Source: an uncultured bacterium | GTDB taxonomy: Bacteria > Methylomirabilota > Methylomirabilia > Methylomirabilales > CSP1-5 | Reading direction: 5' to 3' | DNA: 64,000 bases | Assembly: GCA_964558395.1 (NCBI GenBank) | Contig: CAZLDS010000013.1 | Coordinates: forward strand, 390-64,389 | Shown here: positions 1-64,000 of the stretch, in pieces | How the letters are laid out: each line of letters begins with the position of its first letter | Position numbering within the stretch: position 1 is the first letter of the stretch | Program-made: the position numbers and the translations under genes | Notes under the pieces: model-generated | Database searches by the model: none | Told to the model about the DNA's origin: nothing | Seen by the model: only the letters and a program-made list of their open reading frames with translations

Positions 1-372
1 TGCGGCAAGTGCGAGATCCTCAACTATCTCGATCCCTTCACCTTCTGGTTCTTCGAAGGGAAGGTGAAGTGCGCCGGCTGCGGTGCCATCTGGGCGGTGA
101 AGATCGACAACGGGGTCCGGGTCTCGGGTCCGACCGAGGCCCAGGCGCCCCACGATAAGCTCCCCGGGTTCGCGCAGTCGAAAGACTACAAGACCAAGAT
201 CACCGACACGACCAAGGTGAATCCGCCGGTCATGGCCCGGGCCGACTTCGTCGGCAAGCCGATCCCGATCACCAAGAGCATCCGGGGCAAGCCGGTGAGC
301 GGCGCGCCGCTGAAGGCCGAGGATTTGGTCGGCAGCCGGCCGCGTTTCATCATGAAGGGGGAACCGAAGTAG
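1..372 (+). CDS. Zn-ribbon protein, 5'-truncated by window edge
   Basis: Frame is open from base 1: CGKC-EILNYLDPFTFWFFEGKVK-CAGC, two CxxC pairs; first visible gene of a co-oriented run ending in the CoA ligase. Confidence 0.6.
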   Translation, partial: CGKCEILNYLDPFTFWFFEGKVKCAGCGAIWAVKIDNGVRVSGPTEAQAPHDKLPGFAQSKDYKTKITDTTKVNPPVMARADFVGKPIPITKSIRGKPVSGAPLKAEDLVGSRPRFIMKGEPK

Positions 373-384
373 GAGCGACTATAG

Positions 385-807
385 ATGCCCAAGCCGAAAA
401 AGAGAGCGGCGGGGCGGGGTCGGCGGCGTCCTGCGAAGGCAAAAGGAGCTGCCAAAGCGCGCCGGCCAAAGCCGAAGGCCAAGAAGCCGAAGGCTAAATC
501 GGCCAAGCGGCCAACCCGGAAAGGTCGCGTCGCTCCGAAAAAGAAGGCCCGAGCGGCCCGCAAGCCCGCGGCCTCGAAACCTGCCGCGCCCAAGGCCGTT
601 CGGCCGAAACCCGCGGCCCCCGCATCTGCTCCAGTCAAGCGGAAGGAGGAGACGAGGATGGCAGGACAAAATTGCCCGATTCACAATAGCCCTGACTGCT
701 TTAAGCCGGCGCTGGATGCCCACGTTCAAAAGGCATACGACGGCTACTGCACCAAGATCGACTGGCCCTACTGGAGGATCATCCCCAAGGGATGGAAGCC
801 CAAGTAA
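385..807 (+). CDS. Lys/Ala/Pro-rich histone-H1-like N-terminus plus small Cys/His C-terminal domain
   Basis: RBS ggag before ATG 385; about 90 aa of K/A/R/P low complexity, then MAGQNCPIHNSPDC...CTKIDWPYW; second strong RBS before ATG 658. Confidence 0.6.
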   Translation: MPKPKKRAAGRGRRRPAKAKGAAKARRPKPKAKKPKAKSAKRPTRKGRVAPKKKARAARKPAASKPAAPKAVRPKPAAPASAPVKRKEETRMAGQNCPIHNSPDCFKPALDAHVQKAYDGYCTKIDWPYWRIIPKGWKPK

Positions 808-976
808 CGCTCCGAGTGGGGTGATCGATACGTGGGATAAGCCACGGCTGTGACGAGCAGCCGTGGCTTATTTGTGCCTGGGGCGATGCCTTGACCGAAC
901 CGGAAGGGCCATGGTAGGGTGACGGTGCTTTTCGGGGTATTACCATTATTCTCACCGAGGAGAGGGGGAAGATGCC

Positions 977-1351
977 ATGAAGGTCGAATTTTATTACAGC
1001 AGTAAGGACGAGCCGGCGAAGCAATACCATTGTGACAATGCGAAGGCCCTGGAACTCGCGAAGCAACTGCAGGCGAAGGGGACCGACGTCAAGATCCAGG
1101 ACTGCAGCGAGCAACCCGCCAGCTTCATGACGTACAACGCGGCGGTGACCGGGCCCAGCGCCGCCAAGCGCGCGGTCTTTGGGACCAAAGGCGCGCTAGA
1201 GGAAGACTTCGGAAAAGCCGTCCCGGCCCTGCTCGTCTTCGAAAAAGAAGGGGACCGGTACCCCACCGAGGCTTATCCTCGAATGGATAAAGAAGAGAAT
1301 AAGCTGATCGGTCCCGAGGAGGCCCTGCAGAGACTGCTGAGCACAGCCTAG
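977..1351 (+). CDS. Hypothetical protein, possibly thioredoxin-like fold
   Basis: RBS gagggggaag; 124 aa, normal composition, 13 bp from the ligase; VPALLVF strand motif. Confidence 0.65.
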   Translation: MKVEFYYSSKDEPAKQYHCDNAKALELAKQLQAKGTDVKIQDCSEQPASFMTYNAAVTGPSAAKRAVFGTKGALEEDFGKAVPALLVFEKEGDRYPTEAYPRMDKEENKLIGPEEALQRLLSTA

Positions 1352-1364
1352 AGGAGGAGGTATC

Positions 1365-3041
1365 ATGGGCAAGGTTCCGGAAGGATGTCTTCCGCCCCAA
1401 GAGCTGTGGCCGGCCCGGATCTATAACCTCCCCGAGTACAAGGCCTACCCGCAGAAATTCAACAGTACCGAAGAGCTGCTGGACAAGCAGGTAGCCGCAG
1501 GGAAGGGAGATGGGCCCGCCATCCTCTTTGAGGATCGGAAAATCCCATACAAGGCGCTGCTCGGCATGGCCAACAAACTTGGCAGCAGCCTGAAAGCCTT
1601 GGGCATCGAGGAGGCGGACCGGGTGGCCTTGCGCGCCCCGAATATTCCCCCCGCGTTGGTGAGTAATTTCGCCGTCTTAAAGATCGGCGGAATCTTCCTC
1701 CCGACCTCCGCCCTCTTTTCGCGGGCCGAGATTGGTCACGTCTTTAACAATGCAGAGGTCAAGGCGGTCATCGTGGCCGGCGCGATGCTTGAGGAGCTCG
1801 AGAAGGCCAAGCCCGATTTGAAAACGTTGCAGCATATCATTGTCATTGGCGGCACGCCCGAGCAGCAGGCCGAATATAAGAAAAAAGGGTATCTCCTGTA
1901 CCAGGAGCTCGTGGATGGCGGGAAGCCGGAATGCGAACCGGTTCGCCGTGATCGGATGGATGTCTCGGTCCTGCTCTACACCTCCGGGACCACCGGTTTG
2001 CCCAAGGGGACGGTCCATTTCAATGAGGAGGCGCTGATCGTTCCCGACGGATTCGGGAAATACTGCTGGGGGGTGACCGAAAACGACGTCATCCTGAGCG
2101 CAGCGCCTATCGCGATGGCCGCCGGATACTCCGCGGTGGCTTCGATCCCCTACAGGTTCGGCGCCGCTGTCTCCATTTTTCCTCGCTTCAGCCCCGAGGG
2201 GATGCTACAGCAGATTCAAAACCACAAGGCGACGATCCTCTCGGCCCTCCCCACTGCCTATCGAAAGATGCATGAGGTTCCGGGTGCCGAGACCAAGTAC
2301 GACCTGAGTTCTCTCCGGATCTGTACGGGTGGGGGCGAGTCACTGACGGCAAAGACCTACCACGATTGGAAGGCCAAGTTCGGCCAGGAGATCTTCGAGG
2401 GGCTGGGGACCACCGAGATGATGTTTGTCTTCATCTCGGCGGCAGCCACAAAGAAGGTGAAGCCCGGATCCATCGGTCCGGCGGTTCCGGGATACGAAGT
2501 CAAGGTGATCAACGAAGAGGGGAAAGACTGCAAGCCGGGAGAAAGTGGCCAGCTCGTGGCCCGGGGCCCCACGGGGACCATGTACTGGCGCGATCCCGAG
2601 AAGCAAAAATCGGTCGTCAGGGGAGGCTGGTGCCGCGCCGGGGACATGGTCACCATGGATGAGGATGGCTACATCTGGTTCCTCTCCCGCGAGGATGATT
2701 TGATCAAGTCGTCCGGCTATCGGATTGGCCCGGAGGAGATCGAGGATGTTCTCGTCACCCACGCAGCCGTGGCGGATGCCGGCGTGGTCGGGATCCCAGA
2801 TACGGTGATGGGCCAAAAGACCAAGGCCTACGTCCAGCTCAAAGAGGGCCAGCAAGGCTCAGAGGCCCTCCAGCAGGAGCTAATCGAGTTTTGCCGGGGT
2901 AAGGTCGCCGTCTACAAGCTGCCGCGGGAGGTAGAGTTCGTGGACAAGATGCCGCGGGCAGCGGGGCCTGGCGGGCCCGGCACGGGGAAGCTCCTGCGGC
3001 GGGTCCTGAGACAGCGAGAAACAGAGAAGGCCAAGACGTAG
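1365..3041 (+). CDS. Acyl/aryl-CoA ligase (benzoate/2-aminobenzoate-CoA ligase-like ANL enzyme)
   Basis: RBS gaggagg; A3 YTSGTTGLPKG, A5 EGLGTTE, A7 RAGD, A8 REDDLIKSSGYRIGPEEIE, A10 GKLLRR. Confidence 0.9.
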   Translation: MGKVPEGCLPPQELWPARIYNLPEYKAYPQKFNSTEELLDKQVAAGKGDGPAILFEDRKIPYKALLGMANKLGSSLKALGIEEADRVALRAPNIPPALVSNFAVLKIGGIFLPTSALFSRAEIGHVFNNAEVKAVIVAGAMLEELEKAKPDLKTLQHIIVIGGTPEQQAEYKKKGYLLYQELVDGGKPECEPVRRDRMDVSVLLYTSGTTGLPKGTVHFNEEALIVPDGFGKYCWGVTENDVILSAAPIAMAAGYSAVASIPYRFGAAVSIFPRFSPEGMLQQIQNHKATILSALPTAYRKMHEVPGAETKYDLSSLRICTGGGESLTAKTYHDWKAKFGQEIFEGLGTTEMMFVFISAAATKKVKPGSIGPAVPGYEVKVINEEGKDCKPGESGQLVARGPTGTMYWRDPEKQKSVVRGGWCRAGDMVTMDEDGYIWFLSREDDLIKSSGYRIGPEEIEDVLVTHAAVADAGVVGIPDTVMGQKTKAYVQLKEGQQGSEALQQELIEFCRGKVAVYKLPREVEFVDKMPRAAGPGGPGTGKLLRRVLRQRETEKAKT

Positions 3042-3062
3042 GCGAACGGCACACGAACGCTG

Positions 3063-3099
3063 AAAGAAGGGCCCGGGAATATTCCGGGCCCTTCTTTTT
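3063..3099 (+). terminator. Intrinsic terminator after the CoA ligase
   Basis: Stem gaagggcccgg (3066-3076) / ccgggcccttc (3084-3094) followed by a T run. Confidence 0.85.
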
Positions 3100-3128
3100 G
3101 TTGCCTCGCGTAATCTGCTTTCAGTAGT

Positions 3129-3398
3129 ATGAAACTTGCATCGAGTTTTGGCAGCGACGTTTGCCTGGGAGGCCGAGTGGCGCGACTGAGCATTGAGGAC
3201 CGCAGCATCTTCCAGCTCCTCGTTCCGTGTCCGATGCATGGGATGATGATTACCATTCCCGAGTGCGAGGTATGTCCCTTTCATGGTGGCGTCTCTAAAG
3301 AGCACCACCATTTCCCCGATGATTCGTATGTGACCGGATACGTCGATTGCCGATATATTGGCGCCGAAGATGAGGAGCCGAAGGTGGAGGAGGGATGA
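3129..3398 (+). CDS. Small Cys/His-rich putative metal-binding protein
   Basis: 89 aa with CPMH...CEVCPFH...HHH...C; fills the gap between terminator and iclR promoter. Confidence 0.5.
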   Translation: MKLASSFGSDVCLGGRVARLSIEDRSIFQLLVPCPMHGMMITIPECEVCPFHGGVSKEHHHFPDDSYVTGYVDCRYIGAEDEEPKVEEG

Positions 3399-3533
3399 AG
3401 ATCGTCTGTGCGAGCTGCTGGGCCCACACTGTGCGATGACCACCTGCGCCCTTTTCGTGAAGCACGAGCATAAGGAACCCTGAGAAGCCTCACGGCCGTA
3501 CCCTTTCCTTTCACGGTGACGGTCCCTTTTTCC

Positions 3534-3562
3534 TTGACAGAACAGAATCTGCGCTGTTTAAT
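3534..3562 (+). promoter_or_regulatory. Sigma70-type promoter of iclR
   Basis: TTGACA 3534-3539, 17-bp spacer, TTTAAT 3557-3562. Confidence 0.7.
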
Positions 3563-3573
3563 GATGAGAACGT

Positions 3574-3591
3574 CGTTCTGTATGTAGAACG
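3574..3591. promoter_or_regulatory. Candidate IclR operator 1
   Basis: Spaced palindrome CGTTCT-gtatgt-AGAACG just downstream of the -10. Confidence 0.6.
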
Positions 3592-3605
3592 AATAGGAGC
3601 CATCG

Positions 3606-4379
3606 GTGGGAGAAGATCGAGTGCCGGCGGTGGAGAGCGCGGTCCGGATCCTGAAGTTTCTGAAGGATCGGAACCACCGCCCGTGGGGGGTCTCGGAGCT
3701 GAGCCGGCCCCTCCAAGTCAACAAAAGCACGTGCTTCAACATTCTCAAGTCGTTAGCCCGGCATGGCCTGGTCGCCTATGACGAAGGGACGAAGAAGTAC
3801 GGCCTGGGATCGGGTCTCATCGAACTTGGGGGGGCCGCCTCGACGGCCACCAGCCGAGCGACGGTGGGAAGGCCCTTCCTGCAGGACCTCTTTGACGAGC
3901 TGAAGTTGACATGTCTGTTGGGTCAGCGATTTCAGGACCAAGTCATCATCGTCGATCGGGTGGAGGCTCTAGATCCCTTCCGGATCACAATTCCCGTGGG
4001 TCAGGCCCTCCCCGTGGGCCAGGGTGCCCTTGGACGGTGCTTTCTCGCGTACCTTCCGGAGGCGGATCTGGACCACCTGTGGTCACAGGGTGTGCTAGAG
4101 CAGGCCGATCCCCACAGAGGGCAACCGGTCGCCCAGATCTTGAAAGCCTTGGCCAAAGTCCGGCATCACGGATTTGCCGAGAGCTTTGGAGAAATCGCCA
4201 AGGGCGTGAATGCTGTGGCCGCCCCGATCTTCGATCACCGGGGTCATGTGGCACTGGCCCTTGGGGTGATTGGGTTTGCTTCCCTGCTTCCCCCCCGCCG
4301 ACTGGCCCACTGCGGCCGAAAGCTCCGCGAGGTCTCGGGGCTTATCTCCCGCATTATGGGAGGGCAGTCAAGACCCTGA
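3606..4379 (+). CDS. IclR-family transcriptional regulator
   Basis: VPAVESAVRIL, HTH GVSELSRPLQVNKSTCFNILKSL, C-terminal GALGRCFLAY and GVNAVAAPIFD...ALALGV. Confidence 0.92.
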   Translation: MGEDRVPAVESAVRILKFLKDRNHRPWGVSELSRPLQVNKSTCFNILKSLARHGLVAYDEGTKKYGLGSGLIELGGAASTATSRATVGRPFLQDLFDELKLTCLLGQRFQDQVIIVDRVEALDPFRITIPVGQALPVGQGALGRCFLAYLPEADLDHLWSQGVLEQADPHRGQPVAQILKALAKVRHHGFAESFGEIAKGVNAVAAPIFDHRGHVALALGVIGFASLLPPRRLAHCGRKLREVSGLISRIMGGQSRP

Positions 4380-4387
4380 AGTTCCCC

Positions 4388-4416
4388 TTGACGAGACCGA
4401 ATCCAGGTGCTATTCT
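4388..4416 (+). promoter_or_regulatory. Sigma70-type promoter of the U32 operon
   Basis: TTGACG 4388-4393, 17-bp spacer, TGc-TATTCT 4411-4416. Confidence 0.7.
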
Positions 4417-4427
4417 GCCAAGGGTAT

Positions 4428-4445
4428 CGTTCTATTGGTCGAACG
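4428..4445. promoter_or_regulatory. Candidate IclR operator 2
   Basis: CGTTCT-attggt-CGAACG, same arms and spacing as operator 1, between -10 and RBS. Confidence 0.6.
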
Positions 4446-4458
4446 GACGAGGACTCCT

Positions 4459-5382
4459 ATGTCGCTTATGGGTCGGGGAATCCTCTTGGCTCCTGCAGGG
4501 AGCGTGCAGGCGGCGAAGGCCGGCCTGGAGGCCGGGGCGGACGCGATCTATGTGGGACTCAAGGGGTGGAGCCGGGGAGGAGCCCGAGGCGAGCTGACCT
4601 CAGAGGAACTCCTGCGGGTTCTGGCGCTTGCCCGCGAAATGGGAAGAGCCGTCCAGCTTGCCGTCAACACCATCCCCAAAGGGCGCGAGGTCGATTTTCT
4701 GATCGAACGCCTCGGTGAAGTTACGGGCTGGGGGATTGGGGGAGTCATCCTCAACGACCCCGGTATCCTTGCCCGCATCCACGAATGCTACCCTGACCTA
4801 CCCCTGACCGCGAGTATCGGCTGTGGCGCGCTCAATCTGGACGATGTCGCCTTGCTGGAGGAAATTGGCGCCAGCTGCATCGTCCTGCCGGGGACGCTCG
4901 ATCCTGAGGAAGTCGCCGAGATCCGGCCCCATGTCAAAGCCCAGATCGAGGTCATGATCCACATGGTGGATGAGTTTCACCAACTGGGAAAGTGCTGGAT
5001 GCCAACCTATTACCGGACGAATCCCGCTCCAATGCCGGAGATGCCGGCTGACGGTGAGCGGCTCACCGGATCGATCAAGCGGGGCGGCGTGGGTATCTGC
5101 TTCAAAGTCTGCCAACAACCCTGGACCCTCTATCTGAATGCACAGGACAAGGGAGAACGCATTCTCCCGGCCCGGCAGGTGTCGCGGGTCCCTGAGGTCG
5201 GTGCCTACATCGAGGCAGGGATCGATGTGATCAAGCTGCAGGGAAGAAGCCTCCACCCGGACCAGGTTTTTTCCCTGGTCCGGCGGTTCCGCGTGGCCAT
5301 GGACCACGTCCGAAATGGTGGTCAGGACTTCGAGTTGCTGCCGTTTGAGCTGCCGGCCTCCTGGGTGGTGGTCGGACGATGA
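4459..5382 (+). CDS. U32-family Fe-S protein, UbiU-like copy A
   Basis: Start set at ATG 4459 after gagga; LLAPAGS, GADAIYVG, ILNDPG, KCW, CFKVC, IKLQGR. Confidence 0.88.
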   Translation: MSLMGRGILLAPAGSVQAAKAGLEAGADAIYVGLKGWSRGGARGELTSEELLRVLALAREMGRAVQLAVNTIPKGREVDFLIERLGEVTGWGIGGVILNDPGILARIHECYPDLPLTASIGCGALNLDDVALLEEIGASCIVLPGTLDPEEVAEIRPHVKAQIEVMIHMVDEFHQLGKCWMPTYYRTNPAPMPEMPADGERLTGSIKRGGVGICFKVCQQPWTLYLNAQDKGERILPARQVSRVPEVGAYIEAGIDVIKLQGRSLHPDQVFSLVRRFRVAMDHVRNGGQDFELLPFELPASWVVVGR

Positions 5383-5403
5383 TTAAGCGAGGACCGATGA
5401 CAT

Positions 5404-5491
5404 TTCGAATTCCGACATTCGAATTTCGGATTTGTGGACTCCCCCTTCTTGCTCTCGGCGACTTCGGACATCGGACGTCGGACATCGGACG
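5404..5491. repeat. Heptamer tandem repeats between U32 genes
   Basis: TCGGAC(A/G) x4 at 5464-5491 plus TTCGAAT-type units. Confidence 0.8.
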
Positions 5492-5498
5492 GTGAATC

Positions 5499-6449
5499 AT
5501 GAACCCTGAACCGTTTGAACTGAATACGTCGATCTCCAATATGAAGGACCTCATGGTCTCGGACCTCGGTCCGTATGACGCGATCTACCTCGGGAATCCC
5601 TACTGTCGGGACTATGAAGCCAATTTCTTGGAAGACCTGGATGATCTGCGGGCCGGCATCCGCCGCTGCCGTGAGAAGGGCCGTAGAGTCTATCTCACGA
5701 CCTATGCGGCCCCTCGAAACTACTTCCTGCCACAAATCCGTCGGGCAATTGCCGTTGCGGCAGAGGAAGGGGTGGACGCCGTTGAGGCGCACAACCTTGG
5801 GGTGGTTCGGATCGTTCACCGGGAGTTTCCCTCCCTCGCGATCCACATCGGCGGCTTTGCCAATGTCTACACCGATGCGGGAGCCGAGGTTCTCCGCGAC
5901 TACGGCGGGACCCGCGTGACGCCCAACTACGAGCTCTCCCTGGAAGAGATGGAAGGGATGGCGAAAAGTACCCGCCTCCCGCTCGAAATCCTCGTCCACG
6001 GGAAGGTGCCGTTAGGGATCTCCGACTACTGCTTCCTGTTGGAGTTCGAAAAGGCCTGGGGGATGCCATGTCCGGATCTGTGCCAGCAGGACCTGTTCCT
6101 CCGTCAGGGGGAGTGGGCGATGAAGTCGGTAGGGAAAGGGATCCTAAGCGGTCGGGATGTCTGTATGCTGGAGCATCTGCCGCGTCTCGGGGCGGCGGGC
6201 TTTCGCGTGTTCCGAATCGAGGCAATCTCGGAGGATCCCGCGTACCGTCGAGACATCGGGGCGGTCTACCGGGAGGCCTTGGAGCACGCGTTCAGTGATG
6301 GCTACGAGATTCGTGATGCGTGGTGGCAAAAGATCCAGGCCCACGCAAAGGTAGGAGTGTGTAACGGGTTCTACTTTGGTCAATCGGGACAACTTTATAT
6401 TGGCAATCAGCAATCGGCCGTCGGCGATCAGCTCAGGATCATTTCCTAA
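5499..6449 (+). CDS. U32-family Fe-S protein, UbiV-like
   Basis: YDAIYLGNPYC, VEAHNLG, ELS, PLGISDYC-x12-C-x3-C, FRIE; Cys layout matches UbiV. Confidence 0.88.
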   Translation: MNPEPFELNTSISNMKDLMVSDLGPYDAIYLGNPYCRDYEANFLEDLDDLRAGIRRCREKGRRVYLTTYAAPRNYFLPQIRRAIAVAAEEGVDAVEAHNLGVVRIVHREFPSLAIHIGGFANVYTDAGAEVLRDYGGTRVTPNYELSLEEMEGMAKSTRLPLEILVHGKVPLGISDYCFLLEFEKAWGMPCPDLCQQDLFLRQGEWAMKSVGKGILSGRDVCMLEHLPRLGAAGFRVFRIEAISEDPAYRRDIGAVYREALEHAFSDGYEIRDAWWQKIQAHAKVGVCNGFYFGQSGQLYIGNQQSAVGDQLRIIS

Positions 6450-6485
6450 TTGCTGATGGCTGACAGTGTGAATGAGGAGGAGACG

Positions 6486-7451
6486 ATGGTCGAGCTACTC
6501 GTGCCGGCGGGCAACATCGAAATGGTCGAGGCGGCCGTAGAAAACGGCGCCAATGCCCTGTATGTCGGGCCCAAGGGATGGAGTCGGCGGCGGGATGCTT
6601 TTGAAATCACCGATGAGTCGCTGCGGGACGCTGTTCGGATTGCCCATGCCGGGAGGGTGAAGGTTCGGGCAGGAGTCAATACGCATCCCACGTCTGCGGA
6701 GCTTCCCATGCTGCTACGACGCCTCGAGGTGTGGGTCCGGGACGGCATTGACGGAGTCATACTGAGCGATGTGGGGGTCATGGCGGCAGTCCACCGGGCG
6801 TTTCCCGCCCTGACCATCCATGCAAGCATCGGGGCCAACATCCTGAATGACGAAGACATTCGCTTGTATCGAGAGATCGGGGTCAGCCAGGTCGTGGCCG
6901 ACACCAAACTCTCGCTCAAGGAGCTGAGGTCGCGCCGGGAGATCGAGGTGGGGGTTGAAGTCTTGATTCACGCCAACAAGTGCTATACGTATCTGGGCAA
7001 GTGCTGGATGTCCCCCTATCACCGCCTCGAGCGAGGCCACGATGAAACTGGGAAAGACTTCTTTAAGGGAAGTCCGAACCGGGGCGGCCTGGACTACCGT
7101 GTCTGTCTCGAGGCGTGGAGCCTCTGGCGAGGAAATCAGGACCGGTGGGCAGACCGCGTGGCGCTCAAAAATGACGCCTTCTTCCTCCTCGACGATATTC
7201 CCCCCCTGATCGACATGGGAGTCCACACGCTCAAGATCCAGGGTCGCGAGTACGCGGTCGACCTGGTGGGCCGGATGGTCAAGTTTTACCGAGACCTCAT
7301 CGACGTGTACACGGCCGATCCCCAGGGGTTTGATCTCGGGCCCTGGAAGGCACGCCTCGCCGAGATTCAGGCGCAGCGGGATCTCGAACGAGCCAAGGGA
7401 ACTTTGGGTCTCTTCGACGAAGCGAGGCAACCGGTCCGCGCGTGCCGATAA
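6486..7451 (+). CDS. U32-family Fe-S protein, UbiU-like copy B
   Basis: Start ATG 6486 after gaggagg; ELLVPAGN, GANALYVG, ILSDVG, C-x6-C, LKIQGRE. Confidence 0.9.
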   Translation: MVELLVPAGNIEMVEAAVENGANALYVGPKGWSRRRDAFEITDESLRDAVRIAHAGRVKVRAGVNTHPTSAELPMLLRRLEVWVRDGIDGVILSDVGVMAAVHRAFPALTIHASIGANILNDEDIRLYREIGVSQVVADTKLSLKELRSRREIEVGVEVLIHANKCYTYLGKCWMSPYHRLERGHDETGKDFFKGSPNRGGLDYRVCLEAWSLWRGNQDRWADRVALKNDAFFLLDDIPPLIDMGVHTLKIQGREYAVDLVGRMVKFYRDLIDVYTADPQGFDLGPWKARLAEIQAQRDLERAKGTLGLFDEARQPVRACR

Positions 7452-7503
7452 ACGCGGTTAGAAAGTCCAGAAGGGCACTGCTGAGTGGGTGTAGGAGGGA
7501 TTA

Positions 7504-7749
7504 GTGGGGTGCAAGCGGTGCGGCAACGCCGAGGCCGGACAGTTTCAGCGGGTGGACAGCTTTGAGCGGATCGCGTTGGCCGATGACCCCGCCGATCCCA
7601 ATTGCGGCCACTACTACGTCGAGGTGGTCCACGTGATGCGTTGTCCCGCCTGTGAGCATCAGCAGGAAGCCATTGCGACGCGCTGGCCGTTCCAAACCCT
7701 GCGCGAGGCGCAGACGGAACGCGATAGCCATATCATCGGCAAGGGATGA
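7504..7749 (+). CDS. Small Zn-ribbon protein
   Basis: RBS aggaggg, GTG start; CKRC...C...CPAC. Confidence 0.6.
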   Translation: MGCKRCGNAEAGQFQRVDSFERIALADDPADPNCGHYYVEVVHVMRCPACEHQQEAIATRWPFQTLREAQTERDSHIIGKG

Positions 7750-7774
7750 CCGGCACAGGGGTGGGGGAGCTCTG

Positions 7775-8233
7775 TTATCTCCGCCAGCGTGTCAGGCGCC
7801 GGGCGGTCAGTTCTCCCCAGAGGAAGGTGAAAAGCGCGTGGCGGGCCGTCTTGCGAATCCGATCGTAGTGGCGACACGTCCCTTCCGCAAAGTGGGTACG
7901 CGTGCCGTTGGCGCGGCAGAGGAGGACCCGCCCGGAGACCGCATTGTGGCGGAGGCCCAGCGGCGCGACATTGAGGACCGTAACATCTACTGGGAGATGG
8001 AGCGCTCGGCTGAGGTCCTTCGCGAGAGTCATCTGGTATTGGTGAACGGCTCGCCGGGTCAGATGGCCATTATCCAGGTAGACCGCCACGTCGATATCCC
8101 GAAATCTCGATCCGTTGATGAAGGAACCGTGGAGATACGCGAAGAGGACCTCTTCGCGGAATGCCAGCAGGTCATGGAGGGCGGAGGTGACGTGCGCCTT
8201 TTCTCGAGAGGTCAGTCGATACCTGGCGTACAT
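7775..8233 (-). CDS. Minimal nucleotidyltransferase (MntA-like)
   Basis: FAYLHGSF...RDIDVAVYL and VDVTVLNVAPLGLR, the MNT signature. Confidence 0.8.
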   Translation of the reverse strand: MYARYRLTSREKAHVTSALHDLLAFREEVLFAYLHGSFINGSRFRDIDVAVYLDNGHLTRRAVHQYQMTLAKDLSRALHLPVDVTVLNVAPLGLRHNAVSGRVLLCRANGTRTHFAEGTCRHYDRIRKTARHALFTFLWGELTARRLTRWRR

Positions 8234-8339
8234 GGCCTATGGCCTCAACGTCTGTGACGGCTCGGTCCCCCTCGGGTCCTTGTCAAAGCGGCAGTACTCG
8301 ACACGGTTGGGAAAACCATACGATAAAAGGCACGAACAA

Positions 8340-8714
8340 TCAAGGGGAGGAATCCTCATAGATCGTCCACGCGTCTGCCCGCTTCGCCTGAACCTCCGCC
8401 CTCAGGACCTCCTGGCCCCCGATCTTCAGCCTGACAAAATACGGGGTCTTTGCCTCGTCGCGCCCCTGTGGTGGTAGATAGTGAACCTGGATCTGCTGGT
8501 CAGGAAATTCGGTTGCCACCATGCCGGCCCAGTCGAAATCGGGGCTGTACGTCCCGGCTTCATCGAGGCCCCCGACATTGGTTTCCAACGTCATGGTGCT
8601 GGGGGGAAGACCCTGCAGCTTCTCCCTCAGCCACTCGGCCAGAGAGGAACTGATCCCGCCCTGCAGGGCTGGCATTGTGATGGCGTATTCTCCCCAGAGT
8701 TTCATCGTGATCAC
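8340..8714 (-). CDS. Hypothetical protein
   Basis: 124-aa ORF with protein-like composition; start uncertain. Confidence 0.45.
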   Translation of the reverse strand: MITMKLWGEYAITMPALQGGISSSLAEWLREKLQGLPPSTMTLETNVGGLDEAGTYSPDFDWAGMVATEFPDQQIQVHYLPPQGRDEAKTPYFVRLKIGGQEVLRAEVQAKRADAWTIYEDSSP

Positions 8715-8796
8715 ACCTCAGATAATTCTAATATAAACATCATATGACAATAGAACAATAAACCGCAATGGAGCATTTCCCCTCCCTAAGATCACT

Positions 8797-9846
8797 CTAT
8801 TGTTCCACTGTTCCGGGCTCTTTCCCTGGGCTTTCCATTTGCTGGTCTCGCTCCATCGACATCCGCCGGCGGATGCGACGGAAGGTGAGCATGTCCCGTT
8901 TCAGATCCGGGTGTCCTATGCTCTTATCGAGTGAGATGACCTCTTCGAGCAGGCCGAGGGCCTTGCGATACTCTCCCTTTTCCTCGTAGATAATCGCGAG
9001 ATTATGCATGGGAACGGTCAGGCGAAGGCGGTCGTCCTGCTCCCGCAAGATCTGAATGGCGCGTTCGTACGTCTCTTGTGCGCCATCGAGGTCACCCATC
9101 TCCTTGCGGGCAAGCCCGAGGCTGTTCAGAATCGTGGCACTTCCTAAGGGATCCCCAAGCGCCTCACGCATCGCATAACTCTGCTCATAATATTCGGCCG
9201 TCTGCCGCCACTCTCCCTTGTGATGGTGCACGCGGCCCAAATTGCCGAGGGTGATGGAGAGCCCTCGGCGGTCCCCGAGCCCTTCCTGAATGGTCCGGCT
9301 CTGGCCATAGGCATTGAGGGCTTCATCCCATTTCTCCGTTTTGGCGTACAGAGTGCCGATATTATTCCACGTCAACGCGATGCCCCCTCGATCTCCTAGC
9401 TCCTCTTTGATTTTCATGCTCTCACGGTAGCACTCGAGGGCACGGTCCCAGTCCAGCTTTCCTTCGTAGACATTCCCCATCTTGCCAAGGGTGGCGGCAA
9501 CCGCGGACCGATCTGCAAGCTCCTCGTGAAGACGCCGGGCTCGGTCCAAAGACTCCAACGCCCGCTCCCACGCACCCTGTTGAGGTAAGAGGTGCCCCAT
9601 GAGGGCGGCGACAGATGCTTCCCCCGCTTTATCCCCTATTTCCTCGAAGACTGTCAGGCTTTCCTCAAAGAGGGAGAGGGCCTCTCGATACCTTCCCTGT
9701 GCCTGGTAAAAGGTCCCGATCTTCGTAAGGGCCCACCCTGTCCCCGACGCATCCCCCGCGGTCTTGCGATATTCCAGTTCTGCCATCAGCTCGGAGAGGC
9801 TGACGTGTCCCTCTGCCCCGACAGGCTGCCGATCTCCCTCGTGCAT
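8797..9846 (-). CDS. Tetratricopeptide-repeat protein
   Basis: About 7 tandem 40-aa TPR-like units (LxxIGxxYxxxGxWxxALxxYxxS). Confidence 0.88.
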   Translation of the reverse strand: MHEGDRQPVGAEGHVSLSELMAELEYRKTAGDASGTGWALTKIGTFYQAQGRYREALSLFEESLTVFEEIGDKAGEASVAALMGHLLPQQGAWERALESLDRARRLHEELADRSAVAATLGKMGNVYEGKLDWDRALECYRESMKIKEELGDRGGIALTWNNIGTLYAKTEKWDEALNAYGQSRTIQEGLGDRRGLSITLGNLGRVHHHKGEWRQTAEYYEQSYAMREALGDPLGSATILNSLGLARKEMGDLDGAQETYERAIQILREQDDRLRLTVPMHNLAIIYEEKGEYRKALGLLEEVISLDKSIGHPDLKRDMLTFRRIRRRMSMERDQQMESPGKEPGTVEQ

Positions 9847-9856
9847 GCGTCGTTCC

Positions 9857-10066
9857 TTATGCGGGTGAAGCCTGCGGCCTCTTAAAGATCATGAGGGCTC
9901 CCACTGTCCCATAGGCGACCCCGTCCCGATTGGGGGCGATCAGGGGAACCGCAGACACCATCTCCCAGCCTTCTTGACCCACGTTGTTCAGCCAGTCCAA
10001 TCCGCTCTCCAGTCCGTCAGGCGTTTCCTTAAACATCACCATGCGATCCTGATACTCCCAGTGCAT
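9857..10066 (-). CDS. DUF4177-like small protein
   Basis: WEY...LNNVGQEGWEMVSAVP...LMIFKRP; RBS ggagg. Confidence 0.75.
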   Translation of the reverse strand: MHWEYQDRMVMFKETPDGLESGLDWLNNVGQEGWEMVSAVPLIAPNRDGVAYGTVGALMIFKRPQASPA

Positions 10067-10108
10067 CGATGATCCTCCATTTGATGGCGTTGTGTACGTA
10101 AAGCGTTC

Positions 10109-11470
10109 TTAGCCTGCTGCCTCAGGGTCGAGGAGGGTATCAGGCAGGCTAAACTCTGTCGCGATGCCCTTCCGCACGTCCAGCAGAAGGGTCTGTCGAT
10201 CCTCCGGACGGGCCCTCTCGACCTCGAGCATGCGCACGGTGACTTCCCGGTTGAATTCCCCCAGGCTCTCCGGGTTCGATTGCTTTTGGTATGCCCCGAT
10301 GATTGTGTCTTGCAGGGCGTGGTAGAGTGGCTCATTCACAAAGGACATTTGAGTGGTCGGATCATGGAGCATCTGATATTGATGGCTCATGAAGATCCGG
10401 CTAATATGACGAGCCATCTGGGGAGCATCCATATGTGCGTTATCTTCCAGGAGCAGGCGGAGTCGTTCCTGATCGGGCATAAGCGCCCAGACCTCTGATG
10501 AGATACTTGGGCGCGTGACCAGGCTTCCTGACCGATACCGATTCGTAAAGCTCAGGATGGTCCGCCCTCCGAGCTTTTGGGCTAAGCGCTGCACAAGCTC
10601 TTTGAGTTCTGCCTCAGGGACCTCGGAAAAGGAGGGATACCGATCCTTGAGGGGCGAGAGTGCGGGGCGCATCTCCTCGACCCTCATAAGCTCGGTCAGG
10701 GCCTTGACAGAGACCTGGAGTTCCTGGCGCGACATCCCCTCGGTATCCGCGGACGGCGTTTCTTCCGCCATCTCTTTTCCGGCAAGATTAATCCGCCTCA
10801 TGGCACCGTCAAAGAGACTTTCCAGCGGTGTGTCGAGGGAAATCGCGTGAGCGATCTCCTCCCGGACGGCCCGCAGGGTCTCTTCCGCACTCCGGGGTGA
10901 GGCCTGATCTAGTTCCTGGGTTTTGGGCAAGATCCTCCCGGTCAGAACCTCAATCTGTTCGGGAGGGAGCGCGGCGAGGGACTCCTGAATCTCAAAATAG
11001 CTGGGGAACTCGATGGCTGCCATCGGAAGGCTGGGTTCATTATAAAGATCCAGGGTGCGGCAGAACAGGAACCGCGCCAGCTCGCGGCGAAGTTGCGGTA
11101 CCGTCAGACCCGCATCCTCTGAAGCGAGCAAATGCCACTTTTCCGCGCAGGACATACTTTGCAGCTCCTCTTCTGTGAGGGAATTCAGGCCCGAGCCCTC
11201 GACCTGGGCCTTGCGCTCCAGGTCCGCCAGGGCCAGCTGGGTGTACTGGGGAACAAAGGCGGCGACGAAGGCCTGCATCCCCTCGAGGGGAAGGTGTTCG
11301 CTATAGCCTTGTAAGCAGGCGGTCCGGCTGGTCTCATCCAAACAGTCGGCAAGCACGCGGACAATCCAGCGGAGTTGGTCGTCAGGCATCGCCCCAACTT
11401 TGGAGAGGACTTCCTGCTCCCGGGTGAGAATGAATCGCCGGATCTGTTTGATCCGGGGCCCCTTATCCAT
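10109..11470 (-). CDS. Hypothetical all-helical protein with two-fold internal repeat
   Basis: 453 aa; N- and C-halves align by eye; overlaps the stop of the upstream gene. Confidence 0.75.
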   Translation of the reverse strand: MDKGPRIKQIRRFILTREQEVLSKVGAMPDDQLRWIVRVLADCLDETSRTACLQGYSEHLPLEGMQAFVAAFVPQYTQLALADLERKAQVEGSGLNSLTEEELQSMSCAEKWHLLASEDAGLTVPQLRRELARFLFCRTLDLYNEPSLPMAAIEFPSYFEIQESLAALPPEQIEVLTGRILPKTQELDQASPRSAEETLRAVREEIAHAISLDTPLESLFDGAMRRINLAGKEMAEETPSADTEGMSRQELQVSVKALTELMRVEEMRPALSPLKDRYPSFSEVPEAELKELVQRLAQKLGGRTILSFTNRYRSGSLVTRPSISSEVWALMPDQERLRLLLEDNAHMDAPQMARHISRIFMSHQYQMLHDPTTQMSFVNEPLYHALQDTIIGAYQKQSNPESLGEFNREVTVRMLEVERARPEDRQTLLLDVRKGIATEFSLPDTLLDPEAAG

Positions 11471-11828
11471 CCCGCATCTCCTGGCTCTCCAGGGCCTTCA
11501 GTAGCTCTTCGATAATCGCGTCTCGTTGATCTGCTTGGATATGCCAAAAGCCGTTCACCGGGATCTCGTCCTCGCTGTCCATCAGTTCCCCAATGTTAAC
11601 GATATGGGGACCCACCGCCGTCTGCCCCAAGAAATGTGAAAAGTAATCGACGAGGGCAAAAGACTCTCCACGCAGCGAGTGAACATCTACGGTCCCATGG
11701 TTAGGTCCGATCAAGAGAAAGAATTCCAGTTCCTCTTGGCTTCCGTCGCGGCGCGCACGCCCCTCCAGCTGGAAGCCCCCGCGTCCCGTCTCTTTCTTCA
11801 AGAGCCGAAATCGCCAACCCATGGTCAT
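11463..11828 (-). CDS. Hypothetical protein
   Basis: Start trimmed to ATG 11828 because the upstream extension is a heptamer repeat; 8-bp overlap with the 453-aa gene. Confidence 0.65.
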   Translation of the reverse strand: MTMGWRFRLLKKETGRGGFQLEGRARRDGSQEELEFFLLIGPNHGTVDVHSLRGESFALVDYFSHFLGQTAVGPHIVNIGELMDSEDEIPVNGFWHIQADQRDAIIEELLKALESQEMRDG

Positions 11829-11835
11829 TCTGACT

Positions 11836-11862
11836 GACGACCGACGACCGACGACCGACGAC
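11836..11862. repeat. Heptamer tandem repeat
   Basis: GACGACC x3.9; inverted partial copy near 11955. Confidence 0.8.
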
Positions 11863-11974
11863 AACAAAAACCATCGCCAGTATGCAGACAGTCGGAAAAT
11901 CCAATTTGATACGAAACGGAATTACTCATGCGTCTTCTTTCGGTCATGGGTTAACGGTCGTCGGTCAACGTTAG

Positions 11975-12307
11975 TCAAATGCTCCAGGGGCACCACGCCC
12001 CCCAACCAAAAGCTTGGTACTCATCCTCTCCCATCCACTCCGCCAAGTGGGTGCGATGCTCTGCCAAGGATTGGAACTCCTGATTAAACTCGAGCGTCAC
12101 GATGTGCCGGTCCTCGAGGCAACAGTACCGGATCGCATATCTGTTTTCAGACAAGGGGCAGGCATCAATCGGCCGAATGTCCTCGAACATGTGGCCAAGG
12201 TTTTCCAGGATCTGGTACAGGTCATAGGACCTTCCATTAATGGTCAATTCGACGCTCCCGGTCCCGAGTTCACCGAATCGCTTCTCCACGGTTTCCCTGT
12301 CGATCAT
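11975..12307 (-). CDS. Hypothetical protein
   Basis: 110 aa, RBS gaggagtagcgggg, protein-like composition. Confidence 0.7.
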   Translation of the reverse strand: MIDRETVEKRFGELGTGSVELTINGRSYDLYQILENLGHMFEDIRPIDACPLSENRYAIRYCCLEDRHIVTLEFNQEFQSLAEHRTHLAEWMGEDEYQAFGWGAWCPWSI

Positions 12308-12339
12308 CCCCGCTACTCCTCTCTACGCACCGTTAGCTG

Positions 12340-12443
12340 TCCGGCGTCAGCGACTAGGTTAGAGACGGGACACCTCAGTCTTGAACCTAGGGTCTCCGGT
12401 CTCTTGTGTCTCGCTGCTGATTGCTGATGGCTGATAACTGAGC
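12340..12443. repeat. Heptamer tandem repeats
   Basis: GCTGAT(T/G/A) x3 at 12416-12436 plus GGTCTCC-type units. Confidence 0.75.
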
Positions 12444-12457
12444 GCCATTTTGGTCAT

Positions 12458-12655
12458 CTATGGGGTCTCCTTGAGCCGATCCATCAGGTCGGCAAGATCC
12501 GAGGCGCTCCGCAATGGCTTCGAATCGGTGTCCCGCAAGTCGATTAGGCGATCCATGACCTGCCGCGCGGTGCGACCCGCCGGTTTCCAGTTGATCTGAA
12601 GAGGAAAGAGAGTTCGGCCTGTGAGGCCTCCGCCCACCCGGGCGATTCCGAGCAC
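12458..12655 (-). pseudogene. Short paralogous copy of the C-terminus of the upstream E2-like protein
   Basis: LFPLQINW...VMDRL...ASDLADLMDR matches LFPLAVPW...VMDRL...ASDLANLMYR of 12858-13664; in-frame stop shortly upstream. Confidence 0.55.
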
Positions 12656-12857
12656 CTCTCCGTCGCCCGATGGAGAAAGAGGGGCCGGGGACGCCTTGGT
12701 TTGCGTCGATCTCGCCGCTCAAGTTTTCTCACCATTTAGACCGGGGAATCGGCCCTGAAAGAAACACCATTTGAATTCTATTGGGGGGGAGGGAGGATGT
12801 CAACAGCAAAGGGGCATCTGAAGTGGTGACTTGGACAGGCCTTACCTCGTATGTGAT

Positions 12858-13664
12858 TCACTTCAACTCGGGAATGCGGTACATGAGATTGGCCAGATCC
12901 GAGGCATCGCCGATGGCTCGCTGATGCTGGGGACCGGATTCGACCAGGCGATCCATGACGTCGGCGACGGTCAATTCCAGTTTCTCCCAGGGCACCGCGA
13001 GGGGGAAGAGGGGTTCGGCCTCTGAGGCTTCTTCCCAGGCCTCCAGGGTGTGGATACGGGGATCGAGCCCCCGGGCCCGTTCGAAACAGTTGCCCGCAAT
13101 GTCGGTGTTGAAGCCGGTGCCCCAAAAAAAGTCGAGCAGCATCGTTACCTGCTGGACGAGGGGCCGCTCCCAGAGATCCTCCGGCCTCCCCCTAAGACAG
13201 GCCCGACAGGCGGAGGGCTTTTCGGGATCGGCCTGCACGTTCCAGAGATTCGGCATGAGCAGAACGTCATTCGGGCTTTGCACCGGGGCTATCCGATAGT
13301 AGACGCGCATATCCTCGAGGCTGGCCTGAAAGAACAGAAAGAAATAGACGATGTAGGGAAAGGCGAGACGGTACGTCTGGTACTCTCCCCCCTTCCCCAT
13401 CTGGTCGGCGCTCCAGCGGATCAGACGCACCTGGGGAGGTTGCTCGACGCAACAGACAGTGGCGGTCCCGTCCACCTTGATGATTCGGGCTCCCGGGGGT
13501 AAGAGGAGATGATTTCCGCGACCCGGGCGACGGGTGGCTATCGTGATTTCTCGAAGGAAGTCTTGGAGAGAAACCTGTCGCTCGAGGACCGGAGGGTCTC
13601 CGCCCCGATACAAAAAGACATTCTGCCCTTCTATTTTAATCCGCTCCACCGCTCCCGCTCCCAT
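12858..13664 (-). CDS. Prokaryotic E2-like protein (Prok-E2 family D / PRTRC protein B-like)
   Basis: YRLAFPYIVYFF...VLLMPNLWNV...CRACL...FFWGTGFN resembles the recalled family pattern. Confidence 0.55.
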   Translation of the reverse strand: MGAGAVERIKIEGQNVFLYRGGDPPVLERQVSLQDFLREITIATRRPGRGNHLLLPPGARIIKVDGTATVCCVEQPPQVRLIRWSADQMGKGGEYQTYRLAFPYIVYFFLFFQASLEDMRVYYRIAPVQSPNDVLLMPNLWNVQADPEKPSACRACLRGRPEDLWERPLVQQVTMLLDFFWGTGFNTDIAGNCFERARGLDPRIHTLEAWEEASEAEPLFPLAVPWEKLELTVADVMDRLVESGPQHQRAIGDASDLANLMYRIPELK

Positions 13665-13724
13665 CCACAGCCTCGTCTAGCTTAGGGGTCTCCCATCCAC
13701 CTGTCAAGGCAGCACAACAGCAGA

Positions 13725-13832
13725 CCAAAGACGGGAGACAGGGGACCGGAGACCGAAGGTTTCAGGTCTCAGGACTGAGGACTGAGGTTTCAGGCTTCGA
13801 ATGACCTCAGCACTCAGCCCTCAACGCTCAGG
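13725..13832. repeat. Inverted pair of heptamer arrays
   Basis: ctcaggactgaggactgagg facing cctcagcactcagccctcaacgctcagg; GGAGACC units. Confidence 0.8.
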
Positions 13833-14559
13833 TCTTCTCCCTCAACCATGTCACTGCCCGTTGGAAGACTTCAGGGTTGAATTTGAGGTCTATATGGTTG
13901 AACCAGCGGTGGAGGTACGGAAGAATCGTCGGGGGAAGGGGGATGTCGGGGTGCTGGAACGTCGTCACCGGAGCCAGGGTGCCCTGGGGGAGATCTCCTG
14001 CCATGCGGCGAATCCCTTCGATCAGGGTGAGGATATCTTGCTCCCCGTGCAGGAGCAGGACCGGCCGGTCGGGTTGCGTGACTTCCTCCATCTGGCGAAG
14101 CAATTGGAGAATATAGTCCGGCTGAGGGCTCCGTACCGTCGTTGTGCCGAAGGCCAAGAGCATCTGGCGTCCCTCCTCGGAGGGACGACTCACGACAGAG
14201 GGGGAGATGGCGACGACGAGGTCGGCGGACGAGATGAGGGCCAATCGCCCACCCAGGCTATGACCCAGCGCGGCGACTTTCCCGTAGCGACGGAGCCAGG
14301 CGAGGGCAGCCTCCAGATCGTGCCGCAATCCCTCGTCGAGGGGGACGGGGTGCTCCCCGTGCCCACGAATGTCGATGGTCATGCTCGCCCATCCCTCTTC
14401 GCAAAGTCGTGCCGCGATCCCCAGCATCTGCTCTTTGTTTCCGCCATAGCCATGCACAAGCGCCACGCCGCCGCGGGGGGTTTGGGGGAGAAAGAGGTAC
14501 GCGGGGACGGCATGGTTGTCCGCCGTTCGGAGATCCGTGACTCGGAGGAATTGCATCAT
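13828..14559 (-). CDS. Alpha/beta hydrolase
   Basis: LVHGYGG, DIRGHG, nucleophile elbow GHSLGG, LLLHGEQD. Confidence 0.88.
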   Translation of the reverse strand: MMQFLRVTDLRTADNHAVPAYLFLPQTPRGGVALVHGYGGNKEQMLGIAARLCEEGWASMTIDIRGHGEHPVPLDEGLRHDLEAALAWLRRYGKVAALGHSLGGRLALISSADLVVAISPSVVSRPSEEGRQMLLAFGTTTVRSPQPDYILQLLRQMEEVTQPDRPVLLLHGEQDILTLIEGIRRMAGDLPQGTLAPVTTFQHPDIPLPPTILPYLHRWFNHIDLKFNPEVFQRAVTWLREKT

Positions 14560-14621
14560 CCCCTCCTTCGTAGTGAAAAGTTCAGGGTTGAAGATTCAGG
14601 CCGAGGCGATTTCGGATTTCG

Positions 14622-14705
14622 AAGTGCGAATTTCGAATTTTTTTTGGGCGTTGGACGTCGGACCTCGGACGTCGACGAGCTCAGTCGAGCCGTCATCCGT
14701 CATCG
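14622..14705. repeat. Heptamer tandem repeats
   Basis: TTCGAAT-type then TCGGAC-type units, same order as at 5404-5491. Confidence 0.75.
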
Positions 14706-15322
14706 GAAGAGGGCTCCGGAGGGCAGAGCTCCGGCGGAAACGGAGACAGAAATTCGACCTCGACGGGGATCTCGTGGAACTGGAGATCGCGGGTGATCAC
14801 CTGGAGCTTCTCGACGATCTCGGCGATGATAGTGCTCCGCATCGTAGCCTCGTCTGCTTCGCCATCCGGGCTGGCAAGGACCGTCAAGGCGAGATCGCCG
14901 AGCACCTGGGGGGTAGGGTGCCGGATGTCCAGGCGGCAGCCAAAATCGCCCGCTTTGTTCCCCACCAGAGACAGCATAAAATCTCCGGGGAAGCTCTCGA
15001 TGGTTCGCTCGTCTGTGGTACTCCACTCGACGTCCAGATCGGCGTGGCTATGCCACCAGAGACAGAGGGATGCGGGGTTCCGCCCCTCGGCAACGCAGCA
15101 TTGGAGGATGTCGAAAACGGCTGCCGAATCCAACTCCGTCTCTGCCGGAGAAACTTTCTGGGGAAGGATGAAGAGGTCCGTGATCACTAAGTTCGGGCCG
15201 TCACGCTGCACCTCGCCAAGTCCGCCGATCTCCATGGCGCACAGTTCGATGTACAAGCGCAACTTTTGGAAGGCCCGCGAGGTAATCAGCACCTGTGGGG
15301 GGGTGTTGTTGGTCCAGTTCAC
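14693..15322 (-). CDS. JAB/JAMM (MPN+) metalloprotease
   Basis: EIGG...WWHSH-x7-S-x2-D, an intact JAMM motif; GTG start overlaps upstream TGA (GTGA) with RBS ggaggag. Confidence 0.85.
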   Translation of the reverse strand: MNWTNNTPPQVLITSRAFQKLRLYIELCAMEIGGLGEVQRDGPNLVITDLFILPQKVSPAETELDSAAVFDILQCCVAEGRNPASLCLWWHSHADLDVEWSTTDERTIESFPGDFMLSLVGNKAGDFGCRLDIRHPTPQVLGDLALTVLASPDGEADEATMRSTIIAEIVEKLQVITRDLQFHEIPVEVEFLSPFPPELCPPEPSSDDG

Positions 15323-16458
15323 GCCGGCAGCTCCTCCCAGTGGTGGATCGGGGTGTACCACTCTTTCGGGTTCACGGTCTTCAGGTACTCGAGCAGCAAT
15401 TCAGCGGTGGCGACCCACTGAAATTCACTGATCAGTTTCAAGACACTCTGGCCGATATTCCCGAGGCACGGCTTCGCATTCCAGACGTGTGGGTGATCGT
15501 AGTAGCCGTACGCCCGGGTCAGATTCTTGATGGCCACATCGCCATTAAAACGGATGTCAACGCGGAAGCGTCCCAAGCGGTATCGCTTGCCAGCAACCAC
15601 GGTGTCGACGGTGTCCGTGAACACGCACAGGCGATCTTCCAGGATCTCGACATCGCGCACGTCCGGAATGCCGAGCAATCCCTCAAATTCCCGTACGAGC
15701 GCCTCCTCCGAGTGTTCGGCGTTCGTGAGCGTGCGGAAGCGCTTCTGGCAATTGCGGAGGAGACGTGTTTGGAGCGCCATCTGCCGGGAGAGTTCTTTGA
15801 GATTCTCTTCCACGCCCGCCATCTGCTTCTGGAGGACAGCCCCTGGCTCGCATGTCCCGGCCTCTCCACATTGCGTGTCGTTCGTCGTCTCGCCCTCCCC
15901 CGGCGCGGCCAATTGATCGAGGGTGACGAGGGTCGTTTTATGACTCAGGCGGTGAAGGGTGACCTCAACCTGATGTGGAAGGCGCCCGGTCGCCAGAGAA
16001 AGCCACTCGGTCATCCCCCCGAGGCAGAGGTCAAGGGTCCGACGCAGGATGATCGACGCCAACGCCTCGGGTTGCCCGAGCAGATCGAAGAGGACATAGA
16101 CATTTTCCCCCAGTATCCCGCCAATGGTATGTCCCTTCTGGTCCTGCTTCAGGACGCCTCGGACAAAGAGATTCCCGGGAGCCAAGGCTTTTTTTGTATC
16201 TGCGGCCAGTGGCCAGGAAAAGACCGCCGGAATCTCCATCGTGGAAGTGACCGGCCAGAGGTTCAACCAGCGAGGACGGAGCGGCAGCGCAAAGAGGTGC
16301 AGATGGAGACCATCGCCCCCCCGGGGGGGCGAGAAGCGGCTCGTCGGAGCGTGGACGTGCAGACGGATGCCCAGGGCCTTGGCGTACTCCTCCACGACTA
16401 GCCGGAGCGGTCCCGATACCTGGACCTGTTCCGTTCCGCTTGGTTGCACATCGGCCAT
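15319..16458 (-). CDS. Coiled-coil protein with C-terminal E2 (UBC)-like domain
   Basis: Central heptad segment LQKQMAGVEENLKELSRQMAL; C-terminal GRFRVDI...HPHVWNAKPCLGN; start ATG 16458 after gagagga. Confidence 0.7.
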   Translation of the reverse strand: MADVQPSGTEQVQVSGPLRLVVEEYAKALGIRLHVHAPTSRFSPPRGGDGLHLHLFALPLRPRWLNLWPVTSTMEIPAVFSWPLAADTKKALAPGNLFVRGVLKQDQKGHTIGGILGENVYVLFDLLGQPEALASIILRRTLDLCLGGMTEWLSLATGRLPHQVEVTLHRLSHKTTLVTLDQLAAPGEGETTNDTQCGEAGTCEPGAVLQKQMAGVEENLKELSRQMALQTRLLRNCQKRFRTLTNAEHSEEALVREFEGLLGIPDVRDVEILEDRLCVFTDTVDTVVAGKRYRLGRFRVDIRFNGDVAIKNLTRAYGYYDHPHVWNAKPCLGNIGQSVLKLISEFQWVATAELLLEYLKTVNPKEWYTPIHHWEELPA

Positions 16459-16517
16459 CGGGTGTTCCTCTCTCGTTGGCCTCGCTTCGCCCTTCAGCTG
16501 TCTTCTCGCGAACGTCC

Positions 16518-16955
16518 TCAATCGGTGCTTGCCGCTGCGTTCAGCGGCCGGACGTGTCGGGGCCAGCGCTGTATCTGGACCCGGCGGCCATCCAGAAGAC
16601 GCAGCAGTCGGCGGCCACCGGGGCTAATCCACCGCACCCGGCTCAGGTCCAGGACGAGATATGTCTCGGGATCAACGAGGTATTGCTGGCAGATCTGCGC
16701 GAGTCGGCGCGTCCAGGGAAAGACAATCCAGCCCTCGATTCGTAGCCATACCCGTCCGGGTTCCGTCGCCCACACGCGGATCACCAAAACCTGATCCAGC
16801 GAGGCGCTCGCCGCCTCGGCCGTCCGGTGAGGCTCAGCCTCCCAGATGATCAGCCGGAAGTCGTCATCCGAGCAGCGGTCGAGCCACGCCGTCCCACGGG
16901 TCATGCCGTAGGCGTACAGAATGAGAAGCGCAATGCCTACCAGTGCGATCCACAT
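16518..16955 (-). CDS. Membrane-anchored STAS-like (anti-sigma antagonist) protein
   Basis: N-terminal TM helix; LVLDLSRVRWISPGGRRLL resembles STAS; start trimmed to ATG 16955. Confidence 0.55.
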   Translation of the reverse strand: MWIALVGIALLILYAYGMTRGTAWLDRCSDDDFRLIIWEAEPHRTAEAASASLDQVLVIRVWATEPGRVWLRIEGWIVFPWTRRLAQICQQYLVDPETYLVLDLSRVRWISPGGRRLLRLLDGRRVQIQRWPRHVRPLNAAASTD

Positions 16956-17340
16956 CGGGAATCCAAGCGGCTGTCCACGATCAGCTATCAGCAACCAGCT
17001 ACATGAGACCGGGCACGGCAGACCGGAAGCCTTCGGCTCAAAACTCAGGTCTCCAGTCTCCAGCCTCGTTGCTGGCAGACGCCCGCTGATTGCACACCAC
17101 TGCTGGCCGGCATTCGACTAGCCTCGGAGACAGATTGCCTCAAGAGGGAGAGCCACCCCATGGACGAGGATCATCCCGTTCCCTGCGAGTGCCCCTGCAC
17201 CCAGCACGAGGAGAAGCCTAATTCCCATCCGTTCGTTCAGTGGAGAGACCGCTCCCGGGATCTGTTCAGAGAACCCCGTGTTGAGTCCTCTTGTGATGTG
17301 CATGCCTGTGGCCATTCCGGACACTTCCGACGCTGCCACC

Positions 17341-17400
17341 CGGGCCTACCCTGAGCCAAGTCGAAGGGCCTGCCCTGAGTCTAGTCGAAGGGTACGCTTG
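17341..17400. repeat. Two tandem REP-like units CCCTGAG-N4/5-GTCGAAGGG
   Basis: ccctgagccaagtcgaaggg and ccctgagtctagtcgaaggg; relatives near 29580, 29680, 35385, 52250 and 54300. Confidence 0.7.
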
Positions 17401-17722
17401 ACGAACCGGGCATGTCAAGCCTGGGCGCGCGCGGCGTCCCTGCGCTCGGCCGGCGAGCAGACCGAGGAGGGTGAGACTCGTGTCGAAACTGTGGGGCCTG
17501 ATCTGTCACCGTCTTATGCCGACGTGATGCCTGATCTTCTCCGCGGGGACGGAGGTTGCATCTGAAACCGTTCAGGCCGATCTGGACGGCTTCCAGGCTA
17601 TCGCGTACCGTCTCGAAGTCGTGGGGGTCTCTCGGATGGGCGAGGATCAACCGGACTTTTGTTGACCCGAGATTGGCCCGGAAATTGCAAACCTCAACTC
17701 CCACTTCAACAACGAGAGGCCT

Positions 17723-17974
17723 GTGATGATTTCATTCGATACAGCTACGATGGTCCTGATTTACATGGTGGAAGCGGTCGCCTACGGTGCGATCCTCTTT
17801 CAGCTCCACAAGCTCGATCGACGCCGTCTGCGGGAGGCCCGGTGTCAACTGCACCAGTGGACGACGGCATCACGCAACGGCATGGTGTGTGCCCTATGCC
17901 ATAAGCGTGTGGCACACTCGTTATTTGGCTTCCCGATGATCAACATCTTCGATCGGGATTGGCCCCTCTTTTAG
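17723..17974 (+). CDS. Small membrane protein with C-x2-H-x-W...CxxC motif
   Basis: TM segment then CQLHQW-x9-CALC; RBS gagagg. Confidence 0.55.
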   Translation: MMISFDTATMVLIYMVEAVAYGAILFQLHKLDRRRLREARCQLHQWTTASRNGMVCALCHKRVAHSLFGFPMINIFDRDWPLF

Positions 17975-17977
17975 GTA

Positions 17978-18102
17978 GCAATCAGCAGTCCGCTATCAGG
18001 ACTCAGCACTTCCAAAACGCTGCCAGCTGTCAGCGATCCCCCATGCCAAGACTGAGCAATGAAGACTGAGCCTCGAATCTCAGCACTCAGTCCTCGGCAC
18101 TG
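17978..18102. repeat. Heptamer arrays including an inverted pair
   Basis: caatcagcagtccgctatcagg; gactgag facing ctcagcactcagtcctc. Confidence 0.7.
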
Positions 18103-18285
18103 TTGATCTTCCGTGTGTCCCCCGCCGGGGGGCCGGCAGTTATCAAATCGACCCCACATAGTGCTCATCGCCAACGTCGATCACACTGGCATCCAGCACT
18201 CGCGAGACCCATATCCAGATCTGCGTCCAGCGTGTAAGGGCTGGGGCACCGATCGGTGCATTCACCGGGTTCGTCATCGCTGACC

Positions 18286-18936
18286 TCACGCCTCACGTGG
18301 CACGGGGGCTGCGGTCGTCCCGAATGACATACCCGCCGCCGCGGAGGGACTGAGGGAATCAGAAGAAGGGACTTCGTAGAGATAGATGTTACGTGTGATG
18401 ATGCCGTGCCACAGGGTGACCACCGTCGGCGTCAGCCAGCGCTCAATGGTATAGGTGTTGCTGATCACGATTGTGCCGGGTCTGAGCTCTCGGTTAAATT
18501 TGTCGCGAAGCTGCTGGATCGCTCCCGAGGCTTGATAGCAATAGATCACGTCCGCGTCCGAGAAATCTGCATGCATGAAATTCCCATAGCGGATGGTCGC
18601 GCTCGCCCCATGCCACCAATTGCTGATCCAGGCGTACAGATAGGCGAAGACATTGATCTCATAACCGATGGCGTCGACGCCGTATTTCTTCCTGGCGGCA
18701 ATTAACATGCGGCCCTCCCCACACCCGAGGTCGTAGAATCGCTGGCCGGGTCGCATTGGCATCAGTGTGAGAATCTCATCCACGAGAGCGCGGTCCGTAA
18801 ACCGGAAGATCGACTCTCCGGTCACGGGAAGTACCAGCACAAGTGAAACGACATACAGGATGACGGCGATCAGGGGAACCGCCATGATGACGAGTAACGT
18901 CGCAGTAAAGATGGGATCCATCGCGCTGTTCATCAC
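18286..18936 (-). CDS. Membrane-anchored class I SAM methyltransferase
   Basis: N-terminal TM; FYDLGCGEGR, GYEIN, ADVIYCY, ELRPGTIVISNTY. Confidence 0.85.
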   Translation of the reverse strand: MMNSAMDPIFTATLLVIMAVPLIAVILYVVSLVLVLPVTGESIFRFTDRALVDEILTLMPMRPGQRFYDLGCGEGRMLIAARKKYGVDAIGYEINVFAYLYAWISNWWHGASATIRYGNFMHADFSDADVIYCYQASGAIQQLRDKFNRELRPGTIVISNTYTIERWLTPTVVTLWHGIITRNIYLYEVPSSDSLSPSAAAGMSFGTTAAPVPREA

Positions 18937-18968
18937 AGCCTCGCCTGGCCCGTCTCGGTCGACTAGTC

Positions 18969-19187
18969 CTACAGCAAGACGCGGCGGAGGATGGCAAATA
19001 CGGTTGCGCCGATCACAAGACCTATGAGGATTCTAAAATCCTCCAATTGAGGGATCTGCTCTGCCAGCCTGTATGCGGCACCGCCGGTGAGAACGGCCGC
19101 CCCGAATACGATCGAGCGGATTCCCTTGCGCAGCTGTTTACCGCGTTCTTCCTTGCCTTGCCTCATCGCTCCTGCGACTATACTCAT
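18969..19187 (-). CDS. Small two-TM membrane protein
   Basis: Two hydrophobic helices; co-oriented with neighbours. Confidence 0.55.
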   Translation of the reverse strand: MSIVAGAMRQGKEERGKQLRKGIRSIVFGAAVLTGGAAYRLAEQIPQLEDFRILIGLVIGATVFAILRRVLL

Positions 19188-19252
19188 GGAAGGACCGAGG
19201 CGTCAATGGTGAAGGCTGACGACGTGCGCGGCTGTCCAGCTGTCCATATGTC

Positions 19253-19444
19253 TCAATCCCGCTCGCCGGCCACTAGCCCGCACCGCGCACACCGGAGCCG
19301 TCCGTCGGGATCCTGCTCCCAGTCGTGGGGAGCACACTCTCCCTGCGCGCGTCGCCGGAAGAACCAGATAATGGCGCCGGCCGTAATACCAAACCCAATG
19401 GCAAATCCGACGGTCAACCAGATGTAAAGGGAGATGTCCTCCAT
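19253..19444 (-). CDS. Small membrane protein with C-x2-H-x-W...CxxC motif
   Basis: TM helix then CAPHDW-x9-CARC; start overlaps upstream stop (TAATG). Confidence 0.65.
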   Translation of the reverse strand: MEDISLYIWLTVGFAIGFGITAGAIIWFFRRRAQGECAPHDWEQDPDGRLRCARCGLVAGERD

Positions 19445-20190
19445 TATCCGCCCCGGGCGGTGTCGTCGCCGTCCAGCCGTTCTGCTTCACGGACGATTCT
19501 TGCTACCCGCTCTTCCATGTAACTCCGGTAACCGTCAATATATATCCCACCGACAATGGCGCGCTGGAGCAGATCGAGAAGGCCCTCCCCCGCGAGCTTC
19601 TCGTGGGTACTCAGGGTGAGGGTGTACCGCAGCCGAGATTGATCTCCCTCGCCGGTGAGTTCAAAGCCCCCCTGGAAGACCGCCTCGCTGCTCAAGCCAT
19701 CCACCTGCTGAAACGTGAGCCGGAAAATGCCCTCTGCCGATCGGGAGGTGTCGGCGGCAAAGCGGCGCACGCTCCAAATGAAGAAGAGGTTGACGTGGTA
19801 ATACTCCTCATAGAGCAGCGGGGTGTCCAGCGGGAGCGTGAGCAGCCGCGGAATGTCCGGCGGGGGGGCCACAGGGAGCTTTTCGAGCCGTGCCGCCACC
19901 TCGCGCTTGGCCGCCTCGGAGTCAAGGACGCGTGCGTACTCGATCCCTTGCGGGTGTACGCCCTTTTCGGCGAGCCGAGGAAAATTGCGGAGGGCCTTCC
20001 AGACCGTCTGTGCTTTGAGGGGGAGCGCGCAGTCCAGCACAAAGGTTGTCGTCTCCGGACCCGAAGGGGGCGCCGTGGTTTCGCGAGTGAAGTCGCATTC
20101 CACGGCCCAGGCTGCTCCCGCGGCCCCCGCCCAGAGGGCAAGCGTCGCCGCGAGAACCCTATGGAATCGCAACGATCGTGATATCGGCAT
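19444..20190 (-). CDS. Exported hypothetical protein, possibly START/SRPBCC-like
   Basis: Signal peptide ending AWA-VEC; VWKALRNF and SRLRYTLTL patterns. Confidence 0.6.
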   Translation of the reverse strand: MPISRSLRFHRVLAATLALWAGAAGAAWAVECDFTRETTAPPSGPETTTFVLDCALPLKAQTVWKALRNFPRLAEKGVHPQGIEYARVLDSEAAKREVAARLEKLPVAPPPDIPRLLTLPLDTPLLYEEYYHVNLFFIWSVRRFAADTSRSAEGIFRLTFQQVDGLSSEAVFQGGFELTGEGDQSRLRYTLTLSTHEKLAGEGLLDLLQRAIVGGIYIDGYRSYMEERVARIVREAERLDGDDTARGG

Positions 20191-20260
20191 GGCGCAAAAA
20201 AGAGAGGCTGTCGCCTTGTGCGACAGCCTCTCTTTTCAACCGATCGCTGACTCGTGCGGG

Positions 20261-21547
20261 TTACGAGCCGGTGGCGGTCGCAGGCGCGACCTCCTTGGGC
20301 GGCCTCGTGACGATGGCCATGATGACCGCCAACAGGCCCAGGGCGGTACCGATCATGAACGCGGCTTGGTACGCGCTAAGTTGCGCTGTCCTTAAGGCCT
20401 CCCCCTCAAGGCCTGCCGTCTTCACGCGGAGATAATACGCCTTCGATTGCGGGCCGACGACCCCGGCTATGCCCCACGCGGTAAAGACGGACGCGTAGTT
20501 CACCCCCAGGTTCTTGGTGCCGAAGTACTCGGCCATCGCGGCCGGGAACAGGGCGAAGTTGGCCCCGTATGACGCCCCGCAGATCATGAGCCCGACCGCA
20601 AACCCGACCGTCGTCGCGGCGATCGTGGGCAGCAGGAACACGTTGACCGTGGTGATGGCGAAGATCAAGACCATCGCCCGGGTGCGGCCCATGACATCCG
20701 AGAGCCAGCCGGCGATGATCCGGCCAAAGCCGTTCGCGATCGACAGGAAGCCGATCATGAAGGCGGCGGTCTCCGCGCTCATGCCGAGGGTCTTGGCGTA
20801 GGGGGCAATGAGGCTGATCACCATCAGGCCCACCCCTGCGTTGCCGACGAAGGCGAGCCAGAGGGTCCAGAAGGTCGGGGTCTTGATGGCCTCACCGGGG
20901 GTCCAGTCCCGGGCTGCCTTCACACCGCCCGGCTTGGGGGGGGGCGGCGTCCAGCCCTCGGGCTTATACCCCGGGGGGGGGACCCTGAGGATCTGCGCCA
21001 GCGCCATGATGACGATCAGGAAAATGAACCCCAGCCACAGAAACGCGCTGCTGATGCCGACGCTCTTGATGAGCTTCACGGCGATCGGGGTAAAGACGAA
21101 CGCCCCGAATCCGAATCCCGCCACCGTGATCCCGACCGTCAAGCCCTTCTTGTCGGGGAACCACTTGATCGTGGTGACGACCGGGGTCACGTACCCGAAG
21201 GCGACGCCGGCGCCGCCGATGATCCCGTAGGTTATAAAGATCATCGGGACGGAGCTGACGAAGGAGGTGAGGATGAACCCAACGGCCATGAGCACGGCGC
21301 CGATCATGGTCACGGGCTTGGGCCCAATCCTGTCCTGCAATCGTCCCGCATAGACCATGACCAGGGCGAAGGTGAAGATCGAGGCGGTGAAAGGCCACGA
21401 CAGGCTCGCCCTCGTGAAGGCGGCGTCGCCCTGACCCGGCGGCCCAAACTTGTTAATCAGAGGTACGACGAAGATGCTCCACGAGTAAAGGACGCCGAGA
21501 CAGATGTTAATCCCTGTCCCGGCCAAGCAGATGATCCATCGATTCAT
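20261..21547 (-). CDS. MFS transporter, oxalate/formate antiporter (OFA) family
   Basis: GVLYSWSIF, AGRLQDRIGP, KWFPDKKGL, GRIIAGWLSD, YFGTKNLGVNY; 12-TM pattern. Confidence 0.9.
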   Translation of the reverse strand: MNRWIICLAGTGINICLGVLYSWSIFVVPLINKFGPPGQGDAAFTRASLSWPFTASIFTFALVMVYAGRLQDRIGPKPVTMIGAVLMAVGFILTSFVSSVPMIFITYGIIGGAGVAFGYVTPVVTTIKWFPDKKGLTVGITVAGFGFGAFVFTPIAVKLIKSVGISSAFLWLGFIFLIVIMALAQILRVPPPGYKPEGWTPPPPKPGGVKAARDWTPGEAIKTPTFWTLWLAFVGNAGVGLMVISLIAPYAKTLGMSAETAAFMIGFLSIANGFGRIIAGWLSDVMGRTRAMVLIFAITTVNVFLLPTIAATTVGFAVGLMICGASYGANFALFPAAMAEYFGTKNLGVNYASVFTAWGIAGVVGPQSKAYYLRVKTAGLEGEALRTAQLSAYQAAFMIGTALGLLAVIMAIVTRPPKEVAPATATGS

Positions 21548-21990
21548 ATCCGCGCCTCCGCGCTACAGATTTCCCTTTTCTCTCACGACTCTCCAGATCC
21601 AATTTGCGTCAGTTTGGGACCAGCAATATTGCCGTGGAGCAGCAGGAAAACCGCTATGTTCCCTGAACCCTACCCCAAACAAGCTGACATGTATCACCCC
21701 CTCCACTCAAGAGTAGCAAAAAGGCCTCGCGCGTCCTGAGCCTGCTCGCTCATTTATCAGAAGGGAAGAAGCGGTGTCAAGCGAAATTTAATGCTGTTTT
21801 ATTTTTTAAAAGGTGTGGGATATGTGCGTCATTTGGCCGCGCCCAGGGCGCGGATCGGCGACTTTTGCCTTGACAAATTTGAATTGCTATTTAGAGTAGG
21901 GATGCACGTGAAGCGCGCTCTCATGGCTTTACCCTCCTTGTACCTCCTTGACCACAGGGAAGGTCCGTTATCGACACACCTCAGGCAGAT

Positions 21991-23076
21991 TTGAAGGCGA
22001 CCCCGCTGAACGCCGTGCACCGCCAGATCGGGGCCCGGATGGTCCCGTTCGGGGGCTGGGATATGCCGGTACAATACTCCGGCATCCTGGAGGAGCACCG
22101 GGCGGTCCGGGGGACCGCCGGACTGTTCGACATCAGCCACATGGGGGAGATCGAGTTTCGGGGCCCGGACGCCCTCGCCGCGGTGCAGCGGCTCGTGACC
22201 AGTGATGCCTCCAAGCTCGCCGTCGGACAGGTCCAGTACGCGGCCCTCTGCTACGAAAACGGAACATTCGTGGACGACCTCACGGTGTACAAAGTGGCCG
22301 CTGATCATTTCATGTTCACGGTCAATGCGTCCAACATTGAAAAGGACTATCAGTGGATCACGGCGCACGTCGCCGGGAACGTCGAGGTGCGGAATATCAG
22401 TCATCAGACCGCGTTGCTGGCCCTGCAGGGCCCCAAGGCCCCGGAGATTCTCCGGAAACTCACCCCGGTGGACCTGAGCCAGATCCGATATTACTGGTTC
22501 CAGCGGGGCAAGGTGCTGGGTGCCGATGTCCTGATCTCCCGGACCGGGTATACGGGCGAGGACGGCTTCGAGATCTACCTGACTCCCGATAGGGCTGAGT
22601 CCCTCTGGCATCGCCTCGTGGACGAGGGTCGTGCCTTTGGCCTCCTCCCGGTCGGGCTGGGCGCACGCGATACGCTGCGGCTGGAGGCTAAGATGGCGCT
22701 CTACGGCAACGATATTGACGATGCCCATACGGTTTTAGAGGCCGATCTCGGCTGGATCGTCAAGTTCGACAAGGGGGAGTTCATCGGGCGGGCGGCGCTC
22801 GAGAAGCAGAAGGCGGCTGGGCTGACGCGGAAGCTCGTGGGGTTCGAGATGGTGGGGCGCGGGATCGGTCGCGCCCATTACAAGATCGTGAAGAACGGCA
22901 AGGAGATCGGGGAGGTCACGAGCGGCGCTCCGTCTCCGACCCTGGGCAAGAACATCGGGCTCGGGTATGTCGCCATCGAGCATGCCACGATCGGAACCGA
23001 CGTTGGCATCCTCATCCGGGGTGAGCCGGTCCCAGCCAAGATCGTTCCCACCCCCTTTTATAAGCGCAAACGTTAA
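21991..23076 (+). CDS. gcvT: Glycine cleavage T protein (aminomethyltransferase)
   Basis: PFGGWDMPVQYSGILEEH, LFDISHMGE, SRTGYTGEDGFE, GLGARDTLRLEA. Confidence 0.96.
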   Translation: MKATPLNAVHRQIGARMVPFGGWDMPVQYSGILEEHRAVRGTAGLFDISHMGEIEFRGPDALAAVQRLVTSDASKLAVGQVQYAALCYENGTFVDDLTVYKVAADHFMFTVNASNIEKDYQWITAHVAGNVEVRNISHQTALLALQGPKAPEILRKLTPVDLSQIRYYWFQRGKVLGADVLISRTGYTGEDGFEIYLTPDRAESLWHRLVDEGRAFGLLPVGLGARDTLRLEAKMALYGNDIDDAHTVLEADLGWIVKFDKGEFIGRAALEKQKAAGLTRKLVGFEMVGRGIGRAHYKIVKNGKEIGEVTSGAPSPTLGKNIGLGYVAIEHATIGTDVGILIRGEPVPAKIVPTPFYKRKR

Positions 23077-23150
23077 CAGTTCACCGTTCACGGATAGTGC
23101 AACCGACGCCGAGACTGAGGAGTGGGTTCTTACTGTGAACCGTGAACAGA
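23076..23150. repeat. Inverted heptamer pair between gcvT and gcvH
   Basis: gttcaccgttcacgg facing ctgtgaaccgtgaacag. Confidence 0.75.
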
Positions 23151-23165
23151 GCGGAGGGCATTATT

Positions 23166-23561
23166 ATGAATGTACCGGAGGGACTCAAGTATACCCGGGA
23201 ACATGAGTGGATCAAGGTCGAGGGGGACAAGGGACGGGTCGGGATCACCGACTACGCCCAGGATCAGCTGGGGGATGTGGTGTTCGTCGAACTGCCGAAG
23301 AAGGGACGATCACTCCGCCAGATGGAAGCCTTCGGGGTCGTAGAGTCGGTGAAGGCGGTCTCGGACCTGTACTGCCCCGTGAGCGGCGAGATCGTCGGAG
23401 TGAACGGCGAGCTCGAGCGCAAACCCGAGCTGGTAAACGCGGACTGCTACGGAGCCGGGTGGATGATCGAGGTGAAGATCACCCAGGCGAAGGACCTGGA
23501 AAAGCTCCTCTCCCCTTCGGAGTATGCCGCGTATCTCGAGGAAGCGGGAGGAGGGCACTGA
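23166..23561 (+). CDS. gcvH: Glycine cleavage H protein
   Basis: YTREHEW, GITDYAQDQLGDVVFVELP, lipoyl site VESVKAVSD. Confidence 0.97.
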   Translation: MNVPEGLKYTREHEWIKVEGDKGRVGITDYAQDQLGDVVFVELPKKGRSLRQMEAFGVVESVKAVSDLYCPVSGEIVGVNGELERKPELVNADCYGAGWMIEVKITQAKDLEKLLSPSEYAAYLEEAGGGH

Positions 23562-24907
23562 TGCGATACATTCCCAATACGGATGCGGACTGCCAGGCGA
23601 TGCTCCAAGCCATCGGGGTCCGTTCGGTGGAGGAACTCTTCGCCGATATTCCGGCAGCGGTCCGGTTGAAGCGGCCGCTCAAGGTGCCGCCGGCCATGGC
23701 CGAGTCCGAGGTCGCACGGCACCTGAGGGCGTTGGCGGACAAGAATGCCGACGCCGATCGTTACAGCATGTTCCTCGGCGCCGGCTGTTACAACCACTTC
23801 AGCCCCGCCATCATCAATCATCTTGTCTTGCGTGGGGAATTCCTCACCCCATACACCCCATATCAGCCCGAGGTCGCTCAGGGGACGCTGCAGGCGCTGT
23901 TCGAGTATCAGACGCTCGTCTGCCTCCTGACCGGCATGGAGGTCAGCAACGCCAGCATGTACGAAGGGGCCTCGGCGACGGCGGAAGCGGCCCTGATGGC
24001 GAACCGGATTACGGGCCGCGCCGAGGTCGTGATGGCGTGCGCCGTCCATCCGGAATACCGGGCGGTCACACGGACGTATGCCTCGCAACTGGGGATCTCC
24101 TTCCGGGAGGTCGCCTTCACCGAGGCCGGGGTGACCGATATCGGCCAGGTCCGGAAGATGCTGAGCGAGCGGGTCTCCTGCCTGGTCGTCCAGTCCCCCA
24201 ACTTTTTGGGCGTTATCGAGGACCTCACGCCGCTCGCGGAGACCGCCCACGCGGCGGGCGCCCTCCTGGTCGTCGCGGTGGCCGAACCGCTCTCCCTCGG
24301 CATTTTGAAGTCGCCGGGCGAGTGCGGCGCCGACATCGTCACCGCCGAAGGCGCGGGGCTCGGGACGGGTTTGAACTACGGCGGGCCGGCCGTCGGCTTC
24401 TTCGCAACCCGAGAGAAGTTTATGCGGCACATGCCGGGACGGTTGGTGGGGGAGACGGAGGACCGCGAGGGACGGACCGGGTATGTCCTGACGCTGGCGA
24501 CCCGGGAGCAGCACATCCGACGAGAGAAGGCGACCTCGAACATCTGTACCAGCGAGTCGCTGATTGCCAACATGTCGGCGATGTACATGGTCACCATGGG
24601 TCCCCAAGGCCTGCGGGACGTTGCCTTACTGAACCTGCGCAAGGCGGCCTACGCCAAAGAGCGGTTGGCGAAGGTCCGGGGGCTTAGCCTCCGCTTCACG
24701 GGCCCAACGTTCAACGAATTCGTCCTGCGCACCAAGAAGAAACCGGGTGACATCCTCAAGGGATTGCTTAAGCGGCAGATCATCGGCGGATTGGACCTGG
24801 GGCGGTTCTATCCCGAACTCAAGGACTGCCTCCTGGTCTGCGTCACGGAGCAGAACAGCCGCCCGGAGATCGACGCGCTGGTCAAGGCGCTGGGAGGTGT
24901 ACGATGA
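23561..24907 (+). CDS. gcvPA: Glycine dehydrogenase subunit 1
   Basis: MRYIP, FLGAG, YTPYQPEVAQG, REQHIRREKATSNICT; TGATG coupling to gcvH. Confidence 0.96.
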   Translation: MRYIPNTDADCQAMLQAIGVRSVEELFADIPAAVRLKRPLKVPPAMAESEVARHLRALADKNADADRYSMFLGAGCYNHFSPAIINHLVLRGEFLTPYTPYQPEVAQGTLQALFEYQTLVCLLTGMEVSNASMYEGASATAEAALMANRITGRAEVVMACAVHPEYRAVTRTYASQLGISFREVAFTEAGVTDIGQVRKMLSERVSCLVVQSPNFLGVIEDLTPLAETAHAAGALLVVAVAEPLSLGILKSPGECGADIVTAEGAGLGTGLNYGGPAVGFFATREKFMRHMPGRLVGETEDREGRTGYVLTLATREQHIRREKATSNICTSESLIANMSAMYMVTMGPQGLRDVALLNLRKAAYAKERLAKVRGLSLRFTGPTFNEFVLRTKKKPGDILKGLLKRQIIGGLDLGRFYPELKDCLLVCVTEQNSRPEIDALVKALGGVR

Positions 24908-26397
24908 ACGGCACGGGGAACACCATCGGCACACGGGGGCTGGTGTTCAATGAGCCCTTGATTTTCGAACAGGGTTCGCCGGGTCGCATGGGATACTCGC
25001 TTCCGCCGCTGGATGTGCCGGAGAAGAAGCCGCAGGTCTTGATCCCCACGCGACTACTCCGGGACGGCATCCCCGGCGTACCCGAGGTGAGCGAGGTCGA
25101 CGTGATCCGCCACTACACCCGGATCTCACAGTGGAACTACTGCGTCGACCTCGGGTTCTTTCCGCTCGGCTCGTGCACGATGAAGTACAATCCCCGGATC
25201 AACGAAGATATGGCGCGCCTCCCGGGGTTCGCCAAGGCGCATCCCTATCAGCCCGAGGAACTCAGTCAGGGGGCGCTTCAGCTCATGTGGGAGTTGGAGC
25301 AGTACCTGGCCGAAGTGGCGGGCATGGACCGGGTCACGCTGCACCCTTCGGCGGGCGCCCATGGCGAGGTTACGGGCCTCATGATGATCCGGGCCTATCA
25401 CACCTCGCGCGGGAATCCGCGATCCAAGGTCCTGATTCCCGATTCGGCCCACGGGACCAACCCGGCGACGTCGGCCCTGTGCGGCTACCGCGTGGTACCC
25501 GTCAAAGAGGGCCCCCGCGGTATCGTAGAGGCCAAGGCGGTGGCCGAGGCCATGGACAATGAGGTGGCTGCCATCATGGTCACGAACCCGAATACGTTAG
25601 GGCTCTTCGAGGAGCAGATTGTCGAGGTCGCCAAGATCGTCCACGCCAAGGGGGGCCAGGTCTACTGCGACGGGGCCAACCTGAACAGTGTCATGGGGAT
25701 CAGTCGCCCCGGAGACTGCGGCGTCGACGTTATCCAAATCAACCTCCACAAGACCTTCTCGCAGCCGCACGGGGGCGGCGGGCCGGGGGCGGGTCCCGTC
25801 GCCCTGAAGAAGCACCTAGCCCCCTTCATGCCGGTGCCGACGGTCGAGAAAAAGGGGAGCCGATTTATCCTCGATTTCAAGCGGCCCAAGTCAATCGGGA
25901 AGGTCCGCGCCTTTGCGTCAAGTTTCGGGGTCCTGGTCCGCTCATACACCTACATCCGGTCCATGGGGTCGGCGGGGCTCCGGCGGGCCGCCGAGGTCGC
26001 CGTGCTCAACGCCAATTACATCCTGAGCCAGCTCAAGGGGACCTACCACCTGCCGTACGACCGGCACTGCATGCACGAGTGTGTCTTCACCGACGCCCTG
26101 CAGGCCCGGCACGACATCCACACGCTGGACATCGCCAAGCGGCTCATCGACCACGGCTTCCATCCGCCGACCACGTACTTTCCCCTGATCGTGAAGGCCG
26201 CACTGATGATCGAGCCGACGGAGACCGAAAGCAAGGAGAACATCGATCAGTTCATCGCGGCCATGAAGGCGATCGCGCGTGAGGCCGAGGAGAATCCGGA
26301 GCATCTCCGGTTGGCTCCCCACAATCCCAAGGTGACACGCATGAACGAGACCAAGGCCGCCCGCGAGCCCAAGCTCCGCTGGCAGCCGCGCTCTTGA
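24904..26397 (+). CDS. gcvPB: Glycine dehydrogenase subunit 2
   Basis: PLGSCTMKYNP, AHGTNPA, PLP site NLHKTFSQPHGGGGPG, EPTETESKE. Confidence 0.96.
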   Translation: MNGTGNTIGTRGLVFNEPLIFEQGSPGRMGYSLPPLDVPEKKPQVLIPTRLLRDGIPGVPEVSEVDVIRHYTRISQWNYCVDLGFFPLGSCTMKYNPRINEDMARLPGFAKAHPYQPEELSQGALQLMWELEQYLAEVAGMDRVTLHPSAGAHGEVTGLMMIRAYHTSRGNPRSKVLIPDSAHGTNPATSALCGYRVVPVKEGPRGIVEAKAVAEAMDNEVAAIMVTNPNTLGLFEEQIVEVAKIVHAKGGQVYCDGANLNSVMGISRPGDCGVDVIQINLHKTFSQPHGGGGPGAGPVALKKHLAPFMPVPTVEKKGSRFILDFKRPKSIGKVRAFASSFGVLVRSYTYIRSMGSAGLRRAAEVAVLNANYILSQLKGTYHLPYDRHCMHECVFTDALQARHDIHTLDIAKRLIDHGFHPPTTYFPLIVKAALMIEPTETESKENIDQFIAAMKAIAREAEENPEHLRLAPHNPKVTRMNETKAAREPKLRWQPRS

Positions 26398-26494
26398 ACC
26401 GGTTCATGGTTCACAGTGGATGGGGAGGGATTGCAGCGTTTATAACCTTAGAGCAGTGGACTGAGAGCTTCGGAAAAGAAGGGGATGACTGGCG

Positions 26495-27619
26495 ATGATT
26501 ACGGTGTCTGCCCATCGCGTGCGGCAGTTCGGGGTCGAATTCTATCAGGCCTCGTTCACGGCGTCGGACATCGACCGGCTGGTCCGGTTCGAGGTCTTGG
26601 GGTACGGTGCTGCCGAGGGACCTCAGGCGAAGCGACGCCGCCGGGCGTCGCGAATTAACTGGGAGCTCTTAGAAAACCGCATTGCCCGGGGTGAGGCGGC
26701 TTTTCAACGCCCCGTCATCCGTCGGAAGATCGAAGAGCTCCTGAAGTACTACCGGGAGTGCCAGGACGCGGGAAACCTTCCGGCCATCCCCGGCGCCGTC
26801 ATCATCATCGCGGAACGAGGACTCCGGTTCACACGGTCGGGCGCAAACCCGAGTCTCGGTCTCCTCCAAATTCCAGAGGAACCGGGCATCCTGCGGGCCT
26901 TGGATGGCCAACACCGCCTGCTGGCCCTGCATGCCGCCGCCGAGGAGCTCGGGGGACTGGAGGTACCCGCCGTCGTCTTTGACAACCTCGATGATCGGCA
27001 GATCGTGGAACTCTTCGTCACGATTAACGCCAAGCACACCCGGCTGAATCCGTCCCATCTGATTAGCCTGGCTGGCCGTCGCCTGTACGCCGATGAAAAC
27101 CAGGCGTTGGCCCACGACATCATCCGCGCCCTCAACGAGACAGAGTCATCCCCGCTGCGGCGCGAGATCCGCATTCTGGGCGTCGGACGGGGGAGGGTGT
27201 CGCAGGCTCCCTTGGCCGAAGAGATGGTGGAGCTCCTCGAGACGGTGCAAAAGATTGGCGGAGGCCAACGCGCTAGAGAGCTCCGCGAGGGCGCGCGCCG
27301 CTTTTTCTTGAACTATTTTAAGGCGATCGCGGGAGCGTTCCCCCAGGCCTGGGTGGGCCGCAAGTACAGCATCAAGACGGGCACGGCGCTGCGGGCCTTT
27401 ATCCGGGTCGCCCCGGATGTCATGGCCGCTGCCCGAGAAGGCAAGAAGGACCCCTTCGACGCCGTGGCCATTCGCCACGCGGTCTCCCCCTGGAGTGAGC
27501 GCATCGGGGACACTCGCTTCGAGACGGAGGGGGCCTGGCGGCAGAAACTGGCCGGGGGGACGCGGGGAACCGTTGAGACTTTAGTCCGTGAGCTGCGGGA
27601 TGCGTTGCGCCACCGCTGA
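26495..27619 (+). CDS. DGQHR-domain protein (DndB/ParB-like superfamily)
   Basis: FQRPVIRRKIEEL, ALDGQHRLLAL, ELFVTINAK. Confidence 0.88.
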   Translation: MITVSAHRVRQFGVEFYQASFTASDIDRLVRFEVLGYGAAEGPQAKRRRRASRINWELLENRIARGEAAFQRPVIRRKIEELLKYYRECQDAGNLPAIPGAVIIIAERGLRFTRSGANPSLGLLQIPEEPGILRALDGQHRLLALHAAAEELGGLEVPAVVFDNLDDRQIVELFVTINAKHTRLNPSHLISLAGRRLYADENQALAHDIIRALNETESSPLRREIRILGVGRGRVSQAPLAEEMVELLETVQKIGGGQRARELREGARRFFLNYFKAIAGAFPQAWVGRKYSIKTGTALRAFIRVAPDVMAAAREGKKDPFDAVAIRHAVSPWSERIGDTRFETEGAWRQKLAGGTRGTVETLVRELRDALRHR

Positions 27620-28502
27620 CGGCGACAGGGGGGACAGTCATCCATCGTTCACGCGAGCGGCAGTCGAGGCGCGAAGGGACCGGATCTTTCGGCGACTGCC
27701 GCATCTGAGGGTCCGGAGCGAAAAGGGGGCGCTCCGGTTCATCCAGCGCGTCGGCTTCAGTTTTACCTTCAGCACCTCTGGCTCCGTGCTCCCCTGCCTC
27801 TACGTTGCGGTCTGCGGGCGTCGTCATCCCTCCTGGCCCAAGCGCACCCACCATCACCCGGCCGTTGTCCTGACCTGGGACCTCAAAAATACCCTCCCAG
27901 CCAAGCGCCTCGTCTATTATGGCAAGCTCCTCAAGGGAAAGCCGACCCTCGTGTCACTGGATCTCTTTCCCGCTTTCGTGGCCCTGATCCGCGACGGGAG
28001 GCTCAGCGGGGATTACCTGGCGGACTACCGCGACGGCCGCCTCAGTCGGACGGCCCTCCACATCATGGATACCCTGATGGACTCGCACCCCCTCGAAACG
28101 GGTGAGCTACGCCGCCGCGCCGGGCTGGGGACGCCGGCGCATACCGGGACGTTCGAAAAGGCCATGGCGGAGCTGCAGCGCAAGCTCTGGGTGGTGAAAA
28201 CGGAGGAGGTATACGACCCCTCTTTTTGCTATCGGTGGGACCTGTTGGAGAGCTGGTTGCCCGAGCAGGTGAGGAAAGGCCACGAGCTTGCACGGGATGA
28301 GGCGGCTCTCCGCGTGTTGGAGACCTACCTCAAGAGCGTCATTGCCAGTCAGGAGGGGATCATGACCCGCCTCTTTGAGCTGTCGGCAAGCGAGGTCGAG
28401 CGGGCACTTACACGACTCGCTGACGACGGGCTGATCACTCGGGGAGTCCCGATCCGGAATTGGCCGGGCCGTTGGGTCCTGTGGCTGTCTACCACGCCCT
28501 GA
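27600..28502 (+). CDS. Winged-helix AlkZ/YcaQ-like DNA glycosylase-family protein
   Basis: WDLKNTL...VYYGKLLKGKPTLVS, FEKAMAELQ...Y-RWDLLE; start uncertain. Confidence 0.6.
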   Translation: MRCATADGDRGDSHPSFTRAAVEARRDRIFRRLPHLRVRSEKGALRFIQRVGFSFTFSTSGSVLPCLYVAVCGRRHPSWPKRTHHHPAVVLTWDLKNTLPAKRLVYYGKLLKGKPTLVSLDLFPAFVALIRDGRLSGDYLADYRDGRLSRTALHIMDTLMDSHPLETGELRRRAGLGTPAHTGTFEKAMAELQRKLWVVKTEEVYDPSFCYRWDLLESWLPEQVRKGHELARDEAALRVLETYLKSVIASQEGIMTRLFELSASEVERALTRLADDGLITRGVPIRNWPGRWVLWLSTTP

Positions 28503-28540
28503 CCGTTGGGTTTCTGGTGCTCCCCTCGCAGCGCACTCCC

Positions 28541-28569
28541 TTGAAAAAACGGGGAAATCCGCGTATGCT
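28541..28569 (+). promoter_or_regulatory. Sigma70-type promoter of smpB
   Basis: TTGAAA, 17-bp spacer, TATGCT. Confidence 0.55.
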
Positions 28570-28604
28570 TAATATACGCGGACTATACGCATGGTTAAGG
28601 AGAC

Positions 28605-29063
28605 ATGACGCACGGGAAGGTACTGACCACGAATCGGAAGGCCTACCACGATTACCACATCGAGGAGGCCTTTGAGGTTGGCATCGCCCTCACGGGAACC
28701 GAAGTCAAGGCGCTTCGGGAGGGGCGAGCGAACCTGCGGGACGGCTATGCGGCCGTGGAGGGGGGGGAGGTATTTCTCCTCAACTGTCATGTCAGCCCAT
28801 ACGCGCCGGCCAACCGCTTTAACCATGAGCCGCGCCGGCCCAGGAAGCTGCTGTTACACCGGGGGGAGATCCGGCGGTTGATCGGAAAGGTGCAGGAGAA
28901 GGGGCTCACCCTGGTGCCGCTGAGTCTGTATCTCAAGAACGGCCGAGTCAAGGTCGAGCTGGCGCTGTGCCGTGGCAAGAAGCAGTATGATAAGCGCGAG
29001 GACCTCAAGCGGCGTACCCACGAACGGGAAGTCGCCGACGCACTCAAGAGGGTCAAGAGCTGA
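28605..29063 (+). CDS. smpB: SsrA-binding protein
   Basis: NRKAYHDY, GIALTGTEVKALR, RKLLLHRGEI, GKKQYDKRE. Confidence 0.98.
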   Translation: MTHGKVLTTNRKAYHDYHIEEAFEVGIALTGTEVKALREGRANLRDGYAAVEGGEVFLLNCHVSPYAPANRFNHEPRRPRKLLLHRGEIRRLIGKVQEKGLTLVPLSLYLKNGRVKVELALCRGKKQYDKREDLKRRTHEREVADALKRVKS

Positions 29064-29157
29064 GAGTTGAGGGTCGAGGGTTCAAAAACAAAGGCCTGCA
29101 TCGTATGTATGTTTGCGAGTTGTAGTTCAAGCTCTCGACTCTAGACTCTCAACTATT
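29060..29157. repeat. Inverted heptamer pair between smpB and ssrA
   Basis: gagagttgagggtcgagggt facing gctctcgactctagactctcaact. Confidence 0.75.
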
Positions 29158-29180
29158 AGCGGCGGCGCTTCGCGCCGCAA

Positions 29181-29534
29181 GGGGGCGAAACGGTTTCGAC
29201 GGGGACAGGGGTTGGTAGAGGTAGCATGCCGAGGTCCCATCACCCTCGTAAAACCGATGGAAAACACACAACTGCCAACCATCAGCTGGCACTGGCTGCC
29301 TAACGAGTAGCCACGCCGCCCTTGCCTCGCTCACCGGGGAAGGTGAGGCGTCATACAGGTGAGCTGGCCTTTCTCTCCCGGCCCGGGGGAGGAGGGCGAG
29401 AACTCAAGGGCTGGCCGGTGAGTGGCTCTGCCTGTAGTGGTGCTCACCGGCGAGACATAACGTACAGGCTAAGCATGTAGAGACTTCTATGGGCCGGTTC
29501 TCGGACGCGGGTTCGACTCCCGCCGCCTCCACCA
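29181..29534 (+). ncRNA. ssrA: tmRNA
   Basis: 5' GGGGGCGAAACGGTTTCGAC, tag ORF ANHQLALAA* at 29274-29303, 3' GGTTCGACTCCCGCCGCCTCCACCA; directly after smpB. Confidence 0.95.
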
Positions 29535-29712
29535 TTCGACGCGCGGGGAAACCTCGGTGAGGGGTTTCCCCGCTTGCGTGTCCCGAGCGCAGTCGAGGGG
29601 CTCATGGCCCTTCGAGCTGAACCTCAGGGCGAGCAGGCCATTCAGGAGGGATAGAGTATGGATCGCGCGTCGAATGGTGCCCTGAGCGAGCTACGCAGTG
29701 CGAGTCGAAGGG
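29530..29712. repeat. Palindromic cassette anchored on the tmRNA 3' end
   Basis: Perfect 16-bp inverted repeat 29530-29545 / 29664-29679, internal hairpin gcggggaaacc...ggtttccccgc, REP-like CCTGAGC...GTCGAAGGG. Confidence 0.7.
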
Positions 29713-29853
29713 CTTCTTGCTTGAATCGATTCAGTCCTTTAGATGCTTGTCAAGACCAGGGTCCATCCGATATAGTGATTGGCATTCCGTTTGCCAGTAT
29801 GGCGTGTGGGATTGTTGTGTGAACCACAAACGTACTCTCACCAAAGGCATCGC

Positions 29854-30572
29854 GTGGCCAAGGAAATCCTGATTGTCGACAACGACGAACTCATCCTCGT
29901 GGTCCCCTCTCGGCGCGCCAGCAACACTATCTCCAAAATATTCATGGCAGCGCGCACCACATCCTGAGGCTGGCCAACGATCTCTTGGAACTGGCCCAAG
30001 TCGATACGGGTCAGAAAATGTTTTACTCCGAGGAGTTCAGTCCCCTGGTCGTCCTGGACGAGGTGAATGGCTTGATGGCTCCGGAGGCGGCGCATAAAGA
30101 GATTACATTGACGATGCAGGCAGAGCCACGGCTCCCCCCGATCCGCGGTGACTTCCACCAGTTTCGCCAGATTCTCCTACACCTGGTCTCCAATGCGATC
30201 AAGTTCACTCCAGAAAAGGGTGAGGTCTCGGTCACGGCCCGCGCCCCGGATCGTAAAACCCTTGCGGTCTCGATCAGGGATACCGGGATCGGGATTCGTC
30301 CAGAGGAACGGGGGCGGATCTTTGAACCGTTCGGCCGGGGGGAGAATGCCGTCGGGCAACGGATCCCGGGAGTGGGTCTTGGTCTCACTCTCGCCAAGCG
30401 ACTGATCGAACTACAAGGGGGAGAGATTGCGGTGGAGAGCGAGGGGGAGGATCGGGGGAGTACCTTCACCTTTACGTTGCCCGTTACCCCGTCGACGCCC
30501 TCCGCACCCTTTTCGGGGATGGGATCAGGAACCGTTCCACCCCGGCCATCCGGTTCTCAATCCGTTTTGTAG
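29854..30572 (+). pseudogene. Deletion scar: receiver-domain start joined out of frame to the C-terminal half of a histidine kinase
   Basis: GTG 29854 gives VAKEILIVDNDELIL; another frame gives GPLSARQQHYLQNIHGSAHHILRLANDLL then HATPase N/G1/F/G2 boxes; no H-box. Confidence 0.75.
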
Positions 30573-30662
30573 GACTGCTGACTCCCCGTCACACGTATCT
30601 TCTCGCAAGCCTCGATTGCCTTCGCATGGGCTCCTCCCCAGCGACGTGGCAGGAGGCCCCTC

Positions 30663-32333
30663 ATGAACGGCGCCGGTCTCCTTGTCCGAGGGCTGAAGCA
30701 GGAAGGGATCGAACAGATCTTTAGTCTCTCGGGCGACCATATCAATCCCATCTACGATGTCTGCCCCGACTTCCAGATCCGCATCATCGATACACGCCAC
30801 GAATCTGCAGCCGCTCTGATGGCCGACGCCTGGGCACGGGTGACACGCCGACCGGGTGTCTTCGTCGTGACGGGTGGCCCGGGGCATACGAACGCCCTCA
30901 CCGGATTGGCAAGCGCCTTTCTTCAAGGGTGTCCGGTCCTTGGTATCAGTGGGGCTCCGGAGTCCTCTTTGAAAGATCGTGGCGCCTTTCAGGGACTCGA
31001 TCAGCTGGCGTTGGTCAGGCCGATCACCAAGTGGGCTGCGGTCGTGACCGATGTGCGCCAGATTCCGGAGTATCTGGTTACGGCTTTCCGCGAGGCCTTG
31101 TCTGGGCGGCCGGGGCCAGTCCATCTCACGATCCCCATCGAGGTTTTGAGTCGACGAACCATCGAGGCGCCACGTGCTCCGTCTCAAGGCGGCCTTTCCC
31201 AGCCTTTGCTCGAGGCGGAACCGGATCGTGTGCGAGAGGCGGTAGCCCTGCTCCGGGAGGCAGAGCGGCCGGTGCTCATCGCTGGGAGTGGAGCCTGGTG
31301 GTCGCAGGCTGGCCCTGAGCTCGAGCGCGTGGTGGAGCTCACCCGGATCCCCGTCTTCACAATCGGTCTGTCTCGAGGGCTCATCTCAGATGACCATCCT
31401 CTCTGCTTCGGCTATGCCGACCCGCTCCTCAACGGGGCTGCCCGAGAGTTTGTGCGGGCGGATGTCGTCTGCATCCTTGGGAAGCGCATGGACTATCGGC
31501 TGGCCTTTGGCGGCTCGATCCTGTTCGATCCGGCGGCTCGGATCATTCAGGTGGATATCCATTCAGCGGAGATTGGCCGAAATCGTGATGTGGAGGTGGG
31601 GATTGTTGCCGATGTCCGAAACTTCCTGATCCAGTGTCTGGCCCAGATGGGAAAACCATGGCCAGAGCGGGCCTGGCTCCGTCACATCGCGGACGCGGCT
31701 CGGTCTTGGCGGACAAGCCTCGGGCCGGGGGAAGATTCCGACGAAACGCCTATCCACCCGTTGCGGTTGTGTCGGGAGCTTCGGGAGGTCCTGCCACCCG
31801 AGGCAACCGTGGCCATCGACGCGGGCGATTTCCTGCAGTGGGCCCGGATGACTTTACCCGCCCGCTGCCCGGGGCGCTGGTTGCGGCTTGGCCCCCTGGG
31901 GACCTTGGGGGCGGCTATCCCCTTCGGCATCGCAGCCAAACTGGCGAGGCCGCGGGAACCGGTGGTCGTCGTGACCGGAGATGGGGGATTCGCCTATCAT
32001 GGGTTTGAGCTGCACACCGCCGTTCGGCACGATCTTCCGATTGTCGTGGTCATCGGGAACGACGGGGCGATGGGGATGGAAAAGCAGATCCAGACCGCCC
32101 TCTACGGGCCGGATCGGGTGGTCGGCTGTGAGCTGGGGCTGGTCCGATACGACCAGGTGGTTGAAGCGATCGGGGGGCATGGTGAGTTTGTGGAGCACCC
32201 GGATGCCCTCCGGCCGGCGCTCCTCCGGGCTTTGGGGGCGGGCCGTCCTGCGTGCGTGAATGTGGTGATTCGAGGCGTTCCGAGCCCCCTGACGGAAATG
32301 AGCATCGCCAGGAAACGGGCCCTGATGCAGTGA
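30663..32333 (+). CDS. ThDP-dependent enzyme (acetolactate synthase-like / 2-hydroxyacyl-CoA lyase / oxalyl-CoA decarboxylase group)
   Basis: TRHESAA, VTGGPGHTNA, GRPGPVHL, GDGGFA...NDG ThDP motif. Confidence 0.9.
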   Translation: MNGAGLLVRGLKQEGIEQIFSLSGDHINPIYDVCPDFQIRIIDTRHESAAALMADAWARVTRRPGVFVVTGGPGHTNALTGLASAFLQGCPVLGISGAPESSLKDRGAFQGLDQLALVRPITKWAAVVTDVRQIPEYLVTAFREALSGRPGPVHLTIPIEVLSRRTIEAPRAPSQGGLSQPLLEAEPDRVREAVALLREAERPVLIAGSGAWWSQAGPELERVVELTRIPVFTIGLSRGLISDDHPLCFGYADPLLNGAAREFVRADVVCILGKRMDYRLAFGGSILFDPAARIIQVDIHSAEIGRNRDVEVGIVADVRNFLIQCLAQMGKPWPERAWLRHIADAARSWRTSLGPGEDSDETPIHPLRLCRELREVLPPEATVAIDAGDFLQWARMTLPARCPGRWLRLGPLGTLGAAIPFGIAAKLARPREPVVVVTGDGGFAYHGFELHTAVRHDLPIVVVIGNDGAMGMEKQIQTALYGPDRVVGCELGLVRYDQVVEAIGGHGEFVEHPDALRPALLRALGAGRPACVNVVIRGVPSPLTEMSIARKRALMQ

Positions 32334-32373
32334 AACACTGGTGCCTCACGCGGCGTATACAAAGCAGGAGATA

Positions 32374-32982
32374 GTGGACTCCAATGTAGAGGACCGGCCG
32401 GCGTTTGCGGATGGAGAGCTCGTTGCCCGCATCCTCCAGGGGGACCAGAGAGCGTTTGAGGTCCTGGTCCAGCGGTATAGTCCGCTGGTCCTGCGGGTCG
32501 TCCGGGGGGTTCTGGCGCGGTCCGCCGACGTGGAGGATATTGCACAGGAGGTCTTCCTTCGGGCCTACCGATCATTGGGACAGATCGAGGCCGGCTCCCG
32601 TCTGGCGCCGTGGCTGGTCCGGATCGCCGTGAATCTGTGCTACGACCACCTTCGCCGTCTTCGTCGGCGGGGCGAGCGATCCTTCTCAGAGCTGGGCCCG
32701 CAGGAAGCGGGGGTTGTTGATACGCTGCTGCACGATGAGGCGGCATTGCATGCAGTCGACCGTCTCTTTCTTCGAGAGGTAGCGGAAAAGCTGGTGGGTC
32801 AACTCGCCCCGCAGGATCGGGCGGTCCTCCTCTTGAAAGAGCGGGAGGGGATGGACACGAGGGAGGTGGCCAGGGTCCTCGGATGCTCCGAAACGGCGGT
32901 CCGTCTTCGGCTCTTTCGGGCCCGGCGAGCCCTGAGGAAGCTTCTTGGTGAGGGGATGCATTGGAGCGGGAGGGGATCATGA
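32374..32982 (+). CDS. ECF sigma factor
   Basis: AFEVLVQRY, EDIAQEVFLRAY, WLVRIAVN, EVARVLGCSETAVRLRLFRAR; GTG start after aggag. Confidence 0.93.
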   Translation: MDSNVEDRPAFADGELVARILQGDQRAFEVLVQRYSPLVLRVVRGVLARSADVEDIAQEVFLRAYRSLGQIEAGSRLAPWLVRIAVNLCYDHLRRLRRRGERSFSELGPQEAGVVDTLLHDEAALHAVDRLFLREVAEKLVGQLAPQDRAVLLLKEREGMDTREVARVLGCSETAVRLRLFRARRALRKLLGEGMHWSGRGS

Positions 32983-33437
32983 AGTGTCGAAAGGCGCGAC
33001 AGGCTATGACGCGGCGGGGAATCTTGACGTCTCGGGAGGCCGACGAGCTGGCCGTGCACCTCGCGGATTGTCCGGGGTGCGCCGCCATGGCGCGGCGTGA
33101 TCGGCTGACCCGGCGCCTGCTCGAGGTGTTGGCGCCTGACGAGCAGCCGTCCCCCAATTTTTTCGCGCGGCTCCGTGCACGGCTCCGCGAAGTCGACCGG
33201 CCGGCGTACCGTTCGCGGTTCTGGGTGAAAGCCCTCGTCCCGGCTCTGGCAAGCCTGACGTTGATTTTGGGGAGCATTGCCTATCTCCTTCCTCCTCCCG
33301 CATCCTCGGTTGTGTCGTTACAGCTTCTGCACTCCGGCGCCGTGGCTCCTGAAACCTTCGCGGTCTTGGGGATCCCCCCGCCAACCCGTGATCAGGTACT
33401 CGCATCGGTCCTTGGGGTGGAGGAGCAGGTCCCATGA
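32979..33437 (+). CDS. Zinc-binding anti-sigma factor (zf-HC2)
   Basis: C...HLADCPGC motif, one TM helix, ATGA coupling to sigma. Confidence 0.85.
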   Translation: MKCRKARQAMTRRGILTSREADELAVHLADCPGCAAMARRDRLTRRLLEVLAPDEQPSPNFFARLRARLREVDRPAYRSRFWVKALVPALASLTLILGSIAYLLPPPASSVVSLQLLHSGAVAPETFAVLGIPPPTRDQVLASVLGVEEQVP

Positions 33438-33817
33438 AGAGAGAAGTCAATGTTATCGGTTTGATCCTGGTGTTTGCCCTGGGCGTTGCCTTCGGCGCAC
33501 TGGGGCTTCGCCTGTATGAACGGGCGTCCGCAGATTCCGCAGGCGGAAGATGGGGTCGTTTCGACCGGGCGCGGTATGTCTCTCGGCTGACCAAAGATCT
33601 CCGGCTGACCGCTGAACAAGGGCATCAGCTCGATCGGATCTTGGATGATACCCGCGCCGAGTTCATGAAGGTCCGTGAGACCATCCAGCCCCAGATTCAA
33701 GAGATCAAGGGGCGGGCCCGAGGCCGGATCCGAGAAATGCTGACCCCCGATCAACAGGAGCGGTTCGAAGCCTTCGTGAAAGAGTGGGACGCAGAGAAGC
33801 AGCGCCGGGGCAAATAA
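33434..33817 (+). CDS. Spy/CpxP-like periplasmic protein
   Basis: N-terminal anchor; LRLTAEQ and MLTPDQQERF motifs. Confidence 0.75.
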   Translation: MKREVNVIGLILVFALGVAFGALGLRLYERASADSAGGRWGRFDRARYVSRLTKDLRLTAEQGHQLDRILDDTRAEFMKVRETIQPQIQEIKGRARGRIREMLTPDQQERFEAFVKEWDAEKQRRGK

Positions 33818-33905
33818 TAGCATCGTGACCGGTCGTGTTGGCGACGGGCTCCTCCGTGAGGCAGAGGCGACTCGTGAAAGGGGGGAAGGTGAGAAGGTGA
33901 CCGGC

Positions 33906-35273
33906 ATGGAATGGTCCGCATGGCGCAAGTGGAACAGGAAGACCATCGGCGTCGCCCTACTCCTCGCCTGTGTTGTGATCGTCGGAGGGATCGCCTGGCT
34001 ACGCTCTGGCAACAGCCCCCAGTATCGGACACTGCCCGTGGAGCGGGGAGAGATCGTGGCTAGCATCTCGGCCACCGGGACGTTGAACGCGGTGACCACC
34101 GTGCAGGTCGGGAGCCAAATTTCGGGGATGATCAAGGAGCTGCACGCAGACTTCAACTCCCGGGTGGAGAAGGGGCAACTGATCGCTCGCATCGACCCCG
34201 AGATCTTCGAGGCAAAGCTGGAGCAGGCGAACGCGGAGCTGGAGAGTGCGCAGACGACGGTCTTGAACCAGCGGGCGAATGTAGCGCGGGCCGAGGCCGA
34301 TCTCTTAAGCGCCAAGGCGAACCGCGCCCGCGCCGAAGCGAGTGTGCGGGATGCCAGAGTCAAGCACGAGAGCCGGGACGCCCTCTTTAAAGAGGGAGGC
34401 ATCTCCCGCGAGGAGCGAGAATCGGCGCAAGCCACGTTCGACCAAGCCGTGGCTCAGCTCGACGCGGCGGCTGCCGCCGTTCGCGCGGCGCAGGCACAGT
34501 TGCAAGTCGCCCGAGCACAGCTCCAGTCCGCCGAGGCGGCCGTCCGCCAGAAACAGGCGGCCATGCGCGCGGCAGAGGTGGACCTTGACCACACGTACAT
34601 TCGGGCGCCCGTCAATGGGGTCGTGATTGCCAGGAACGTCGACGTCGGGCAGACCGTGGCCGCGTCGCTCCAGGCTCCCACCCTCTTCCTCATTGCGGAG
34701 GACTTGACGAAGATGCAGGTCGACACCAGTGTGGACGAGGCCGACATCTCACGCGTCAAGGCCGACCTGCCCGCCACCTTCACGGTGGACGCGTATCCTG
34801 GGGAGACCTTTGCGGGGAAGATTCTCCAGATCCGTCAGGCACCCATCAACGTTCAGAATGTGGTGACCTATAATGTGGTGATCGAGGTGGATAACACCGA
34901 CCTAAGGCTCATGCCTGGGATGACTGCCAATGTGAAAATCGTCGTCGCGGAGAAACACAATGTCCTGAAGGTCCCCAATGCGGCCCTCCGATTCCGGCCC
35001 CGGCCCGCTCAACCGTCTCAGGGGACTGCGAACGCAGCCGCTGGCGGAGAGGCCCTTGGCGCCAAGCCCCACGGGGGAAATCGCAAGACCGTCTGGGTTC
35101 TCGAGCGGCGGGAGGTCCGTCCGGTGGTGATCGGCCTGGGGATTACCGACGGGACGCTCAGTGAAGTGGTCGAGGGAGACCTTCGGGAGGGCCAAGCCGT
35201 GATCGTCGGCACGGCCTCAAAGGGCCAGAGCCGGACAGGGACCAGTCAGAATCGACGCAGGTTTGGATTCTAG
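33906..35273 (+). CDS. Efflux periplasmic adaptor subunit (MacA-like)
   Basis: VQVGSQISG, IRAPVNGVVI, LRLMPGMTANV, KVPNAALRF. Confidence 0.92.
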   Translation: MEWSAWRKWNRKTIGVALLLACVVIVGGIAWLRSGNSPQYRTLPVERGEIVASISATGTLNAVTTVQVGSQISGMIKELHADFNSRVEKGQLIARIDPEIFEAKLEQANAELESAQTTVLNQRANVARAEADLLSAKANRARAEASVRDARVKHESRDALFKEGGISREERESAQATFDQAVAQLDAAAAAVRAAQAQLQVARAQLQSAEAAVRQKQAAMRAAEVDLDHTYIRAPVNGVVIARNVDVGQTVAASLQAPTLFLIAEDLTKMQVDTSVDEADISRVKADLPATFTVDAYPGETFAGKILQIRQAPINVQNVVTYNVVIEVDNTDLRLMPGMTANVKIVVAEKHNVLKVPNAALRFRPRPAQPSQGTANAAAGGEALGAKPHGGNRKTVWVLERREVRPVVIGLGITDGTLSEVVEGDLREGQAVIVGTASKGQSRTGTSQNRRRFGF

Positions 35274-35467
35274 CCCGCATTATTCACGAACGGAGTATCT
35301 TCGCGAATGATGCGCCTCCCGGTGCGGCCTCGGCCGCACGGGAGGTTTCGACAGACCGCTACTGCGGCCTGCTCAAGGCTAGTCCTGAGCGCCGCCCCGC
35401 AAACGCGGGGCGGAGTCGAAGCCCGAAGGGCGGATTATTTCGTTCCCATGCGAATAACCCGGGCTAG
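35270..35467. mobile_element. MITE-like non-autonomous element
   Basis: 18-bp imperfect terminal inverted repeats (15/18) each ending in CTAG; two internal GC hairpins; no ORF. Confidence 0.55.
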
Positions 35468-35515
35468 TCCCGTTATTGGAACGGGACAGGTTGGAACGGC
35501 ACGAGGAGTCAGCGG

Positions 35516-36226
35516 ATGGCAGCCCCCATTGTCGTCGAAAGACTGCGGAAGGAATTTCATCTGGGCGAGGTGGTCGTTCCAGCACTCCAGGAAATCTCCG
35601 CCGAGATACAGGCGGGGGAGTTTGTCGCCGTGATGGGTTCCTCGGGGTCGGGGAAGTCTACCTTCATGAACATCTTGGGGTGTCTGGATCGGCCGACGGC
35701 AGGTGTCTATTTCCTTGATGGCGTGAGCGTGGCCACGCTGAGCCGGGACGAGCTTGCCCGCATTCGCAATAGACAGATTGGCTTTGTTTTCCAGAACTTC
35801 AACCTCCTCCCCCGGATTAGCGCGGTCGAGAACGTCGAGCTTCCGCTACTGTATAACGGGACCTCGGCCAAAGAGCGGCACGCCAAGGCGCTGGCTGCCC
35901 TGCAGGCGGTCAGCCTTCGGGGTCGAGAGGCGCATCAACCCAGCCAGCTTTCAGGGGGAGAGCAGCAGCGCGTGGCGATCGCGAGGGCCCTCGTGAACAA
36001 TCCGTCTTTGCTCCTGGCGGACGAGCCGACGGGGAACCTGGATTCGACAACGAGCAAAGAAATTATGACCCTCTTCTCCCGCGTGAATGAAGAGAGAGGG
36101 GTCACCATCGTACTCGTGACCCATGAGCTGGATATTGCCCGGTCGGCACAGCGCATCATCACCTTCCGGGACGGACGGGTGGTATCGGACGAGCCGATCA
36201 CAGCCCAGAAGGTGGCGATCTCTTGA
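35516..36226 (+). CDS. ABC transporter ATP-binding protein (MacB/LolD-like)
   Basis: [35 protein letters not shown]. Confidence 0.95.
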
Positions 36227-36245
36227 GAGGAGTTGTGGCATTGCG

Positions 36246-37478
36246 ATGAATCTCGGGGTCACATTCAAGATTGCCGTCCGAGCATTACGGGTCAACAAAA
36301 TGCGCTCGGCGCTGACCATGTTGGGTATCATTATCGGGGTCTCCGCCGTGATCGCCATGGTGGCGATTGGCGCGGGCGCGAGCGCCCGCATTGCCGAGCA
36401 GATCCAGAGTATCGGCTCGAACCTCATTATTGTCCTGTCCGGAAGCACGACCAGCGGTGGGATCCGCCTGGGTTCCGGATCGGCGCTCACCCTCACCGAG
36501 GATGACGCCTGGGCCATCGCCAAAGAGATTCCGGCTGTAGAGGTGGCCGCGCCCACGATGCGGGGGACCGCGCAGGTGGTCTACGGGAATCAGAACTGGT
36601 CCACCGTCATCCAGGGAGGGACGCCGGAATATCTCGTGGTTCGGGAATGGCCTCTGGACTATGGACGGTCGTTCACGTCGCAGGACGTGACCGGTGCCGC
36701 CAAGGTCGCACTGCTCGGTCAGACGGTTGCCGAGACGCTTTTCGGAGATGCCGATCCTCTGGGTCAGATCATTCGGATCAAGAACGTGCCCTTCACCGTC
36801 ATCGGGGTCATGGCACCAAAGGGGCAATCGAGCTCGGGGACGGATCAAGACGATAGGGTCATCATTCCTCTCTCGACCGCGAAGAAGAGGGTCCTCGGCG
36901 TCAGTCAGGCCAATGTCCGGTCCGTCAGTGCGATCCTCGTGCGGGCCCAGGCCCCCGAACTGATTAGCGAGGCCGTGGAGCAAACCACGGCCTTGCTTCG
37001 GCAGCGGCATCGGATCCAGGCGGGGCAGGAAGATGACTTTACCATCCGCAATCTCACGGACATCTTTGCTGCCCGGGAGGAGTCGGCCCGAACCATGGCG
37101 TTGCTCCTTGGGGCGATTGCCTCGGTTTCTCTCCTCGTGGGGGGAATCGGGATCATGAACATTATGCTGGTCTCGGTCACGGAGCGCACGAGGGAGATCG
37201 GCCTCCGGATGGCGGTCGGAGCCCGGGGACGGGATATCTTGACCCAATTTCTCATTGAGGCATTCACGTTAGCCCTGATCGGCGGGGTCGTGGGGATTCT
37301 GATGGGGATCGGCGCATCCACGATCCTCTCCTCTCTGGCGCAGTGGGAAACCCTGATCTCGCCCGGGGCCATCGTGGTAGCCTTTTGCTTCTCCGCGGCC
37401 GTCGGGATCTTCTTTGGCTACTATCCGGCTCGCAAAGCCGCCTCTCTCGACCCCATCGAGGCCCTTCGGTACGAGTGA
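36246..37478 (+). CDS. ABC transporter permease (MacB family)
   Basis: RSALTMLGIIIGV, GGIGIMNIMLVSVTERTREIGLRMAVGA, PARKAASLDPIEALRYE. Confidence 0.95.
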   Translation: MNLGVTFKIAVRALRVNKMRSALTMLGIIIGVSAVIAMVAIGAGASARIAEQIQSIGSNLIIVLSGSTTSGGIRLGSGSALTLTEDDAWAIAKEIPAVEVAAPTMRGTAQVVYGNQNWSTVIQGGTPEYLVVREWPLDYGRSFTSQDVTGAAKVALLGQTVAETLFGDADPLGQIIRIKNVPFTVIGVMAPKGQSSSGTDQDDRVIIPLSTAKKRVLGVSQANVRSVSAILVRAQAPELISEAVEQTTALLRQRHRIQAGQEDDFTIRNLTDIFAAREESARTMALLLGAIASVSLLVGGIGIMNIMLVSVTERTREIGLRMAVGARGRDILTQFLIEAFTLALIGGVVGILMGIGASTILSSLAQWETLISPGAIVVAFCFSAAVGIFFGYYPARKAASLDPIEALRYE

Positions 37479-37549
37479 GCAGAGTCCGTCACCTGACGGC
37501 CTGTCTTTCAACGTTAAACATTACTGAGTATGAAAAGAAGGGAGGTGCG

Positions 37550-37864
37550 ATGCGTCGCGTACACGTACTTTTCAGTCTCGTCGGGCTGAGCCTCTTCTGG
37601 AGTGGATGCACCTCGACCACGATGATTTTCACTGAGCCGGGCAATGCCGAGATCCTGGTCGATGGGGATGTGATCGGGCGTTCCCCTGTCTTGTACGCGG
37701 GGGTCTCGGGCGTGAAGGTGACAGCGCGACTTCCCGGGTATCAGGAGTCTACCGTGGACGTCTCTCGTGAGCTGTTCTTCTGGGGATGGTATCTGCCCGA
37801 CTCCGTCCATATTCCATTAGAGCCAGTCAAGAAGTCACAACTTCCCGAAGACGGCAGCCTGTAA
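37550..37864 (+). CDS. PEGA-domain lipoprotein
   Basis: RBS ggagg; lipobox FWSGC; TEPGNAEILVDGDVIGRSP. Confidence 0.75.
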   Translation: MRRVHVLFSLVGLSLFWSGCTSTTMIFTEPGNAEILVDGDVIGRSPVLYAGVSGVKVTARLPGYQESTVDVSRELFFWGWYLPDSVHIPLEPVKKSQLPEDGSL

Positions 37865-37892
37865 CCATTCGTGTTTGCAGAGGAGGCAAGGT

Positions 37893-39449
37893 ATGGGGAA
37901 GAAAAGGAACCGGTGGGTCGCGGTGCTCGTTTCTACGGCCTTGGTGTCCTCCACGGGATCCGCCCTGGGCGGAGAGGGGGCGGCAGAGGTCGCGGGCGAA
38001 CCCAAGGAGATCACCCCGAGGCCTGGGCAGGTGATCGTCCTGTCGCTCCAGGAGAGCATCCTTCTGGGCCTGCAGAATAACCTGAGTATCGCCATCGCGG
38101 GGTTCAACCCGGAGATCCGGTCGGCCGACGTCACTGCGGCCAAGGCGGTTTTTGATCCGTCAGCATTTGCCGAGGTGAGTTACGGCGATCAAAAGGAGCA
38201 GAACCGGAACGTGCTGGCAGCCAAGCCAGTGGTCGAAAATAAGGACTACAACTGGAACATGGGGCTCCGCCAGGACCTGCCCACGGGCGGAAGTTACGAG
38301 CTCCGCTTCTCGAATAACCGGAACTTCAACGACTCCGGGTTTTTCAGCGTCATTGACACCAGTACCGCCTACTCGTCCGATCTCAGCCTCACGCTGGTCC
38401 AGCCGCTGCTGAAGAACTTCGGCGTGGACGTCAACCGGACACAGATCAAGATCGCGAAAAACGAGCAGGAGATTTCGGTCGACCAGCTGCGCGAAACGAC
38501 GATGGATGTCATCACCCAGGTTCAGGAAGCCTATTGGGAGGTCGTCTTCACCCTCGAGGATCTGAAGGTCGCGCAGCGCTCCCTCGACCTGGCCAAGGAG
38601 CTTGCCGATCTGAACCGGGCCCGGGTTCGGGCCGGGGTGGCGGCCCCTGTAGAGGTGACTCAAGCCGAGACGGACATCGCCGCAAGAGAAGCGGCGGTGA
38701 CCGTGGCCGAGAAGAGCGTGCGGGATGCGGAGGATCGTCTCAAGGTGATCCTGAATATCCCGAAGAGGGGGGAGTGGGGTGGGGATATCCTTCCGTCCGA
38801 CGCTGCCCGCTTTTCCCCGGTCACCCCGGACCTTCCTGGGGCGGTGGACGAGGCCCTCAGCAAACGGCCACAGTTCGAGGTCGCCAAGATAGACCTGAGC
38901 AACCGGGAACTCACCTTCCGATTGGCGCGGAACCAGCTCCTGCCGGATCTCTCCTTCCGCGGGGGTGTGGGGCTCAACGGCCTCTCCGCCCTCGATCCCT
39001 CGTACGGTGGTGCTCTTGATAATCTGAGCTCCGGGAAATACTACACCTACTCGGCGGGATTAGTGTTCAGCGTTCCACTGGGCAACCGGGCAGCTCGGGC
39101 CGAGTTCATGAAGGCGCAACTGGAGGTGGCGCAGGCCCGAGTCGCCCTCCACGACGTAGAGCTGCAGATCACCGCCCAAGTCCGCGAGGCCGTAAGACGA
39201 ATTGACGCGGATGCCAAGCTGGTGGAGCAAACAAAGGCCGCGAGGGGGCTGGCCGAGGAACAACTGCGGATCGAACAGAAACGGCTGGAGGCCGGGGTCT
39301 CGACGACCTTTGAGGTCCTCCGGTTCCAGCGGGACCTGGCGGCGACGCAGTCGGCAGAGGTCAGGGCGCTAACCAACTATAACAAGTCGCTGGCCAACTT
39401 CGATCGGGTGCGCGGCGTGACGCTCGAAAAGCATGGGATCCAGATGTAG
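37893..39449 (+). CDS. TolC-family outer membrane efflux protein
   Basis: Signal peptide; LSLTLVQPLL, QVQEAYW, EQKRLEAGVSTTFEVL. Confidence 0.92.
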   Translation: MGKKRNRWVAVLVSTALVSSTGSALGGEGAAEVAGEPKEITPRPGQVIVLSLQESILLGLQNNLSIAIAGFNPEIRSADVTAAKAVFDPSAFAEVSYGDQKEQNRNVLAAKPVVENKDYNWNMGLRQDLPTGGSYELRFSNNRNFNDSGFFSVIDTSTAYSSDLSLTLVQPLLKNFGVDVNRTQIKIAKNEQEISVDQLRETTMDVITQVQEAYWEVVFTLEDLKVAQRSLDLAKELADLNRARVRAGVAAPVEVTQAETDIAAREAAVTVAEKSVRDAEDRLKVILNIPKRGEWGGDILPSDAARFSPVTPDLPGAVDEALSKRPQFEVAKIDLSNRELTFRLARNQLLPDLSFRGGVGLNGLSALDPSYGGALDNLSSGKYYTYSAGLVFSVPLGNRAARAEFMKAQLEVAQARVALHDVELQITAQVREAVRRIDADAKLVEQTKAARGLAEEQLRIEQKRLEAGVSTTFEVLRFQRDLAATQSAEVRALTNYNKSLANFDRVRGVTLEKHGIQM

Positions 39450-39450
39450 T

Positions 39451-40056
39451 ATGTGGACATCTTTTTCACAGCTGATCACGCGAAGACTCGTGGGTCTTAG
39501 CGTGCTGTTGAGTCTGCTGCCCGTCCAGGCGCAGGCCCTGTCTCTTGACCTATCCTCGACTCAAGTCGCAGAGGCTATCCACTACGGCCAGAGCAGTCAA
39601 GAACTCCCCTTTGCCCTCTTTGCGCGGGAGTGGCGAGCGGAAGGCATCCCGGGACCGGGTCAGCGCCTTGTCGGCTCGGGCTGGCTGCAATCCCCCTTCG
39701 CCCGGCTGGCCCATGCCGGCTGGGCAGCGGCCCATCGCGGCCTCTCCGTGATCGATTCGGACCTCATGCGACAGCTCCAATCGGTGGGAGGCCGCCTGGC
39801 CTTCGCCGTCACGCTCGTGTCACCCCCGAGGCAGACTTCGACCTATCATGTCAGCTTACACCAAGCAGGGGAAGCCTTTGACGCCTCCTACCTCGAGAGC
39901 CGTCGTGATCCCGCTGAGCAGGGGACGTCCTGGGTATACCTCTATTGCCTCTTCCCGGCCGAGAAGATCGATTTGGAGGGAACGGTGGTCCTCGTGGTGA
40001 CCGACGCGCAGGGCGATCCGCTCCCGTTTGTCTTCGACCTGTCCCGAATGCGGTAG
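39451..40056 (+). CDS. Exported hypothetical protein
   Basis: Signal peptide ending AQA; starts immediately after the tolC-like gene. Confidence 0.65.
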   Translation: MWTSFSQLITRRLVGLSVLLSLLPVQAQALSLDLSSTQVAEAIHYGQSSQELPFALFAREWRAEGIPGPGQRLVGSGWLQSPFARLAHAGWAAAHRGLSVIDSDLMRQLQSVGGRLAFAVTLVSPPRQTSTYHVSLHQAGEAFDASYLESRRDPAEQGTSWVYLYCLFPAEKIDLEGTVVLVVTDAQGDPLPFVFDLSRMR

Positions 40057-40118
40057 ACACCTCCGGGCTCTTGACACCTCTGGCGTGAGTGTGCGAGCCT
40101 CCAGTGGGCGGAGGCAAG

Positions 40119-43079
40119 ATGGGAGGAAAAAAACAGGGCCCGACCGTGTCGGTCTCGCCGGCGGTCGAGGCGATTCTGGAGGGACTCAATCCGGAGCAGG
40201 CGAAGGCCGTCACCGCTCGGGAAGGACCCCTGCTCATCGTTGCCGGCGCAGGGACCGGAAAGACAACGGTTCTGACGCGTCGGATCGCCTACCTCATCGC
40301 GGCCAAGCTGGCCAAGCCCAGCGAGATCCTCGCGCTGACCTTCACAGAGAAGGCGGCAAGTGAAATGGAGGAGCGCGTGGATCTTCTCGTCCCGTATGGC
40401 TATGCCGATGTCTGGGTCAGCACGTTTCACGCCTTTGGTGATCGCATCCTGCGCGAACAGGCGTTGACGCTCGGCCTCGATCCGGATTTCACTGTCTTGA
40501 CGCGCCCCGAGCAGGTGGTCTTCTTTCGCGAGCGTCTCTTCGAGTTTCCCCTCGCGTACTACCTCCCCCTCGGAGACCCCACACGATACATCGAGGGCAT
40601 CCTGACCCTCATGAGCCGAGCGAAAGATGAGGACGTGAGGCCGGCGGACTATCTCCAGTATGCCGAGGAGCTCGCCGCGCGGGCACGCACCCATTCGGAG
40701 GATGACGGTCTTGAGGAAGAGGCCCGGCGCCAGCGGGAGATCGCCCGCACGTACGAAAAGTATCAAGAGCTCATGGCCCGGGAGGGAGCGATGGACTTCG
40801 GGGATCAAGTGACCCTGACCCTCACGCTCCTTCGAAAGCATCCCGCGATCCTCGCCGAGTACCGGAATCGGTTCAGTTACATCCTGGTGGACGAATTTCA
40901 AGACACCAACTACGCGCAGTGGGAACTGCTCAAGGTGTTGGCCGGTCCGGAGGGGAATCTTACCGTGGTCGCGGATGACGATCAATCCATCTACAAGTTC
41001 CGTGGCGCTGCGGTGAGCAATCTATTGGACTTCACCGAGATGTACCCCCACGCGGAGCTCGTGGTTCTCAACGACAACTACCGATCGGGTCAGGCCGTTC
41101 TGGATGCGGCATACCGGCTGATCCGGCACAATGATCCCGAACGGCTGGAGGTACGGCGGGGGCTGGATAAGCGCCTCCGCGCTCTCCGCGAAGGGGGCCG
41201 CGGGGTAGAGCACCGCCACTACGACACGTTGGGAAGCGAGGCGGACGGAGTTGCGGCGCTGATCGAGGCGAAAGAGCGCTCGGGAATATACCGATATCGG
41301 GACATGGCCATTTTGGTGCGGGCCAACCGGGATGCCGATCCCTTCCTGCGGGCATTGAATATGAAGGGAATCCCGTGGCATTTTTCGGGGGCCCACGGGC
41401 TGTACGGTCGGGAAGAGATCCGCCTCCTTATGGCGTTCCTGCGGGTGGTGGCAGAGCCCGAGGAGAGTCAGTCACTGTATTTCTTGGCGGCGAGCGACTT
41501 GTACCGCGTTCCTCCGCTGGATCTCGCCCGGTGTAGCGCGGCAGCGCGGCGGATGAACCGGAGTCTCTTTTGGATCTTTAAGGATCCAGAGGGTCGAGGA
41601 TTGGATGACCTCTCGGGCGAGGGGCTGGCCACGATCCGGAAGCTCCTCGAGGATCTGGAGGAATATATCCGGAGGGCCCAGGAGCTCCGGGCTGGCGAGG
41701 TCCTGTACCATTTCCTCATGGAGAGCGGCTATCTGAAACGGTTAACGGCCGCCGAGGATGTCGCGAGTCAGATCCGGGTGCAGAATATCGCCCGGTTTTT
41801 TGAAAAGGTGCAGCGGTTCAGCGACATCGCGCTGCTCGACCGCGTGGCGCCGTTCGTCGAGTACCAAGAAAAACTCCTGGAGGCCGGTGAAGACCCGGCG
41901 GTCGCAGAGGCGGACGTGGACACGGATGCCGTGCATGTCCTGACGGTCCATAAGGCCAAGGGGTTAGAGTTTCCTGTGGTCTTCTTGGTGGGACTCACCG
42001 CCGACAAGTTCCCCAGTCGTGGGCGACGCGACCCGATTGAATTGCCGGAACCCTTGATTAAGGATCGGATCCCTGAGGGCGATTTTCGCCTCCAGGAGGA
42101 GCGACGTCTCTTCTATGTGGCCATGACTCGGACGAAGGAGGAGTTGTATTTCACCTCCTCCTGGGACTCCGGAAGGGGGAGGCCCAAAAAGGTAAGCCCC
42201 TTCGTGCTGGAGGCGCTCGACGTGCCGACGCCGGAGGCGGCGGGCTTCCGGGCCTCACCGGATGAAGTGATCGCGCGTTTCGCGCCCGCTGCCGCCGAGG
42301 TGTCAGGCGTGCTACCGCCGATGGATCCGGACGAGATCCTCACGCTCAGCCACTTCAGTGTGGACGACTACCGGACCTGCCCGCTGAAGTATAAGTACAT
42401 CCATGTTCTCCGGGTGCCCATTCGGGAACACCACACCGTGATCTACGGTAAGGCCTTGCATGATGCGGTCCAGGCATACTTTCGTCGGAAGATGCGGGCG
42501 CAGGGGATGTCGCTCGAGGAGCTCTGGGGGATCTTTGAAGGATCCTGGGTAAGTCGTGGGTTTCTTTCCCGAGAACACGAGGAACACCGCCTGGAAGCTG
42601 GGCGACAAACCCTCAGACAATTTTTCGCTCGGGAGGAAGCAGACGGGACGATTCCGACGTTTGTCGAAAAAGAGTTCGGCTTTGCGCTGGGCCGGAATCG
42701 GGTCATCGGCCGCTGGGACCGAGTCGATACGAGAGGAGACGAGGTCGTCATCATCGACTATAAATCGTCCGATGTCCGCCAGCCGAAGGAAGCAAAACGC
42801 CGCGCCCGCGAGAGCCTCCAGTTGGGGATCTACGCCCTTGCCTACGAGCAGACGTGCGGGCAGATCCCCACGCGCGTGGAGTTGCACTTTTTGGAGTCGG
42901 GCTTGCGTGGCGTCGCGGAAAAAACCGCCGGCGAGATCGAACAGACGGCGGCCATCATTCAAGACGTCGCCGCGGGGGTCCGAGACCGGAACTTCACCGC
43001 CAAGCCGGGCTACATGGCATGTGGCTATTGCGCCTACCGAGAGATCTGCCCGAGTACCTGGGGGACGGAGAGCAGTTGA
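40119..43079 (+). CDS. UvrD/PcrA-type SF1 helicase fused to a PD-(D/E)XK nuclease with a 4-Cys staple
   Basis: AGAGTGKT, VDEFQDTN, TVHKAKGLEF, EERRLFYVAMTR; C-terminal CPLKY, GRWDRVD, IDYKS, CGYCAYREIC. Confidence 0.92.
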   Translation: MGGKKQGPTVSVSPAVEAILEGLNPEQAKAVTAREGPLLIVAGAGTGKTTVLTRRIAYLIAAKLAKPSEILALTFTEKAASEMEERVDLLVPYGYADVWVSTFHAFGDRILREQALTLGLDPDFTVLTRPEQVVFFRERLFEFPLAYYLPLGDPTRYIEGILTLMSRAKDEDVRPADYLQYAEELAARARTHSEDDGLEEEARRQREIARTYEKYQELMAREGAMDFGDQVTLTLTLLRKHPAILAEYRNRFSYILVDEFQDTNYAQWELLKVLAGPEGNLTVVADDDQSIYKFRGAAVSNLLDFTEMYPHAELVVLNDNYRSGQAVLDAAYRLIRHNDPERLEVRRGLDKRLRALREGGRGVEHRHYDTLGSEADGVAALIEAKERSGIYRYRDMAILVRANRDADPFLRALNMKGIPWHFSGAHGLYGREEIRLLMAFLRVVAEPEESQSLYFLAASDLYRVPPLDLARCSAAARRMNRSLFWIFKDPEGRGLDDLSGEGLATIRKLLEDLEEYIRRAQELRAGEVLYHFLMESGYLKRLTAAEDVASQIRVQNIARFFEKVQRFSDIALLDRVAPFVEYQEKLLEAGEDPAVAEADVDTDAVHVLTVHKAKGLEFPVVFLVGLTADKFPSRGRRDPIELPEPLIKDRIPEGDFRLQEERRLFYVAMTRTKEELYFTSSWDSGRGRPKKVSPFVLEALDVPTPEAAGFRASPDEVIARFAPAAAEVSGVLPPMDPDEILTLSHFSVDDYRTCPLKYKYIHVLRVPIREHHTVIYGKALHDAVQAYFRRKMRAQGMSLEELWGIFEGSWVSRGFLSREHEEHRLEAGRQTLRQFFAREEADGTIPTFVEKEFGFALGRNRVIGRWDRVDTRGDEVVIIDYKSSDVRQPKEAKRRARESLQLGIYALAYEQTCGQIPTRVELHFLESGLRGVAEKTAGEIEQTAAIIQDVAAGVRDRNFTAKPGYMACGYCAYREICPSTWGTESS

Positions 43080-43126
43080 GAGTGGAGAGCGGAGGGTCGA
43101 GAGGGGCGATGGAGGACCTTCGTTGT

Positions 43127-43238
43127 GGCCAACGGGTCCTGTCGCCGGGCAGCCCAGCCGTCCTCGCTCCACCCATTCCCCTGTGGGGCCCTTCCGCTGC
43201 GGGCGGCTGGGCGCCTCGTTCGGCGCCACCCGTTGGCC
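43127..43238. repeat. Nested palindrome (REP/MITE-like or structured RNA)
   Basis: ggccaacgggt / acccgttggcc (11 bp) enclosing gcccagccg / cggctgggc (9 bp). Confidence 0.6.
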
Positions 43239-43369
43239 TCGCGACACGGATTTCGAGTGATGCGAGCGAGGTGTCGCCTACCTCGGAAGGAACCGTCTCG
43301 TCGTTCTTCGCGACTTCGGACCTCGGACGTTGAGGTGTGAACCATGAACTGGCCTGTGAACTGTGAACT

Positions 43370-43978
43370 ATGAATCATAAGACGTTGAAAATTGGGATTG
43401 ACGTTGACGATGTCCTCGCCGACTCCCTGCCTGAGTATCTTTCGGCCTTCAACCGTCGGTTCGGACTTCAGATTCCCGTAAACGAGGCGGCGTGGGAAGT
43501 CTTCCGACGCCACCCCGACATTCCTGCCGAAGAGATCCGGGCCTTTTTCCAAGAACTGTACCGCGCCGATTTCCTGGGTTCGCGTCCGCTCTTGCCTGGC
43601 GCGCGCGAAGGGGTTGAGCAGCTCCATCAAGCAGGCCATCGGCTCTTCATCATCACCGGGCGTCTGAGATCCGACCGGCAGATCACCGAGCGGTGGATTG
43701 AGATGCAAGGTCTTTCTGCCTTCTTTCAGGAAATCGTAGACAGAGACGGGCTTGATATGCCGCTGCACAAGCGCCGGGCCGTTGAGCAGTTCCGCCTCGA
43801 TGTGTTACTGGAGGATGAGTACGAGGTCGCCCTGGCGGCGGCTGAGGTTTCCGCGCGGGTCCTTCTCTTTGACCGACCGTGGAATCGCGGATCCCTCCCA
43901 TCCAACGTCTTTCGCGTTCGTTCATGGCCTGATGCGGTCGCCTGTCTCGGCCGACAGGGACGTTCGCCCGTCTCCTAG
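43370..43978 (+). CDS. 5'(3')-deoxyribonucleotidase-like HAD phosphatase (NT5C)
   Basis: IGIDVDDVLAD, LFIITGR, LLEDE, LFDRPWN. Confidence 0.85.
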   Translation: MNHKTLKIGIDVDDVLADSLPEYLSAFNRRFGLQIPVNEAAWEVFRRHPDIPAEEIRAFFQELYRADFLGSRPLLPGAREGVEQLHQAGHRLFIITGRLRSDRQITERWIEMQGLSAFFQEIVDRDGLDMPLHKRRAVEQFRLDVLLEDEYEVALAAAEVSARVLLFDRPWNRGSLPSNVFRVRSWPDAVACLGRQGRSPVS

Positions 43979-44322
43979 CCCTCCCAAGCCGACCCTCTTC
44001 TCTGCCTTTCCCCATTTTTCAAGCCTCTGGCATGCCGCTGGCCCGAGCCATCGCCGGGTATGAGGGGGGGCAAGGCGGCACAACCAAAGGTCTTCGAAGG
44101 GGTGCGCCAGGAAGATCCTCGGGTGGGGGTCCTCTTCCAATGGGAATGAGTCCTTGGCACGAATGTTGGTGCTTTTTCAAGTGCTTCGTCTTTTGACGAA
44201 GAATAATCGATACATATTCGATGCGTGTGCCTGTGTCGCATGAGATGGTAACAACACACCTTCCATGGATCAAATGCGTATGAGGCACCGCGAGCGAATG
44301 GGGTAGGTGTTGGAGAGAGACC

Positions 44323-44744
44323 ATGAAGCCGCTCGGACACCGGTTGAAGCAGGCCTCATTAACGAACAGCAGCTCCAATCCGCGCTGCGGGGGCAGCAAC
44401 GAACACGGGAGTGCCTGGGCCGGATCCTGATTCGTTTGGGGTATGTCAGCGATGAAGGCCGTCGCAGGGCGCTGCCCGCCCGGGCCCGGGTGAAGTTTGT
44501 CGATCTCGAGCAGTATTCGCCCCAGGCCGAGGCAGTCCAGCTGGTTCCCGAGAATTTTGCGCGGGACCGCCATCTCGTCCCGGTTTCCTATGTAGGGGAG
44601 GCCCTTGTGGTGGCCATGGCCAATCCCGTCGACATCGTAACCATCGATGAACTGCGGCGTCTCTCCAAGGGGCCAGTGGAAGTTGTGGCAGCTGCGGCGG
44701 ACCCGCACGTCCCCTCCTCGATCTCGCCGTACACCCCGTACTAG
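44323..44744 (+). pseudogene. Frameshifted, truncated MshEN/GspE-PilB N-terminal fragment
   Basis: MKPLGHRL (ATG 44323) shifts frame to VEAGLINEQQLQSAL...LGRILIRLGYV...LVVAMANP; stops before any ATPase domain. Confidence 0.75.
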
Positions 44745-45041
44745 TCGTATCCAATGATCAGGCCTTTTCGTGCGAACACGACGACGGCTCGGGTGACGAT
44801 GTCGGGAGCCGTGAGCATAATGGGAACCTAGGGAGCGACGGGTAAGCCGTACAGGAAGTCGTCAACGACGCTGGAGGCCGGAAGCTCAGGTTGTGGCGCC
44901 CCTGGGGTTGTCCGCGAGGTGGGTCCGCCAACGAGAGCCGGATCCTCATCGTGCCCCACCGGAGGGGCCTTGGGGACCTCAGCCGGCCGCGGGTGGGAAA
45001 GGGGGGGTGGCGTAGCCTTTGGCCTCGATGGGGTGAGCTTC

Positions 45042-46244
45042 TCACCGGCAGGCGCTTCCTCGAGTCGGCCAGCGGGGATCAGGTCGGGCGTCGGGGGCAG
45101 TGGCCTCGGGTAATGATGCTTCGCGTTTCGCATCTTCGAGGGCCTCCTCGAGCCACTCAGGCGGCAAATCCGAAGTCGGAGGCACTGTAGTCTCGGGTAT
45201 GGATGGTGGTCGCTTCGTAGATTCACGCCCCTTTTCCAGCAACTCGGGGGGTGGCTGCTCAGGAGCAGGCGGCGGAGTGGCCTCGCGCATGGCTGGTGCG
45301 CGCTTCTGAGCGTCAGGCGCGTCTTTGAGGCGGCTGGCGGCTGGCAGATCGGGCGCGGCATGCCGTGTGGCTTCGGGCGTGGATGATGCGCGCTTGCTGG
45401 CCTGACGCCCCTCTTCCAGCCAACCGGGGGGTGGCTGGTCAGGAGTAGGCGGTGGCGTAGTCGTGGGTGTGGATGATGCACGCTTCTCATCACCACGCGG
45501 GCCCTTGATGCGGCCGGTGAACGGCTGCTCGGGCGCAGGAGGGGGTGTGGCCGTGGGCCCCGATGGGGCGGGCTTCTCGGCCTCAACCGTTTCTTTGAAG
45601 CGGCCAACCGGGGCCTGTCCAGGAACGGGAGTCGGGGCGGTATCCACTGTAGGTTGGTTGTGCTTGCTCACGCCCAACACGTTAGGGGCGGGGTGCGGTG
45701 CGATCTCGGGGGGAGGCGGGATCGGCTGCTCAGCCTTGCGCCGTTCGTCCTGATCTCGCATCCCTTCGAGGAGGAGATGTTCGGGGCTAATGCCCACTTT
45801 GACGATGAATTCTTGGGCGTCCAGCATGATGTCATCATCGGTAAAGACGTCCGCCATCTCGAACCGGAAGAAGCCAGTGTCCCAGTGGAGGAATTCCAAG
45901 ATTACCAGCTCGATTTGGTGCTGGACCGCCTCTTGGAGGGCCGCGTGTGTGACGAGGCCTTTCTCGACGAGGATCGCGCCGAGCCGTTTATTTTGTGCAG
46001 AGAGGTGCTGCAGCTCGAGGGCGGCCATCAAGCTCTTTTCGGTGAGATGCTTCTGGGTAATCAGAATTTCGCCCAAAGTATTTCGCGTCGTGTTAGAGGT
46101 GGCATAGATGACCTTGCCCTTCTTGAAACCGATTTCCCCGTAGTCTCCGAGCCGGCTCAATCGCAGTTTCCCTGTTTTCATGCAGAAGCTCAGAATTTGG
46201 AGAAGATCGGGAACGGTCAGATCTAGTCGTCCTATCAAGGCCAC
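45042..46244 (-). CDS. DUF4388 + MshEN-like protein with Pro-rich repeat tail (probably continues to 44828 across a frameshift)
   Basis: GTG after aaggaggtg; LLQILSFCMKTGKL, LGEILI, RLGAILVEKGLV, WDTGFFRF; tail repeats. Confidence 0.8.
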   Translation of the reverse strand: MALIGRLDLTVPDLLQILSFCMKTGKLRLSRLGDYGEIGFKKGKVIYATSNTTRNTLGEILITQKHLTEKSLMAALELQHLSAQNKRLGAILVEKGLVTHAALQEAVQHQIELVILEFLHWDTGFFRFEMADVFTDDDIMLDAQEFIVKVGISPEHLLLEGMRDQDERRKAEQPIPPPPEIAPHPAPNVLGVSKHNQPTVDTAPTPVPGQAPVGRFKETVEAEKPAPSGPTATPPPAPEQPFTGRIKGPRGDEKRASSTPTTTPPPTPDQPPPGWLEEGRQASKRASSTPEATRHAAPDLPAASRLKDAPDAQKRAPAMREATPPPAPEQPPPELLEKGRESTKRPPSIPETTVPPTSDLPPEWLEEALEDAKREASLPEATAPDARPDPRWPTRGSACR

Positions 46245-46507
46245 AGGCTTCACCTCCTTTTTCTCCGGTGAAAGGGGTTTGGGAACGAGGGTTTCCAGTT
46301 CCGCATGTACCTTATGAATTGCTAGCAATGGCCGTGCCATGGGAAATGAATCCTTTAATTTCGCTGTGTTATGTCGCCTGGAGTGCTGAGCTCATGGGAC
46401 AGGCCGAGAGAGTTCACTCTATGGCCTTACGCGAGATTCCTCTGAAGTTGTTTTATGAAGGAGTCGTGTGTTACCGTAGGAATCACGTGGGGTCGGAGAA
46501 GAGAACG

Positions 46508-47257
46508 GTGATTGAAGCGATTACCTTTGATTTGTGGGACACATTGATCCGAGAAACCCCCGATTCGGCGCAGAAGGTCAATGAGGCCAGGATCCGGAAC
46601 CTGTATGTGTTTCTCGAGGGCTACGAGTATCCGGGCACCCTGGAACAGGTCGAGAAAGCCCATGAAAGGATGGGAGAACACCTCGAGGAGATCTGGGCGC
46701 GCAATGAGGATGTAGGTGCCGAGGCACAGGTACAGCTTTTCCTCGAGGCGTTGGATGGTGAGTGGCACATGCCCCAGGACCGTATGGCCCTGTCCAACCT
46801 GGAGTGGGCTTATGTCTCTGCCGTGCTTCACGCTTCGCCCGTCTTGAACCACGGGGCTGCGGAGTTGCTCGACAGACTGAGGATGCAGCACCGATTAGGC
46901 CTCATCTGCAATACCGGCCGCGTCCCAGGGGCCATGCTCAAAATCATTCTCCAGCGCCTGGGGATCCTGGAGCACTTCGACGTCTTGACCTTTTCCGACG
47001 TGGTGGGGATTCGGAAACCGGACCCGCAGATCTTCCATCTCACCCTCGAACCTCTTAGCGTTCCCCCGGAACGGGCCCTGCATGTCGGGGATAACATCTC
47101 TGCCGACATCCTGGGGGCACGGGGGGTGGGGATGTGGGCGGTGTTTCTCGGTCCCGCTGGGGTCTCCCTTCCCGAGGACACGCGGGCTCGGGCGATCATG
47201 GCCCTTGAGGAGCTTCCCCGGGTCCTCGAGGAGGTGGCCGAAGGAGTTCGCGGTTGA
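46508..47257 (+). CDS. HAD-family hydrolase
   Basis: ITFDLWDTL, LICNT, RKPDPQIF, LHVGDNISADILGA. Confidence 0.9.
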   Translation: MIEAITFDLWDTLIRETPDSAQKVNEARIRNLYVFLEGYEYPGTLEQVEKAHERMGEHLEEIWARNEDVGAEAQVQLFLEALDGEWHMPQDRMALSNLEWAYVSAVLHASPVLNHGAAELLDRLRMQHRLGLICNTGRVPGAMLKIILQRLGILEHFDVLTFSDVVGIRKPDPQIFHLTLEPLSVPPERALHVGDNISADILGARGVGMWAVFLGPAGVSLPEDTRARAIMALEELPRVLEEVAEGVRG

Positions 47258-47315
47258 CAGTTCACAGTCGGACAAAAACAGAAAAAACGACTATCGGTGA
47301 ACCGTGAACAGTGAC
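47255..47315. repeat. Inverted heptamer pair
   Basis: gacagttcacagtcg facing cggtgaaccgtgaacagtgac. Confidence 0.7.
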
Positions 47316-47323
47316 TCTGCCTC

Positions 47324-48118
47324 ATGATGGTGCAAGTGGAGAAAAAAACGGTTGGCCAGCTCCTGCGGACGGCCCGGGAGGCCCGTGGAGTCAGCCGGGA
47401 ACAGGCGGCCGCCGCGACCCGGATTAAAGTCATCTTTCTCACGGCGATGGAGGACGATGACTACCATCTTCTCCCAGATGAGCATTACCTCGTGCGCTTC
47501 CTTGGCGAATACGCGAACTTCCTTGGCCTCGACCTTGAGGACGTCCAACGCCGCTTCGTGCGACAGATCGCCCGCGATCGCAGTTCGCTCGCGGTCTTTC
47601 CGGTGAAGCGGACCGTGACGCTTTCACTGCGGCGGCTCTTCCCGGCGCTCGTCCTGCTGGGTTTGTTGATCCCTGCCATCTTTATTGGGCTTTCCCTGTT
47701 GGCAAATCGTCCCGAGCGTCCCGGAAGATCTGAGGTAGTGGAGGAGCAGCCGCGCGTTAGCACACCTTCCAGCGTTGAGAAGACCGTCGGTCCCGCGGCC
47801 AAAGCGATCCCGGCCATCCCCGATCGACCGACATCAATCGATACGCCAGCGGTGGAGTATACCTTGCGTGCCAAGACCAATGAGATGACTTGGATGCTCG
47901 TCACGATTGACGGCGGGGAGACCCGTGACGTCCTCCTTCGAGCCGGAGAGACTTGGGAGTGGAGTGCGCAGAAGGGATTTGTGGTGACGATTGGCAACGC
48001 GGGCGGCGTGGAGTTGACTTTGAACGGGCGTCCGCTGCCGCCGCTCGGAGAGGTTGGAGAAGTCATCCGGGACCTCCGAGTCCCCGCCGAGTACGCTCCC
48101 CCTGCCGAAACGCCGTAA
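47324..48118 (+). CDS. RodZ-like HTH + TM + DUF4115 protein
   Basis: VGQLLRTAREARG...YANFLGLD, TM helix, TWMLVTIDG, IGNAGGVELTLNG. Confidence 0.85.
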   Translation: MMVQVEKKTVGQLLRTAREARGVSREQAAAATRIKVIFLTAMEDDDYHLLPDEHYLVRFLGEYANFLGLDLEDVQRRFVRQIARDRSSLAVFPVKRTVTLSLRRLFPALVLLGLLIPAIFIGLSLLANRPERPGRSEVVEEQPRVSTPSSVEKTVGPAAKAIPAIPDRPTSIDTPAVEYTLRAKTNEMTWMLVTIDGGETRDVLLRAGETWEWSAQKGFVVTIGNAGGVELTLNGRPLPPLGEVGEVIRDLRVPAEYAPPAETP

Positions 48119-48281
48119 CTTGCCTTCGTGGCTCCCTGGATGTGTCGGCGTTCCCTCTAGGTCTATTTCTTTGGTCCCGGATAGTCGAACGTGTATGCGA
48201 TGGGAAAGGGATCCCACCACTCCGGAACCCCTGTCTCCTTGTCGGTATGGCGGGCGAGGCCGCCTGTGGATGGATCTGGTT

Positions 48282-49334
48282 CTAAAGCCACGGTTTGGTC
48301 GCAAGGAAAGCGACCACGTGGGTGGGCCGCGCTACCACCTTGGCGCGATCCCCTAGGTGGAGCTTCAGGGTCGATGGCTGGTGACTATGAATCGTCGCGC
48401 CGGAGGGAAGCTGGACCACCACGAGATAATCCGGGCCTCGGAACTGTCGCGAGACAATCAGGGCATTGCCGGTACCGTCGGGGATCAACTCGATGTGATC
48501 AGGCCGGATCATGACTTCGACTTGGGCACCCCTGGGGAAGCCCAAGGTGTTCGGAAGAGAGCCGACTTCGGTGGCGATCCCCTCTTCAGTCACCCGGCCC
48601 GGAAGGAAGTCGGCCTTCCCCACAAAACGGGCCACAAATCGGGTTGCCGGCCGGTGGTAGATTTCATCGGGCCGGCCAAGCTGCTCCAAGCGTCCCTGAT
48701 TCAGGATCCCCACCCGGTCCGCAATCATAAAGGCCTCCTCTTGGTCGTGGGTCACGAAGATCGCGGTCGTGCCCAGCTCCCGGAGGATCGTATAGACCTC
48801 GTGGTGCATCTGGACCATCAGGTCGGCGTCTAGGTTGCTGAAGGGTTCGTCGAGCAGGAGGACTGAGGGACGGGGGGCTAACGCGCGCGCCAGCGCGACC
48901 CGCTGCTGCTGGCCTCCCGAGAGTTCGTGGGGATAGCGCTTGGCAAAGGAGCCGAGCCCCACCGTCTCGAGCATCCCTTTGACCCGCTGGGCCCGGCTCT
49001 GCGGATCCAGTTTCTGGAGGCCAAAGGCAATATTCTCCTCCACGGTGAGGTGCGGGAATAGAGCGTATTCCTGAAACACCAGTCCCACTCCCCGCAATTC
49101 GGGTGGGACAAAGATTCGTTCGCCAACCATTGTCTGACCGCCGATCTCGACCACGCCGGCATCCGGTTTGTCAAATCCAGCGATGAGGCGCAGTGCAGTC
49201 GTCTTGCCGCTGCCGCTCGGCCCGAGCAGCGCGATAATCTCGCCTGGCTCCGCTTGTAGGGACAGGTTGTCCAAAGCGGGGAGGTCGCGGGGAGAGTAGC
49301 GCTTTGTCAATCCTTCAACGCGGGTCAGGCTCAT
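48282..49334 (-). CDS. Fe3+-type ABC transporter ATP-binding protein
   Basis: [34 protein letters not shown]; start trimmed to ATG 49334. Confidence 0.92.
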
Positions 49335-51067
49335 GAGATCCTCTGACCTCCAGCGTGAAGCCCTTCCTCCGGCGCTGCCACGGGCGCGTCTGTCCCTATT
49401 AGGGGACGGGCGCTGCTCCGTGCGAGGTACAGTACTGGCAGCATTCCCGCTGCCACGATAGTGAGAGCTGGCAGTGCCGCCGCTTCCCACAGGGATTCGG
49501 AGGTGAGCTCCCAGATTCTGACGGCGAGCGTCTCATATCCGAAGGGCCTCAAGAGGAGGGTGGCCGGCATCTCTTTGATCACATCTACAAAGACGAGGAT
49601 AGCGGCGGTGCAGAGGCCCCCGCGGATCAAGGGGAGATGGATGCGCCACAAGACGCCGCCTCTGCTCGCCCCCAGCGAGCGTCCCGCCATGTCCATGCTT
49701 GGCGTGATCTTGACGAGGCTTGCCTCCACCGTCTGGCAGCTAACCGCGAGGAATCGCACGAGGTAGGCAAACACCAGTCCCACCATGGAGCCGGTAAGGA
49801 GGAGGCCGGTCGAAATGCCCCACGTTGATTGTAGAAGTGCATCGAGGCTGTGATCAACGAAGGCGAGTGGTGCGAGCACGCCGACGGCGATGACAGAACC
49901 TGGAAGGGCGTATCCCATACCGGCGATGTGGCCAAATGTGCCAATAATTCGGCTCCGGCTGAGACGGAGACCGTAGGCCACGATGACGGCCGCCCCCACC
50001 GCCAGGATCGCGGTGATGGCTCCCAGGGTCACAGTGTTGAGCATAAATTGCGGATACTGGTTGTTGTAATCTGGCCCACCGAGCGATGTGAGCGTCCAAA
50101 AGAGGAGTTGGGCGACCGGCAGAACCAGCGCCACCCCGACGACGAGGCTGGCCAGCCCGCTGGCCGTCCAGGCCTTCCAGCCGGTGAGCCTTTTGGGGGC
50201 GGGCCGCCGAACCTTCCCATCGGTTTGGGTGAAACGGGCCCGACCGCGCAGGGACCGCTCGAGCAAGTACAGGGTAAGGGTGAAGAAGAGGAGCAAACTC
50301 GCGAGTTCCGTCGCCGCCCCCCGGTTAAACAGACCAAACCAGACCCGGTAGATCGCCACCGTAAACGTGTCGTAGCCATAGATGGCGACGGTTCCAAAAT
50401 CCGCCAGTGCCTCCATCAGGGCCAACGTCACCCCGGCCACGATCGAGGGTCGGGCAAGGGGCAGCGCGACCTTCCAGAAGACCCTAAACCTGCTTGTGCC
50501 CAGCGCCCGGGCGGCCTCCAACGTCGTCTCCGACTGTTCGAGAAAGGCGGCGCGTGCCAGGAGATACACATACGGATATAGGACGAGGGTCATAACGAGC
50601 ACGACGCCGCTATAGGAGGAAAAGGCCGGAAACCGGACGCCTGGCCCCACTGCTTGGCGGAGCCAGCCCTGCACCGGACCCGTGTAGTCGAAGATGGCCA
50701 GAAAAACGAATCCGATAACATAGGCTGGCATGGCCAACGGAAGGATGAGGAGCCATTGGAAAATTGCTCGGCCTGGGAAGCGGTGCATGGTGACCAACCA
50801 GGCCAGGCCGGTCCCCAGGACCACGACCCCGAGCCCCACGCCGACGATCAGCGCGAACGAGTTCCACACGAGTTCCGCAAGCTGGGTCTGCCAGAGGTGG
50901 CTCCATACCTCAAGGCTCGGCGTCACAAGGGAAGAGAGCACGACGAGGATCGGCGTTGCGACCACGAGAGCGACGGCTCCGGCGGCCACCGGCCACAGGT
51001 CGTGGGGGTACCACGACCTCATTCGGTGGACGCCATATGGAATGGACCGCACCTGGCTCGTTGCCAT
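49331..51067 (-). CDS. Fe3+ ABC transporter permease (FbpB/FutB-like)
   Basis: PLAMPAYVIG, EAARALG, LADFG, KEMPATLLLRPFGYETLA; start uncertain (51067 or 51022). Confidence 0.9.
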   Translation of the reverse strand: MATSQVRSIPYGVHRMRSWYPHDLWPVAAGAVALVVATPILVVLSSLVTPSLEVWSHLWQTQLAELVWNSFALIVGVGLGVVVLGTGLAWLVTMHRFPGRAIFQWLLILPLAMPAYVIGFVFLAIFDYTGPVQGWLRQAVGPGVRFPAFSSYSGVVLVMTLVLYPYVYLLARAAFLEQSETTLEAARALGTSRFRVFWKVALPLARPSIVAGVTLALMEALADFGTVAIYGYDTFTVAIYRVWFGLFNRGAATELASLLLFFTLTLYLLERSLRGRARFTQTDGKVRRPAPKRLTGWKAWTASGLASLVVGVALVLPVAQLLFWTLTSLGGPDYNNQYPQFMLNTVTLGAITAILAVGAAVIVAYGLRLSRSRIIGTFGHIAGMGYALPGSVIAVGVLAPLAFVDHSLDALLQSTWGISTGLLLTGSMVGLVFAYLVRFLAVSCQTVEASLVKITPSMDMAGRSLGASRGGVLWRIHLPLIRGGLCTAAILVFVDVIKEMPATLLLRPFGYETLAVRIWELTSESLWEAAALPALTIVAAGMLPVLYLARSSARPLIGTDAPVAAPEEGLHAGGQRIS

Positions 51068-51091
51068 GTCAGAACTCACTCCTGTTTGACC

Positions 51092-52156
51092 TTATTTGTA
51101 TCCCACCCGGTCCAGGAGTTTGACCGCAGTGGCCTGGAGGGCGCCAGCGGCGGCCACGTCCACTTCGTCCGCCTTATATGCGCCCCAAGCGGCGATCAGG
51201 GTATTCGGCTTGACGGCCGGGTTGGCAGGATACTCGAAGTTCGCATCGGCGTACAGGTGCTGCGCGCCGGGCGAACTCAGGAACTCGATCAGTCGGATTG
51301 CTGCAGCCCGGTGTTTGGCATACTTGGTGACTCCGGCGCCGGAGACGTTCACGTGGACGCCTCGACCGTTTTGATTCGGCCAGAACACCGTCACCGGGAA
51401 ATTCGGTTTGCTTGCCTGAAGCCGGGCGAGATAGTAGGTGTTGGCGATCGTCACGTCGCACTGGCCCGCAGCAATGGCCTCGAGCATCTTGGTGTCGCTA
51501 TTGAAAATGTGCGGGTGGTTCTTCATCCACCCGCGAACTACCTCTTCGGTCCGTCGTTCGCCGACCGTCTTGATCATGGTCGCGACGAGGGATTGGGTGT
51601 ACACCTTCCGAGAGGTGCGAAGACACAGTCGCCCCCGCCACTGAGGATCACCGAGCGCCTCGTAGGTGGACAGTTCGGTCGGCTTGACCCGCTCGGTGCT
51701 ATACATGATCGGGCGGGCGCGCACTGAAAGACCCACCCACGCGTTATTTTTTGCCCGCAGATGCGCGGGGATATCTTTATCAATGATGGGGGATTCGAAC
51801 CCCTGAAGGTAGCCGGCATGGTCGGCCATCCAGAGGTTGCCTGCGTCCACCGTGATGAGGATGTCCGCCGGGGTATGGGTGCCCTCGGCCTTCAGTCGCT
51901 CAAAGAGTTCGGGGGCGTTCGCCGTAAAGTAGGTAACCTGGATACGCGTCTTCGCTGTAAATGCGTCGAACATCGGCTTGATCAGCTTTTCGATCCGAGC
52001 CGAGTAAACGACGAGCGATTCGGGCTCGTGGGCCTCCGGGGCTGTCGTTGCAAGAGAAGGTATAAGGGTGACTCCCAAGGCCAGAATCGTTCCTATCGCG
52101 GCCTTCAACCTTCGCCTCTCTTTCTTGTCCACTGAGCAGGACAATTCCATAACCAT
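51092..52156 (-). CDS. Fe3+ ABC transporter substrate-binding protein (FutA/FbpA-like)
   Basis: VVYSAR, TPADILITVDAG, WVGLSVRAR, IANTYYLA, NVSGAGV, ANFEYP. Confidence 0.92.
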   Translation of the reverse strand: MVMELSCSVDKKERRRLKAAIGTILALGVTLIPSLATTAPEAHEPESLVVYSARIEKLIKPMFDAFTAKTRIQVTYFTANAPELFERLKAEGTHTPADILITVDAGNLWMADHAGYLQGFESPIIDKDIPAHLRAKNNAWVGLSVRARPIMYSTERVKPTELSTYEALGDPQWRGRLCLRTSRKVYTQSLVATMIKTVGERRTEEVVRGWMKNHPHIFNSDTKMLEAIAAGQCDVTIANTYYLARLQASKPNFPVTVFWPNQNGRGVHVNVSGAGVTKYAKHRAAAIRLIEFLSSPGAQHLYADANFEYPANPAVKPNTLIAAWGAYKADEVDVAAAGALQATAVKLLDRVGYK

Positions 52157-52200
52157 TGATCTAATAAATTCAAAGGTATTTGAAGGCTATATTCGCGGGG

Positions 52201-52230
52201 TAAGGTATCCTTAATATCTCAGTATGTCAA
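52201..52230 (-). promoter_or_regulatory. Promoter of the Fe3+ ABC operon overlapped by a DtxR/IdeR-like box
   Basis: Minus-strand TTGACA-17-TACCTT; palindrome TAAGG-tat-CCTTA; 52201-52219 matches 12/19 of TWAGGTWAGSCTWACCTWA. Confidence 0.5.
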
Positions 52231-52269
52231 GCCTTTTTTCAATATTCTGTGAGCTTGTCGAGGAACGTC

Positions 52270-52298
52270 TTGACAGTCGTTTACCAATCGGTTAGCAT
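52270..52298 (+). promoter_or_regulatory. Promoter of the DtxR-family regulator
   Basis: TTGACA, 17-bp spacer, TAGCAT. Confidence 0.6.
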
Positions 52299-52341
52299 CG
52301 CTTGCGAGCACGATTAACTATGCAGAGTCGCGGAGGAGGGG

Positions 52342-53013
52342 ATGACGCACGACATCGGTTTGATGGAAAAGACCGAGATGTACCTGAAGGCGATTACGGT
52401 CCTGCAGCAGTCCGCTCCGCCAGTCACCACAACCAAGATCGCCGATTTTTTAAAGATTTCGGTTCCTGCTGCGTCAGACATGCTGAAGCGGCTAATGCAA
52501 AAAGGTTTCGTGCTGACTGAAGGGGATGGGGGGATCGGTGTGACGGCGGGGGGGTTGGAGATTGCCCTGCAGGTGATTCGCCGGCTTCGGGTCGCGGAGC
52601 GCTTCCTCACCGACGTACTGGGGTTGTCTTTGGAAAAGGTCTACGAGGAGGCGTGTAAGTTTGAGCATATCCTCAGCGGCGAGGTGGAAGCGCGACTGGT
52701 GGAGTTTCTCAAGGATCCAATGAGCTGCCCCCATGGTCACCCGATCCCTGATGTGCAGGGTCGACTGCCGTTTGACTATCCAGGCACCACGTTGGGTGAA
52801 CTCAAAGAAGGGGAGAAAGCCACCGTCTTTTGCGTTCCCGAGGAAGACCCGGCGTTACTGCTCTACCTCACAGAACTCAGCCTTTTGCCGCATGTGAATC
52901 TTCAGGTGAAACGAATCGCTCCCTATCAGGGACCCATCTTTCTGCAGATCGGCGACATGCAGCAGGCCGTTGGACGTGATGTCGCTGCCCGCATCTATGT
53001 TACCCCGGCGTAG
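52342..53013 (+). CDS. DtxR/IdeR/MntR-family metal-dependent repressor with FeoA domain
   Basis: EMYLKAI, SVPAASDMLKRL, RRLRVAERFL, EACKFEH, PMSCPHGHPIP. Confidence 0.92.
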   Translation: MTHDIGLMEKTEMYLKAITVLQQSAPPVTTTKIADFLKISVPAASDMLKRLMQKGFVLTEGDGGIGVTAGGLEIALQVIRRLRVAERFLTDVLGLSLEKVYEEACKFEHILSGEVEARLVEFLKDPMSCPHGHPIPDVQGRLPFDYPGTTLGELKEGEKATVFCVPEEDPALLLYLTELSLLPHVNLQVKRIAPYQGPIFLQIGDMQQAVGRDVAARIYVTPA

Positions 53014-53109
53014 CCGTTCCCATGGCCATTGGTTTCCGGAGGCCGAGCGCGAGGTCTTGCACCGGCTGGAACTGCTGGAGGTCTTTTCGCGCTTTGACCG
53101 CCCGGGTCG

Positions 53110-54255
53110 ATGAGGTTTCGGATGGACGCTGATGTCATCGTCGTGGGGGGAGGTCCGGGAGGGGCGATGGCCGCCCGGGCCCTGGCGCAGGCCGGGGTGA
53201 GGGTCCTCCTGCTCGAAAAGGCCCACTTCCCTCGGCATAAGCCGTGTGGGGGAAGCCTCTCCCCCAAGGTGCTCTCTTTAGACGTGGACTTCAAGGAGGT
53301 GGTGGAGGACGTGATCGTGGAAGCGACCTTTACCGCTCCCGGCGAGACGCCGATTGAGTACAGGGCTGAAATCCCGCTGGCCTACATGGTGCAGCGAGAG
53401 CGATTCGATCAGCTCCTCCTTAACCGGGCCCAAGAGGCAGGGGTCCGCGCGCTGTTTGGGCACCGGGTCTTACGAGTCAAGGAAATCTCCGAGGGTGTGG
53501 AAGTGTTTTCGGATAGGGGGCCGTTTCGGGCACCGGTCCTGGTCGGGGCAGATGGAGCCCACGGAGATGTGACGCGCTCTCTGTTGCTTTCCCCTTCTCG
53601 GATCGCGCTGGCCATGGACGCGCGCATCTCGCTCTCGAATGACGTGCAGGACGCCTGGAATGGCAGGGCGCTCATCGATTTTGGCGCCATCCCCTTCGGA
53701 TATGGTTGGGTTTTTCCCAAGGCGGGCGAGTTGTCGACCGGGGTGTTGGGCGTGAAGAAAAAGGTCCGCGGTCTCCCCAGGCACCTCGATCGTTTTCTGA
53801 ATCAGCACGAATTGTTGGTGGGCACGAGGCGGGTTAGCGGGTGGTCCATTCCCCTTCCTACGTGGTCCCTGAAGTCTGTGGCGACATCTCGGGTTGTCCT
53901 GGTAGGGGACGCGGCGGGACTGGTGGATCCGTTCACCGGCGAGGGGATCTACTATGCCATGGCCAGTGGACTGTTGGCCGCCAAAGCCATTCTCGACACA
54001 GGACCCGAGGTCGCCGAGCAGTATCGCACGCTGATCCGGGAGACTTTTGGACGGGAGTTTCGCAGCGCCGCGATCTTGGCCGGGATCATTTACCGGACAC
54101 CCCGGTGGTCGTTTCGCGCCCTAAGGAGGCATCCCGAGGCGATCCAAGCGCTTGCCGACGTCCTCAGGGGGGAGCTGAGCTATCGGACCTTCCTCTCGAA
54201 GCTCGCAAAGCGGTGTCTTTTTCACGGTGTGAGAAAGCGTAAGCTGGCTGCCTAA
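53110..54255 (+). CDS. Geranylgeranyl reductase-family flavoprotein
   Basis: VGGGPGG, KPCGG, GADG, GYGWVFPK, LVGDAAGLVDPFTGEGIYYA. Confidence 0.88.
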   Translation: MRFRMDADVIVVGGGPGGAMAARALAQAGVRVLLLEKAHFPRHKPCGGSLSPKVLSLDVDFKEVVEDVIVEATFTAPGETPIEYRAEIPLAYMVQRERFDQLLLNRAQEAGVRALFGHRVLRVKEISEGVEVFSDRGPFRAPVLVGADGAHGDVTRSLLLSPSRIALAMDARISLSNDVQDAWNGRALIDFGAIPFGYGWVFPKAGELSTGVLGVKKKVRGLPRHLDRFLNQHELLVGTRRVSGWSIPLPTWSLKSVATSRVVLVGDAAGLVDPFTGEGIYYAMASGLLAAKAILDTGPEVAEQYRTLIRETFGREFRSAAILAGIIYRTPRWSFRALRRHPEAIQALADVLRGELSYRTFLSKLAKRCLFHGVRKRKLAA

Positions 54256-54293
54256 ACGAAACGCACAAGGTGCATTTACTGTGGCGCAACGGT

Positions 54294-54328
54294 TCGACCA
54301 TGCTCACCGCCTTGAGCCTGTCGAAGGG
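54294..54328. repeat. REP-like palindrome
   Basis: ttcgaccatgctca ... tgagcctgtcgaa, same family as 17341-17400. Confidence 0.6.
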
Positions 54329-54461
54329 GGAGCAGTAGTTCGGTGTGACCGAGGCATGCCGCACGTATCGGCCAGAGCGGGACTGCTGCATTGACATGGG
54401 ATAGATAGGGATTTATTTTCGATCTACACGCGCTCGACGAAGTGTGGGGGTTGACCCAACC

Positions 54462-55592
54462 ATGACACGAAGATTCCGGATCGCAGCCCTGGTGGTGGTC
54501 CTTTCTCTCGGAATTGGCCCTCCGCGACATCAGATGTGGGATTTCGCGCTGTCTCTTCCTTCTATCTGGGCTGCCCCGTTGGGAGGTCTCAGCCAAGCCG
54601 AGCAGGACATCATCCGGATCTATCAAGAGGTCAGCCCGGCGGTCGTCAATATCACCAGCACGGCGGTTGGCTACGATTTCTTCTTTAATCCGGTCCCGCA
54701 GCGGGGTTCCGGCTCGGGCTTTATTATTGACACACGGGGCCATATTGTCACCAACAATCACGTGGTCGAAGATGCCCAAAGCCTGGAGGTGACCCTCGCG
54801 GATGGCAGCAAAACCCCAGCGAAGCTGATCGGGCGGGATCCCTTCAACGACCTCGCCGTGATCAGGATTGATGTGCCGACCGCGAAGCTCCACGTCGTCC
54901 GGCTCGGGGATTCCGGTGGGCTCCAGATCGGCCAGATTGCTATCGCTATCGGCAACCCCTTCGGCCTCGATCGGACGGTAACCAGCGGCGTGGTGAGCTC
55001 GCTCGGGCGAACGCTGCGGACCGAGGGCGGTCGAGAGATCCGCGGGGTGATCCAGACCGATGCCGCCATCAACCCCGGGAACAGTGGTGGACCCCTCCTG
55101 AATTCCCGTGGAGAAGTGGTCGGCATTAATACGGCTATCTTCAGCCCCAGCGGCGGCTCCGTCGGCATCGGCTTTGCAATCCCCATCAACACGGCCAAAC
55201 GCCTCATTCCGGAGTTGATCGCGAAGGGTCGAGTGAGCCATCCCTGGTTGGGGATCTCTGGGCTCTCCGTGACTCCGGAGACCAGCCGCGTGCTGGATCT
55301 GCCTATTCAGCACGGCGTACTGGTCGTCAGCGTCGCCCCGAAATCTCCGGCTGACCAGGCAGGCATTCAAGGAGGGCGGCGCCGGATTCGGGTTGGCAAC
55401 ACGATCCTTCAGGTCGGCGGCGATCTCGTCGTGGAGGTGGACGGGCGAAGGATCGAGAAGATGCATGACCTGATCGCCTACCTCGAGGATCATAAGCGCG
55501 TCGGGGACACCGTGGAGCTCGAGATCCTCCGGAATGCCCGGCGATTCAAGGTCACCGTGACATTGGGCGAGTCGCCGGAGGGGCTGATATGA
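54462..55592 (+). CDS. HtrA/DegP-like serine protease with one PDZ domain
   Basis: GSGSGF, TNNHV, DLAVI, QTDAAINPGNSGGPL, C-terminal PDZ. Confidence 0.95.
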   Translation: MTRRFRIAALVVVLSLGIGPPRHQMWDFALSLPSIWAAPLGGLSQAEQDIIRIYQEVSPAVVNITSTAVGYDFFFNPVPQRGSGSGFIIDTRGHIVTNNHVVEDAQSLEVTLADGSKTPAKLIGRDPFNDLAVIRIDVPTAKLHVVRLGDSGGLQIGQIAIAIGNPFGLDRTVTSGVVSSLGRTLRTEGGREIRGVIQTDAAINPGNSGGPLLNSRGEVVGINTAIFSPSGGSVGIGFAIPINTAKRLIPELIAKGRVSHPWLGISGLSVTPETSRVLDLPIQHGVLVVSVAPKSPADQAGIQGGRRRIRVGNTILQVGGDLVVEVDGRRIEKMHDLIAYLEDHKRVGDTVELEILRNARRFKVTVTLGESPEGLI

Positions 55593-56044
55593 GCGCTTGT
55601 CGGTATGTCGCCGGGGTGCTCGTGTGCGGCACCCTGGTGGTGGCGGTTCAGGCGGCGGGCGGAGGCGAGGTTCGAATTAAGGACCGGGTGGCGGTGACGG
55701 TCGAGGTGGCCAGAACCGAGGCAGAGAAGGTGCGCGGCCTCAGTGGGCGGGACGGCCTCGCGCCCGCACAAGGGATGCTCTTCGTCTACGAGATCCCCGT
55801 GCGGCCGGTCATGTGGATGCAGGGGATGCGCTTTCCAATTGATATTCTCTGGATTCGGGATGGCCGGGTTGTGGATCTGGTGCGGGAGGCGAAACCGCCG
55901 ACCCCGGGTGAAGCACCCGAGGTGTTTGTGCCACGCGAGGAGGCTCAGTACGTACTGGAAGTGCCTGCCGGCTTTGCAGAGCGGAACGGGATCGCCCGCG
56001 ATGATCCGGTCCAAATAGGGTTGGGGGAGAGGAGAGGCCAGTGA
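55589..56044 (+). CDS. DUF192 family protein
   Basis: VEVART...GLSGRD, GMLFVY, WMQGMRFPIDILW, YVLEVPAG. Confidence 0.9.
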   Translation: MSACRYVAGVLVCGTLVVAVQAAGGGEVRIKDRVAVTVEVARTEAEKVRGLSGRDGLAPAQGMLFVYEIPVRPVMWMQGMRFPIDILWIRDGRVVDLVREAKPPTPGEAPEVFVPREEAQYVLEVPAGFAERNGIARDDPVQIGLGERRGQ

Positions 56045-57420
56045 GGCGCACCGGCTGGATAACCCTGGGAATGCTCATTCTATGTTTCCTGGCGCGAGGG
56101 GGTGAGGCCTGGGAGCTGGAGGTGTCGGAGACCACACTGGAAAATGGGCTCAAGGTCCTGCTCTTGGAAGACCATAAGGCGCCCGTGGTCACGTTTCATA
56201 TTTGGTACCGGGTCGGATCCCGCAATGAAGAGTTTGGCCGCACCGGACTCGCGCATCTGATGGAGCACATGATGTTCAAGGGGAGCGAGAACATCGGAGG
56301 ACAGCAGTTCAGCCAGATCATCAGACGGAACGGTGGGCAGGATAATGCCTTTACGAGCCAGGATTATACGGGGTACTTTGTGACGTTGGCCTCGGATCGG
56401 ATCCGGCTGCCGTTGGAGTTGGAGCCGGATCGGATGGCCAACCTGCTGATGGACCCCGCCGAGGTGACGCGCGAGCGCAGCGTCGTCATGGAAGAGCGCC
56501 GGCTCCGCACGGAAGACGACCCGACGAATGCGTTATGGGAAGAAGTCCAGGCAGCCGCCTTCAAGGCTCACCCTTACGGGAATCCGGTCATTGGCTGGAT
56601 GAACGATATCCGCAAGCTCAAGCGCGCGGATCTTCAGGCTTTCTACAAGACATACTATGCTCCAAATAATGCGGTCGTGGTCGTGGTTGGAGACTTTGAG
56701 CGTGCGAAGCTCCTCCCGAAGATCGAAAAGGCCTTTGGCTCGATTCCACGAGGCCCCGATCCCCCGGCAGTCCGCAGTGTCGAGCCCCCCCAGGATGGGG
56801 AACGGCGCGTGATCCTCACGCGCGACGATGCAAAGCTTCCCTCCATCACGGCCGCCTATCATGTCCCCAACTTAACGAATGCGGACAGCTACGCCCTCGA
56901 CGTCCTGGAACTCATCCTCGCCGGCGGCAAGAGTGCCCAACTTTACCGCCACCTTGTCTACGAGAAGGAGCTTGCTCTGAATGCGGGCGCCTTCTATTCC
57001 CGAGTCTCTGTGGATCCCGACCTCTTTGCTGTTTACTGCACCCTCGCTCCAGGGAAGACGGTCGAGGAAATGGAAGCGGCGCTAGCCGCCGAGATCGAAC
57101 AACTTCAAACCCGGTTGGTCTCGGCTCGGGAGCTGCAAAAGGCCAAAAACCAGATCGAGGCATCGTTCATCTTCAGCAAAGACTCGATCTTCACCCTGGC
57201 TCGTCAGCTTGCCGCGAATGAGATGGTGGCTGGGTGGCGGTCTGTGAATACCTATCTACCCGGGATTCGAGCCGTGACCCGCGAGGATATCCAGCGGGTG
57301 GCACGGAAGTACTTAACGCCTGAAAATCGGACCGTCGGAATCCTGATGCCAGGGCGACCAAGCCGCAATCAGCAGTCAGCGGTCAGCGATCAGCCACAAT
57401 CCGGAGCGACTCAGCAGTAA
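56041..57420 (+). CDS. M16 zinc peptidase, catalytic subunit
   Basis: GLAHLMEHMMFKG (HxxEH), NAFTSQD, YYAPNNAVVVVVGD. Confidence 0.95.
   Translation: MRRTGWITLGMLILCFLARGGEAWELEVSETTLENGLKVLLLEDHKAPVVTFHIWYRVGSRNEEFGRTGLAHLMEHMMFKGSENIGGQQFSQIIRRNGGQDNAFTSQDYTGYFVTLASDRIRLPLELEPDRMANLLMDPAEVTRERSVVMEERRLRTEDDPTNALWEEVQAAAFKAHPYGNPVIGWMNDIRKLKRADLQAFYKTYYAPNNAVVVVVGDFERAKLLPKIEKAFGSIPRGPDPPAVRSVEPPQDGERRVILTRDDAKLPSITAAYHVPNLTNADSYALDVLELILAGGKSAQLYRHLVYEKELALNAGAFYSRVSVDPDLFAVYCTLAPGKTVEEMEAALAAEIEQLQTRLVSARELQKAKNQIEASFIFSKDSIFTLARQLAANEMVAGWRSVNTYLPGIRAVTREDIQRVARKYLTPENRTVGILMPGRPSRNQQSAVSDQPQSGATQQ
57367..57394. repeat. Heptamer tandem repeat inside the 3' end of the M16 gene
   Basis: NNTCAGC x4 (aatcagc agtcagc ggtcagc gatcagc). 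Confidence 0.8.
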
Positions 57421-57473
57421 GGAGTGGACAGAGATTCCGAAGCCTTTTGGGCTGACAGCCCGGAGCATCTACG

Positions 57474-58808
57474 GTGAAGCGACATTTTCTCAAGACCGGG
57501 CTAATCGTCCTCTCCCTCGGTCTTGTGCTGCCGAGGTGGGTGGATGCGGCACCGCTCGGACGACGTGCGGAGATGAAGAACGGTCTGGTTCTCCTCGTCG
57601 CTGAGAGGCGCACCCTGCCTATGGTCACTCTACAGGTCTTGGTGAAAGCGGGGTCGTACGAGGAGCCAAAGGACAAGGCGGGACTCGCCAACCTCACCGC
57701 CTTACTCCTGCCTTTGGGAACCGACAACCGGACGGCCCTCGAAATTAGTGAGGCGATTGAGTTCGTCGGCGGTGATCTCAGTGCCGATGCCTCCAGGAAC
57801 TATAGCACCCTCTCTCTGACTGTCCTGAAAAAGGATCTCGATCTTGGCCTAGAGCTTCTCGCGGATGTTCTGCTGCATCCGGCCTTTCGAGAGGTAGAGA
57901 TTGCCCGCAAGGTCCGGGAGTTGAAAGGCCATATCAGACAGAAGCAGGAGAATCCCGGGACGGTGGCCAACGAGGCGTTCGACGCGGCTTTGTTCCGCGA
58001 CCGTCCGTACGGCTGGCCCCTTGAGGGGACCGAGGAAAGTCTAGACCGAATCACCCAGAAGGACCTCGTCGACTTTCATCGACGCTACTATCTCCCGAAT
58101 AATAGTATTGTCGCCGTGGCAGGCGATGTGGGCCTTGAGGAATTTCGCGGCTACGTGGACAAGTATCTCAAGGGTTGGACACCCGCCACCGTTCCTGTCG
58201 TGGATCCCGGGACGCCGGCGCCCCTTGGGGGTCGAGAAGTGATCAAGATCAATCGAGGGGTGACCCAGGCCAATATCGTCTGGGGCCATCTTGGGATTGC
58301 GCGAAAGAATCCGGACTATTACGCCATCTCAGTGATGAATTTCATCCTGGGCGGTGGGGGCTTGACCTCTCGTTTGATGCGGGCCATCCGCGAGGAGAGG
58401 GGCTGGGCCTATGATGTGCACAGCTACTTCAGCGCCCGCCTCGCGCCGGGGCCTTTTGTAGTGGGACTGCAGACGAAGAATGAGACAGCGAGACCCGCCA
58501 TTGATGAGGTGCTGCGGCAGATCCAGAGGATCCGGGAAGATGGGGTCACGCCGGAGGAGCTCAACGAGGCCATAGGCTACCTAACCGGAAGTTTCCCTCT
58601 ACGGATCGACACCAATCGAGACGTGGTAAGTTTTCTGACGGCCATTGAGTTTTACGGTCTCGGGATGGATTATCCCCAGCGATATCTCGAGATAATCCGG
58701 GCTGTGACCCGCAAAGACGTTCTCAGAGTTGCCCGCAAATACCTGCATCCGGATCGAGGCATCCTCGTAGTGGTTGCCGACCTGGACAAGGCCAAGCTCC
58801 CATTTTAA
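57474..58808 (+). CDS. M16 peptidase-like subunit lacking HxxEH
   Basis: GLANLTALLL replaces the zinc motif; ILGGGGLTSRL, RERRGWAY-like segment. Confidence 0.9.
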   Translation: MKRHFLKTGLIVLSLGLVLPRWVDAAPLGRRAEMKNGLVLLVAERRTLPMVTLQVLVKAGSYEEPKDKAGLANLTALLLPLGTDNRTALEISEAIEFVGGDLSADASRNYSTLSLTVLKKDLDLGLELLADVLLHPAFREVEIARKVRELKGHIRQKQENPGTVANEAFDAALFRDRPYGWPLEGTEESLDRITQKDLVDFHRRYYLPNNSIVAVAGDVGLEEFRGYVDKYLKGWTPATVPVVDPGTPAPLGGREVIKINRGVTQANIVWGHLGIARKNPDYYAISVMNFILGGGGLTSRLMRAIREERGWAYDVHSYFSARLAPGPFVVGLQTKNETARPAIDEVLRQIQRIREDGVTPEELNEAIGYLTGSFPLRIDTNRDVVSFLTAIEFYGLGMDYPQRYLEIIRAVTRKDVLRVARKYLHPDRGILVVVADLDKAKLPF

Positions 58809-59034
58809 CGGCGAGTCCTTGCTCCTACTCCGGCCTCCGACCGTCCATGGTGCCCGTTGACAAGGGGCCTGAGAAAGGATAGATTGCTCTCCGTTTCATG
58901 CAGACCGTGACCCTTCAAGGTCATCCCCTCTAAAAGGCTGACAAGGAGATCTGGATCGGTCCTCCAGTGCGGACGGAAGACGATACGAAGAGGCATTGCT
59001 GTCAATTTTGACGTAATGGGGAATTACGAACCAG

Positions 59035-59673
59035 ATGGAACACCGAGGTCATCCCCGGTTCCCGCTCCGGATGCCGGTCCTCTGCGAGGGCCTGCCGGGC
59101 TGTGACTATCGTACCCTGGGCCTCACCCAGAATGTGAGTCATGGTGGGCTCCTCCTTGCCGTTCCACGGCTCGTCGGGCCGGGGACCCCAGTGAATCTGC
59201 GTCTCTTGACGGGGGACCGGATCTCCCGCGTTGAGGCGGGGGTCGTCTGGACAGCCGACACTTCCTCCAGTCTCATGGGGTTGCGGTTGATGATTTTGAA
59301 CAACGTTGACCGCCTCGCCTGGGAACATCTTATTACTTTCCAGGTGGGTCCGACGCCTCGGGCCTCCCTTCGGCTCCCTATTGATTTGGAAGTGACATGT
59401 CTGCTCGCTCCAGATACCCGCTTGCCGGGTCAGGTCGAGAATCTCAGTGATGGTGGCATGATGATCGTCCTCCCCCAGGCGGTACTACCTCAAACGCGTG
59501 TGCGCGTGGTCGTCCCCGCGTGGCTGATCCTCCCCCCGGTCGAAGCGGAAGTAATGTGGAACCGAGCCAACCCCACGGTGCAAGGGGTGGTCCACGGTCT
59601 GCATTTCCTCGCGAGCGATATGGGGAAGGAACTCTTCCTGATTGGCACCCTCCTTCGGCAGCTCCTGCACTAA
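59035..59673 (+). CDS. Tandem PilZ-domain protein
   Basis: RGHPRF...NVSHGG and PRASLR...NLSDGG. Confidence 0.85.
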   Translation: MEHRGHPRFPLRMPVLCEGLPGCDYRTLGLTQNVSHGGLLLAVPRLVGPGTPVNLRLLTGDRISRVEAGVVWTADTSSSLMGLRLMILNNVDRLAWEHLITFQVGPTPRASLRLPIDLEVTCLLAPDTRLPGQVENLSDGGMMIVLPQAVLPQTRVRVVVPAWLILPPVEAEVMWNRANPTVQGVVHGLHFLASDMGKELFLIGTLLRQLLH

Positions 59674-59700
59674 AGTAAACCAATGACCTACGCGAACTTT

Positions 59701-59813
59701 GGAGCAATGGAACAGTGAAACAATAGAGCAATAGAGTGATCTTAGAGGGGAATGCCTTATTGTGGTTCGAGAGGGGCTTCAAGGGTGGTCTAGTGTTCTA
59801 TTGTTCGATTGTC
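59701..59813. repeat. Inverted heptamer pair
   Basis: ggagcaatggaacagtgaaacaatagagcaatagag facing gtgttctattgttcgattg; same family at 8741-8812. Confidence 0.75.
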
Positions 59814-59864
59814 AGAGGATGAAAAGGGTTTGTATTAGCCGGGGGGCGGGACCTGAAGGGTCTT

Positions 59865-60680
59865 GTGCTGGAGGAATACCGAGTGTCTATCCGATCTGTC
59901 GGGCATCACGGGGGCGGCAAGCGCGGGGTTGAGAGACCGGCTGTCCCTGAACCGACCTATGCTGAGCGGGCACGGACGCTGTTGCACATTGGCCGCATCG
60001 GCAGCCTCTCGACCATTTCTCGAAAGCATCTGGGCTGGCCTTTTGGCTCCGTGATGCCCTATGGACTGGACGGACGTGGCCAGCCTATCTTCCTCATCAG
60101 CGACATGGCCGTCCACGCGCAGAACATTGGTGGCGATCCCCGCGCCAGTCTGTTGGTGACTCCGCCTGAATGGAGTGGGGATCCGCTCGCGGCTGCCCGC
60201 GTGACGCTCGTGGGCAATGTTTCGCTTGTCCCGGCAGAGGAGCGGGAACACACTCGCTCACTGTACCTCGTCCGATACGAGAACGCGAAGTACTGGGTCG
60301 ACTACACAGATTTTAGCTTTTACCGTTTGGAGGTGCGTGACGTTTACTTCGTGGGCGGCTTTGGCGTGATGGGGTGGGTGTCGGCTGAAGAATATGCGCT
60401 GGCCGACCCGGATCCACTCGCCGACGCCGCGCCGGGAATCCTTGAGCACATGAACGCGGACCACACCGATGCGTTGCTCCTCTTTGCACGGGTTCTCGGT
60501 GGCGTCGACGCTGACGAGGCGACCATGACCGTGGTAGACCGCCTCGGTTTTCATGTACGACTCAGAAGAGGAAGCCAGGTCCGGGCTATTCGCATTCCTT
60601 TTTCCCGCGAGGTGAGAAACCCACAGGAAACCAGGACAGTCTTAGTGGAAATGGTGCAAGAAGTGAGAAAACGGGGCTGA
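59865..60680 (+). CDS. HugZ-like pyridoxamine 5'-phosphate oxidase-family protein with DUF2470
   Basis: PFGSVMPY, ISDMAVH, DPRASLL, FVGGFG, HMNADH, DRLGF. Confidence 0.88.
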   Translation: MLEEYRVSIRSVGHHGGGKRGVERPAVPEPTYAERARTLLHIGRIGSLSTISRKHLGWPFGSVMPYGLDGRGQPIFLISDMAVHAQNIGGDPRASLLVTPPEWSGDPLAAARVTLVGNVSLVPAEEREHTRSLYLVRYENAKYWVDYTDFSFYRLEVRDVYFVGGFGVMGWVSAEEYALADPDPLADAAPGILEHMNADHTDALLLFARVLGGVDADEATMTVVDRLGFHVRLRRGSQVRAIRIPFSREVRNPQETRTVLVEMVQEVRKRG

Positions 60681-61006
60681 TTCGGATGAGAGTCGTCTCT
60701 GTTCTCCGCGGTACTTACGATGTAATCCTTACATCCCTACCATGTAAGCCTTACATTTTTCCCTGCTCGGCAAGACTTCGCTCCATATGAGACGGGGGCT
60801 TGAGTGTTGCGAACAAAACATGAAAATCAGGAACATTCCACCGCAGCCGGCGGGGCAATTGCCAAGTTGGCATGGAGTCTGCCTTATTCGTCCCCATAGG
60901 TTTCGGTGTTGGGGACAGCCCTTCGGGAACGAAACGGAAAGAGCGGACGGGGCGAGGTCGTGGAGAGGATGAACGCATTTCGAAAGGGGTAAGGGAGGAG
61001 CCGGTA

Positions 61007-61489
61007 ATGGCACTTTGGAAGGAGTATCCGCAGAAAGGGCAAATCCACAAGGAAGGCGATCAGCCTGGCGCGTACCTCTCACCTGCCGGGCAGTCCCCCG
61101 GGGCGGAGGGGCGCTGGCAAAAGGGCGAGTCCGTAATCGCCGCCGACCTGACGATCGAGGGGAAAATCGAGGGGGCGGGCCATGTGCGGATTGCCGGCCG
61201 CTTCAAAGGAGACGTCCGCGTGCACGGCGATCTCACCGTCGAATCCGGTGCGCACGTGGCCGGAGAAATACGAGCTGATAACATCCTCGTGGGAGGGGAG
61301 GTGCACGGGAACGTTCACGCCGACTCCCAGGTCCAGCTTTTGAACTCCGGGACGCTGATCGGGGACCTCAAGGCGGGTTCACTGACGGTGGCGGCCGGGT
61401 CGCGCATGCGGGGGAAGGTCGAGTTCGGCTGGGACGGGCAAGAGGCCTATCAGGCCGCCGTGGGCGAGGAAGGTGAGGTTCAGTTATGA
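61007..61489 (+). CDS. Bactofilin (polymer-forming cytoskeletal protein)
   Basis: SVIAADLTIEGKIEG, GRFKGDV, GEVHGNV, GDLKAGSL; RBS gaggag. Confidence 0.92.
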   Translation: MALWKEYPQKGQIHKEGDQPGAYLSPAGQSPGAEGRWQKGESVIAADLTIEGKIEGAGHVRIAGRFKGDVRVHGDLTVESGAHVAGEIRADNILVGGEVHGNVHADSQVQLLNSGTLIGDLKAGSLTVAAGSRMRGKVEFGWDGQEAYQAAVGEEGEVQL

Positions 61490-61839
61490 CTTCAGTGCCA
61501 CCCCCTTTTCCGGGGGAGACGCGGGTCTGCCCTCACTGCCGGGCCACGATCCTCAGGACAGCAACAGTCTGCTCTGCCTGCCACCGCTACGTCCGCTTTG
61601 ACCCAATCAGACGGGGCCGTCCCGCATCCCCGACTTTTTGCCCGTTGCACGTCGAGGCCGCGATCCGCCATCCGGGGAGTGGGGACTCGTGGGAATATTC
61701 CGTGGTCCTGCAGGTGCAGAACGAGCAGGGAGAGGTGATCTCACGCCACGTCGTGGGCGTCGGACCTTTTGGGCCTGGCGAGTCCCGTACTTTTAGCGTG
61801 CGGGTGGAGGTCTTCGCGCCTCAAAAGGCTGGCGTGTGA
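61486..61839 (+). CDS. Zn-ribbon plus beta-rich domain protein
   Basis: CPHC-x9-CSAC; ATGA coupling to bactofilin. Confidence 0.7.
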   Translation: MTSVPPPFPGETRVCPHCRATILRTATVCSACHRYVRFDPIRRGRPASPTFCPLHVEAAIRHPGSGDSWEYSVVLQVQNEQGEVISRHVVGVGPFGPGESRTFSVRVEVFAPQKAGV

Positions 61840-61995
61840 GGTGCTGTGCTCTTGGACCGGGCCGTGCCGCCGTGGCGTCACGTCATAAACCTGGCGCTTA
61901 CACTTCCTCCTAGTAGGATGGCGAAAAAATTTGTCCCGGACTGTAGTGCTGTTTTCCTTTCGGAGATCCGGAAAAGACAAGAGAAAGGAGAAAGC

Positions 61996-63417
61996 ATGAA
62001 CGATGAGAGACCGACGTATCACGGCATGAAATGGGGGATCCTGATTCACCTCACCGGAGCCCTCGTGGGTTTGATGGCGTTTTCAAGCTGCCAGAGCATG
62101 CCTCCCCCAGATCCCCAAGCCCAGCTCATCGCCAAAGGGAGAGAAATATTTTTGAACGGGACATTTGAGGGGAATGGGAGGACCTGTGGGAGCTGTCACC
62201 CACCTGAGAATAACTTCACCATAGATCCTGCCTTTATCGCCACTCTGCCCAAAGATGATCCGCTTTTCGTCGCCGAATTCAACCCAGACCTGGCCACGCT
62301 TGAAAGACCGAGATTGATGCGAGAGTTTGGGCTGATTCTGGAAAACCAGGATGGTTTTGACGACTTGGAAAACAAATTCAACATGCGTGGCGTCCCACAT
62401 ACCCTTGCGCTCCGGACCTCGGTCGACAGTTCCCAGGGTCCGCGGACGGGGTGGTCCGGCGACGGCGCGCCAGGGGACGGGTCGCTCCGGTCATTCGCCA
62501 CCGGCGCGGTCATTCAACACTTTACCAAAACCTTAAATCGCGTGGCCGGGGTCGATTTTCGGCTCCCGACCGATGAGGAACTGGATGCCCTGGAAGCCTT
62601 CCAGCTCTCCCTGGGACGGCAGGAGGACTTGACTCTGCCGTTGCCGCTGAAGGGCACGGTTCCCCAGCGGGGGCAAGAGATCTTCCTCGACAACTCGCTC
62701 GGGAAGTGCAACCTATGCCATGTGAATGCCGGAGCCACAGCAAACTTTGGTGCTGGGAACATCGGGAACGCCAACTTCAATACAGGGGTCGAGGACCTTC
62801 CCGATCAGCCGGCCCGGCTCGTTGAAACGTTGCCAATCGATGGGGGACTTGGGACAGACCCGGATGGAGGCTTCAATAATATTCCCAATCCGGACGGCAG
62901 CTTCGGCGACAAGACGTTTAATACACCTTCACTCGTAGAGGCGGCGGATACAGGGGCATTCTTCCACAACAATGCCATCCAGACGATCGAGGGGGCGGTC
63001 GGCTTTTACGATGGTGAGTCGTTTAACAATTCTCCTGCGGGCCAACTCCTGGCTAGCGTAGACCCGGAGGGAGTAGGAATAGAGCTTGACGGAACCCAAA
63101 TAGTGGCTATCGCCGCGTTCCTCAGGGTTATCAATGTCCTGGAAAACATCCGGGAAAGCAGTGCGCAGTTGGAGGCGAGTCTCAAGGTGCACCGTGCGAA
63201 GGCGGATGAGCATCGGAAACTCGCCATCGCTGAGACGAAGGATAGTATCATGGTTCTTGAGGGCGGCGGCCTCCATCCCGATGCCGTCGCCCATCTCAAA
63301 GAGGCGAAAAGGCTGACCAAGAAAGCGCTCCGGAGTTGGTTTTTCCCGAGCGCGAACACGCGGGAAGCCATTGAGGAACAGAAGAAGGCAAGGGCCTTGC
63401 TCATCGAGAAATCGTAG
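61996..63417 (+). CDS. Di-heme cytochrome c, bCcP/MauG superfamily, probable lipoprotein
   Basis: RBS aggag; lipobox-like FSSC; GREIF, CGSCH, GQEIF, CNLCH, FNTPSL, FFHNN. Confidence 0.8.
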   Translation: MNDERPTYHGMKWGILIHLTGALVGLMAFSSCQSMPPPDPQAQLIAKGREIFLNGTFEGNGRTCGSCHPPENNFTIDPAFIATLPKDDPLFVAEFNPDLATLERPRLMREFGLILENQDGFDDLENKFNMRGVPHTLALRTSVDSSQGPRTGWSGDGAPGDGSLRSFATGAVIQHFTKTLNRVAGVDFRLPTDEELDALEAFQLSLGRQEDLTLPLPLKGTVPQRGQEIFLDNSLGKCNLCHVNAGATANFGAGNIGNANFNTGVEDLPDQPARLVETLPIDGGLGTDPDGGFNNIPNPDGSFGDKTFNTPSLVEAADTGAFFHNNAIQTIEGAVGFYDGESFNNSPAGQLLASVDPEGVGIELDGTQIVAIAAFLRVINVLENIRESSAQLEASLKVHRAKADEHRKLAIAETKDSIMVLEGGGLHPDAVAHLKEAKRLTKKALRSWFFPSANTREAIEEQKKARALLIEKS

Positions 63418-63450
63418 TCAGGCTCAGGGACAAAAGGGAGGCATATCGTT

Positions 63451-63867
63451 ATGCTGAGGTCCATCATGGGAGTGGTTGTGATTAGCCTATTGCTCTGGGG
63501 CGGCACGCCGTACGCCCACGGACAAAAAACGACCGAAATGTTTATCCCGATTGGGCAATCACCGGGACAGTCTGGTAGGGTGACGATCGTCGGAACGATC
63601 GAAACGGTCGACACGTCGAATCGGACCATCGTCGTTTCCGGAGAGTCAGGACAGTGGAATGCACAGGTGACGGAACAGACCCACATCTGGTTAGACCGCA
63701 GCAAGCTTGGCTTACCCAATCAGTATGGCAAGTTTACGGATTTGCAGCAGGGCCGGTTGGTCGAGGTCAAGTACGTAGACAGCGAGCGTAGGAATCAGGG
63801 CCCCGCCGAGTGGATCAAGGTAGAGGTGACGAGGCCCAGCGCCAAATTGGACGACACACGCCAATAG
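63451..63867 (+). CDS. Exported OB-fold-like hypothetical protein
   Basis: RBS ggagg, signal peptide, GTIETVD...LQQGRLVEVKY. Confidence 0.7.
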   Translation: MLRSIMGVVVISLLLWGGTPYAHGQKTTEMFIPIGQSPGQSGRVTIVGTIETVDTSNRTIVVSGESGQWNAQVTEQTHIWLDRSKLGLPNQYGKFTDLQQGRLVEVKYVDSERRNQGPAEWIKVEVTRPSAKLDDTRQ

Positions 63868-64000
63868 TTTGCCCTAAAGCCGGTGGTTCACAAGGTCTGC
63901 TTGCTGCATCCCCTCATGAAGGGGGGTGAAGCCGTGTTAGTTGAAGGGCTTATCCAGCGAGCGACAGGCGGGCAGACGATGAACCGGTCTGTCCTGTTCA

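Follow-up and report, generated by a model that had tools for sequence, protein, structure and literature searches.

A predicted operator shared by an IclR-family regulator gene and the adjacent U32 operon in Methylomirabilota

Background

In the stretch of DNA analysed here, 64,000 nucleotides from an uncultured member of the phylum NC10/Methylomirabilota that we refer to as the window, a gene for an IclR-family protein is followed on the same strand by three genes for U32 proteins, and two similar 18-bp palindromes stand in front of the two units. Which protein recognizes these palindromes, what would its binding do, and how many promoters are concerned? A sequence-only reading had taken them for the site of an autoregulated repressor, defining a small regulon that the motif could be used to map genome-wide. 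Comparison of related genomes indicates that the palindromes are very probably the regulator's own binding sites, an ordinary arrangement for the IclR family. The fuller reading, in which they would serve as operators of an IclR-family repressor of itself and of the U32a-b-c operon, with a regulon of two adjacent promoters, is one that we consider likely.

Promoters and predicted operators

The features of the two promoters are as follows, with coordinates given in the window.

3534-3539, + strand: -35 element of the predicted iclR promoter, TTGACA; TTGAC is invariant in 18 aligned promoters
3557-3562, + strand: -10 element of the predicted iclR promoter, TTTAAT, after a 17-nt spacer
3555-3572, no strand: predicted distal, degenerate iclR operator, TGTTTAATGATGAGAACG, overlapping the -10
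3574-3591, no strand: predicted proximal iclR operator, CGTTCTGTATGTAGAACG, CGTTCT GTATGT AGAACG
3606-4379, + strand: iclR gene, 257 aa, GTG start, with a GGAG ribosome-binding site at 3596-3599
4388-4393, + strand: -35 element of the U32 promoter, TTGACG; TTGAC is invariant in 18 loci
4408-4416, + strand: extended -10 element of the U32 promoter, TG-c-TATTCT, after a 17-nt spacer, with the TG present and 9 of 12 matches
4428-4445, no strand: predicted U32 operator, CGTTCTATTGGTCGAACG, CGTTCT ATTGGT CGAACG
4459-5382, + strand: U32a, first gene of the operon and predicted to be regulated, 307 aa, PF01136

The sequence confirms the earlier observation that the two palindromes each lie just past a promoter, one before iclR and one before the first U32 gene, and the gap from -10 to palindrome is 11 nt in both cases. 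The site at 3574-3591 is a perfect 6+6 palindrome centred 23.5 nt 5' of the GTG start, while the U32 site is a single 5+5 palindrome centred 22.5 nt 5' of the ATG. The -35 of the U32 promoter is found 9 nt past the iclR stop codon. A scan for consensus promoters returned the U32 promoter only, its rule demanding an A at the second position of the -10, which TTTAAT does not have.

The iclR promoter contains a third box, AGAACG at 3567-3572, one base 5' of the proximal site, that the sequence-only reading had missed. This box is the right half of the distal site, whose left half doubles as the iclR -10. The resulting layout, AGAACG-T-CGTTCT-N6-AGAACG, is that of a predicted three-box, 19-bp tandem operator. 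We looked for a second weak site beside the U32 operator and found none. The U32 site has a further peculiarity in its spacer, where a GG at positions 10-11 (window 4437-4438) is invariant in 9/9 distinct orthologous U32 sites and makes the site asymmetric; the sites at the iclR promoter are without it.

Sequencing runs with this stretch were found among DNA metagenomes only, from sediment, mangrove and soil, and a search for RNA runs gave none. Of the strain variants listed from four metagenomes, two affect the first base past each operator (3592 and 4446), and the operators and promoter hexamers themselves contain none of those listed.

The predicted operators occupy positions of about +5 to +22, and in front of iclR there is overlap with the -10; both fit repression and autoregulation. 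An activating role deserves consideration, since the IclR family includes activators and dual regulators (PMC8222616), so that the adjacent protein might bind the same sites and activate, or dually regulate, the U32 promoter. We regard this as unlikely: the sites overlap or lie 3' of the -10, where binding normally hinders RNA polymerase, a position weight matrix (PWM) scan of the locus gave no motif site 5' of either -35, and a U32 promoter with a near-consensus -35 and an extended -10 should not need activation.

Conservation at loci that carry the regulator

Orthologs of the regulator were found in 18 of 251 genomes and in 2 of 68 genera of the phylum. The 18 iclR loci are the window plus those of 17 further genomes from two NC10 genera, with regulator identities of 54-91 % to the window's protein: 12 genomes belong to the window's genus (76-91 % identity) and 6 to a second genus (54-56 %). 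Far from being absent at orthologous promoters, the motif is kept at both promoters in all 18 loci.

When the 18 iclR promoters and the 18 U32 promoters are aligned, the sole invariant blocks are the -35 (TTGAC), the -10 and GTTC-N8-GAAC, with a site consensus of YGTTC-K-N6-M-GAAC-R. The iclR -10 reads GTTTAAT, GTTTACT or GTTTAGT in 12/12 same-genus loci, and the TG-n-TA of the U32 promoter is kept in 18/18. Both GTTC and GAAC of the proximal iclR site are invariant in 15 distinct orthologous sequences, as are, among same-genus loci, GTT and GAAC of the distal site. This distal site has the full form TGTTCG-N6-(A/G)GAACG, directly past the -10 (for example TGTTCGCGTGAAGGAACG), in 5 of 6 loci of the second genus; in the sixth, L023, it is degenerate (GAGAC). 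Wherever a distal site was detected (17/17 loci, that of L023 being degenerate) it is spaced 19 bp from the proximal one. Counted from the first base of the -35, the site starts 39-41 bp further on at the U32 promoter in 18/18 loci and, for the primary iclR site, in the window's genus. The core half-sites are identical in all orthologs, an invariance that leaves no room to demonstrate co-evolution between the protein and its site.

Gene order is likewise constant in 10 of 10 extended loci, running from small ORFs through the ligase, iclR and U32a-b-c to a convergent TPR gene. The distance from operator to operator is 842, 848, 854-855, 858 or 873-875 bp depending on the locus. Helical phasing is thus not conserved, and DNA looping between the operators, which we also considered, is neither favoured nor disfavoured.

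These data also address the possibility that the two promoters resemble each other by chance. Base composition predicts about 0.07 exact sites in 64 kb and two are present, at equal offset from two promoters 854 bp apart. Once a mismatch is allowed the count becomes uninformative, 5 in the window against 3.15 expected from shuffling, and this failure to rise above expectation is what speaks for chance. Retention of the sites in the 17 further genomes, even where the regulator is as little as 54 % identical, effectively refutes it, leaving a probability that we consider negligible.

The palindromes could also work as RNA, forming hairpins in the two 5' leaders that affect stability or translation, and not as DNA operators. 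If the promoters are predicted correctly, both palindromes would end up in the transcripts, and a stem of 5-8 bp can form from either of them. The leader folds are no more stable than those of shuffled sequences (z of -0.82 and -0.22), however, and no Rfam family matches the leaders. Pairing is not kept outside the core, where positions 6/13 fail to pair in 6 of 9 U32 sites and positions 1/18 face each other as C-A in several, and the distal iclR site lies largely 5' of the predicted start. An RNA role is therefore very improbable in our estimation, and we retain the DNA operator as the preferred reading.

Loci without the regulator

A natural control is provided by the U32a-b-c trio, whose distribution (59 of the 251 genomes, 13 genera) is wider than that of the regulator. 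We examined 12 trio loci of the same phylum that have no iclR (U32a identity 51-57 %), 11 of them with upstream sequence. The motif is absent 5' of U32a in 11/11, with a best PWM score of at most 4.5 within 300 bp; for comparison, the 99th percentile of random 300-bp windows is 7.7, and iclR-bearing loci score 20.5-22.7 at the U32-promoter sites and 21.6-27.3 at the proximal iclR sites. With 18/18 loci positive in the presence of iclR and 0/11 in its absence, motif and regulator gene occur strictly together. The independent lineages behind this contrast are few, two genera with iclR and about four without, so that 18 to 0 carries no formal probability.

This co-occurrence weighs on the identity of the binding protein. 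GTTC/GAAC half-sites are used by further regulators too; the LexA boxes of Gram-positive bacteria, for instance, have them in the opposite orientation. It could be argued that a different transcription factor encoded elsewhere recognizes the palindromes and that the proximity of iclR is incidental. Such a factor would have to follow iclR exactly across the loci with and without the gene. The motif fits the IclR-family class and is essentially confined to this locus genome-wide. A factor with only two targets, both flanking the gene of another regulator, is also unparsimonious, and we judge this explanation to be quite improbable beside recognition by the adjacent IclR protein.

The ligase directly precedes U32a in 4 of the 12 loci without iclR. 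In these (L077, L081, L083 and L084, from genomes G017, G019, G028 and G025) U32a-b-c comes next after the ligase, separated from it by a terminator and a different promoter. Where they are present, iclR and its predicted operators fill this ligase-U32 gap. Set side by side, the loci that have iclR and those that lack it offer a clean example of a regulator-plus-site cassette confined to some lineages.

The iclR-less U32 promoters of one genus, g7 (L079:60-100 and L081:1420-1460), have a near-palindrome of their own over the -35, TTGCGAA-N2-3-TTCGCAA or TTTCGTAA, which may be the operator of another regulator.

Distribution of the motif across the genome

If the motif marked a wider regulon, scanning this genome and its relatives should reveal the rest of the pathway, as the sequence-only reading had anticipated. 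The scans of 18 genomes do not bear this out: no excess is left once the local sites are removed, and the non-local matches are at control level and point to no further pathway genes. The strict pattern YGTTCK-N6-MGAACR occurs 81 times in the 18 genomes, of which 36 are local and 45 are not, and the reversed control likewise gives 45. In three genomes (G003, G007 and G009) it occurs nowhere outside this locus. The exact CGTTC-N8-GAACG is found 8 times in the 3.27-Mb, 59 % G+C genome, compared with 2-6 times when the spacing is changed and 5 times for the reversed control, and the remaining six exact sites all fall within long ORFs.

A PWM scan of the genome, with a matrix built from the same orthologous sites that it ranks top, places the sites of the window first (3574-3591, score 24.9) and second (4428-4445, score 22.2). 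The third-best match, C99:8316, lies at a contig end within what looks like broken phage-like coding sequence and is probably fortuitous. The end of this contig in genome G000 (C99:8100-8333) resembles a phage terminase-type coding region broken by an in-frame stop. We considered a wider regulon among the next-best matches and rejected it, as these lie inside ORFs (C119:74, C166, C20 and C21, with the conserved ILLVEQNA segment of an ABC ATPase). Around the locus itself, no further site scoring at least 11 was found within about 20 kb in 10 relatives.

The acyl-CoA ligase upstream was also considered as a target, and this too was rejected: there is no site upstream of the ligase operon and a strong terminator at 3066-3100 separates the units. 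From these sequence scans the predicted regulon is purely local and comprises two adjacent promoters only.

The regulator

The protein has the two domains expected of the family. An N-terminal winged helix-turn-helix domain (PF09339) is recognized at residues 9-59 with 33.9 bits against a cut-off of 22, and a C-terminal effector-binding domain (PF01614) at residues 87-249 with 103.6 bits against a cut-off of 24. Its closest solved structure is 5tjj, an uncharacterised IclR-family protein (E of 1.3e-33 over residues 5-256), and it also matches the structures of KdgR, TM0065 (1mkm), BlcR and TtgV. The helix-turn-helix stretch RNHRPWGVSELSR..NKSTC, which covers the region of the recognition helix, is invariant across orthologs. 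The protein is no equivalog of BhcR, PcaR/PcaU, KdgR, AllR or IclR. The best NCBIfam score is 101.9 (BhcR) against a cut-off of 350, and with all such scores far below their cut-offs we assign the regulator to an unnamed subfamily.

Relatives carry a second IclR paralog, 28 % identical, 6-7 kb upstream of the locus (L040:2748-6466 in relative G002). Downstream of it come, in this order, two family-III CoA-transferase genes, the small ORFs and the ligase; in terms of the window this region lies 5' of its start. The combination of an IclR paralog, CoA-transferases and a ligase makes the wider region in relatives look like a locus that handles an organic acid in the form of its CoA ester. We considered the paralog as the binder of the palindromes and rejected it, since its own flanks in relatives are without the motif on either side.

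The U32 operon and its neighbours

The genes surrounding iclR and U32a are the following.

1365-3041, upstream of iclR: AMP-forming acyl-CoA ligase, with its strong hairpin terminator at 3066-3100
5499-6449, + strand: U32b, UbiV-like, 316 aa, PF01136
6450-7451, + strand: U32c, UbiU/TrhP-like, 333 aa, PF01136
7504-7749, + strand: small CxxC...CxxC ORF, 3' of U32c
about 7775-8257, + strand: conserved ORF without family match, in the window's genus

The three U32 proteins match PF01136 with 84, 119 and 122 bits against a cut-off of 22.4, and their a-b-c order is kept in every relative examined. They are no equivalogs of the named families, with best scores of 121 against 440 for UbiU, 72 against 275 for UbiV and 126 against 534 for TrhP. 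U32a has only distant, below-cut-off matches to UbiU and TrhP, and a structure search with U32c, the one member of the trio searched, found no solved homolog. With regard to the four-Cys Fe-S site of UbiU/UbiV-type hydroxylases, alignment of the three copies reveals only two invariant Cys columns; elsewhere Cys is replaced by E in copy a (EFHQLGKC / CYTYLGKC) and by D in copy c (CFKVC / DYRVC). The 116-bp gap between U32a and U32b contains short direct repeats ttcgaattccgacattcgaatttcgga (window 5400-5495), and in cttcggacatcggacgtcggacatcggac a TCGGAC(A/G) unit appears four times.

Judging by strand and position, the segment 7504-8257 is the probable tail of the operon. Its second ORF, at about 7775-8257, is conserved in the same genus and was not found in the second genus. 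On the other side of iclR, the interval from the ligase terminator to the iclR promoter contains an 89-aa Cys-rich ORF (3129-3398). Only some same-genus relatives keep it: L044 has it with 64 % identity across 75 aa, L040 retains a remnant of 21 aa and others have nothing of it. It may be a decaying gene.

The ligase and the U32 trio are linked across families, with or without iclR, and their adjacency hints that both serve one pathway, with a CoA-activated acid as what it acts on.

Proposed mechanism and significance

The interpretation of the palindromes as the sites of an autoregulated repressor is supported by comparative sequence evidence, namely by their presence at both promoters in every iclR locus, their absence from loci without the gene and their fit to the family motif. 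Repression is our preferred direction of control because of where the sites lie relative to near-consensus promoter elements. In this model, one dimer of the ligand-free protein would occupy the single site of the U32 promoter, at about +5 to +22, and a dimer of dimers would probably sit on the three-box tandem site of the protein's own promoter, across the -10 and the start region. We infer that the bound regulator would block either the binding of RNA polymerase or its escape from the promoter, and would in this way repress both itself and the U32a-b-c operon. As there is no terminator between iclR and the U32 promoter, the U32 site would also block read-through. A small-molecule effector held by the C-terminal IclR domain would be expected to free the protein and induce the operon.

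The proposal in the sequence-only reading that this ligand is an aromatic acid or a CoA ester is a guess, to which there is a weak counter-argument: aromatic-metabolism genes are under-represented in the regulons of the NGT-12-ACN motif subgroup (PMC8222616), the one that the present sites resemble.

U32 proteins such as UbiU and UbiV are reported to hydroxylate their substrates without O2, prephenate serving as the oxygen donor (PMC6747719, PMC10990095). The ligase and U32a-b-c are directly adjacent in several related lineages, and in two NC10 lineages the iclR cassette stands between them. Tentatively, and with more doubt than confidence, we hypothesize that this iclR-operator cassette makes a three-subunit, UbiU/UbiV-like, O2-independent hydroxylase inducible, and that the effector is its substrate or a close metabolite, an acid or CoA ester, in a new pathway of anaerobic hydroxylation.

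As the operator is textbook IclR biology, little changes for the study of regulation. The value of the locus is practical, in that a conserved predicted protein-DNA pair sits on an uncharacterised three-gene U32 operon of uncultured NC10/Methylomirabilota. The operator provides a handle for the inducer, and a ligand-release assay on it could name the substrate of a new U32 enzyme without culturing.

Comparison with known IclR-family systems

A survey of 1340 IclR-family factors (Suvorova & Gelfand 2021, PMC8222616) distinguishes a group 1 motif, GKTYCRYW3-4RYGRAMC, from a group 2 motif, TGRAACAN1-2TGTTYCA, with three-box sites combining both arrangements. Subgroup iv of group 1, NGT-12-ACN, has the form NGTYCRAW4TYGRACN. 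In the same survey tandem sites lie 18-22 nt apart, which is taken to reflect tetramers, the commonest site centre is 22 nt 5' of the start codon, and family members generally control their own expression (PMC8222616). The sites described here share with subgroup iv the 18-bp palindrome with GT-12-AC and half-sites xGTTC/GAACx, tandem centres 19 bp apart, a centre at about -22 and a regulator gene adjoining the sites. They differ at the inner positions 6/13, which are T/A or G/C here and R/Y in the published motif. At the W4 centre it is only the iclR site that is rich in W, reading TATG, TATA or similar; the U32 sites read TTGG or AGGG, and their spacer GG is invariant and asymmetric. Neither the NC10 phylum nor U32 targets are covered in that survey.

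Three boxes of alternating direction, as found at the iclR promoter, are also known from the operators of PcaU, PobR and HmgR (PMC8222616). One pair of boxes here fits group 1 and the other, at the GAAC-N3-GTTC junction, fits group 2. PcaU, PobR and HmgR belong to aromatic catabolism in Proteobacteria and several of them are activators, whereas the boxes here overlap the -10 and the start region. The protein itself is no PcaR/PcaU equivalog, the corresponding model scoring 86.9 bits against a cut-off of 284.75.

TtgV and BlcR (PDB 2xrn/2xro and 3mq0) are IclR-family repressors that bind tandem operators as tetramers and are released by ligand. Their homology to the present regulator is full-length but distant (E of about 1e-11). 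The tandem site at the iclR promoter is compatible with a dimer of dimers of this kind, and repression of an adjacent operon is likewise what we propose here, while the U32 promoter differs in having one palindrome and not two.

E. coli IclR, the aceBAK repressor, is autoregulated and its site overlaps promoter elements of the operon that it controls, as we propose for the present regulator. Its motif is a 7-1-7 box of the TGGAAAT type, different from the one described here, its target operon is unrelated, and its equivalog model gives the present protein 56 bits against a cut-off of 380. Taken together, the third box with its tandem site extends the earlier observation, and the locus adds a further predicted pair of IclR regulator and operator to an arrangement that is itself known: in geometry, tandem spacing, three-box layout and centre position, the sites fit the published family class.

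Follow-up and report, generated by a model that had tools for sequence, protein, structure and literature searches.

Carboxylates at cluster-cysteine positions in two of three tandem U32 proteins suggest a special reactive iron site in a predicted iron–sulfur enzyme of the Methylomirabilota

Three tandem genes of the U32 family (PF01136), here called A, B and C and all on the forward strand, were found in a 64,000-nucleotide stretch of DNA from an uncultured bacterium of the Methylomirabilota (the window). In the two UbiU-like members, A and C, a different cluster-ligand cysteine is replaced by a carboxylate that is conserved among homologues, and these swaps suggest a special reactive iron site in the clusters of both proteins. 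Two paralogous subunits with different fixed Cys-to-carboxylate swaps would be the signature of a site-differentiated cluster. The reading that we favour, with confidence evenly balanced between acceptance and doubt, is that A, B and C make up a UbiU/UbiV-like heteromer, an O2-independent oxidoreductase whose substrate would be a CoA-activated and probably aromatic acid, and that in both A and C a [4Fe-4S] cluster would be bound by three Cys and one carboxylate.

The first-pass annotation had placed the U32 copies at positions 4459–7451, and these coordinates proved right. All three genes scored above the PF01136 gathering cut-off of 22.4 bits (Table 1). The start of C was assigned to the ATG at 6486 and not to the TTG at 6450, as a GAGGAGG Shine–Dalgarno sequence lies just 5′ of the former and homologues are 322 aa long. 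Across the whole genome, which is 97.8% complete, A, B and C were the only PF01136 matches. Scores fell short of every equivalog cut-off: for UbiU (NF047963, 440 bits), A scored 91.3 and C 121.4; for UbiV (NF047965, 275 bits), B scored 71.7; and for TrhP (534 bits), the best score in the trio was 126.4. A and C also fall outside the canonical four-Cys pattern CX6CX15CX3/4C (PMC6747719). Relative to the UbiU ligand set, CX6CX16CX38C, both lack a Cys where UbiU has C232, and their fourth ligand position is instead that of the CX3C pair. The UbiV-type arrangement, CXnCX12CX3C, is present in B.

Table 1. Coordinates of the U32 trio, its substituted ligand codons and neighbouring genes in the window
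Feature	Position	Strand	Basis or remark
AMP-forming acyl/aryl-CoA ligase, 558 aa	1365..3041	+	Pfam AMP-binding
IclR-family regulator, directly upstream of A	3606..4379	+	Pfam IclR_C, HTH_IclR
Gene A, U32 subunit, UbiU-like, 307 aa	4459..5382	+	PF01136 84.2 bits
Glu172 codon GAG of A	4972..4974	+	first-cluster-Cys position (C169 of E. coli UbiU)
Gene B, U32 subunit, UbiV-like, 316 aa	5499..6449	+	PF01136 119.5 bits
Gene C, U32 subunit, UbiU-like, 321 aa + stop	6486..7451	+	PF01136 122.5 bits
Asp203 codon GAC of C	7092..7094	+	third-cluster-Cys position (C193 of E. coli UbiU)
Cys-rich protein (CxxC ... CxxC), 81 aa, directly 3′ of C	7504..7749	+	weak Pfam RUBY_RBDX, E = 0.025

By direct reading, with the codons checked, the motif of A is E172-x6-C179-x34-C214-x3-C218 (TGC codons at 4993 for C179, 5098 for C214 and 5110 for C218). 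That of C, also read directly, is C166-x6-C173-x29-D203-x3-C207. These are the E-x6-C...C-x3-C and C-x6-C...D-x3-C patterns described in the first-pass annotation, and the profile alignment given below agreed with them. An alignment of homologues had been proposed as the check on the two carboxylates, and both proved to be conserved. Among 91 homologues of A, C179, C214 and C218 were invariant and E172 was present in at least 90%, at a mean column identity of 59%. Of 119 database homologues, 117 had Glu at position 1 and 2 had Gln; at the species level, 69 of 71 loci had the E-C-C-C set, with one Q-C-C-C and one truncated. Overall, A is E-C-C-C in ~98% of more than 150 homologues and Gln takes the place of Glu in the remainder, the Gln-bearing orthologues being P0238, P0242 and L046. 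For C, all four motif residues were invariant in 86 homologues, and position 3 was Asp in 100% of those examined (120 of 120), Asn and Ser variants being absent. No further conserved Cys was present in either alignment (91 and 86 sequences, respectively), and thus no substitute that could rebuild a four-Cys site within either chain was seen. Neither of the two outcomes that the first-pass annotation had named as refuting its reading was therefore observed. The long insertions that had been noted between the Cys pairs are also real: Cys2 and position 3 are separated by 34 residues in A and by 29 in C, compared with 15 in TrhP and RlhA, and the intervening segment contains a conserved GSxKRGG motif in A and an invariant GSPNRGGLD motif in C.

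In MAFFT alignments, the motif positions of A and C matched ligands established by experiment in E. coli UbiU, UbiV, TrhP and RlhA, with Glu172 and Asp203 sitting at the UbiU ligand positions listed in Table 1. When the family profiles of A and C were aligned to each other with hhalign (probability 100%), E172 of A paired with C166 of C, and C214 of A paired with D203 of C. Each swap amounts to two base changes from TGC and is fixed in homologues that are 50–68% identical overall, so that neither chance nor sequencing error can account for it. On the tree, the change from Cys3 to Asp in C has a single origin, out of a 4-Cys sister clade (SH-aLRT 93), and Cys1 has switched state five or more times across the wider clade. 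Wider-clade members that lack both Cys1 and a compensating Cys mostly have an oxygen donor at position 1 (E 18, D 4, N 2, Q 2, S/T 2, G 1; the members are related and these counts are phylogenetically non-independent). In members with a shifted Cys (CPGKC), position 1 is variable (P, Q, T, N or H).

The losses in A and C had been called complementary by the first-pass annotation. Different ligand positions are indeed hit, but the two swaps were not one coupled event, since Glu is the older and occurs beside a third subunit that is still 4-Cys, as in the trio at locus L017. Trios with a 4-Cys third subunit (L017) and with similar CoA-transferase neighbours (L016) exist, from which it follows that Asp is not required for the general chemistry. 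A move of Asp from position 1 to position 3, as a sign that a 3Cys+Asp composition is preserved, was considered on account of the D-C-C-C proteins P0244 and P0245, the closest non-orthologous matches, and was rejected because the 4-Cys clade is the sister of C.

With the three remaining Cys invariant, the metal site in A and C has almost certainly been retained. Complexes of paralogues often include pseudo-enzyme subunits, and the U32 groups PepU32#5 and PepU32#6 have been reported without conserved four-Cys motifs (PMC6747719), so A and/or C could be imagined as degenerate, cluster-less paralogues with a scaffold or regulatory function, the swaps marking cofactor loss. This is highly improbable: the three other Cys, together with the GKCWM and GSxxRGG motifs, are invariant across more than 100 sequences from several phyla, a constraint unlike that which follows the loss of a metal site.

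The trio is probably part of the same broad clade as PepU32#6, made up of short U32 proteins of NC10 and relatives, and its clade is likely to be PepU32#6 itself. The reference member of that group, D5MIQ1 from Methylomirabilis oxyfera, was reported to be without a well-conserved 4-Cys motif (Kimura et al. 2017; Pelosi et al. 2019, PMC6747719). A single-contig NC10 genome of 2,752,854 bp (G052) holds four paralogues that are 33–37% identical to C. In the published description, the group is a single family whose Cys are poorly conserved. The clade as seen here splits into subfamilies, each with a strict set of its own (E-C-C-C, C-C-D-C, shifted C-x3-C, D-C-C-C and C-C-C-C), and the trio refines the published view of PepU32#6 as a motif-less group. 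Literature on U32 proteins and Methylomirabilis, and recent work on U32, prephenate and Fe–S clusters, yielded no mention of the trio subfamilies or of U32 proteins with ligands other than Cys.

[4Fe-4S] clusters bound by three Cys and a carboxylate are established chemistry, with Glu in IspG/GcpE and HydF, and Asp in Pyrococcus furiosus ferredoxin, the DPOR NB cluster, B. subtilis Fnr and NsrR. In IspG, the Glu departs once substrate oxygen binds the unique iron. A and C resemble these proteins in having three Cys and a Glu or Asp where relatives have Cys; the folds and families are, however, unrelated, and ligation in the trio is read from sequence only. A site-differentiated cluster in A and C is the most economical reading of the conservation pattern. 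Of the three-Cys-plus-carboxylate clusters put forward in the first-pass annotation, the invariance of the Cys and the conservation of Glu and Asp were borne out, whereas the further steps, that the carboxylates bind iron, that the site is 'open' or shifted in potential and that A and C are catalytically specialised, are our inference.

In a close variant of this explanation, A and C would hold three-Cys clusters, either [3Fe-4S] or [4Fe-4S] with the fourth iron open to water, substrate or prephenate, and Glu172 and Asp203 would act as acid/base or substrate-binding residues instead of ligands. Clusters with an open fourth iron are known from aconitase, IspH and radical-SAM enzymes, and [3Fe-4S] clusters have higher potentials. 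A and C each have three invariant Cys and no fourth, as this variant would have it, and the natural Gln in A, like the N, Q, S or T that related lineages have at position 1, is a poor iron ligand and a good hydrogen bonder; the Gln variants of A are no less compatible with a polar or second-sphere role than with obligatory ligation. The mechanism proposed for U32 enzymes moreover demands a strong oxidant (PMC10990095). Against this, Asp203 is invariant in 120 homologues and Glu172 is kept in ~98%, which is tighter than would be expected for a generic polar residue, and we hold non-ligand roles to be a doubtful though serious contender. In both versions the cluster would be site-differentiated, and the sequence data do not separate them. 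If the carboxylates do not touch iron, the finding reduces to a family-specific sequence signature.

AlphaFold2 models of A and C, built from deep alignments, had good barrels (pTM 0.79 and 0.82, respectively). In the cluster loops pLDDT was below 50 (residues 173–216 of A; 171–179 and 199–202 of C), and the models therefore give no geometry in favour of ligation. Foldseek searches against the PDB returned generic TIM barrels, the sole U32 match being the cluster-less 5D88, to the model of C. A sequence search of the PDB with A and C returned nothing at E ≤ 0.001.

The middle copy, B, has the ligand-type Cys C36...C178-x12-C191-x3-C195, so that the UbiV-type set attributed to it at the outset is indeed retained. 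These four residues align with C39, C180, C193 and C197 of UbiV, and in the tree B falls together with E. coli UbiV, on a long branch and with an SH-aLRT of 91. C222 and C288 add two invariant Cys to the UbiV-type four of B, and all six were invariant in 120 of 120 homologues and in every B recovered from the species loci. This additional pair was absent from the first-pass description of B.

The ligand missing from A and C might be supplied by another chain, with a Cys of B (C222 or C288) or of a small Cys-rich partner completing an all-Cys cluster at the A–B and C–B interfaces and Glu and Asp as bystanders. In keeping with this, B has two spare invariant Cys while A and C are one short each, the genes of the trio always occur together, and relocation of ligands has a precedent in the family, the first Cys of UbiV being N-terminal and the fourth Cys of UbiU lying 38 residues downstream (PMC6747719). 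Yet C222 and C288 are equally invariant in B-type partners of proteins with the full four Cys, both in M. oxyfera-type CPGKC...CxxxC clusters and in the L017 trio with its 4-Cys third subunit, C′. This makes them a feature of the B family and weakens the case for specific compensation of the losses in A and C. They also align to segments past the protein's own cluster motif in single-chain U32 proteins, and a ligand in trans would leave the fixation of Glu and Asp unexplained. We consider such an arrangement quite unlikely.

UbiU–UbiV (YhbU/YhbV) of E. coli is an O2-independent, prephenate-dependent ubiquinone hydroxylase (Pelosi et al. 2019, PMC6747719; Kazemzadeh Ferizhendi et al. 2024, PMC10990095) and has been proven to be a heterodimer whose two subunits have one cluster each (PMC6747719). 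The trio shares its Pfam family, has a UbiV-like protein (B) adjoining UbiU-like ones (A and C), and would likely also be a heteromer with a cluster in each subunit; the ligand relocation within the family is a further parallel. It differs in having three subunits and not two, at 20–27% identity; in that A and C each trade a different ligand Cys for Glu or Asp and have a Cys2–Cys3 segment 14–19 residues longer; in the two additional invariant Cys of B; in a genome without UbiT or an evident ubiquinone pathway; and in its gene neighbourhood, with CoA-transferases and an aryl-CoA ligase in place of ubi genes. TrhP (YegQ) and RlhA (YdcP) likewise have the TIM-barrel U32 domain, and their cluster motif aligns column by column with those of the trio. 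They are single-chain proteins with all four Cys (CX6CX15CX3C), C-terminal extensions (449 and 653 aa) and RNA substrates, whereas the trio proteins are ~310 aa long, have no extra domains and come from a genome without cmoA or cmoB.

The order A-B-C was found in 71 of 71 untruncated species-level loci from Methylomirabilota, Acidobacteriota and a few other lineages, with gene junctions that are short or overlapping; this is indirect evidence that the three proteins may associate. The trio family as a whole occurs in more than 100 species-level genomes of these groups and others; within the phylum, orthologues are present in ~43 of 251 genomes and missing from several complete ones. The IclR-family gene precedes the trio in relatives as well. 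Its closest NCBIfam models are BhcR and PcaR/PobR, and between it and A lie a promoter-like site at 4388–4416, identified by promoter scan, and a CGTTC...GAACG palindrome. A companion module consists of two family III CoA-transferases (here just outside the 5′ end of the window), small Cys-rich proteins and the ligase, the best solved relatives of which are anthranilate-CoA and benzoate-CoA ligases. In NC10 this module precedes the trio, in 16 Acidobacteriota loci it follows it, and in Thermoanaerobaculia and some Terriglobales the two are non-adjacent. The 4-Cys sister type C′ likewise adjoins family III CoA-transferases.

In some Terriglobales, the trio stands alone amid cell-wall genes, and in the genome studied here it comprises the sole U32 genes. 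Both observations would suit a housekeeping role, in which the trio is the lineage's equivalent of UbiU–UbiV (ubiquinone), TrhP (tRNA ho5U) or RlhA (rRNA ho5C) and its neighbours are irrelevant. The equivalog scores are far too low for this, and the expected partners were missing: for E. coli UbiT, UbiC and UbiG, whole-genome tblastn returned either nothing or weak, generic methyltransferase matches, UbiA gave only prenyltransferase matches at 27% identity, CmoA and CmoB had no matches in the genome, and TrhO matched rhodanese-domain fragments only, with no orthologue. Given these absent partner genes, the patchy distribution, the IclR control in this genome and a CoA-module linkage that recurs in two gene orders, a housekeeping role is barely tenable and was rejected.

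On the favoured explanation, A, B and C would be subunits of one Fe–S enzyme, an elaborated UbiU–UbiV heterodimer in which one subunit is UbiV-like (B) and two are UbiU-like (A and C). B would bind a normal all-Cys [4Fe-4S] cluster. In A and C, each [4Fe-4S] cluster would be held by the three invariant Cys, with the fourth iron on a carboxylate, Glu172 at ligand position 1 of A and Asp203 at ligand position 3 of C. The oxygen ligand, being weaker and exchangeable, would mark one 'unique' iron in each of the two proteins; the outcome may be a change in potential, or release of the carboxylate so that this iron can bind an oxygen of the substrate or oxygen donor, comparable with the Glu of IspG. 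Because the swaps are at different positions, the unique iron would be directed differently in A and C. The substrate would be a carboxylic acid, probably aromatic, that is first made into a CoA thioester and then oxidised or hydroxylated without O2, and in this genome the enzyme would be made on demand under the control of an IclR repressor. That A and C bind clusters with a direct oxygen ligand, that the three proteins form a complex, that it is a hydroxylase and what kind of acid it acts on are all things that we infer from sequence.

To our knowledge, U32 proteins are the only aromatic-ring hydroxylases that use an organic oxygen donor in place of O2. The evidence for prephenate as the oxygen source was obtained in vivo and for UbiU–V alone (PMC10990095). 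Whether the U32 [4Fe-4S] cluster relays electrons or activates substrate is debated, an in vitro assay and a cluster-bound structure being lacking (PMC10990095, PMC11574389), and an IspH-like substrate-on-cluster mechanism has already been raised for U32 enzymes in a review (PMC11574389). With A and C set against their 4-Cys sisters, the trio is a natural test object for this debate. A bolder proposal, which we think unlikely, is that the trio is a three-subunit aryl-CoA (or related acyl-CoA) hydroxylase in which the carboxylate-bound irons of A and C are catalytic, Glu or Asp swinging off to allow oxygen binding in the manner of IspG/IspH, with B only relaying electrons. Were this the case, A and C would be natural 'ligand-swap mutants' that answer what U32 clusters do, and the reaction would represent a Mo- and O2-independent route to anaerobic aromatic-acid hydroxylation in soil and groundwater Acidobacteriota and NC10. 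More generally, the trio points to CoA-linked, probably aromatic-acid, metabolism in abundant, poorly cultured bacteria of soil and groundwater.

No significant Pfam or NCBIfam family was found for the small neighbouring proteins (a 123-aa fragment and proteins of 140, 124 and 81 aa). The 81-aa protein is found beside the trio in NC10 loci only, where it is 48–79% identical, and is absent in Acidobacteriota; it is possibly a zinc-ribbon or rubredoxin-like partner.

For assignment of ligand positions, the three tandem U32 genes A and C (UbiU-like) and B (UbiV-like) were aligned with UbiU, UbiV, TrhP and RlhA taken from the E. coli K-12 record. The [4Fe-4S] ligands of E. coli UbiU (C169/C176/C193/C232) and UbiV (C39/C180/C193/C197) have been defined by experiment, and a CX6CX15CX3/4C motif, the ligand positions of which are here called Cys1 to Cys4, is common to most other U32 groups (PMC6747719). 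The ligand columns were rechecked in a 79-sequence alignment and by aligning the profiles of the A and C families to each other (hhalign probability 100%); all three comparisons were concordant. Glu172 of A (GAG, 4972-4974) aligns to Cys1, Asp203 of C (GAC, 7092-7094) aligns to Cys3, and the Cys of B follow the UbiV arrangement (C36, then C178-x12-C191-x3-C195), just as the first-pass annotation had read them. From TGC, each swap takes two base changes. The long insertions noted by the same annotation between the Cys pairs of A and C are real, since Cys2 is separated from position 3 by 34 (A) or 29 (C) residues, versus 15 in TrhP and RlhA.

All three genes lie on the same strand within 4459-7451 and score 84-122 bits against PF01136 (Pfam cut-off 22.4); none reaches the NCBIfam equivalog cut-offs for UbiU, UbiV or TrhP, their scores being far lower. 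ATG 6486, not TTG 6450, is assigned as the start codon of C because of a GAGGAGG Shine-Dalgarno sequence just 5' of it and homologues of 322 aa. The trio accounts for every U32 gene in the whole genome (3.27 Mb, 97.8% complete) of this Methylomirabilota (NC10) host, whose closest named relatives are Methylomirabilales MAGs, CSP1-5 among them.

Features of the trio and its neighbourhood (window coordinates unless preceded by a homologous locus, L)
Feature	Position	Strand	Remark
CoA module	1-3041; L004:1057-6944; L064-L095 about 8000-14000		with trio in two phyla, two orders
Promoter-like site	4388-4416		5' of gene A
Palindrome, CGTTC-N-GAACG type (CGTTC...GAACG)	4424-4443		between promoter-like site and start of gene A
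U32 gene A	4459-5382	+	307 aa, PF01136
U32 gene B	5499-6449	+	316 aa, PF01136
B Cys222 codon	6162-6164	+	invariant, beyond the four cluster ligands
B Cys288 codon	6360-6362	+	invariant, beyond the four cluster ligands
U32 gene C	6486-7451	+	PF01136
81-aa protein, two CxxC pairs	7504-7749	+	directly downstream of C

The swaps had been taken to indicate open or altered Fe-S sites, with conservation of Glu and Asp in homologues proposed as the check, and both residues are conserved. At the Cys1 position of the A family, Glu was found in 117/119 database homologues (51-90% identical) and Gln in 2/119; across 91 aligned sequences C179, C214 and C218 never vary and E172 is conserved at 90% or more. 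For the C family, C-x6-C...D-x3-C was present in 120/120 homologues (65-95% identical), and C166, C173, D203 and C207 are invariant in 86 aligned sequences. No further conserved Cys was found in the 91 sequences of A, nor any further Cys column in the 86 of C, so that no other same-chain Cys is available to complete a 4-Cys site. That the other three Cys never vary is strong evidence for a cluster still being bound by A and C, and cluster loss is very unlikely. With Glu and Asp fixed at ligand positions and neither chain offering a further conserved Cys, a site-differentiated cluster is the most economical reading; ligation by three Cys plus the carboxylate has roughly an even chance of being correct. 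Gln-for-Glu orthologues of A are rare (P0238, P0242 and L046:5114-6013), and the partner C in L046 keeps Asp.

Six Cys are invariant in 120/120 homologues of B, namely the four of UbiV type plus C222 and C288; these last two may belong to a second metal site, include a catalytic Cys or provide a ligand between subunits. The two extra Cys might donate the missing ligand to A and C in trans, but B-type proteins retain both even where their partners have four Cys, and such donation appears improbable. The B-type proteins encoded in M. oxyfera-type and Rokubacteria-type clusters share both residues, which E. coli UbiV lacks.

A maximum-likelihood tree was calculated with the two ligand columns excluded (support as SH-aLRT). 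B clusters with E. coli UbiV (91); the A clade, with Glu, is monophyletic and takes in more distant Glu-bearing proteins (99), and the C clade (99) has as its sister (93) a clade with all four Cys, C'. At locus L017 (5117-8372), C' occurs in a trio with Glu-type A and six-Cys B. As 4-Cys C' is sister to C and has a Glu-type A beside it, Cys3 was therefore replaced by Asp once, later than the change to Glu. The state of Cys1 has changed at least five times in the wider clade. Among sequences lacking Cys1 without compensation, most have an oxygen donor at that site (E 18, D 4, N 2, Q 2, S/T 2, G 1; the counts lack phylogenetic independence). M. oxyfera-type genomes have four-gene U32 clusters in which a Cys shifted by three positions (CPGKC) substitutes, and the old position varies between P, Q, T, N and H. 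An oxygen donor at uncompensated sites, as against a variable residue alongside a shifted Cys, favours a carboxylate that functionally replaces the thiolate. That Glu and Asp are instead second-sphere residues of a 3-Cys open or [3Fe-4S] site is a rather doubtful alternative. The C' loci L017 and L016 (1250-4104 of a short 4.1-kb contig, with family III CoA-transferases after the C' gene) can serve as naturally occurring controls for the Asp variant.

In the literature searched, U32 clusters are all-Cys only, and PepU32#6, with its reference protein from M. oxyfera, is described as being without a well-conserved motif. PepU32#6 is probably the clade containing A and C. This clade is now split into subfamilies, each with a strict ligand set of its own, and the trio provides natural "ligand mutants" with which to ask what role the U32 cluster has.

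AlphaFold2 with the family alignments returned TIM barrels for A (mean pLDDT 76.6, pTM 0.79) and C (mean pLDDT 80.0, pTM 0.82), with pLDDT below 50 exactly at the cluster loops (A 173-216; C 171-179 and 199-202). Foldseek matched generic barrels and the U32 structure 5D88, which has no cluster; a cluster-bound U32 structure was not among the matches.

A scan of species-representative genomes gave 117 relatives of C, the best 80 of which were retained; its search patterns included the Asp motif, hence it is uninformative on Asp and an independent test for A and B. The best 80 come from Methylomirabilota, Acidobacteriota (Thermoanaerobaculia, Terriglobales/Acidobacteriaceae, Korobacteraceae and Sulfotelmatobacter), Anaeromyxobacteraceae, Acidithiobacillales, Rokubacteria and a few bins with unlikely labels; L046, labelled a Thermoplasmata archaeon, and L069, labelled a Patescibacteria bacterium, are probably mis-binned. 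Among these 80, the order A, B, C with short gaps was seen in 71/71 loci not cut by a contig end, the contig ending within about 1 kb of C in the remaining 9. Over the 71 loci the residues of A at Cys1 to Cys4 are ECCC in 69 and QCCC in 1 (1 cut), and B has all six Cys wherever it is covered. This obligatory synteny and the analogy with UbiU-UbiV make it probable that A, B and C assemble into one complex. About 43/251 genomes of the phylum carry orthologues, and several complete genomes lack them, which marks the trio as accessory rather than core.

In order, the NC10 relatives encode an IclR protein, a pair of family III CoA-transferases, a zinc-ribbon-like protein of 135 aa (inside whose gene the 5' end of the window falls), either one or two small proteins containing Cys, an AMP-forming ligase, another IclR protein, then A, B and C, and last a CxxC protein of 81-87 aa. 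The CoA module consists of the two CoA-transferases, which are large (about 455-470 aa), the 135-aa protein, a small protein containing Cys (in this genome its N-terminal tail is Lys/Ala-rich), a 124-aa protein and an aryl-CoA-ligase-like protein; its small proteins, the 124-aa one included, have no Pfam or NCBIfam match. The CoA-transferases, small proteins and ligase lie downstream of the trio in 16 Acidobacteriota loci and upstream in NC10, and a linkage that survives rearrangement is good evidence for shared function. The module does not adjoin the trio in Thermoanaerobaculia and some Terriglobales. The closest solved relatives of the ligase, encoded at 1365-3041 of the window, are anthranilate-CoA and benzoate-CoA ligases, and the CoA genes linked to the trio point to a substrate acid that is activated with CoA and is probably aromatic. 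Orthologues of UbiT, UbiC, UbiG, CmoA and CmoB were not found in the genome, and their absence speaks against a role of the trio in the ubiquinone or cmo5U pathway. The IclR-family regulator is nearest to BhcR and PcaR/PobR, and the palindrome preceding A is consistent with an IclR operator. The 81-aa CxxC protein, kept in NC10 loci only, gave a weak rubredoxin-like hint and may either carry electrons or be a zinc ribbon.

A different conserved cluster, of four U32 genes, was observed at L014:4866-10086 (minus strand; genome G052) and L015:1911-6777. It combines one B-type gene with three U32 genes bearing the shifted CPGKC...CxxxC, has an NMT1/THI5-like binding-protein gene interposed, and adjoins a PEP-utilising (PPDK_N) enzyme, an aminotransferase and a PAS-LuxR regulator. 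In some NC10 genomes, this four-gene cluster coexists with the A-B-C trio.

Follow-up and report, generated by a model that had tools for sequence, protein, structure and literature searches.

Heptamer Arrays at the Gene Junctions of the Window

The stretch of DNA analyzed here (64,000 nucleotides, hereafter the window) comes from a Methylomirabilales MAG whose nearest relatives are Methylomirabilota/NC10 MAGs, not heterocystous cyanobacteria. An ATTTCGA/ATTCCGA array of ~4.6 units (5402–5433) lies 20 nt past the stop codon of a U32-family gene (4270–5382). It is followed on the + strand by 4.4 units of TCGGACN, which continue without loss of phase as TGAAY-NN units (5460–5526), the latter providing the ATG (5499) and first codons of the next U32-family gene. 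An inverted pair with CAATCAG-type and GCTGATG-type arms (6403–6463; fold −28.4 kcal/mol, z = −4.28) covers the stop codon of one U32 gene (6447–6449) and the start of the next. Further along, a GACGACC array of 4.4 units (11830–11865) and an inverted GGTCRTC arm (11941–11970) form the pair at 11830–11972 (fold z = −2.4), and a GGTCTCN array precedes a GCTGATN array (12415–12435) at 12391–12441. Two nested pairs, GGAGACC ×4 with AGGTCTC and CTGAGGA ×3 with CCTCAGC ×4, lie between two − strand genes at 13729–13831 (fold −46.1 kcal/mol, z = −3.72). At 14608–14704, with an alpha/beta-hydrolase gene on one side and the adjoining − strand gene on the other, ATTTCGR ×4.6, a T8 run, TCGGACN ×4 and CCGTCAT ×2 follow one another, and at 16978–17069 ATCAGCN ×3 is followed by GAGACCG/CAGACCG facing GGTCTCC/AGTCTCC.

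The hairpin at 23077–23150 (+ strand; GTTCACN ×2, a 42-nt loop, NNTGAAC ×2; fold −31.5 kcal/mol, z = −4.10) occupies the space between the gcvT stop (23076) and the ribosome-binding site of gcvH (start 23166). The spacer that separates smpB from the tmRNA gene holds GAGAGTT/GAGGGTC ×4, a 50-nt loop and CTCTCGA/CTCTAGA ×3 (29056–29157, + strand; fold −40 kcal/mol, z = −4.93), and the TGA stop of smpB is provided by this array. A GAGAGTG-type array (43073–43096, + strand) includes the stop of an AddA-like helicase-nuclease gene, and at 43312–43378 (+ strand) a phase-locked composite passes from TCGGACN units to TGAACNN units up to the next gene start. GTTCACA, a 27-nt A-rich loop and GTGAACN ×2 (47258–47315, + strand) are flanked by a HAD hydrolase gene on one side and a rodZ-like gene on the other and fold weakly (z = −1.67). 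An ATCAGCN ×5 array (57359–57397, + strand) lies within the 3′ end of the ORF at 56041–57420. At 59721–59812 an inverted pair (fold z = −3.97) consists of CAATAGAG ×2 facing TCTATTGT ×3, with a period of 8 and not of 7 as had been read there earlier. An Rfam search of the window returned the tmRNA only, and the repeat-rich spacer at 43000–43450 was empty even at E up to 1. The window also holds a true MITE-like repeat, which looks quite unlike the heptamer arrays.

The first-pass annotation of this DNA had singled out five inverted pairs. All are real, and four fold better than shuffles (z −3.7 to −4.9); the one at 47252–47318 is weak (z = −1.7). It had also described different families stacked in the same order at 5404–5491 and 14622–14705. 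At each of these loci the stacked arrays are better read as the arms of one degenerate pair, with ATTYCGA facing TCGGACN; their cores, TYCGA and TCGGA, become complementary once wobble is permitted. The genes on either side are on the + strand at the first locus and on the − strand at the second.

Enrichment of Period 7

Arrays were detected with Tandem Repeats Finder and by direct reading, which confirmed period-7 arrays at the loci where they had been noted: 5402–5433 (ATTTCGA), 5460–5491 (TCGGACN), 11832–11862 (GACGACC), 12415–12435 (GCTGATN), 13729–13831 (GGAGACC, CTGAGGA/CCTCAGC), 14609–14704, 16980–17067, 23077–23150, 29056–29157, 43336–43374, 47258–47315 and 57369–57394. At a threshold of at least 12 of 14 lag matches the window holds 11 period-7 arrays, whereas 100 block shuffles averaged 0.2 and never gave more than 2, with 3 arrays for period 8 and 0–1 each for periods 4–6 and 9–12. 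Across the whole genome we counted 226 period-7 arrays against 9 in shuffles, and periods 4, 5, 10, 11, and 13 were at background. The first-pass annotation had staked its claim of pervasive 7-bp repeats on an excess of this period over periods 5–9, and since period 7 exceeds the shuffles in window and genome alike the claim stands. Chance or an assembly artefact is excluded by these shuffles together with independent assemblies of relatives and of other samples.

Genome-wide, hundreds of short tandem arrays with 7-base units are dispersed between the host genes, and the majority are paired head-to-head as imperfect hairpins. Each array has 2–6 units of exactly 7 nt. The usual layout is two inverted arms with a unique loop of 10–100 nt between them, so that an imperfect hairpin is possible on either strand.

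Unit Families, Arm Polarity and Loops

The nine consensus units that had been listed as different reduce to fewer related families, and the genome as a whole holds more than eight. A unit has 5–6 fixed and 1–2 free positions (TGAAC-Y-V, TCGGAC-N), neighboring units are nearly independent at the free positions, and variation is limited to these 1–2 of 7 positions. Of the earlier suggestion of a putative sequence-tolerant, length-specific generating mechanism or an RNA-structure or protein-binding code, the fixed length and the drifting sequence are borne out; full tolerance is not seen, as a few families with 5–6 fixed positions dominate. The main units (TGAACYV, TCGGACN, and ATTTCGR) are without G runs.

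Each family has one polarity among the 42 inverted pairs found genome-wide. GTTCA..TGAAC accounts for 17 of 17 and GTCCGA..TCGGAC for 8 of 8, and the three largest families together give 30 of 30. Where a TCGGAC array passes into a TGAAC array, the 7-nt phase is held in seven of eight cases. Arrays also occur unpaired and as phase-locked composites, and most that appear unpaired carry a decayed partner arm. The orientation of unpaired TGAAC arrays relative to transcription (23 vs. 12) did not differ significantly (p = 0.09).

Inverted arms with one polarity per family, dispersed through a genome and replaced as whole cassettes between strains, could be the terminal inverted repeats of small mobile elements, such as MITEs or else REPs mobilized by a transposase of the RAYT type. 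We regard this as highly improbable. MITE copies share internal sequence, whereas only 1 of 30 loops has a substantial second copy in the genome, and this uniqueness rules out the loops as captured or mobile DNA. A genome with hundreds of arrays has no Y1/RAYT transposase gene; PF01797 was without a match in it, which removes a RAYT/IS200 transposase as driver. Unpaired arrays and phase-locked composites do not fit such elements either, and the MITE-like repeat of the window is very different in appearance. Ku-dependent end joining was likewise rejected as a driver, Ku being present in 4 of 46 genomes of the order and not tracking the arrays.

The arrays could also be DNA-level binding arrays, in which heptad-reading proteins or a nucleoid protein would organize or mark transcribed junctions. 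A known example is the omega repressor of inc18 plasmids, a ribbon-helix-helix protein whose sites are contiguous 7-bp units, both direct and inverted, with one dimer bound per heptad. Units with 5–6 fixed and 1–2 free positions, 2–6 contiguous units in direct and inverted sets of strict polarity, cores conserved across the order and a DNA-level symmetry without transcription-strand bias all point this way. However, more than eight unit families would require equally many readers, strains can carry different families at one locus with no evident change in its neighbors, the arrays lie inside operons and not at promoters, with divergent spacers poor in them, and no candidate protein was identified. 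We hold binding arrays of this kind to be distinctly unlikely.

Position Relative to Genes and Transcription

By a crude gene call, about 75% of the genomic arrays are intergenic. Our position statistics rest on these crude calls of our own, in which the caller takes the longest ORF. Among spacers of 40–400 nt, arrays were most frequent in tandem ones (8.7%), with 3.7% for divergent and 2.0% for convergent spacers (p = 0.003). The left arm starts at a median of 3 nt past the stop codon; 24 of 34 left arms begin between −8 and +11 nt of it. Stop codons, start codons and first codons of genes are sometimes supplied by the array itself. The TGAAC arrays that abut start codons are partly an artefact of calling the longest ORF, as GTGAAC and ATGAAC contain start codons.

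In a Methylomirabilis relative (G008), locus-identical RNA-seq contigs from two runs lead from gcvT through the hairpin into gcvH, with a gap at the hairpin in two of four runs and with the proviso that RNA-seq contigs can include DNA. No U-tract or T-run was found when the sequence 3′ of the hairpins was searched. The lack of a T-run after the arms, the read-through in the relative and the fact that convergent spacers are poorest in arrays exclude intrinsic (Rho-independent) terminators; without a U-tract and with read-through contigs in G008, the hairpins are co-transcribed elements and not terminators. The earlier proposal that the repeats act within operons fits both the preference for co-directional junctions and the co-transcription with both neighbors in the relative. 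Metatranscriptomes sharing words with the smpB–tmRNA stretch matched nothing beyond conserved segments of mature tmRNAs, which came from a wide range of organisms and are uninformative on the hairpin.

REP/BIME elements stabilize upstream mRNA, and copies close to a stop codon affect translation of the upstream gene. We tentatively read the arrays as REP-like intercistronic hairpins built from heptamers, to which we give a little less than an even chance. A hairpin placed just behind the stop codon in a polycistronic mRNA would act as REP/BIME elements do, either blocking 3′ exonucleases or serving as a structure for processing or translational uncoupling that sets the relative output of adjacent cistrons. 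Against this reading, strict polarity and period are unexplained by an RNA hairpin alone. The 7-nt register and arm polarity could be kept up by unit slippage plus inter-array exchange, or by a heptad-reading protein.

Hairpin Folding and Variation Between Strains

Hairpin energies range from −17 to −58 kcal/mol. Native arm pairs were no more stable than chimeric pairs assembled within a family, and at the free positions the arms of one pair matched no better than arms from different loci. Nor was there a strand advantage, the hairpin being more stable on the transcribed strand in 16 cases and on the other in 18 (p = 0.71), and a search for a G-U wobble signature of the transcribed strand found none. 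Both tests for RNA-level selection on pairing (arm matching and strand asymmetry) were thus negative.

The arrays change rapidly from strain to strain: between near-identical strains one 7-nt unit is gained or lost, or an entire cassette is exchanged, with the position retained. Within the window, one related strain has 109 other letters with AAGAGCG-type heptamers in place of 5382–5451, one carries an extra unit at 5484 (+TCGGACT), and one is without a unit of 7 nt at 17058. The segment 14640–14700 is replaced in two related strains, the gcvT–gcvH hairpin in two strains (breakpoints 23072 and 23152), and 29041–29181, with the smpB–tmRNA pair, in one. The gcvT–gcvH junction is also occupied in relatives; there and at the U32–U32 junctions the arms are retained across genus and family and the loops are not. 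At one orthologous junction the arms are of GTTCA type in some species and of CAGTCAG type in another, and the close relatives G120 and G006 have no array at the orthologous junction, which means that no single copy is essential.

Such turnover, with differing unit families or none at one orthologous junction, is what would be expected if the arrays were functionless by-products of a 7-nt-biased mutational process, whether slippage set by a polymerase footprint or transcription-associated slip-out and repair. Arrays would then originate and turn over fast and survive where harm is small, and the hairpin form would be tolerated because it is looped out of the mRNA. The absence of arm-to-arm matching and of strand asymmetry agrees with this, as does a period that stays constant while unit sequences drift across the families of the order, and the polymerase-footprint idea is present in the literature (as quoted in PMC4692102). 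However, duplication of neighboring units with uniform decay would not confine variation to 1–2 of 7 nearly independent positions, slippage leaves the fixed polarity unexplained, the TGAAC core is held over three families of the order, and the convergent spacers, where junk should be tolerated best, are the poorest in arrays. On balance we judge a pure by-product somewhat unlikely.

Distribution Across the Order

GTTCANN arrays were present in all sampled genomes of the host genus, occurred also in two sister families, and were near-absent from the remaining orders of the class. The TGAAC core is retained in three families of the order. In a survey of sampled 20-kb pieces from the class, which has about 150 genomes, sister families within the order also carried period-7 arrays with different units (GTCCAAN, CATTYCG, GGTTAGG, AGTGTTG). 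The arrays make up a class of dispersed repeats found throughout the Methylomirabilales lineage.

A dedicated process with built-in polarity may write or maintain 7-nt registers in the transcribed operon junctions of this order. It would jointly explain the strict period, the polarity, the phase-locked hand-over between families, the free positions and the cassette swapping. Candidates would be a reiterative synthesis that adds one unit to each of the 3′ ends at a lesion, or a heptad-reading protein driving exchange between arrays. We consider such a process unlikely.

The clade is an unusually rich case, with many unit families in a single genome, a strict polarity rule, phase-locked junctions and a sharp preference for positions directly behind stop codons within operons, and its turnover between strains is visible in public metagenomes. 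It offers clear testable contrasts (period 7 vs. 6 or 8, polarity kept vs. flipped, operon junctions vs. convergent spacers), and Methylomirabilis enrichments with RNA-seq are already available. The arrays have practical consequences also: they break metagenome assemblies at gene junctions, and because they supply start and stop codons they mislead gene callers.

Comparison With Known Systems

The STRR, short tandemly repeated repetitive heptamers of heterocystous cyanobacteria, were reportedly described by Mazel et al. in 1990. To our knowledge bacterial heptamer repeats have been known since then, and no explanation has been given for why they exceed repeats of other unit lengths. The likeness to STRR drawn in the first-pass annotation was apt, as both consist of several tandem 7-nt unit families dispersed in non-coding DNA, operon spacers included. 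They differ in host phylum, and no two-unit run of the STRR1–3 units (CCCCAGT, TTGGTCA, CAACAGT) occurs in the host genome; we know of no description of a regular inverted-pair layout with fixed polarity as an STRR feature.

With the REP/BIME elements of enterobacteria and pseudomonads the arrays share their form as hundreds of extragenic, transcribed imperfect palindromes (transcription being seen in the relative), often just past stop codons and between operon genes, and variable between strains. REPs, however, have a single conserved unit of ~35 nt and are RAYT-linked, whereas the host has heptamer arms of many families and no Y1 transposase gene. Omega-type heptad arrays, which serve as operators or centromeres, resemble those of the host in their contiguous 7-bp units with a conserved core, direct and inverted; the omega unit itself is absent from the host genome.

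The TAACTGA direct repeats of Beggiatoaceae occur in 2–6 copies at ~170 intergenic sites, mostly a few nt from a start codon; nearly all are direct, and a single indirect (inverted) set is on record (MacGregor, 2015; PMC4679880). Tandem heptamers in 2–6 intergenic copies are common to both systems. In contrast to this single-unit case, inverted pairs dominate in the host and the upstream stop codon is the tightest anchor, and the TAACTGA unit is absent from its genome.

Closest in layout are the intergenic heptameric simple-sequence repeats of Xanthomonas (GGGAATC) and Nostoc (GGGGAYT), those of Xanthomonas forming convergent pairs mostly between aligned ORFs and near the upstream ORF (Rehm et al., 2015; PMC4692102). 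Both this type and the host arrays show over-representation of period 7 only, at ~200 mostly intergenic sites, with many convergent inverted pairs, aligned-ORF spacers, proximity to the upstream ORF, and lengths and sequences that differ between close relatives. The Xanthomonas unit is single, G-rich and capable of forming a G-quadruplex, whereas the host has many families without G-tracts, and GGGAATC and GGGGAYT arrays are absent from its genome. Unlike the Xanthomonas type, the host also joins different families in phase, and its arrays supply stop and start codons. The arrays of Methylomirabilales are a version, in a new lineage, of the heptamer repeats known from cyanobacteria and Xanthomonas, and a dedicated process of the kind outlined above, if true, might also account for the STRR-type heptamers of other phyla.

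Period-7 repeats in the window and the genome

The first-pass annotation had described pervasive tandem repeats with a unit of 7 nt. Direct reading and Tandem Repeats Finder confirmed that these repeats are real and that the sequences at the loci match its description; they are also more regular than could be seen at that stage. Tandem Repeats Finder returned 17 rows of period 7 in the window and only a few rows of each other short period. Counting stretches in which at least 12 of 14 bases equal the base 7 positions on, we found 11 for period 7, whereas shuffling inside 60-nt blocks gave 0.2 on average and never more than 2; period 8 gave 3 stretches, and periods 4–6 and 9–12 gave 0–1 each. 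The analysis was extended to the host assembly (3.27 Mb, 172 contigs, 59% G+C; the window is C13:390-64389). At a threshold of 16/21 matches, 226 regions of period 7 were detected compared to 9 after shuffling. Periods 4, 5, 10, 11, and 13 were at background level, periods 6, 9, and 12 showed only the modest excess that coding repeats would give, and the period 14 signal was a harmonic of 7. The possibility that period 7 is not enriched was thus checked and did not hold, as it exceeds both shuffles and other periods in window and genome. By our own crude gene call, ~75% of the strict arrays (n = 204) are intergenic, compared to 17–22% of period 6 and 9 repeats. One inverted pair (59721-59812) had been assigned period 7 and actually has period 8.

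Other repeats were seen in the window. A MITE-like repeat of ~115 nt (43124-43239), with 11-bp terminal inverted repeats GGCCAACGGGT ... ACCCGTTGGCC, has at least 8 genome copies at 83–90% identity, has no Rfam match and is unrelated to the adjoining heptamer arrays. A 180-nt unit is repeated 1.8 times (74% matches) at 45225-45551, within a minus-strand ORF (45042-46340), and a 24-nt unit (GGGCCTACCCTGAGCCAAGTCGAA) 2.1 times at 17342-17392, in a spacer without a called gene.

Structure and order of the units

Several of the nine unit families originally proposed are variants of each other. TGAAC-Y-V, with 91 arrays at a looser threshold, is the largest family and TCGGAC-N (56) the second largest; then come ATTTCGR, CTGAGGA, GACGACC, GAGAGTY, GGAGACC/CAGACNT, and GCTGATN. 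Within each unit 5 or 6 positions are 83–96% conserved and 1 or 2 vary almost freely. Adjacent TGAAC units carried the same base at position 6 in 49% of cases, against 43% expected from base frequencies, and are therefore nearly independent there. Plain duplication of neighbors followed by uniform decay would not produce this near-independence. A mutational process biased to 7 nt, of which the arrays would be a by-product, is a live alternative that we consider less likely than the hairpin model below; Rehm et al. (PMC4692102) cite the idea that the polymerase footprint favors 7-nt slippage.

When a TGAAC array comes after a TCGGAC array on one strand, the two share the 7-nt phase across their junction in 7/8 cases, and this order outnumbers the reverse by 8 to 1. 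That the arrays are sites for DNA-binding proteins reading heptads is another live alternative, though a rather improbable one. A conserved motif of ~20 nt, CCYCCTCGCTCTTSRCGAC, lies directly 5′ of TCGGACN arrays at several unrelated junctions and their orthologs (window 5443-5461 and 43295-43313; C11:58497 and C81:692 elsewhere in the assembly; orthologous loci L002, L003, L005, and L009). The motif may be one part of a larger dispersed element that also includes the TCGGAC units, the TGAAC units and the start codon. Outside the window, C4:15000-18000 carries a run of short genes in which each spacer stacks 3 or 4 different array families (TCGAGAG, CTCAGTC, GCTAAGA, ATTTCGG, TCGGACN).

Arrays favor spacers between co-directional genes, close to stop codons

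The gene content of the window is common housekeeping: three U32-family genes, gcvT-gcvH-gcvP, smpB and the tmRNA gene, an AddA-like helicase-nuclease and a rodZ-like gene. Among spacers of 40–400 nt, a strict array was present in 8.7% of co-directional, 2.0% of convergent and 3.7% of divergent cases (tandem versus convergent, p = 0.003), and the tandem excess persisted in both length classes and when limited to high-scoring genes. For the 34 inverted pairs located in tandem spacers, the start of the left arm lay a median of 3 nt past the upstream stop codon, and within −8 to +11 nt of it in 24; the distance from right arm to next start was looser. Stop codons at or inside arrays were found for gcvT (23076), smpB (29063), the helicase gene (43079) and a HAD hydrolase gene (47257). 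At 28605-29534 the tmRNA gene (tag peptide ANHQLALAA) lies immediately downstream of smpB, separated by a heptamer hairpin whose array contributes the smpB TGA stop. Start codons are also involved: the ATG and first 4–5 codons of a U32 gene (5499-5526) are built of TGAAC-type units, as in its orthologs at L002-L010. Orthologs in array-bearing relatives have the N-terminus MNR(E/A).., encoded by ATGAACCGTGAAC, whereas remoter relatives have no array, a 20–40-nt junction and the N-terminus MTRS...

Because both a stop and a start are needed on one strand, the setting of the arrays points to a polycistronic transcript, or at least transcribed spacer DNA. In a relative with a closed 2.75-Mb genome, from the sister genus (G008), RNA-seq contigs from two runs spanned gcvT, the homologous hairpin and gcvH and were identical to the locus, while two further runs had a gap at the hairpin; such libraries may include DNA. 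Terminators were ruled out, as there is no T-run downstream and arrays are scarcest in convergent spacers.

Inverted pairs have a fixed polarity

Genome-wide, 42 sets of neighboring arrays form inverted pairs round loops of 10–100 nt, nearly all single-copy. GTTCANN lay upstream of NNTGAAC in 17/17 pairs, GTCCGAN upstream of NTCGGAC in 8/8 and ATTTCGR upstream of YCGAAAT in 5/5; both layouts were not seen in any family. Arm order was identical in 11/11 readable neighboring plus/minus hits in other genomes of the genus. The rule is independent of strand, since such a pair is its own reverse complement. Either layout would give an RNA hairpin of about equal stability.

Folded as RNA, the window pairs were mostly well more stable than shuffled controls: z = −3.7 (13725-13838), −4.1 (23074-23153), −4.9 (29056-29160), −4.3 (6400-6465) and −4.0 (59712-59816), with a weak value of −1.7 at 47252-47318. 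The arrays described as stacked at 5400-5495 pair only weakly, through TYCGA against TCGGA (z = −1.4). Selection on pairing was tested in two ways, both with negative results. Within a family, arms of the same locus paired no better than arms of different loci (GTTCA family, −0.95 native versus −0.99 kcal/mol per nt mixed), and the transcribed strand gave the more stable fold in 16 and the less stable one in 18 of the 34 pairs lying between co-directional genes (p = 0.71).

The best-supported working model, which we hold tentatively, is that the pairs would act as REP-like hairpins within operon mRNA, sited directly behind the stop codon. No simple version of the hairpin, mutational or protein models accounts for the fixed polarity, the phase-locking or the 5+2 unit structure.

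Turnover between species and strains

GTTCA-type hairpins occupy the gcvT-gcvH junction in species of the genus, and their loops are unrelated. A CAGTCAG/CTGACAG hairpin is found there in one species, two genomes have only a 20-nt spacer, and sister family members have GTTCA-type arms again. Given this recurrence of arms round unrelated loops, the arms are kept or renewed across distances that randomize loops.

Strains were compared using contigs of other public metagenomes with flanking genes 94–99% identical. These had one extra unit at 5484 and lacked one at 17058, and entire elements were swapped at 5382-5451, 14640-14700, 23072-23152, and 29041-29181, with breakpoints at their outer edges. 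Related-strain contigs often terminate at arrays. Assembly breaks or misjoins were seen at 5382-5491, 11822-11981, 14603-14705, 23072-23152, and 29041-29181, including fusions of opposite strands of different array loci. Since related-strain contigs end or misjoin there, the arrays are a cause of fragmented NC10 assemblies.

Distribution among relatives

GTTCANN x3 occurred 20–200 times in each of 11/11 sampled genomes of the genus, and equally often in the only other sampled genus of the family (g2, genome G120) and in sister families f2 and f3. It was rare or absent in families f4–f7 and, among ~108 genomes of other orders of the class, absent except in three with 1–4 hits each. The reversed control pattern gave zero or near zero in all genomes (≤2–3 hits per strand). 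Families without GTTCA arrays still showed a period-7 excess in other units: G123 had 12 arrays per 100 kb (GTCCAAN, CATTYCG, GCTSATG) and G124 had 10 per 60 kb. Enrichment was weak in G008 (5 per 100 kb), and the 40 kb of G014 examined held no arrays. The acyl-CoA-synthetase-type gene (1365-3041) has its closest relatives, at 88–91% amino-acid identity, in MAGs labeled Methylomirabilota, NC10 or Methylomirabilales. Its surroundings held 12 arrays/76 kb in the nearest relatives, 2/101 kb in the next tier and 0/274 kb in other phyla.

Comparison with known repeats

Three candidate identities were rejected: a REP/RAYT system, as the Y1 transposase gene is absent from the host genome; a MITE family, as loops are unique; and Ku dependence, as Ku occurs in only 4/46 genomes of the order. 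No Rfam family matches the repeats, none of the cyanobacterial STRR, Xanthomonas, Nostoc or Beggiatoa units match those found here, and full-text literature searches yielded no paper that connects such repeats with Methylomirabilis or NC10. Heptanucleotide elements are listed in the Geobacter metallireducens genome paper (PMC2700814), and TAACTGA repeats of Beggiatoaceae lie just upstream of start codons (MacGregor, PMC4679880). In Xanthomonas, Rehm et al. (PMC4692102) reported a heptamer-only excess with ~190 GGGAATC sites, 89–93% intergenic, and 70–75 cases of two convergent arrays; the sites lie mostly between aligned ORFs, nearer the upstream ORF, and differ among close species. These GGGAATC repeats are the same kind of thing as the NC10 arrays, which belong to an already known, unexplained kind of repeat and represent a new variant of it.

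Follow-up and report, generated by a model that had tools for sequence, protein, structure and literature searches.

Gene content of the locus

We analysed a gene cluster in a 64,000-nucleotide stretch of DNA (the window), whose architecture is kept in eight genomes of one Methylomirabilales genus (NC10 phylum), a relative of methane oxidisers. All of the genes described here lie on the minus strand and have intact reading frames. From upstream to downstream, the features are as follows.

16518..16994, minus strand: g158, small, with a membrane helix at the N-terminus and a putatively STAS-like C-terminal half
15319..16458, minus strand: E2cc, 379 aa, with the start (MADVQ) set by homologs
14693..15322, minus strand: JAMM/JAB metalloprotease (JAB), 209 aa counted from GTG
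13828..14559, minus strand: alpha/beta-fold serine hydrolase (ABH) with a GHSLGG nucleophile elbow, first gene of an older module
12858..13664, minus strand: p268, 268 aa, with N139, N142 and C156 invariant in the alignment (NLWNV...C-L-x-G-R-P)
12775..12803, minus strand: putative sigma-70-like promoter, TTGACA-17-TAGAAT (11/12 consensus matches)
12458..12655, minus strand: p268b remnant, the 3' end of a tandem paralog, readable as a 65-aa ORF
11975..12307, minus strand: p110, a small conserved protein with a Cys/Trp-rich tail
11463..11831, minus strand: p134/p122, small and conserved, with an 8-nt overlap between its stop and the start of p453
10109..11470, minus strand: p453, acidic and helical-looking by sequence
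9857..10066, minus strand: p69, a conserved 69-aa protein
8797..9846, minus strand: TPR-repeat protein, 349 aa, the final large gene in the conserved module
8340..8714, minus strand: p124, small and conserved, following the TPR gene; present in genus g1 and in L061

A UBC-like protein coupled to a JAMM protease

A preliminary description of this DNA had noted a 380-aa coiled-coil protein with a C-terminal E2, and alignment, an AF2 model, hhalign and operon contexts all agreed with this for the 379-aa E2cc. The protein is laid out as an N-terminal alpha/beta domain (residues ~12-185), a helical hairpin/coiled coil (~205-262) and a UBC-like E2 domain (~262-379), and its ending contains YDHPHVWNAKPCLGN. 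Nine residues (D321, H322, P323, H324, P330, C331, L332, G333 and N334) were invariant in an alignment of 40 homologs, giving the signature HPH-x6-C (C331). Using hhalign, we found E2cc to be colinear with the canonical UBCs UBE2D2, UBE2N and UBE2L3 (E 5.5e-4 local, 6e-5 global); the alignment placed HPH opposite HPN and C331 opposite the catalytic Cys, and it scored 28.0 against a maximum of 25.8 in 200 column shuffles. The AF2 model of E2cc (mean pLDDT 79.5) showed a helix / beta-meander / helices topology, and one family member, P0248, matched Pfam UQ_con (PF00179) at 2.9e-5. Foldseek with the whole-protein model returned E2s (UbcH7, Bil E2, Ube2T) at non-significant values (E > 0.5), and no Pfam, NCBIfam or PADLOC model matched the family, which comprises at least 3,754 clusters at 50% identity, above threshold. 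Together, the alignments and the model support a predicted UBC-like E2 fold for the C-terminal domain; the N-terminal domain and coiled coil would presumably serve in targeting or oligomerisation.

The GTG start of JAB at 15322 overlaps the E2cc TGA as GTGA, the coupling noted earlier. The JAMM motif (E...HSH-x7-S-x2-D), likewise reported as intact, was present and conserved in 18 homologs as EIGGLG ... WWHSHA ... WSxTD. The matches of JAB were weak yet specific, with Rpn11/CSN5 at E 0.04 and the PADLOC JAB model at 0.02; its dN/dS was 0.16. Members of its family, JAB-A, were found in 26/31 genomes (single-copy in 25/26), either within a full operon, next to a second E2cc or on their own; the JAB in the window is the sole member of the family in its own genome.

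Directly upstream of type-A E2cc, the type found in the window, g158 is conserved (dN/dS 0.16), with orthologs at 70-72% identity upstream of E2cc in L001, L011, L012 and L065. Translation of g158 probably begins at M14, which would make the protein 145 aa long, like its orthologs. HMM searches with g158 gave no match, and the STAS-like assignment is suggested purely by sequence pattern.

E1 and Ubl genes outside the locus

Complete E2cc-JAB-ThiF-Ubl operons were found in L019, L021, L023, L054 (Nitrospinota), L057 (Bacteroidota), L080 and L082, and E2-JAB-ThiF-Ubl operons span NC10, Nitrospinota, Bacteroidota and many metagenomes. This is a widespread and unnamed operon type, consisting of an E2 (HPH..C), a JAB, a small ThiF-type E1 (~215 aa) and a ThiS-like, GG-ended Ubl. 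The Ubl motif ...PK(I/V)(R/K/E)GG is conserved, and GG is the exact C-terminus in 12/24. At the locus itself, E1 and Ubl were absent in 8/8 genomes carrying it. None of the eight genomes with a type-A E2cc had ThiF on the same contig, and we found no ThiF or Ubl gene on the contig of the window, at the locus or beyond it.

That no E1 or Ubl was in sight, as first described, thus holds for the locus and its contig and fails for the genome, where two dedicated E1+Ubl pairs lie next to paralogs on other contigs. Contig C86 carries a second E2cc (E2cc-B) with ThiF and Ubl77 (...KIRGG) and lacks a JAB. Contig C20 carries AAA-p259-JAB-ThiF-Ubl94, an example of the AAA-p268-JAB-ThiF-Ubl type, which resembles PRTRC. 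The B locus accompanied the type-A E2cc in 7/8 genomes, the eighth being only 85% complete, and ThiF lay within ~100 bp downstream of B-type E2cc in nearly all cases.

The operon is present in this genus as two complementary halves, E2+JAB in the window and E2+E1+Ubl77 on C86. The C86 E1 would adenylate Ubl77 and then pass it to either E2 paralog, and the two paralogs would differ in target choice. The JAB in the window would strip Ubl from targets; alternatively, it would trim precursors in lineages whose Ubl has residues past GG. E1 recognition may not be common to the A and B E2cc proteins, because they are only 35% identical. We favour the earlier suggestion of an E1 and Ubl borrowed in trans, given the C86 and C20 loci in the genome and the single-copy JAB family.

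Several other explanations bear on the missing E1 and Ubl. It is improbable, in our estimation, that the system is E1-independent, with E2cc and p268 acting as scaffolds or in other chemistry and JAB as a protease for a non-Ubl substrate. The absence of E1 and Ubl at the locus in all eight genomes would fit, as would the two-gene E2cc-JAB cassettes that sit among housekeeping genes in genus g6 (L043, L049, L052); however, the complementary E2cc-ThiF-Ubl locus without JAB is carried by seven of the eight genomes, and the HPH..C and JAMM residues are invariant in A, B, full-operon and JAB-only types, which argues for one common chemistry. E2 folds working without E1, the other option raised at the outset, are not needed to explain the locus.

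Slightly more doubtful still is a self-sufficient locus, in which an E1, a Ubl or both would go unrecognised among p453, p110, p134, p69 and g158. The cluster does hold these five conserved genes without an assigned fold, but none of them matched ThiF, ThiS, ubiquitin or any Rossmann model, no small protein has a Gly-Gly end, and the ThiF matches in the genome are all on other contigs. As individual candidates, p453 was rejected as an E1 because it lacks the GxGxxG nucleotide-binding motif, and p69 was rejected as a GG-ended Ubl because its C-terminus is ...QASPA.

Finally, a decaying remnant of a complete operon would account for the missing E1 and Ubl and for the deletion of p268b and p111 in this species (described below), but we consider this very improbable. 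Compared with L001, all ten genes had dN/dS of 0.12-0.23 at dS ~1, indicating purifying selection; these values and the invariant catalytic residues argue that the locus, for which decay had been raised as a possibility, is not a decayed remnant. Moreover, its frames are intact, its architecture recurs in eight genomes of the genus, and type-A E2cc proteins form a well-supported clade (97/96).

The hydrolase-headed module and p268

ABH scored above the Pfam cut-offs for Hydrolase_4, Abhydrolase_1 and Abhydrolase_6. It had been taken for an inserted alpha/beta hydrolase; the hydrolase assignment stands, and the insertion does not, since ABH lies directly upstream of a p268-family gene throughout genera g1, g3 and g5 and the pair, like the module it heads, also occurs without an adjacent E2cc in other NC10 genera. 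Rather than a distinct minimal architecture, as the preliminary description had it, the locus is composite. It combines an E2cc-JAB pair, derived by splitting from the E2-JAB-E1-Ubl operon type, with a separate module that is older and starts with the hydrolase. The first part is g158-E2cc-JAB, with a translationally coupled pair of predicted E2 and JAMM isopeptidase, and the second is ABH-p268-(p111-p268b)-p110-p134-p453-p69-TPR, joined to the first in this genus.

The downstream genes of the module are conserved. Orthologs of p110 are 50-81% identical in the g1, g3 and g5 modules (dN/dS 0.12), with a sub-threshold hit to DUF7447 as its only family match and no C-terminal Gly-Gly. The dN/dS of p134/p122 was 0.14. 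Across the same genera p453 is 41-71% identical (dN/dS 0.23) and matched nothing in Pfam, NCBIfam or PADLOC; p69 is 72-86% identical (dN/dS 0.12). The TPR protein had NCBIfam TPR-type matches and keeps its position in L001, L058, L060, L061 and L062. We found no family match for p124.

A short copy of the p268 C-terminus had been noticed previously, and it is indeed present: the 65-aa ORF is 42% identical to the p268 C-terminus over 48 aa. Its origin lies in a tandem paralog truncated by deletion. In blastn comparisons with L001 and L063, window positions 12459-12636 corresponded to the last ~180 nt of p268b, with ~1 kb upstream missing; by this comparison, the deletion removed p111 together with some 215 codons from the 5' end of p268b. 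Both genes are intact in L001, L015/L063, L016/L062, L018 and L064, and the deletion junction is also spanned by contig X4 from an independent metagenome. The putative promoter sits in a conserved intergenic block; in relatives this block precedes the p111 gene, and it shares 83% identity with the spacer between p268 and p111 in L001 and L063.

The resemblance of p268 to Prok-E2 family D that had been proposed was not borne out by HMMER, which gave no match to the Prok-E2_D HMM, PF14460 or TIGR03737, and was borderline in profile-profile comparison. Using hhalign, p268 was colinear with PRTRC_B over 171 columns (E 0.07; score at the 95th percentile of shuffles), and the conserved Asn and Cys lined up, though the match is weak. 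A search of the PDB returned no fold match for p268, and the protein has no counterpart of the His that, in an invariant position downstream of the Cys, is the hallmark of 6d E2s. Its paralog on C20 is 43% identical and adjoins JAB and ThiF. Because this paralog occupies the E2 position of the PRTRC-like operon, we infer that p268 is possibly a second and very divergent E2-like protein; the case for it comes mainly from the operon context of the paralog. The C20 E1 and Ubl would then serve p268 in trans. In G043 (99% complete), no C-type p268 was found at E <= 1e-5.

The two parts may be mere neighbours without a common function, as the 133 bp JAB-ABH and 163 bp ABH-p268 gaps suggest. E2cc-JAB alone would then belong to a Ubl pathway, using the C86 E1 and Ubl in trans, and the ABH-p268-TPR module would be unrelated, with p268 not an E2. 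We consider this possible, if on the unlikely side. The module does stand without an adjacent E2cc or JAB in genus g3 (L058, L060), and the missing HMM and PDB matches, borderline profile match and absent His of p268 point the same way. However, the p268 paralog sits at the PRTRC_B position, between an AAA ATPase and PRTRC_A-like JAB, ThiF and Ubl genes, in ~20 genomes; in genus g5 (L059, L061), ABH-p268 has a type-A JAB a few kb upstream; and the E2cc-JAB-ABH-p268 order is the same in all type-A loci with enough contig.

We favour, at a probability of roughly 0.5, a split composite in which the E2 in the window would be charged in trans by a distant E1~Ubl and p268 would be a second E2-like protein. 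On this reading, bacteria would have a widespread and as yet unnamed ubiquitin-like system able to work in separate pieces. As for phage defence, we saw neither CapH/CapP nor any other regulator of the defence type near the locus, and the role suggested earlier had no direct support in this analysis.

Comparison with known systems

BilABCD (Types I and II) are bacterial ISG15-like operons (Chambers et al. 2024; Hor et al. 2024; 10.1101/2023.09.26.559546). The BilD E1 exceeds 500 aa and has IAD, AAD and CYS domains, and the BilB E2 lacks C-terminal helices and has a C...H (CEHH) signature (10.1101/2023.09.26.559546). The E2cc operon type similarly has separate genes for Ubl, E2, JAB/JAMM peptidase and E1, without an E3; L057 (Bacteroidota) has the order Ubl-E2-JAB-E1, equivalent to bilA-B-C-D, and both systems have an E2 with a catalytic Cys and a Ubl with a conserved Gly, after which a few more residues occur in some cases. 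Unlike BilD, its E1 is a minimal ~215-aa ThiF, and unlike BilB, E2cc has an HPN-like HPH, C-terminal helices, and an added N-terminal domain and coiled coil. Further differences are the 77-aa ThiS/MoaD-like Ubl, the lack of a match between E2cc and any Pfam Prok-E2 model, and the absence of E1 and Ubl altogether from the locus in the window.

PRTRC corresponds to the operon type 6d described by Iyer, Burroughs and Aravind (2006), with Prok-E2_D, a PRTRC_A JAB, PRTRC ThiF and a PRTRC_C Ubl. The C20 order p268-JAB-ThiF parallels PRTRC B-A-ThiF, the C20 JAB and ThiF match PRTRC_A (1.7e-8) and PRTRC_ThiF (1.8e-11), and p268 and PRTRC_B are similar in size (242-275 aa), but p268 lacks the downstream His that is absolutely conserved in 6d E2s. 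C20 also differs in having a CDC48-like AAA ATPase upstream, with no ParB seen, and the NC10 loci are chromosomal rather than on a plasmid or ICE. The p268 in the window sits with a hydrolase, a TPR protein and uncharacterised proteins, and not with a PRTRC-type JAB, E1 or Ubl.

With UBC-type E2s (UQ_con, e.g. UBE2D2), E2cc shares the order of secondary structure and an HP(N/H) 7-8 residues before the catalytic Cys, and the G-x-F strand and N-P-x-D/W helix start align. It differs in its HPH instead of HPN, its ~260-aa N-terminal extension, a partner E1 that is a ThiF-size homolog, and the absence of an E3. The small ThiS/MoaD-like GG-ended Ubl, ThiF-size E1 and JAMM protease also recall archaeal SAMP and bacterial TtuB-type systems. 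We know of no E2 in those systems, whereas the E2cc system always has a dedicated one.

Gene order and selection at the locus

The locus lies on contig C13 of a 3.27 Mb metagenome-assembled genome (MAG) of the Methylomirabilales (NC10). Per the ORF list, every gene of the locus is on the minus strand, and in transcription order these are:

16518-16994, minus strand: g158, a membrane helix plus a STAS-like half; first in transcription order
15319-16458, minus strand: E2cc, 379 aa, with a coiled coil
14693-15322, minus strand: JAB protease, its start overlapping the E2cc stop
13828-14559, minus strand: ABH, alpha/beta hydrolase
12858-13664, minus strand: p268, after ABH
12458-12655, minus strand: 65-aa ORF, after p268
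down to 8340, minus strand: p110, p134, p453, p69, a TPR protein and p124, in this order, after the 65-aa ORF

The observations made on the sequence in the preliminary description largely hold, and the coupling it had claimed between E2cc and JAB is present at their junction, where one GTGA holds both the stop codon of E2cc and the start codon of JAB (GCG TGA / GTG AAC). Scans against Pfam, NCBIfam and PADLOC returned no match for g158, E2cc, p268, p110, p134, p453, p69 or p124. We considered p453 as a hidden E1 and rejected it, as it has neither a nucleotide-binding motif nor a ThiF match.

The locus is maintained, not decaying. Ten of its genes, compared with L001 (the same type of locus in another MAG), gave dN/dS of 0.12-0.23 at dS of about 0.6-1.3; on these values and on conservation we rejected the decayed remnant that the preliminary description had set against its own reading. 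A horizontally acquired defence island is unsupported, since GC content is uniform along the window and housekeeping genes flank the locus, nor does the locus bear marks of a mobile element or a defence island. The stretch was found in DNA metagenomes only.

A UBC-like domain in E2cc

Judged from its sequence, the C-terminal region of the coiled-coil protein (residues ~262-379) is a UBC-like E2, and as such a candidate for forming an E1-dependent Ubl thioester. The motif D-H-P-H-x6-C-L-G-N is invariant in an alignment of 40/40 full-length homologs. We built a profile, A3, from the last ~125 residues of 26 sequences from the fetched loci, in which every sequence has D66, H67, P68, H69, C76 and G78, and at least 90% have P75, L77 and N79. 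Of the HHpred- and Foldseek-type checks that had been proposed for this protein, the profile comparison supported the assignment: hhalign of A3 against three canonical UBCs, whose sequences were entered by hand, was colinear with E values of 5.5e-4 (local) and 6.2e-5 (global), and its score of 28.0 exceeded all 200 column shuffles (maximum 25.8). In this alignment, HPH fell on HPN, C331 on the catalytic Cys (C85 of UBE2D2), "G-x-F-R-x-D-I-x-F" on "GGVFFLTIHFP" and "NPxDW" on "NPDDP".

The AF2 model (mean pLDDT 79.5) has an N-terminal alpha/beta domain, a long helical hairpin (205-262) and a C-terminal domain in the order helix, six-strand meander, HPH..C loop and two helices, a secondary structure compatible with the UBC fold (helix, beta-meander, C-terminal helices). 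Foldseek of the whole model against PDB placed UbcH7, the Bil E2 (8tz0) and Ube2T in the top seven at non-significant E values (0.5-1.7), and against BFVD returned only uncharacterised phage proteins with poor TM-scores. PF00179 (UQ_con) matched one wide-family member, P0248, at 2.9e-5 over profile positions 19-117 of 140 (24.1 bits, under the 27-bit cut-off), and matched neither the window E2cc nor any of its 40 close homologs. The Prok-E2 models PF14457, PF14459, PF14460, PF14461 and PF14462 had no match at E <= 5 among 40 E2cc homologs or among 39 homologs of p268. Searches of PDB sequences by phmmer and by profile, with E2cc, p268 and A3, found no E2 match, and hhalign of the E2cc N-terminal domain to UBC, the E2cc C-terminal domain, PRTRC_B and p268 found nothing.

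The family is large. A profile search with A3 recovered at least 3,754 clusters at 50% identity (E <= 0.001), 1,674 of them at <= 1e-10. No Pfam, NCBIfam or PADLOC model covers the E2cc family above threshold, and a Pfam scan of ten more unusual wide-family members gave no match. Distant members of 205 aa and 738 aa likewise lie in E2-JAB-ThiF-small-protein operons.

Three side observations concern individual homologs. The homolog at 7608-8801 of L057, a Bacteroidota chromosome, carries a Cys-rich tail after its UBC-like domain (…CIECGGEDGRCPYYDEAFEVC…CTGCDYLC…), which may be a zinc-binding extension. In L056, a Chloroflexi MAG (5684-8606), an AAA ATPase 50% identical to that of the C20 locus described below immediately precedes a short gene of the E2cc family, a link between this AAA and the E2cc type in a further phylum. 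Finally, identical E2cc sequences occur on a "Desulfuromonadales" MAG contig (L013) and in a Methylomirabilis MAG (L014), both from one project, which probably reflects misbinning in the public record.

E1 and Ubl genes at other loci

We found no E1 or Ubl at the window locus, in agreement with the preliminary description; elsewhere, the genome has four ThiF matches, two of them dedicated E1s, on contigs C86 and C20. The C86 locus encodes a DUF2203 protein, an E2cc paralog (35% identity), an overlapping ThiF and a 77-aa ThiS-like protein ending ...VVPKIRGG. The C20 locus (5568-9881; compare L007 and L004) is a chromosomal PRTRC-like operon without ParB: a 581-aa CDC48-like AAA ATPase in front, the p268 paralog p259 (43% identity), JAB (1.7e-8 to PRTRC_A), ThiF (1.8e-11 to PRTRC_ThiF) and a 94-aa small protein, then a PilZ-like ORF. 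By analogy, the presence of an unfoldase together with a Ubl system calls to mind Ubl-directed unfolding or degradation. All three loci recur in another MAG (L001, L002, L004).

The E2cc family is present in 30/151 genomes of the phylum and absent from the complete Methylomirabilis-like genome G008. Across 48 loci from species genomes, four E2cc architectures were distinguished.

Architectures of E2cc loci
Full operon: E2cc-JAB-ThiF-Ubl; L019, L021, L023, L054 (Nitrospinota), L057 (Bacteroidota; order Ubl-E2-JAB-E1)
Type B: DUF2203-E2cc-ThiF-Ubl, without JAB
Type A: the window arrangement; genus g1 only
Two-gene cassette: E2cc-JAB among housekeeping genes; genus g6

In a maximum-likelihood tree, type A formed one clade (97/96) and the g6 cassettes another (100/100), with type B and full operons mixed in a third. 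In each of the 8 type-A genomes the contig with the locus lacks a ThiF, and 7/8 also carry type B, the eighth genome being 85% complete. In g6 genomes the E2cc-JAB locus is likewise paired with an E2cc-ThiF-Ubl locus. The JAB family occurs in 26/31 genomes and is single-copy in 25 of these 26, whether in the full operon, beside a second E2cc, near ABH-p268 (g5) or alone (g3). This complementarity of loci and the single-copy JAB are the main argument for the parts acting jointly in trans. Such "split" versions, with E2 and JAB far from E2, E1 and Ubl, imply that components act in trans and that an E1 has more than one E2. The interpretation in the preliminary description was right in spirit, in that E1 and Ubl appear to be borrowed in trans. 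A "minimal architecture", as also proposed, does not describe the locus, which is a composite. The DUF2203 gene (C86:2300-2716; loci L028-L048) is conserved directly upstream of type-B E2cc-ThiF-Ubl and may belong to that system as a fifth component.

The JAB protease and the hydrolase module

The JAB had been described as an intact JAMM protease, and its motifs are indeed complete: the zinc site E ... H-x-H-x7-S-x2-D is present (EIGGLG, WWHSHADLDVEWSTTD), and it and the EIGGLG, WWHSH and WSxTD motifs are conserved in 18/18 aligned homologs. HMM and PDB matches were weak and all to Rpn11, CSN5 or JAB; the Pfam, NCBIfam and PADLOC scans gave one match, a weak PADLOC JAB (E 0.02). ABH exceeded the Pfam cut-off (PF12146, 46.9 bits; PF00561, 44.9 bits; PF12697, 39.9 bits) and carries GHSLGG, a G-x-S-x-G nucleophile elbow.

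The hydrolase is not an insertion, as first thought, for it heads a module, ABH-p268-p110-p453-p69-TPR, that is also conserved in genera g3 and g5 (L058-L061) and in g3 adjoins neither E2cc nor JAB. After p268, most g1 genomes carry p111 and then p268b, a tandem paralog of p268; the window has lost p111 and the greater part of p268b through a deletion of ~1 kb. The short copy of the p268 C-terminus noted earlier, the 65-aa ORF, is the remaining 3' end of p268b; the same deletion junction occurs on a contig from an independent metagenome. A strong near-consensus sigma-70-like hexamer pair (window 12803-12775, minus strand) lies in the conserved spacer that formerly preceded p111. The deletion now joins this putative promoter to the p268b remnant and p110, and from its sequence it could drive p110-p453-TPR apart from E2cc-JAB-ABH-p268. 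In several g1 genomes (L001, L011, L014, L015, L062) the conserved cluster ends with a Polbeta-type minimal nucleotidyltransferase (window 7775-8233, minus strand; PF18765 in an ortholog), which may be a toxin-antitoxin-like or regulatory add-on.

Is p268 a second E2?

That p268 is an E2 is possible from its sequence. The preliminary description had it resembling Prok-E2 family D, a likeness that HMM searches did not detect and that profile comparison showed at a borderline level. In its favour, a p268 paralog holds the PRTRC_B position at C20, and p268 is of similar size to PRTRC_B (230-275 aa). The hhalign comparison of the p268 alignment (A2) with a 9-sequence PRTRC_B alignment (A5) ran colinearly over 171 columns, with PPQVR, LAFPY, NLWNV and the invariant Cys (C156 in p268) on PRTRC_B motifs. 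Its E value, however, was 0.07, and its score reached the 95th percentile of the shuffle null. An absolutely conserved His downstream of the Cys is a feature of the E2s of operon type 6d (PMC1779556); PRTRC_B has it (the invariant H187), whereas A2 has no invariant downstream His. The Prok-E2_D/PRTRC_B HMM did not match p268, while true PRTRC_B proteins matched PF14460 at 7e-26 and 6.5e-60, and Foldseek of the p268 AF2 model against PDB returned nothing. Among the matches listed from a profile search with A2 in a set of 5.8 billion proteins there were only close family members and no bridge to PF14460. The JAB/E1/Ubl neighbourhood of 6d is absent for the window p268 and present for the C20 paralog and L004. 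Most C-type p268 paralogs (e.g., C20:7338-8117) end in Gly (…YRVPGG, …YRVREG, …YRLPEG), and type-A copies have extra residues after the conserved YR.

Comparison with known systems

Type II CBASS Cap2/Cap3, Bil and Bub are bacterial ubiquitination-like pathways in an active field, and to our knowledge all characterised ones are compact operons. The window locus differs from BilABCD in having no E1 or Ubl; its relatives L019, L054 and L057 have all four genes and thus a similar gene content, in L057 also in similar order (Bil comparison from 10.1101/2023.09.26.559546). BilD is multi-domain (IAD, AAD, CYS), whereas the E1s beside E2cc are minimal ThiF proteins of 215-239 aa that match only PF00899, and the Ubl is ThiS-like, unlike that of Bil. 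E2cc, which no Prok-E2 model matched, is nearer to canonical UBCs than is BilB (Prok-E2_B/CEHH), and the family motifs (HPH..C, C-terminal helices) are nearer to eukaryotic UBCs than are those of BilB or BubB. Bub systems rely on oxyesters of Ser/Tyr, and their proteins are fused (PMC11601596); the E2cc system is instead Cys-bearing and unfused. Only for the C20 locus is PRTRC, operon type 6d, the closest known relative. Searches of the literature on the E2(HPH..C)-JAB-ThiF-Ubl type or split forms, on DUF2203 combined with Ubl and on ubiquitin-like systems of NC10 turned up no description, an absence that is not proof.

A possible two-pathway network

Tentatively, with a probability of about 0.3, the three loci may form a ubiquitin-like network. 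A small E1~Ubl(GG) pair would serve two E2 paralogs that have diverged, the first encoded next to the E1, the other next to the only JAB of its family; a PRTRC-like E1~Ubl pair would serve a second E2-like family (p268, p268b); and the window cluster would be the meeting place of both pathways on shared clients or effectors (hydrolase, p110, p453, p69 and the TPR protein). If true, the network would represent E2 diversification per E1 in an early, prokaryotic form, and E2(HPH..C)-JAB-ThiF-Ubl would be a major, still unnamed bacterial ubiquitination-like family. The E2 family is very large, and its members go with an E1 of the smallest kind and a ThiS-like Ubl that ends in GG. Its biological role could be proteostasis, regulation or defence. 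Trypsin acting on a Ubl with the ...KIRGG end of the C86 protein would produce the K-GG remnant that ubiquitin gives, so conjugation is directly testable in existing NC10 enrichment-culture proteomes.
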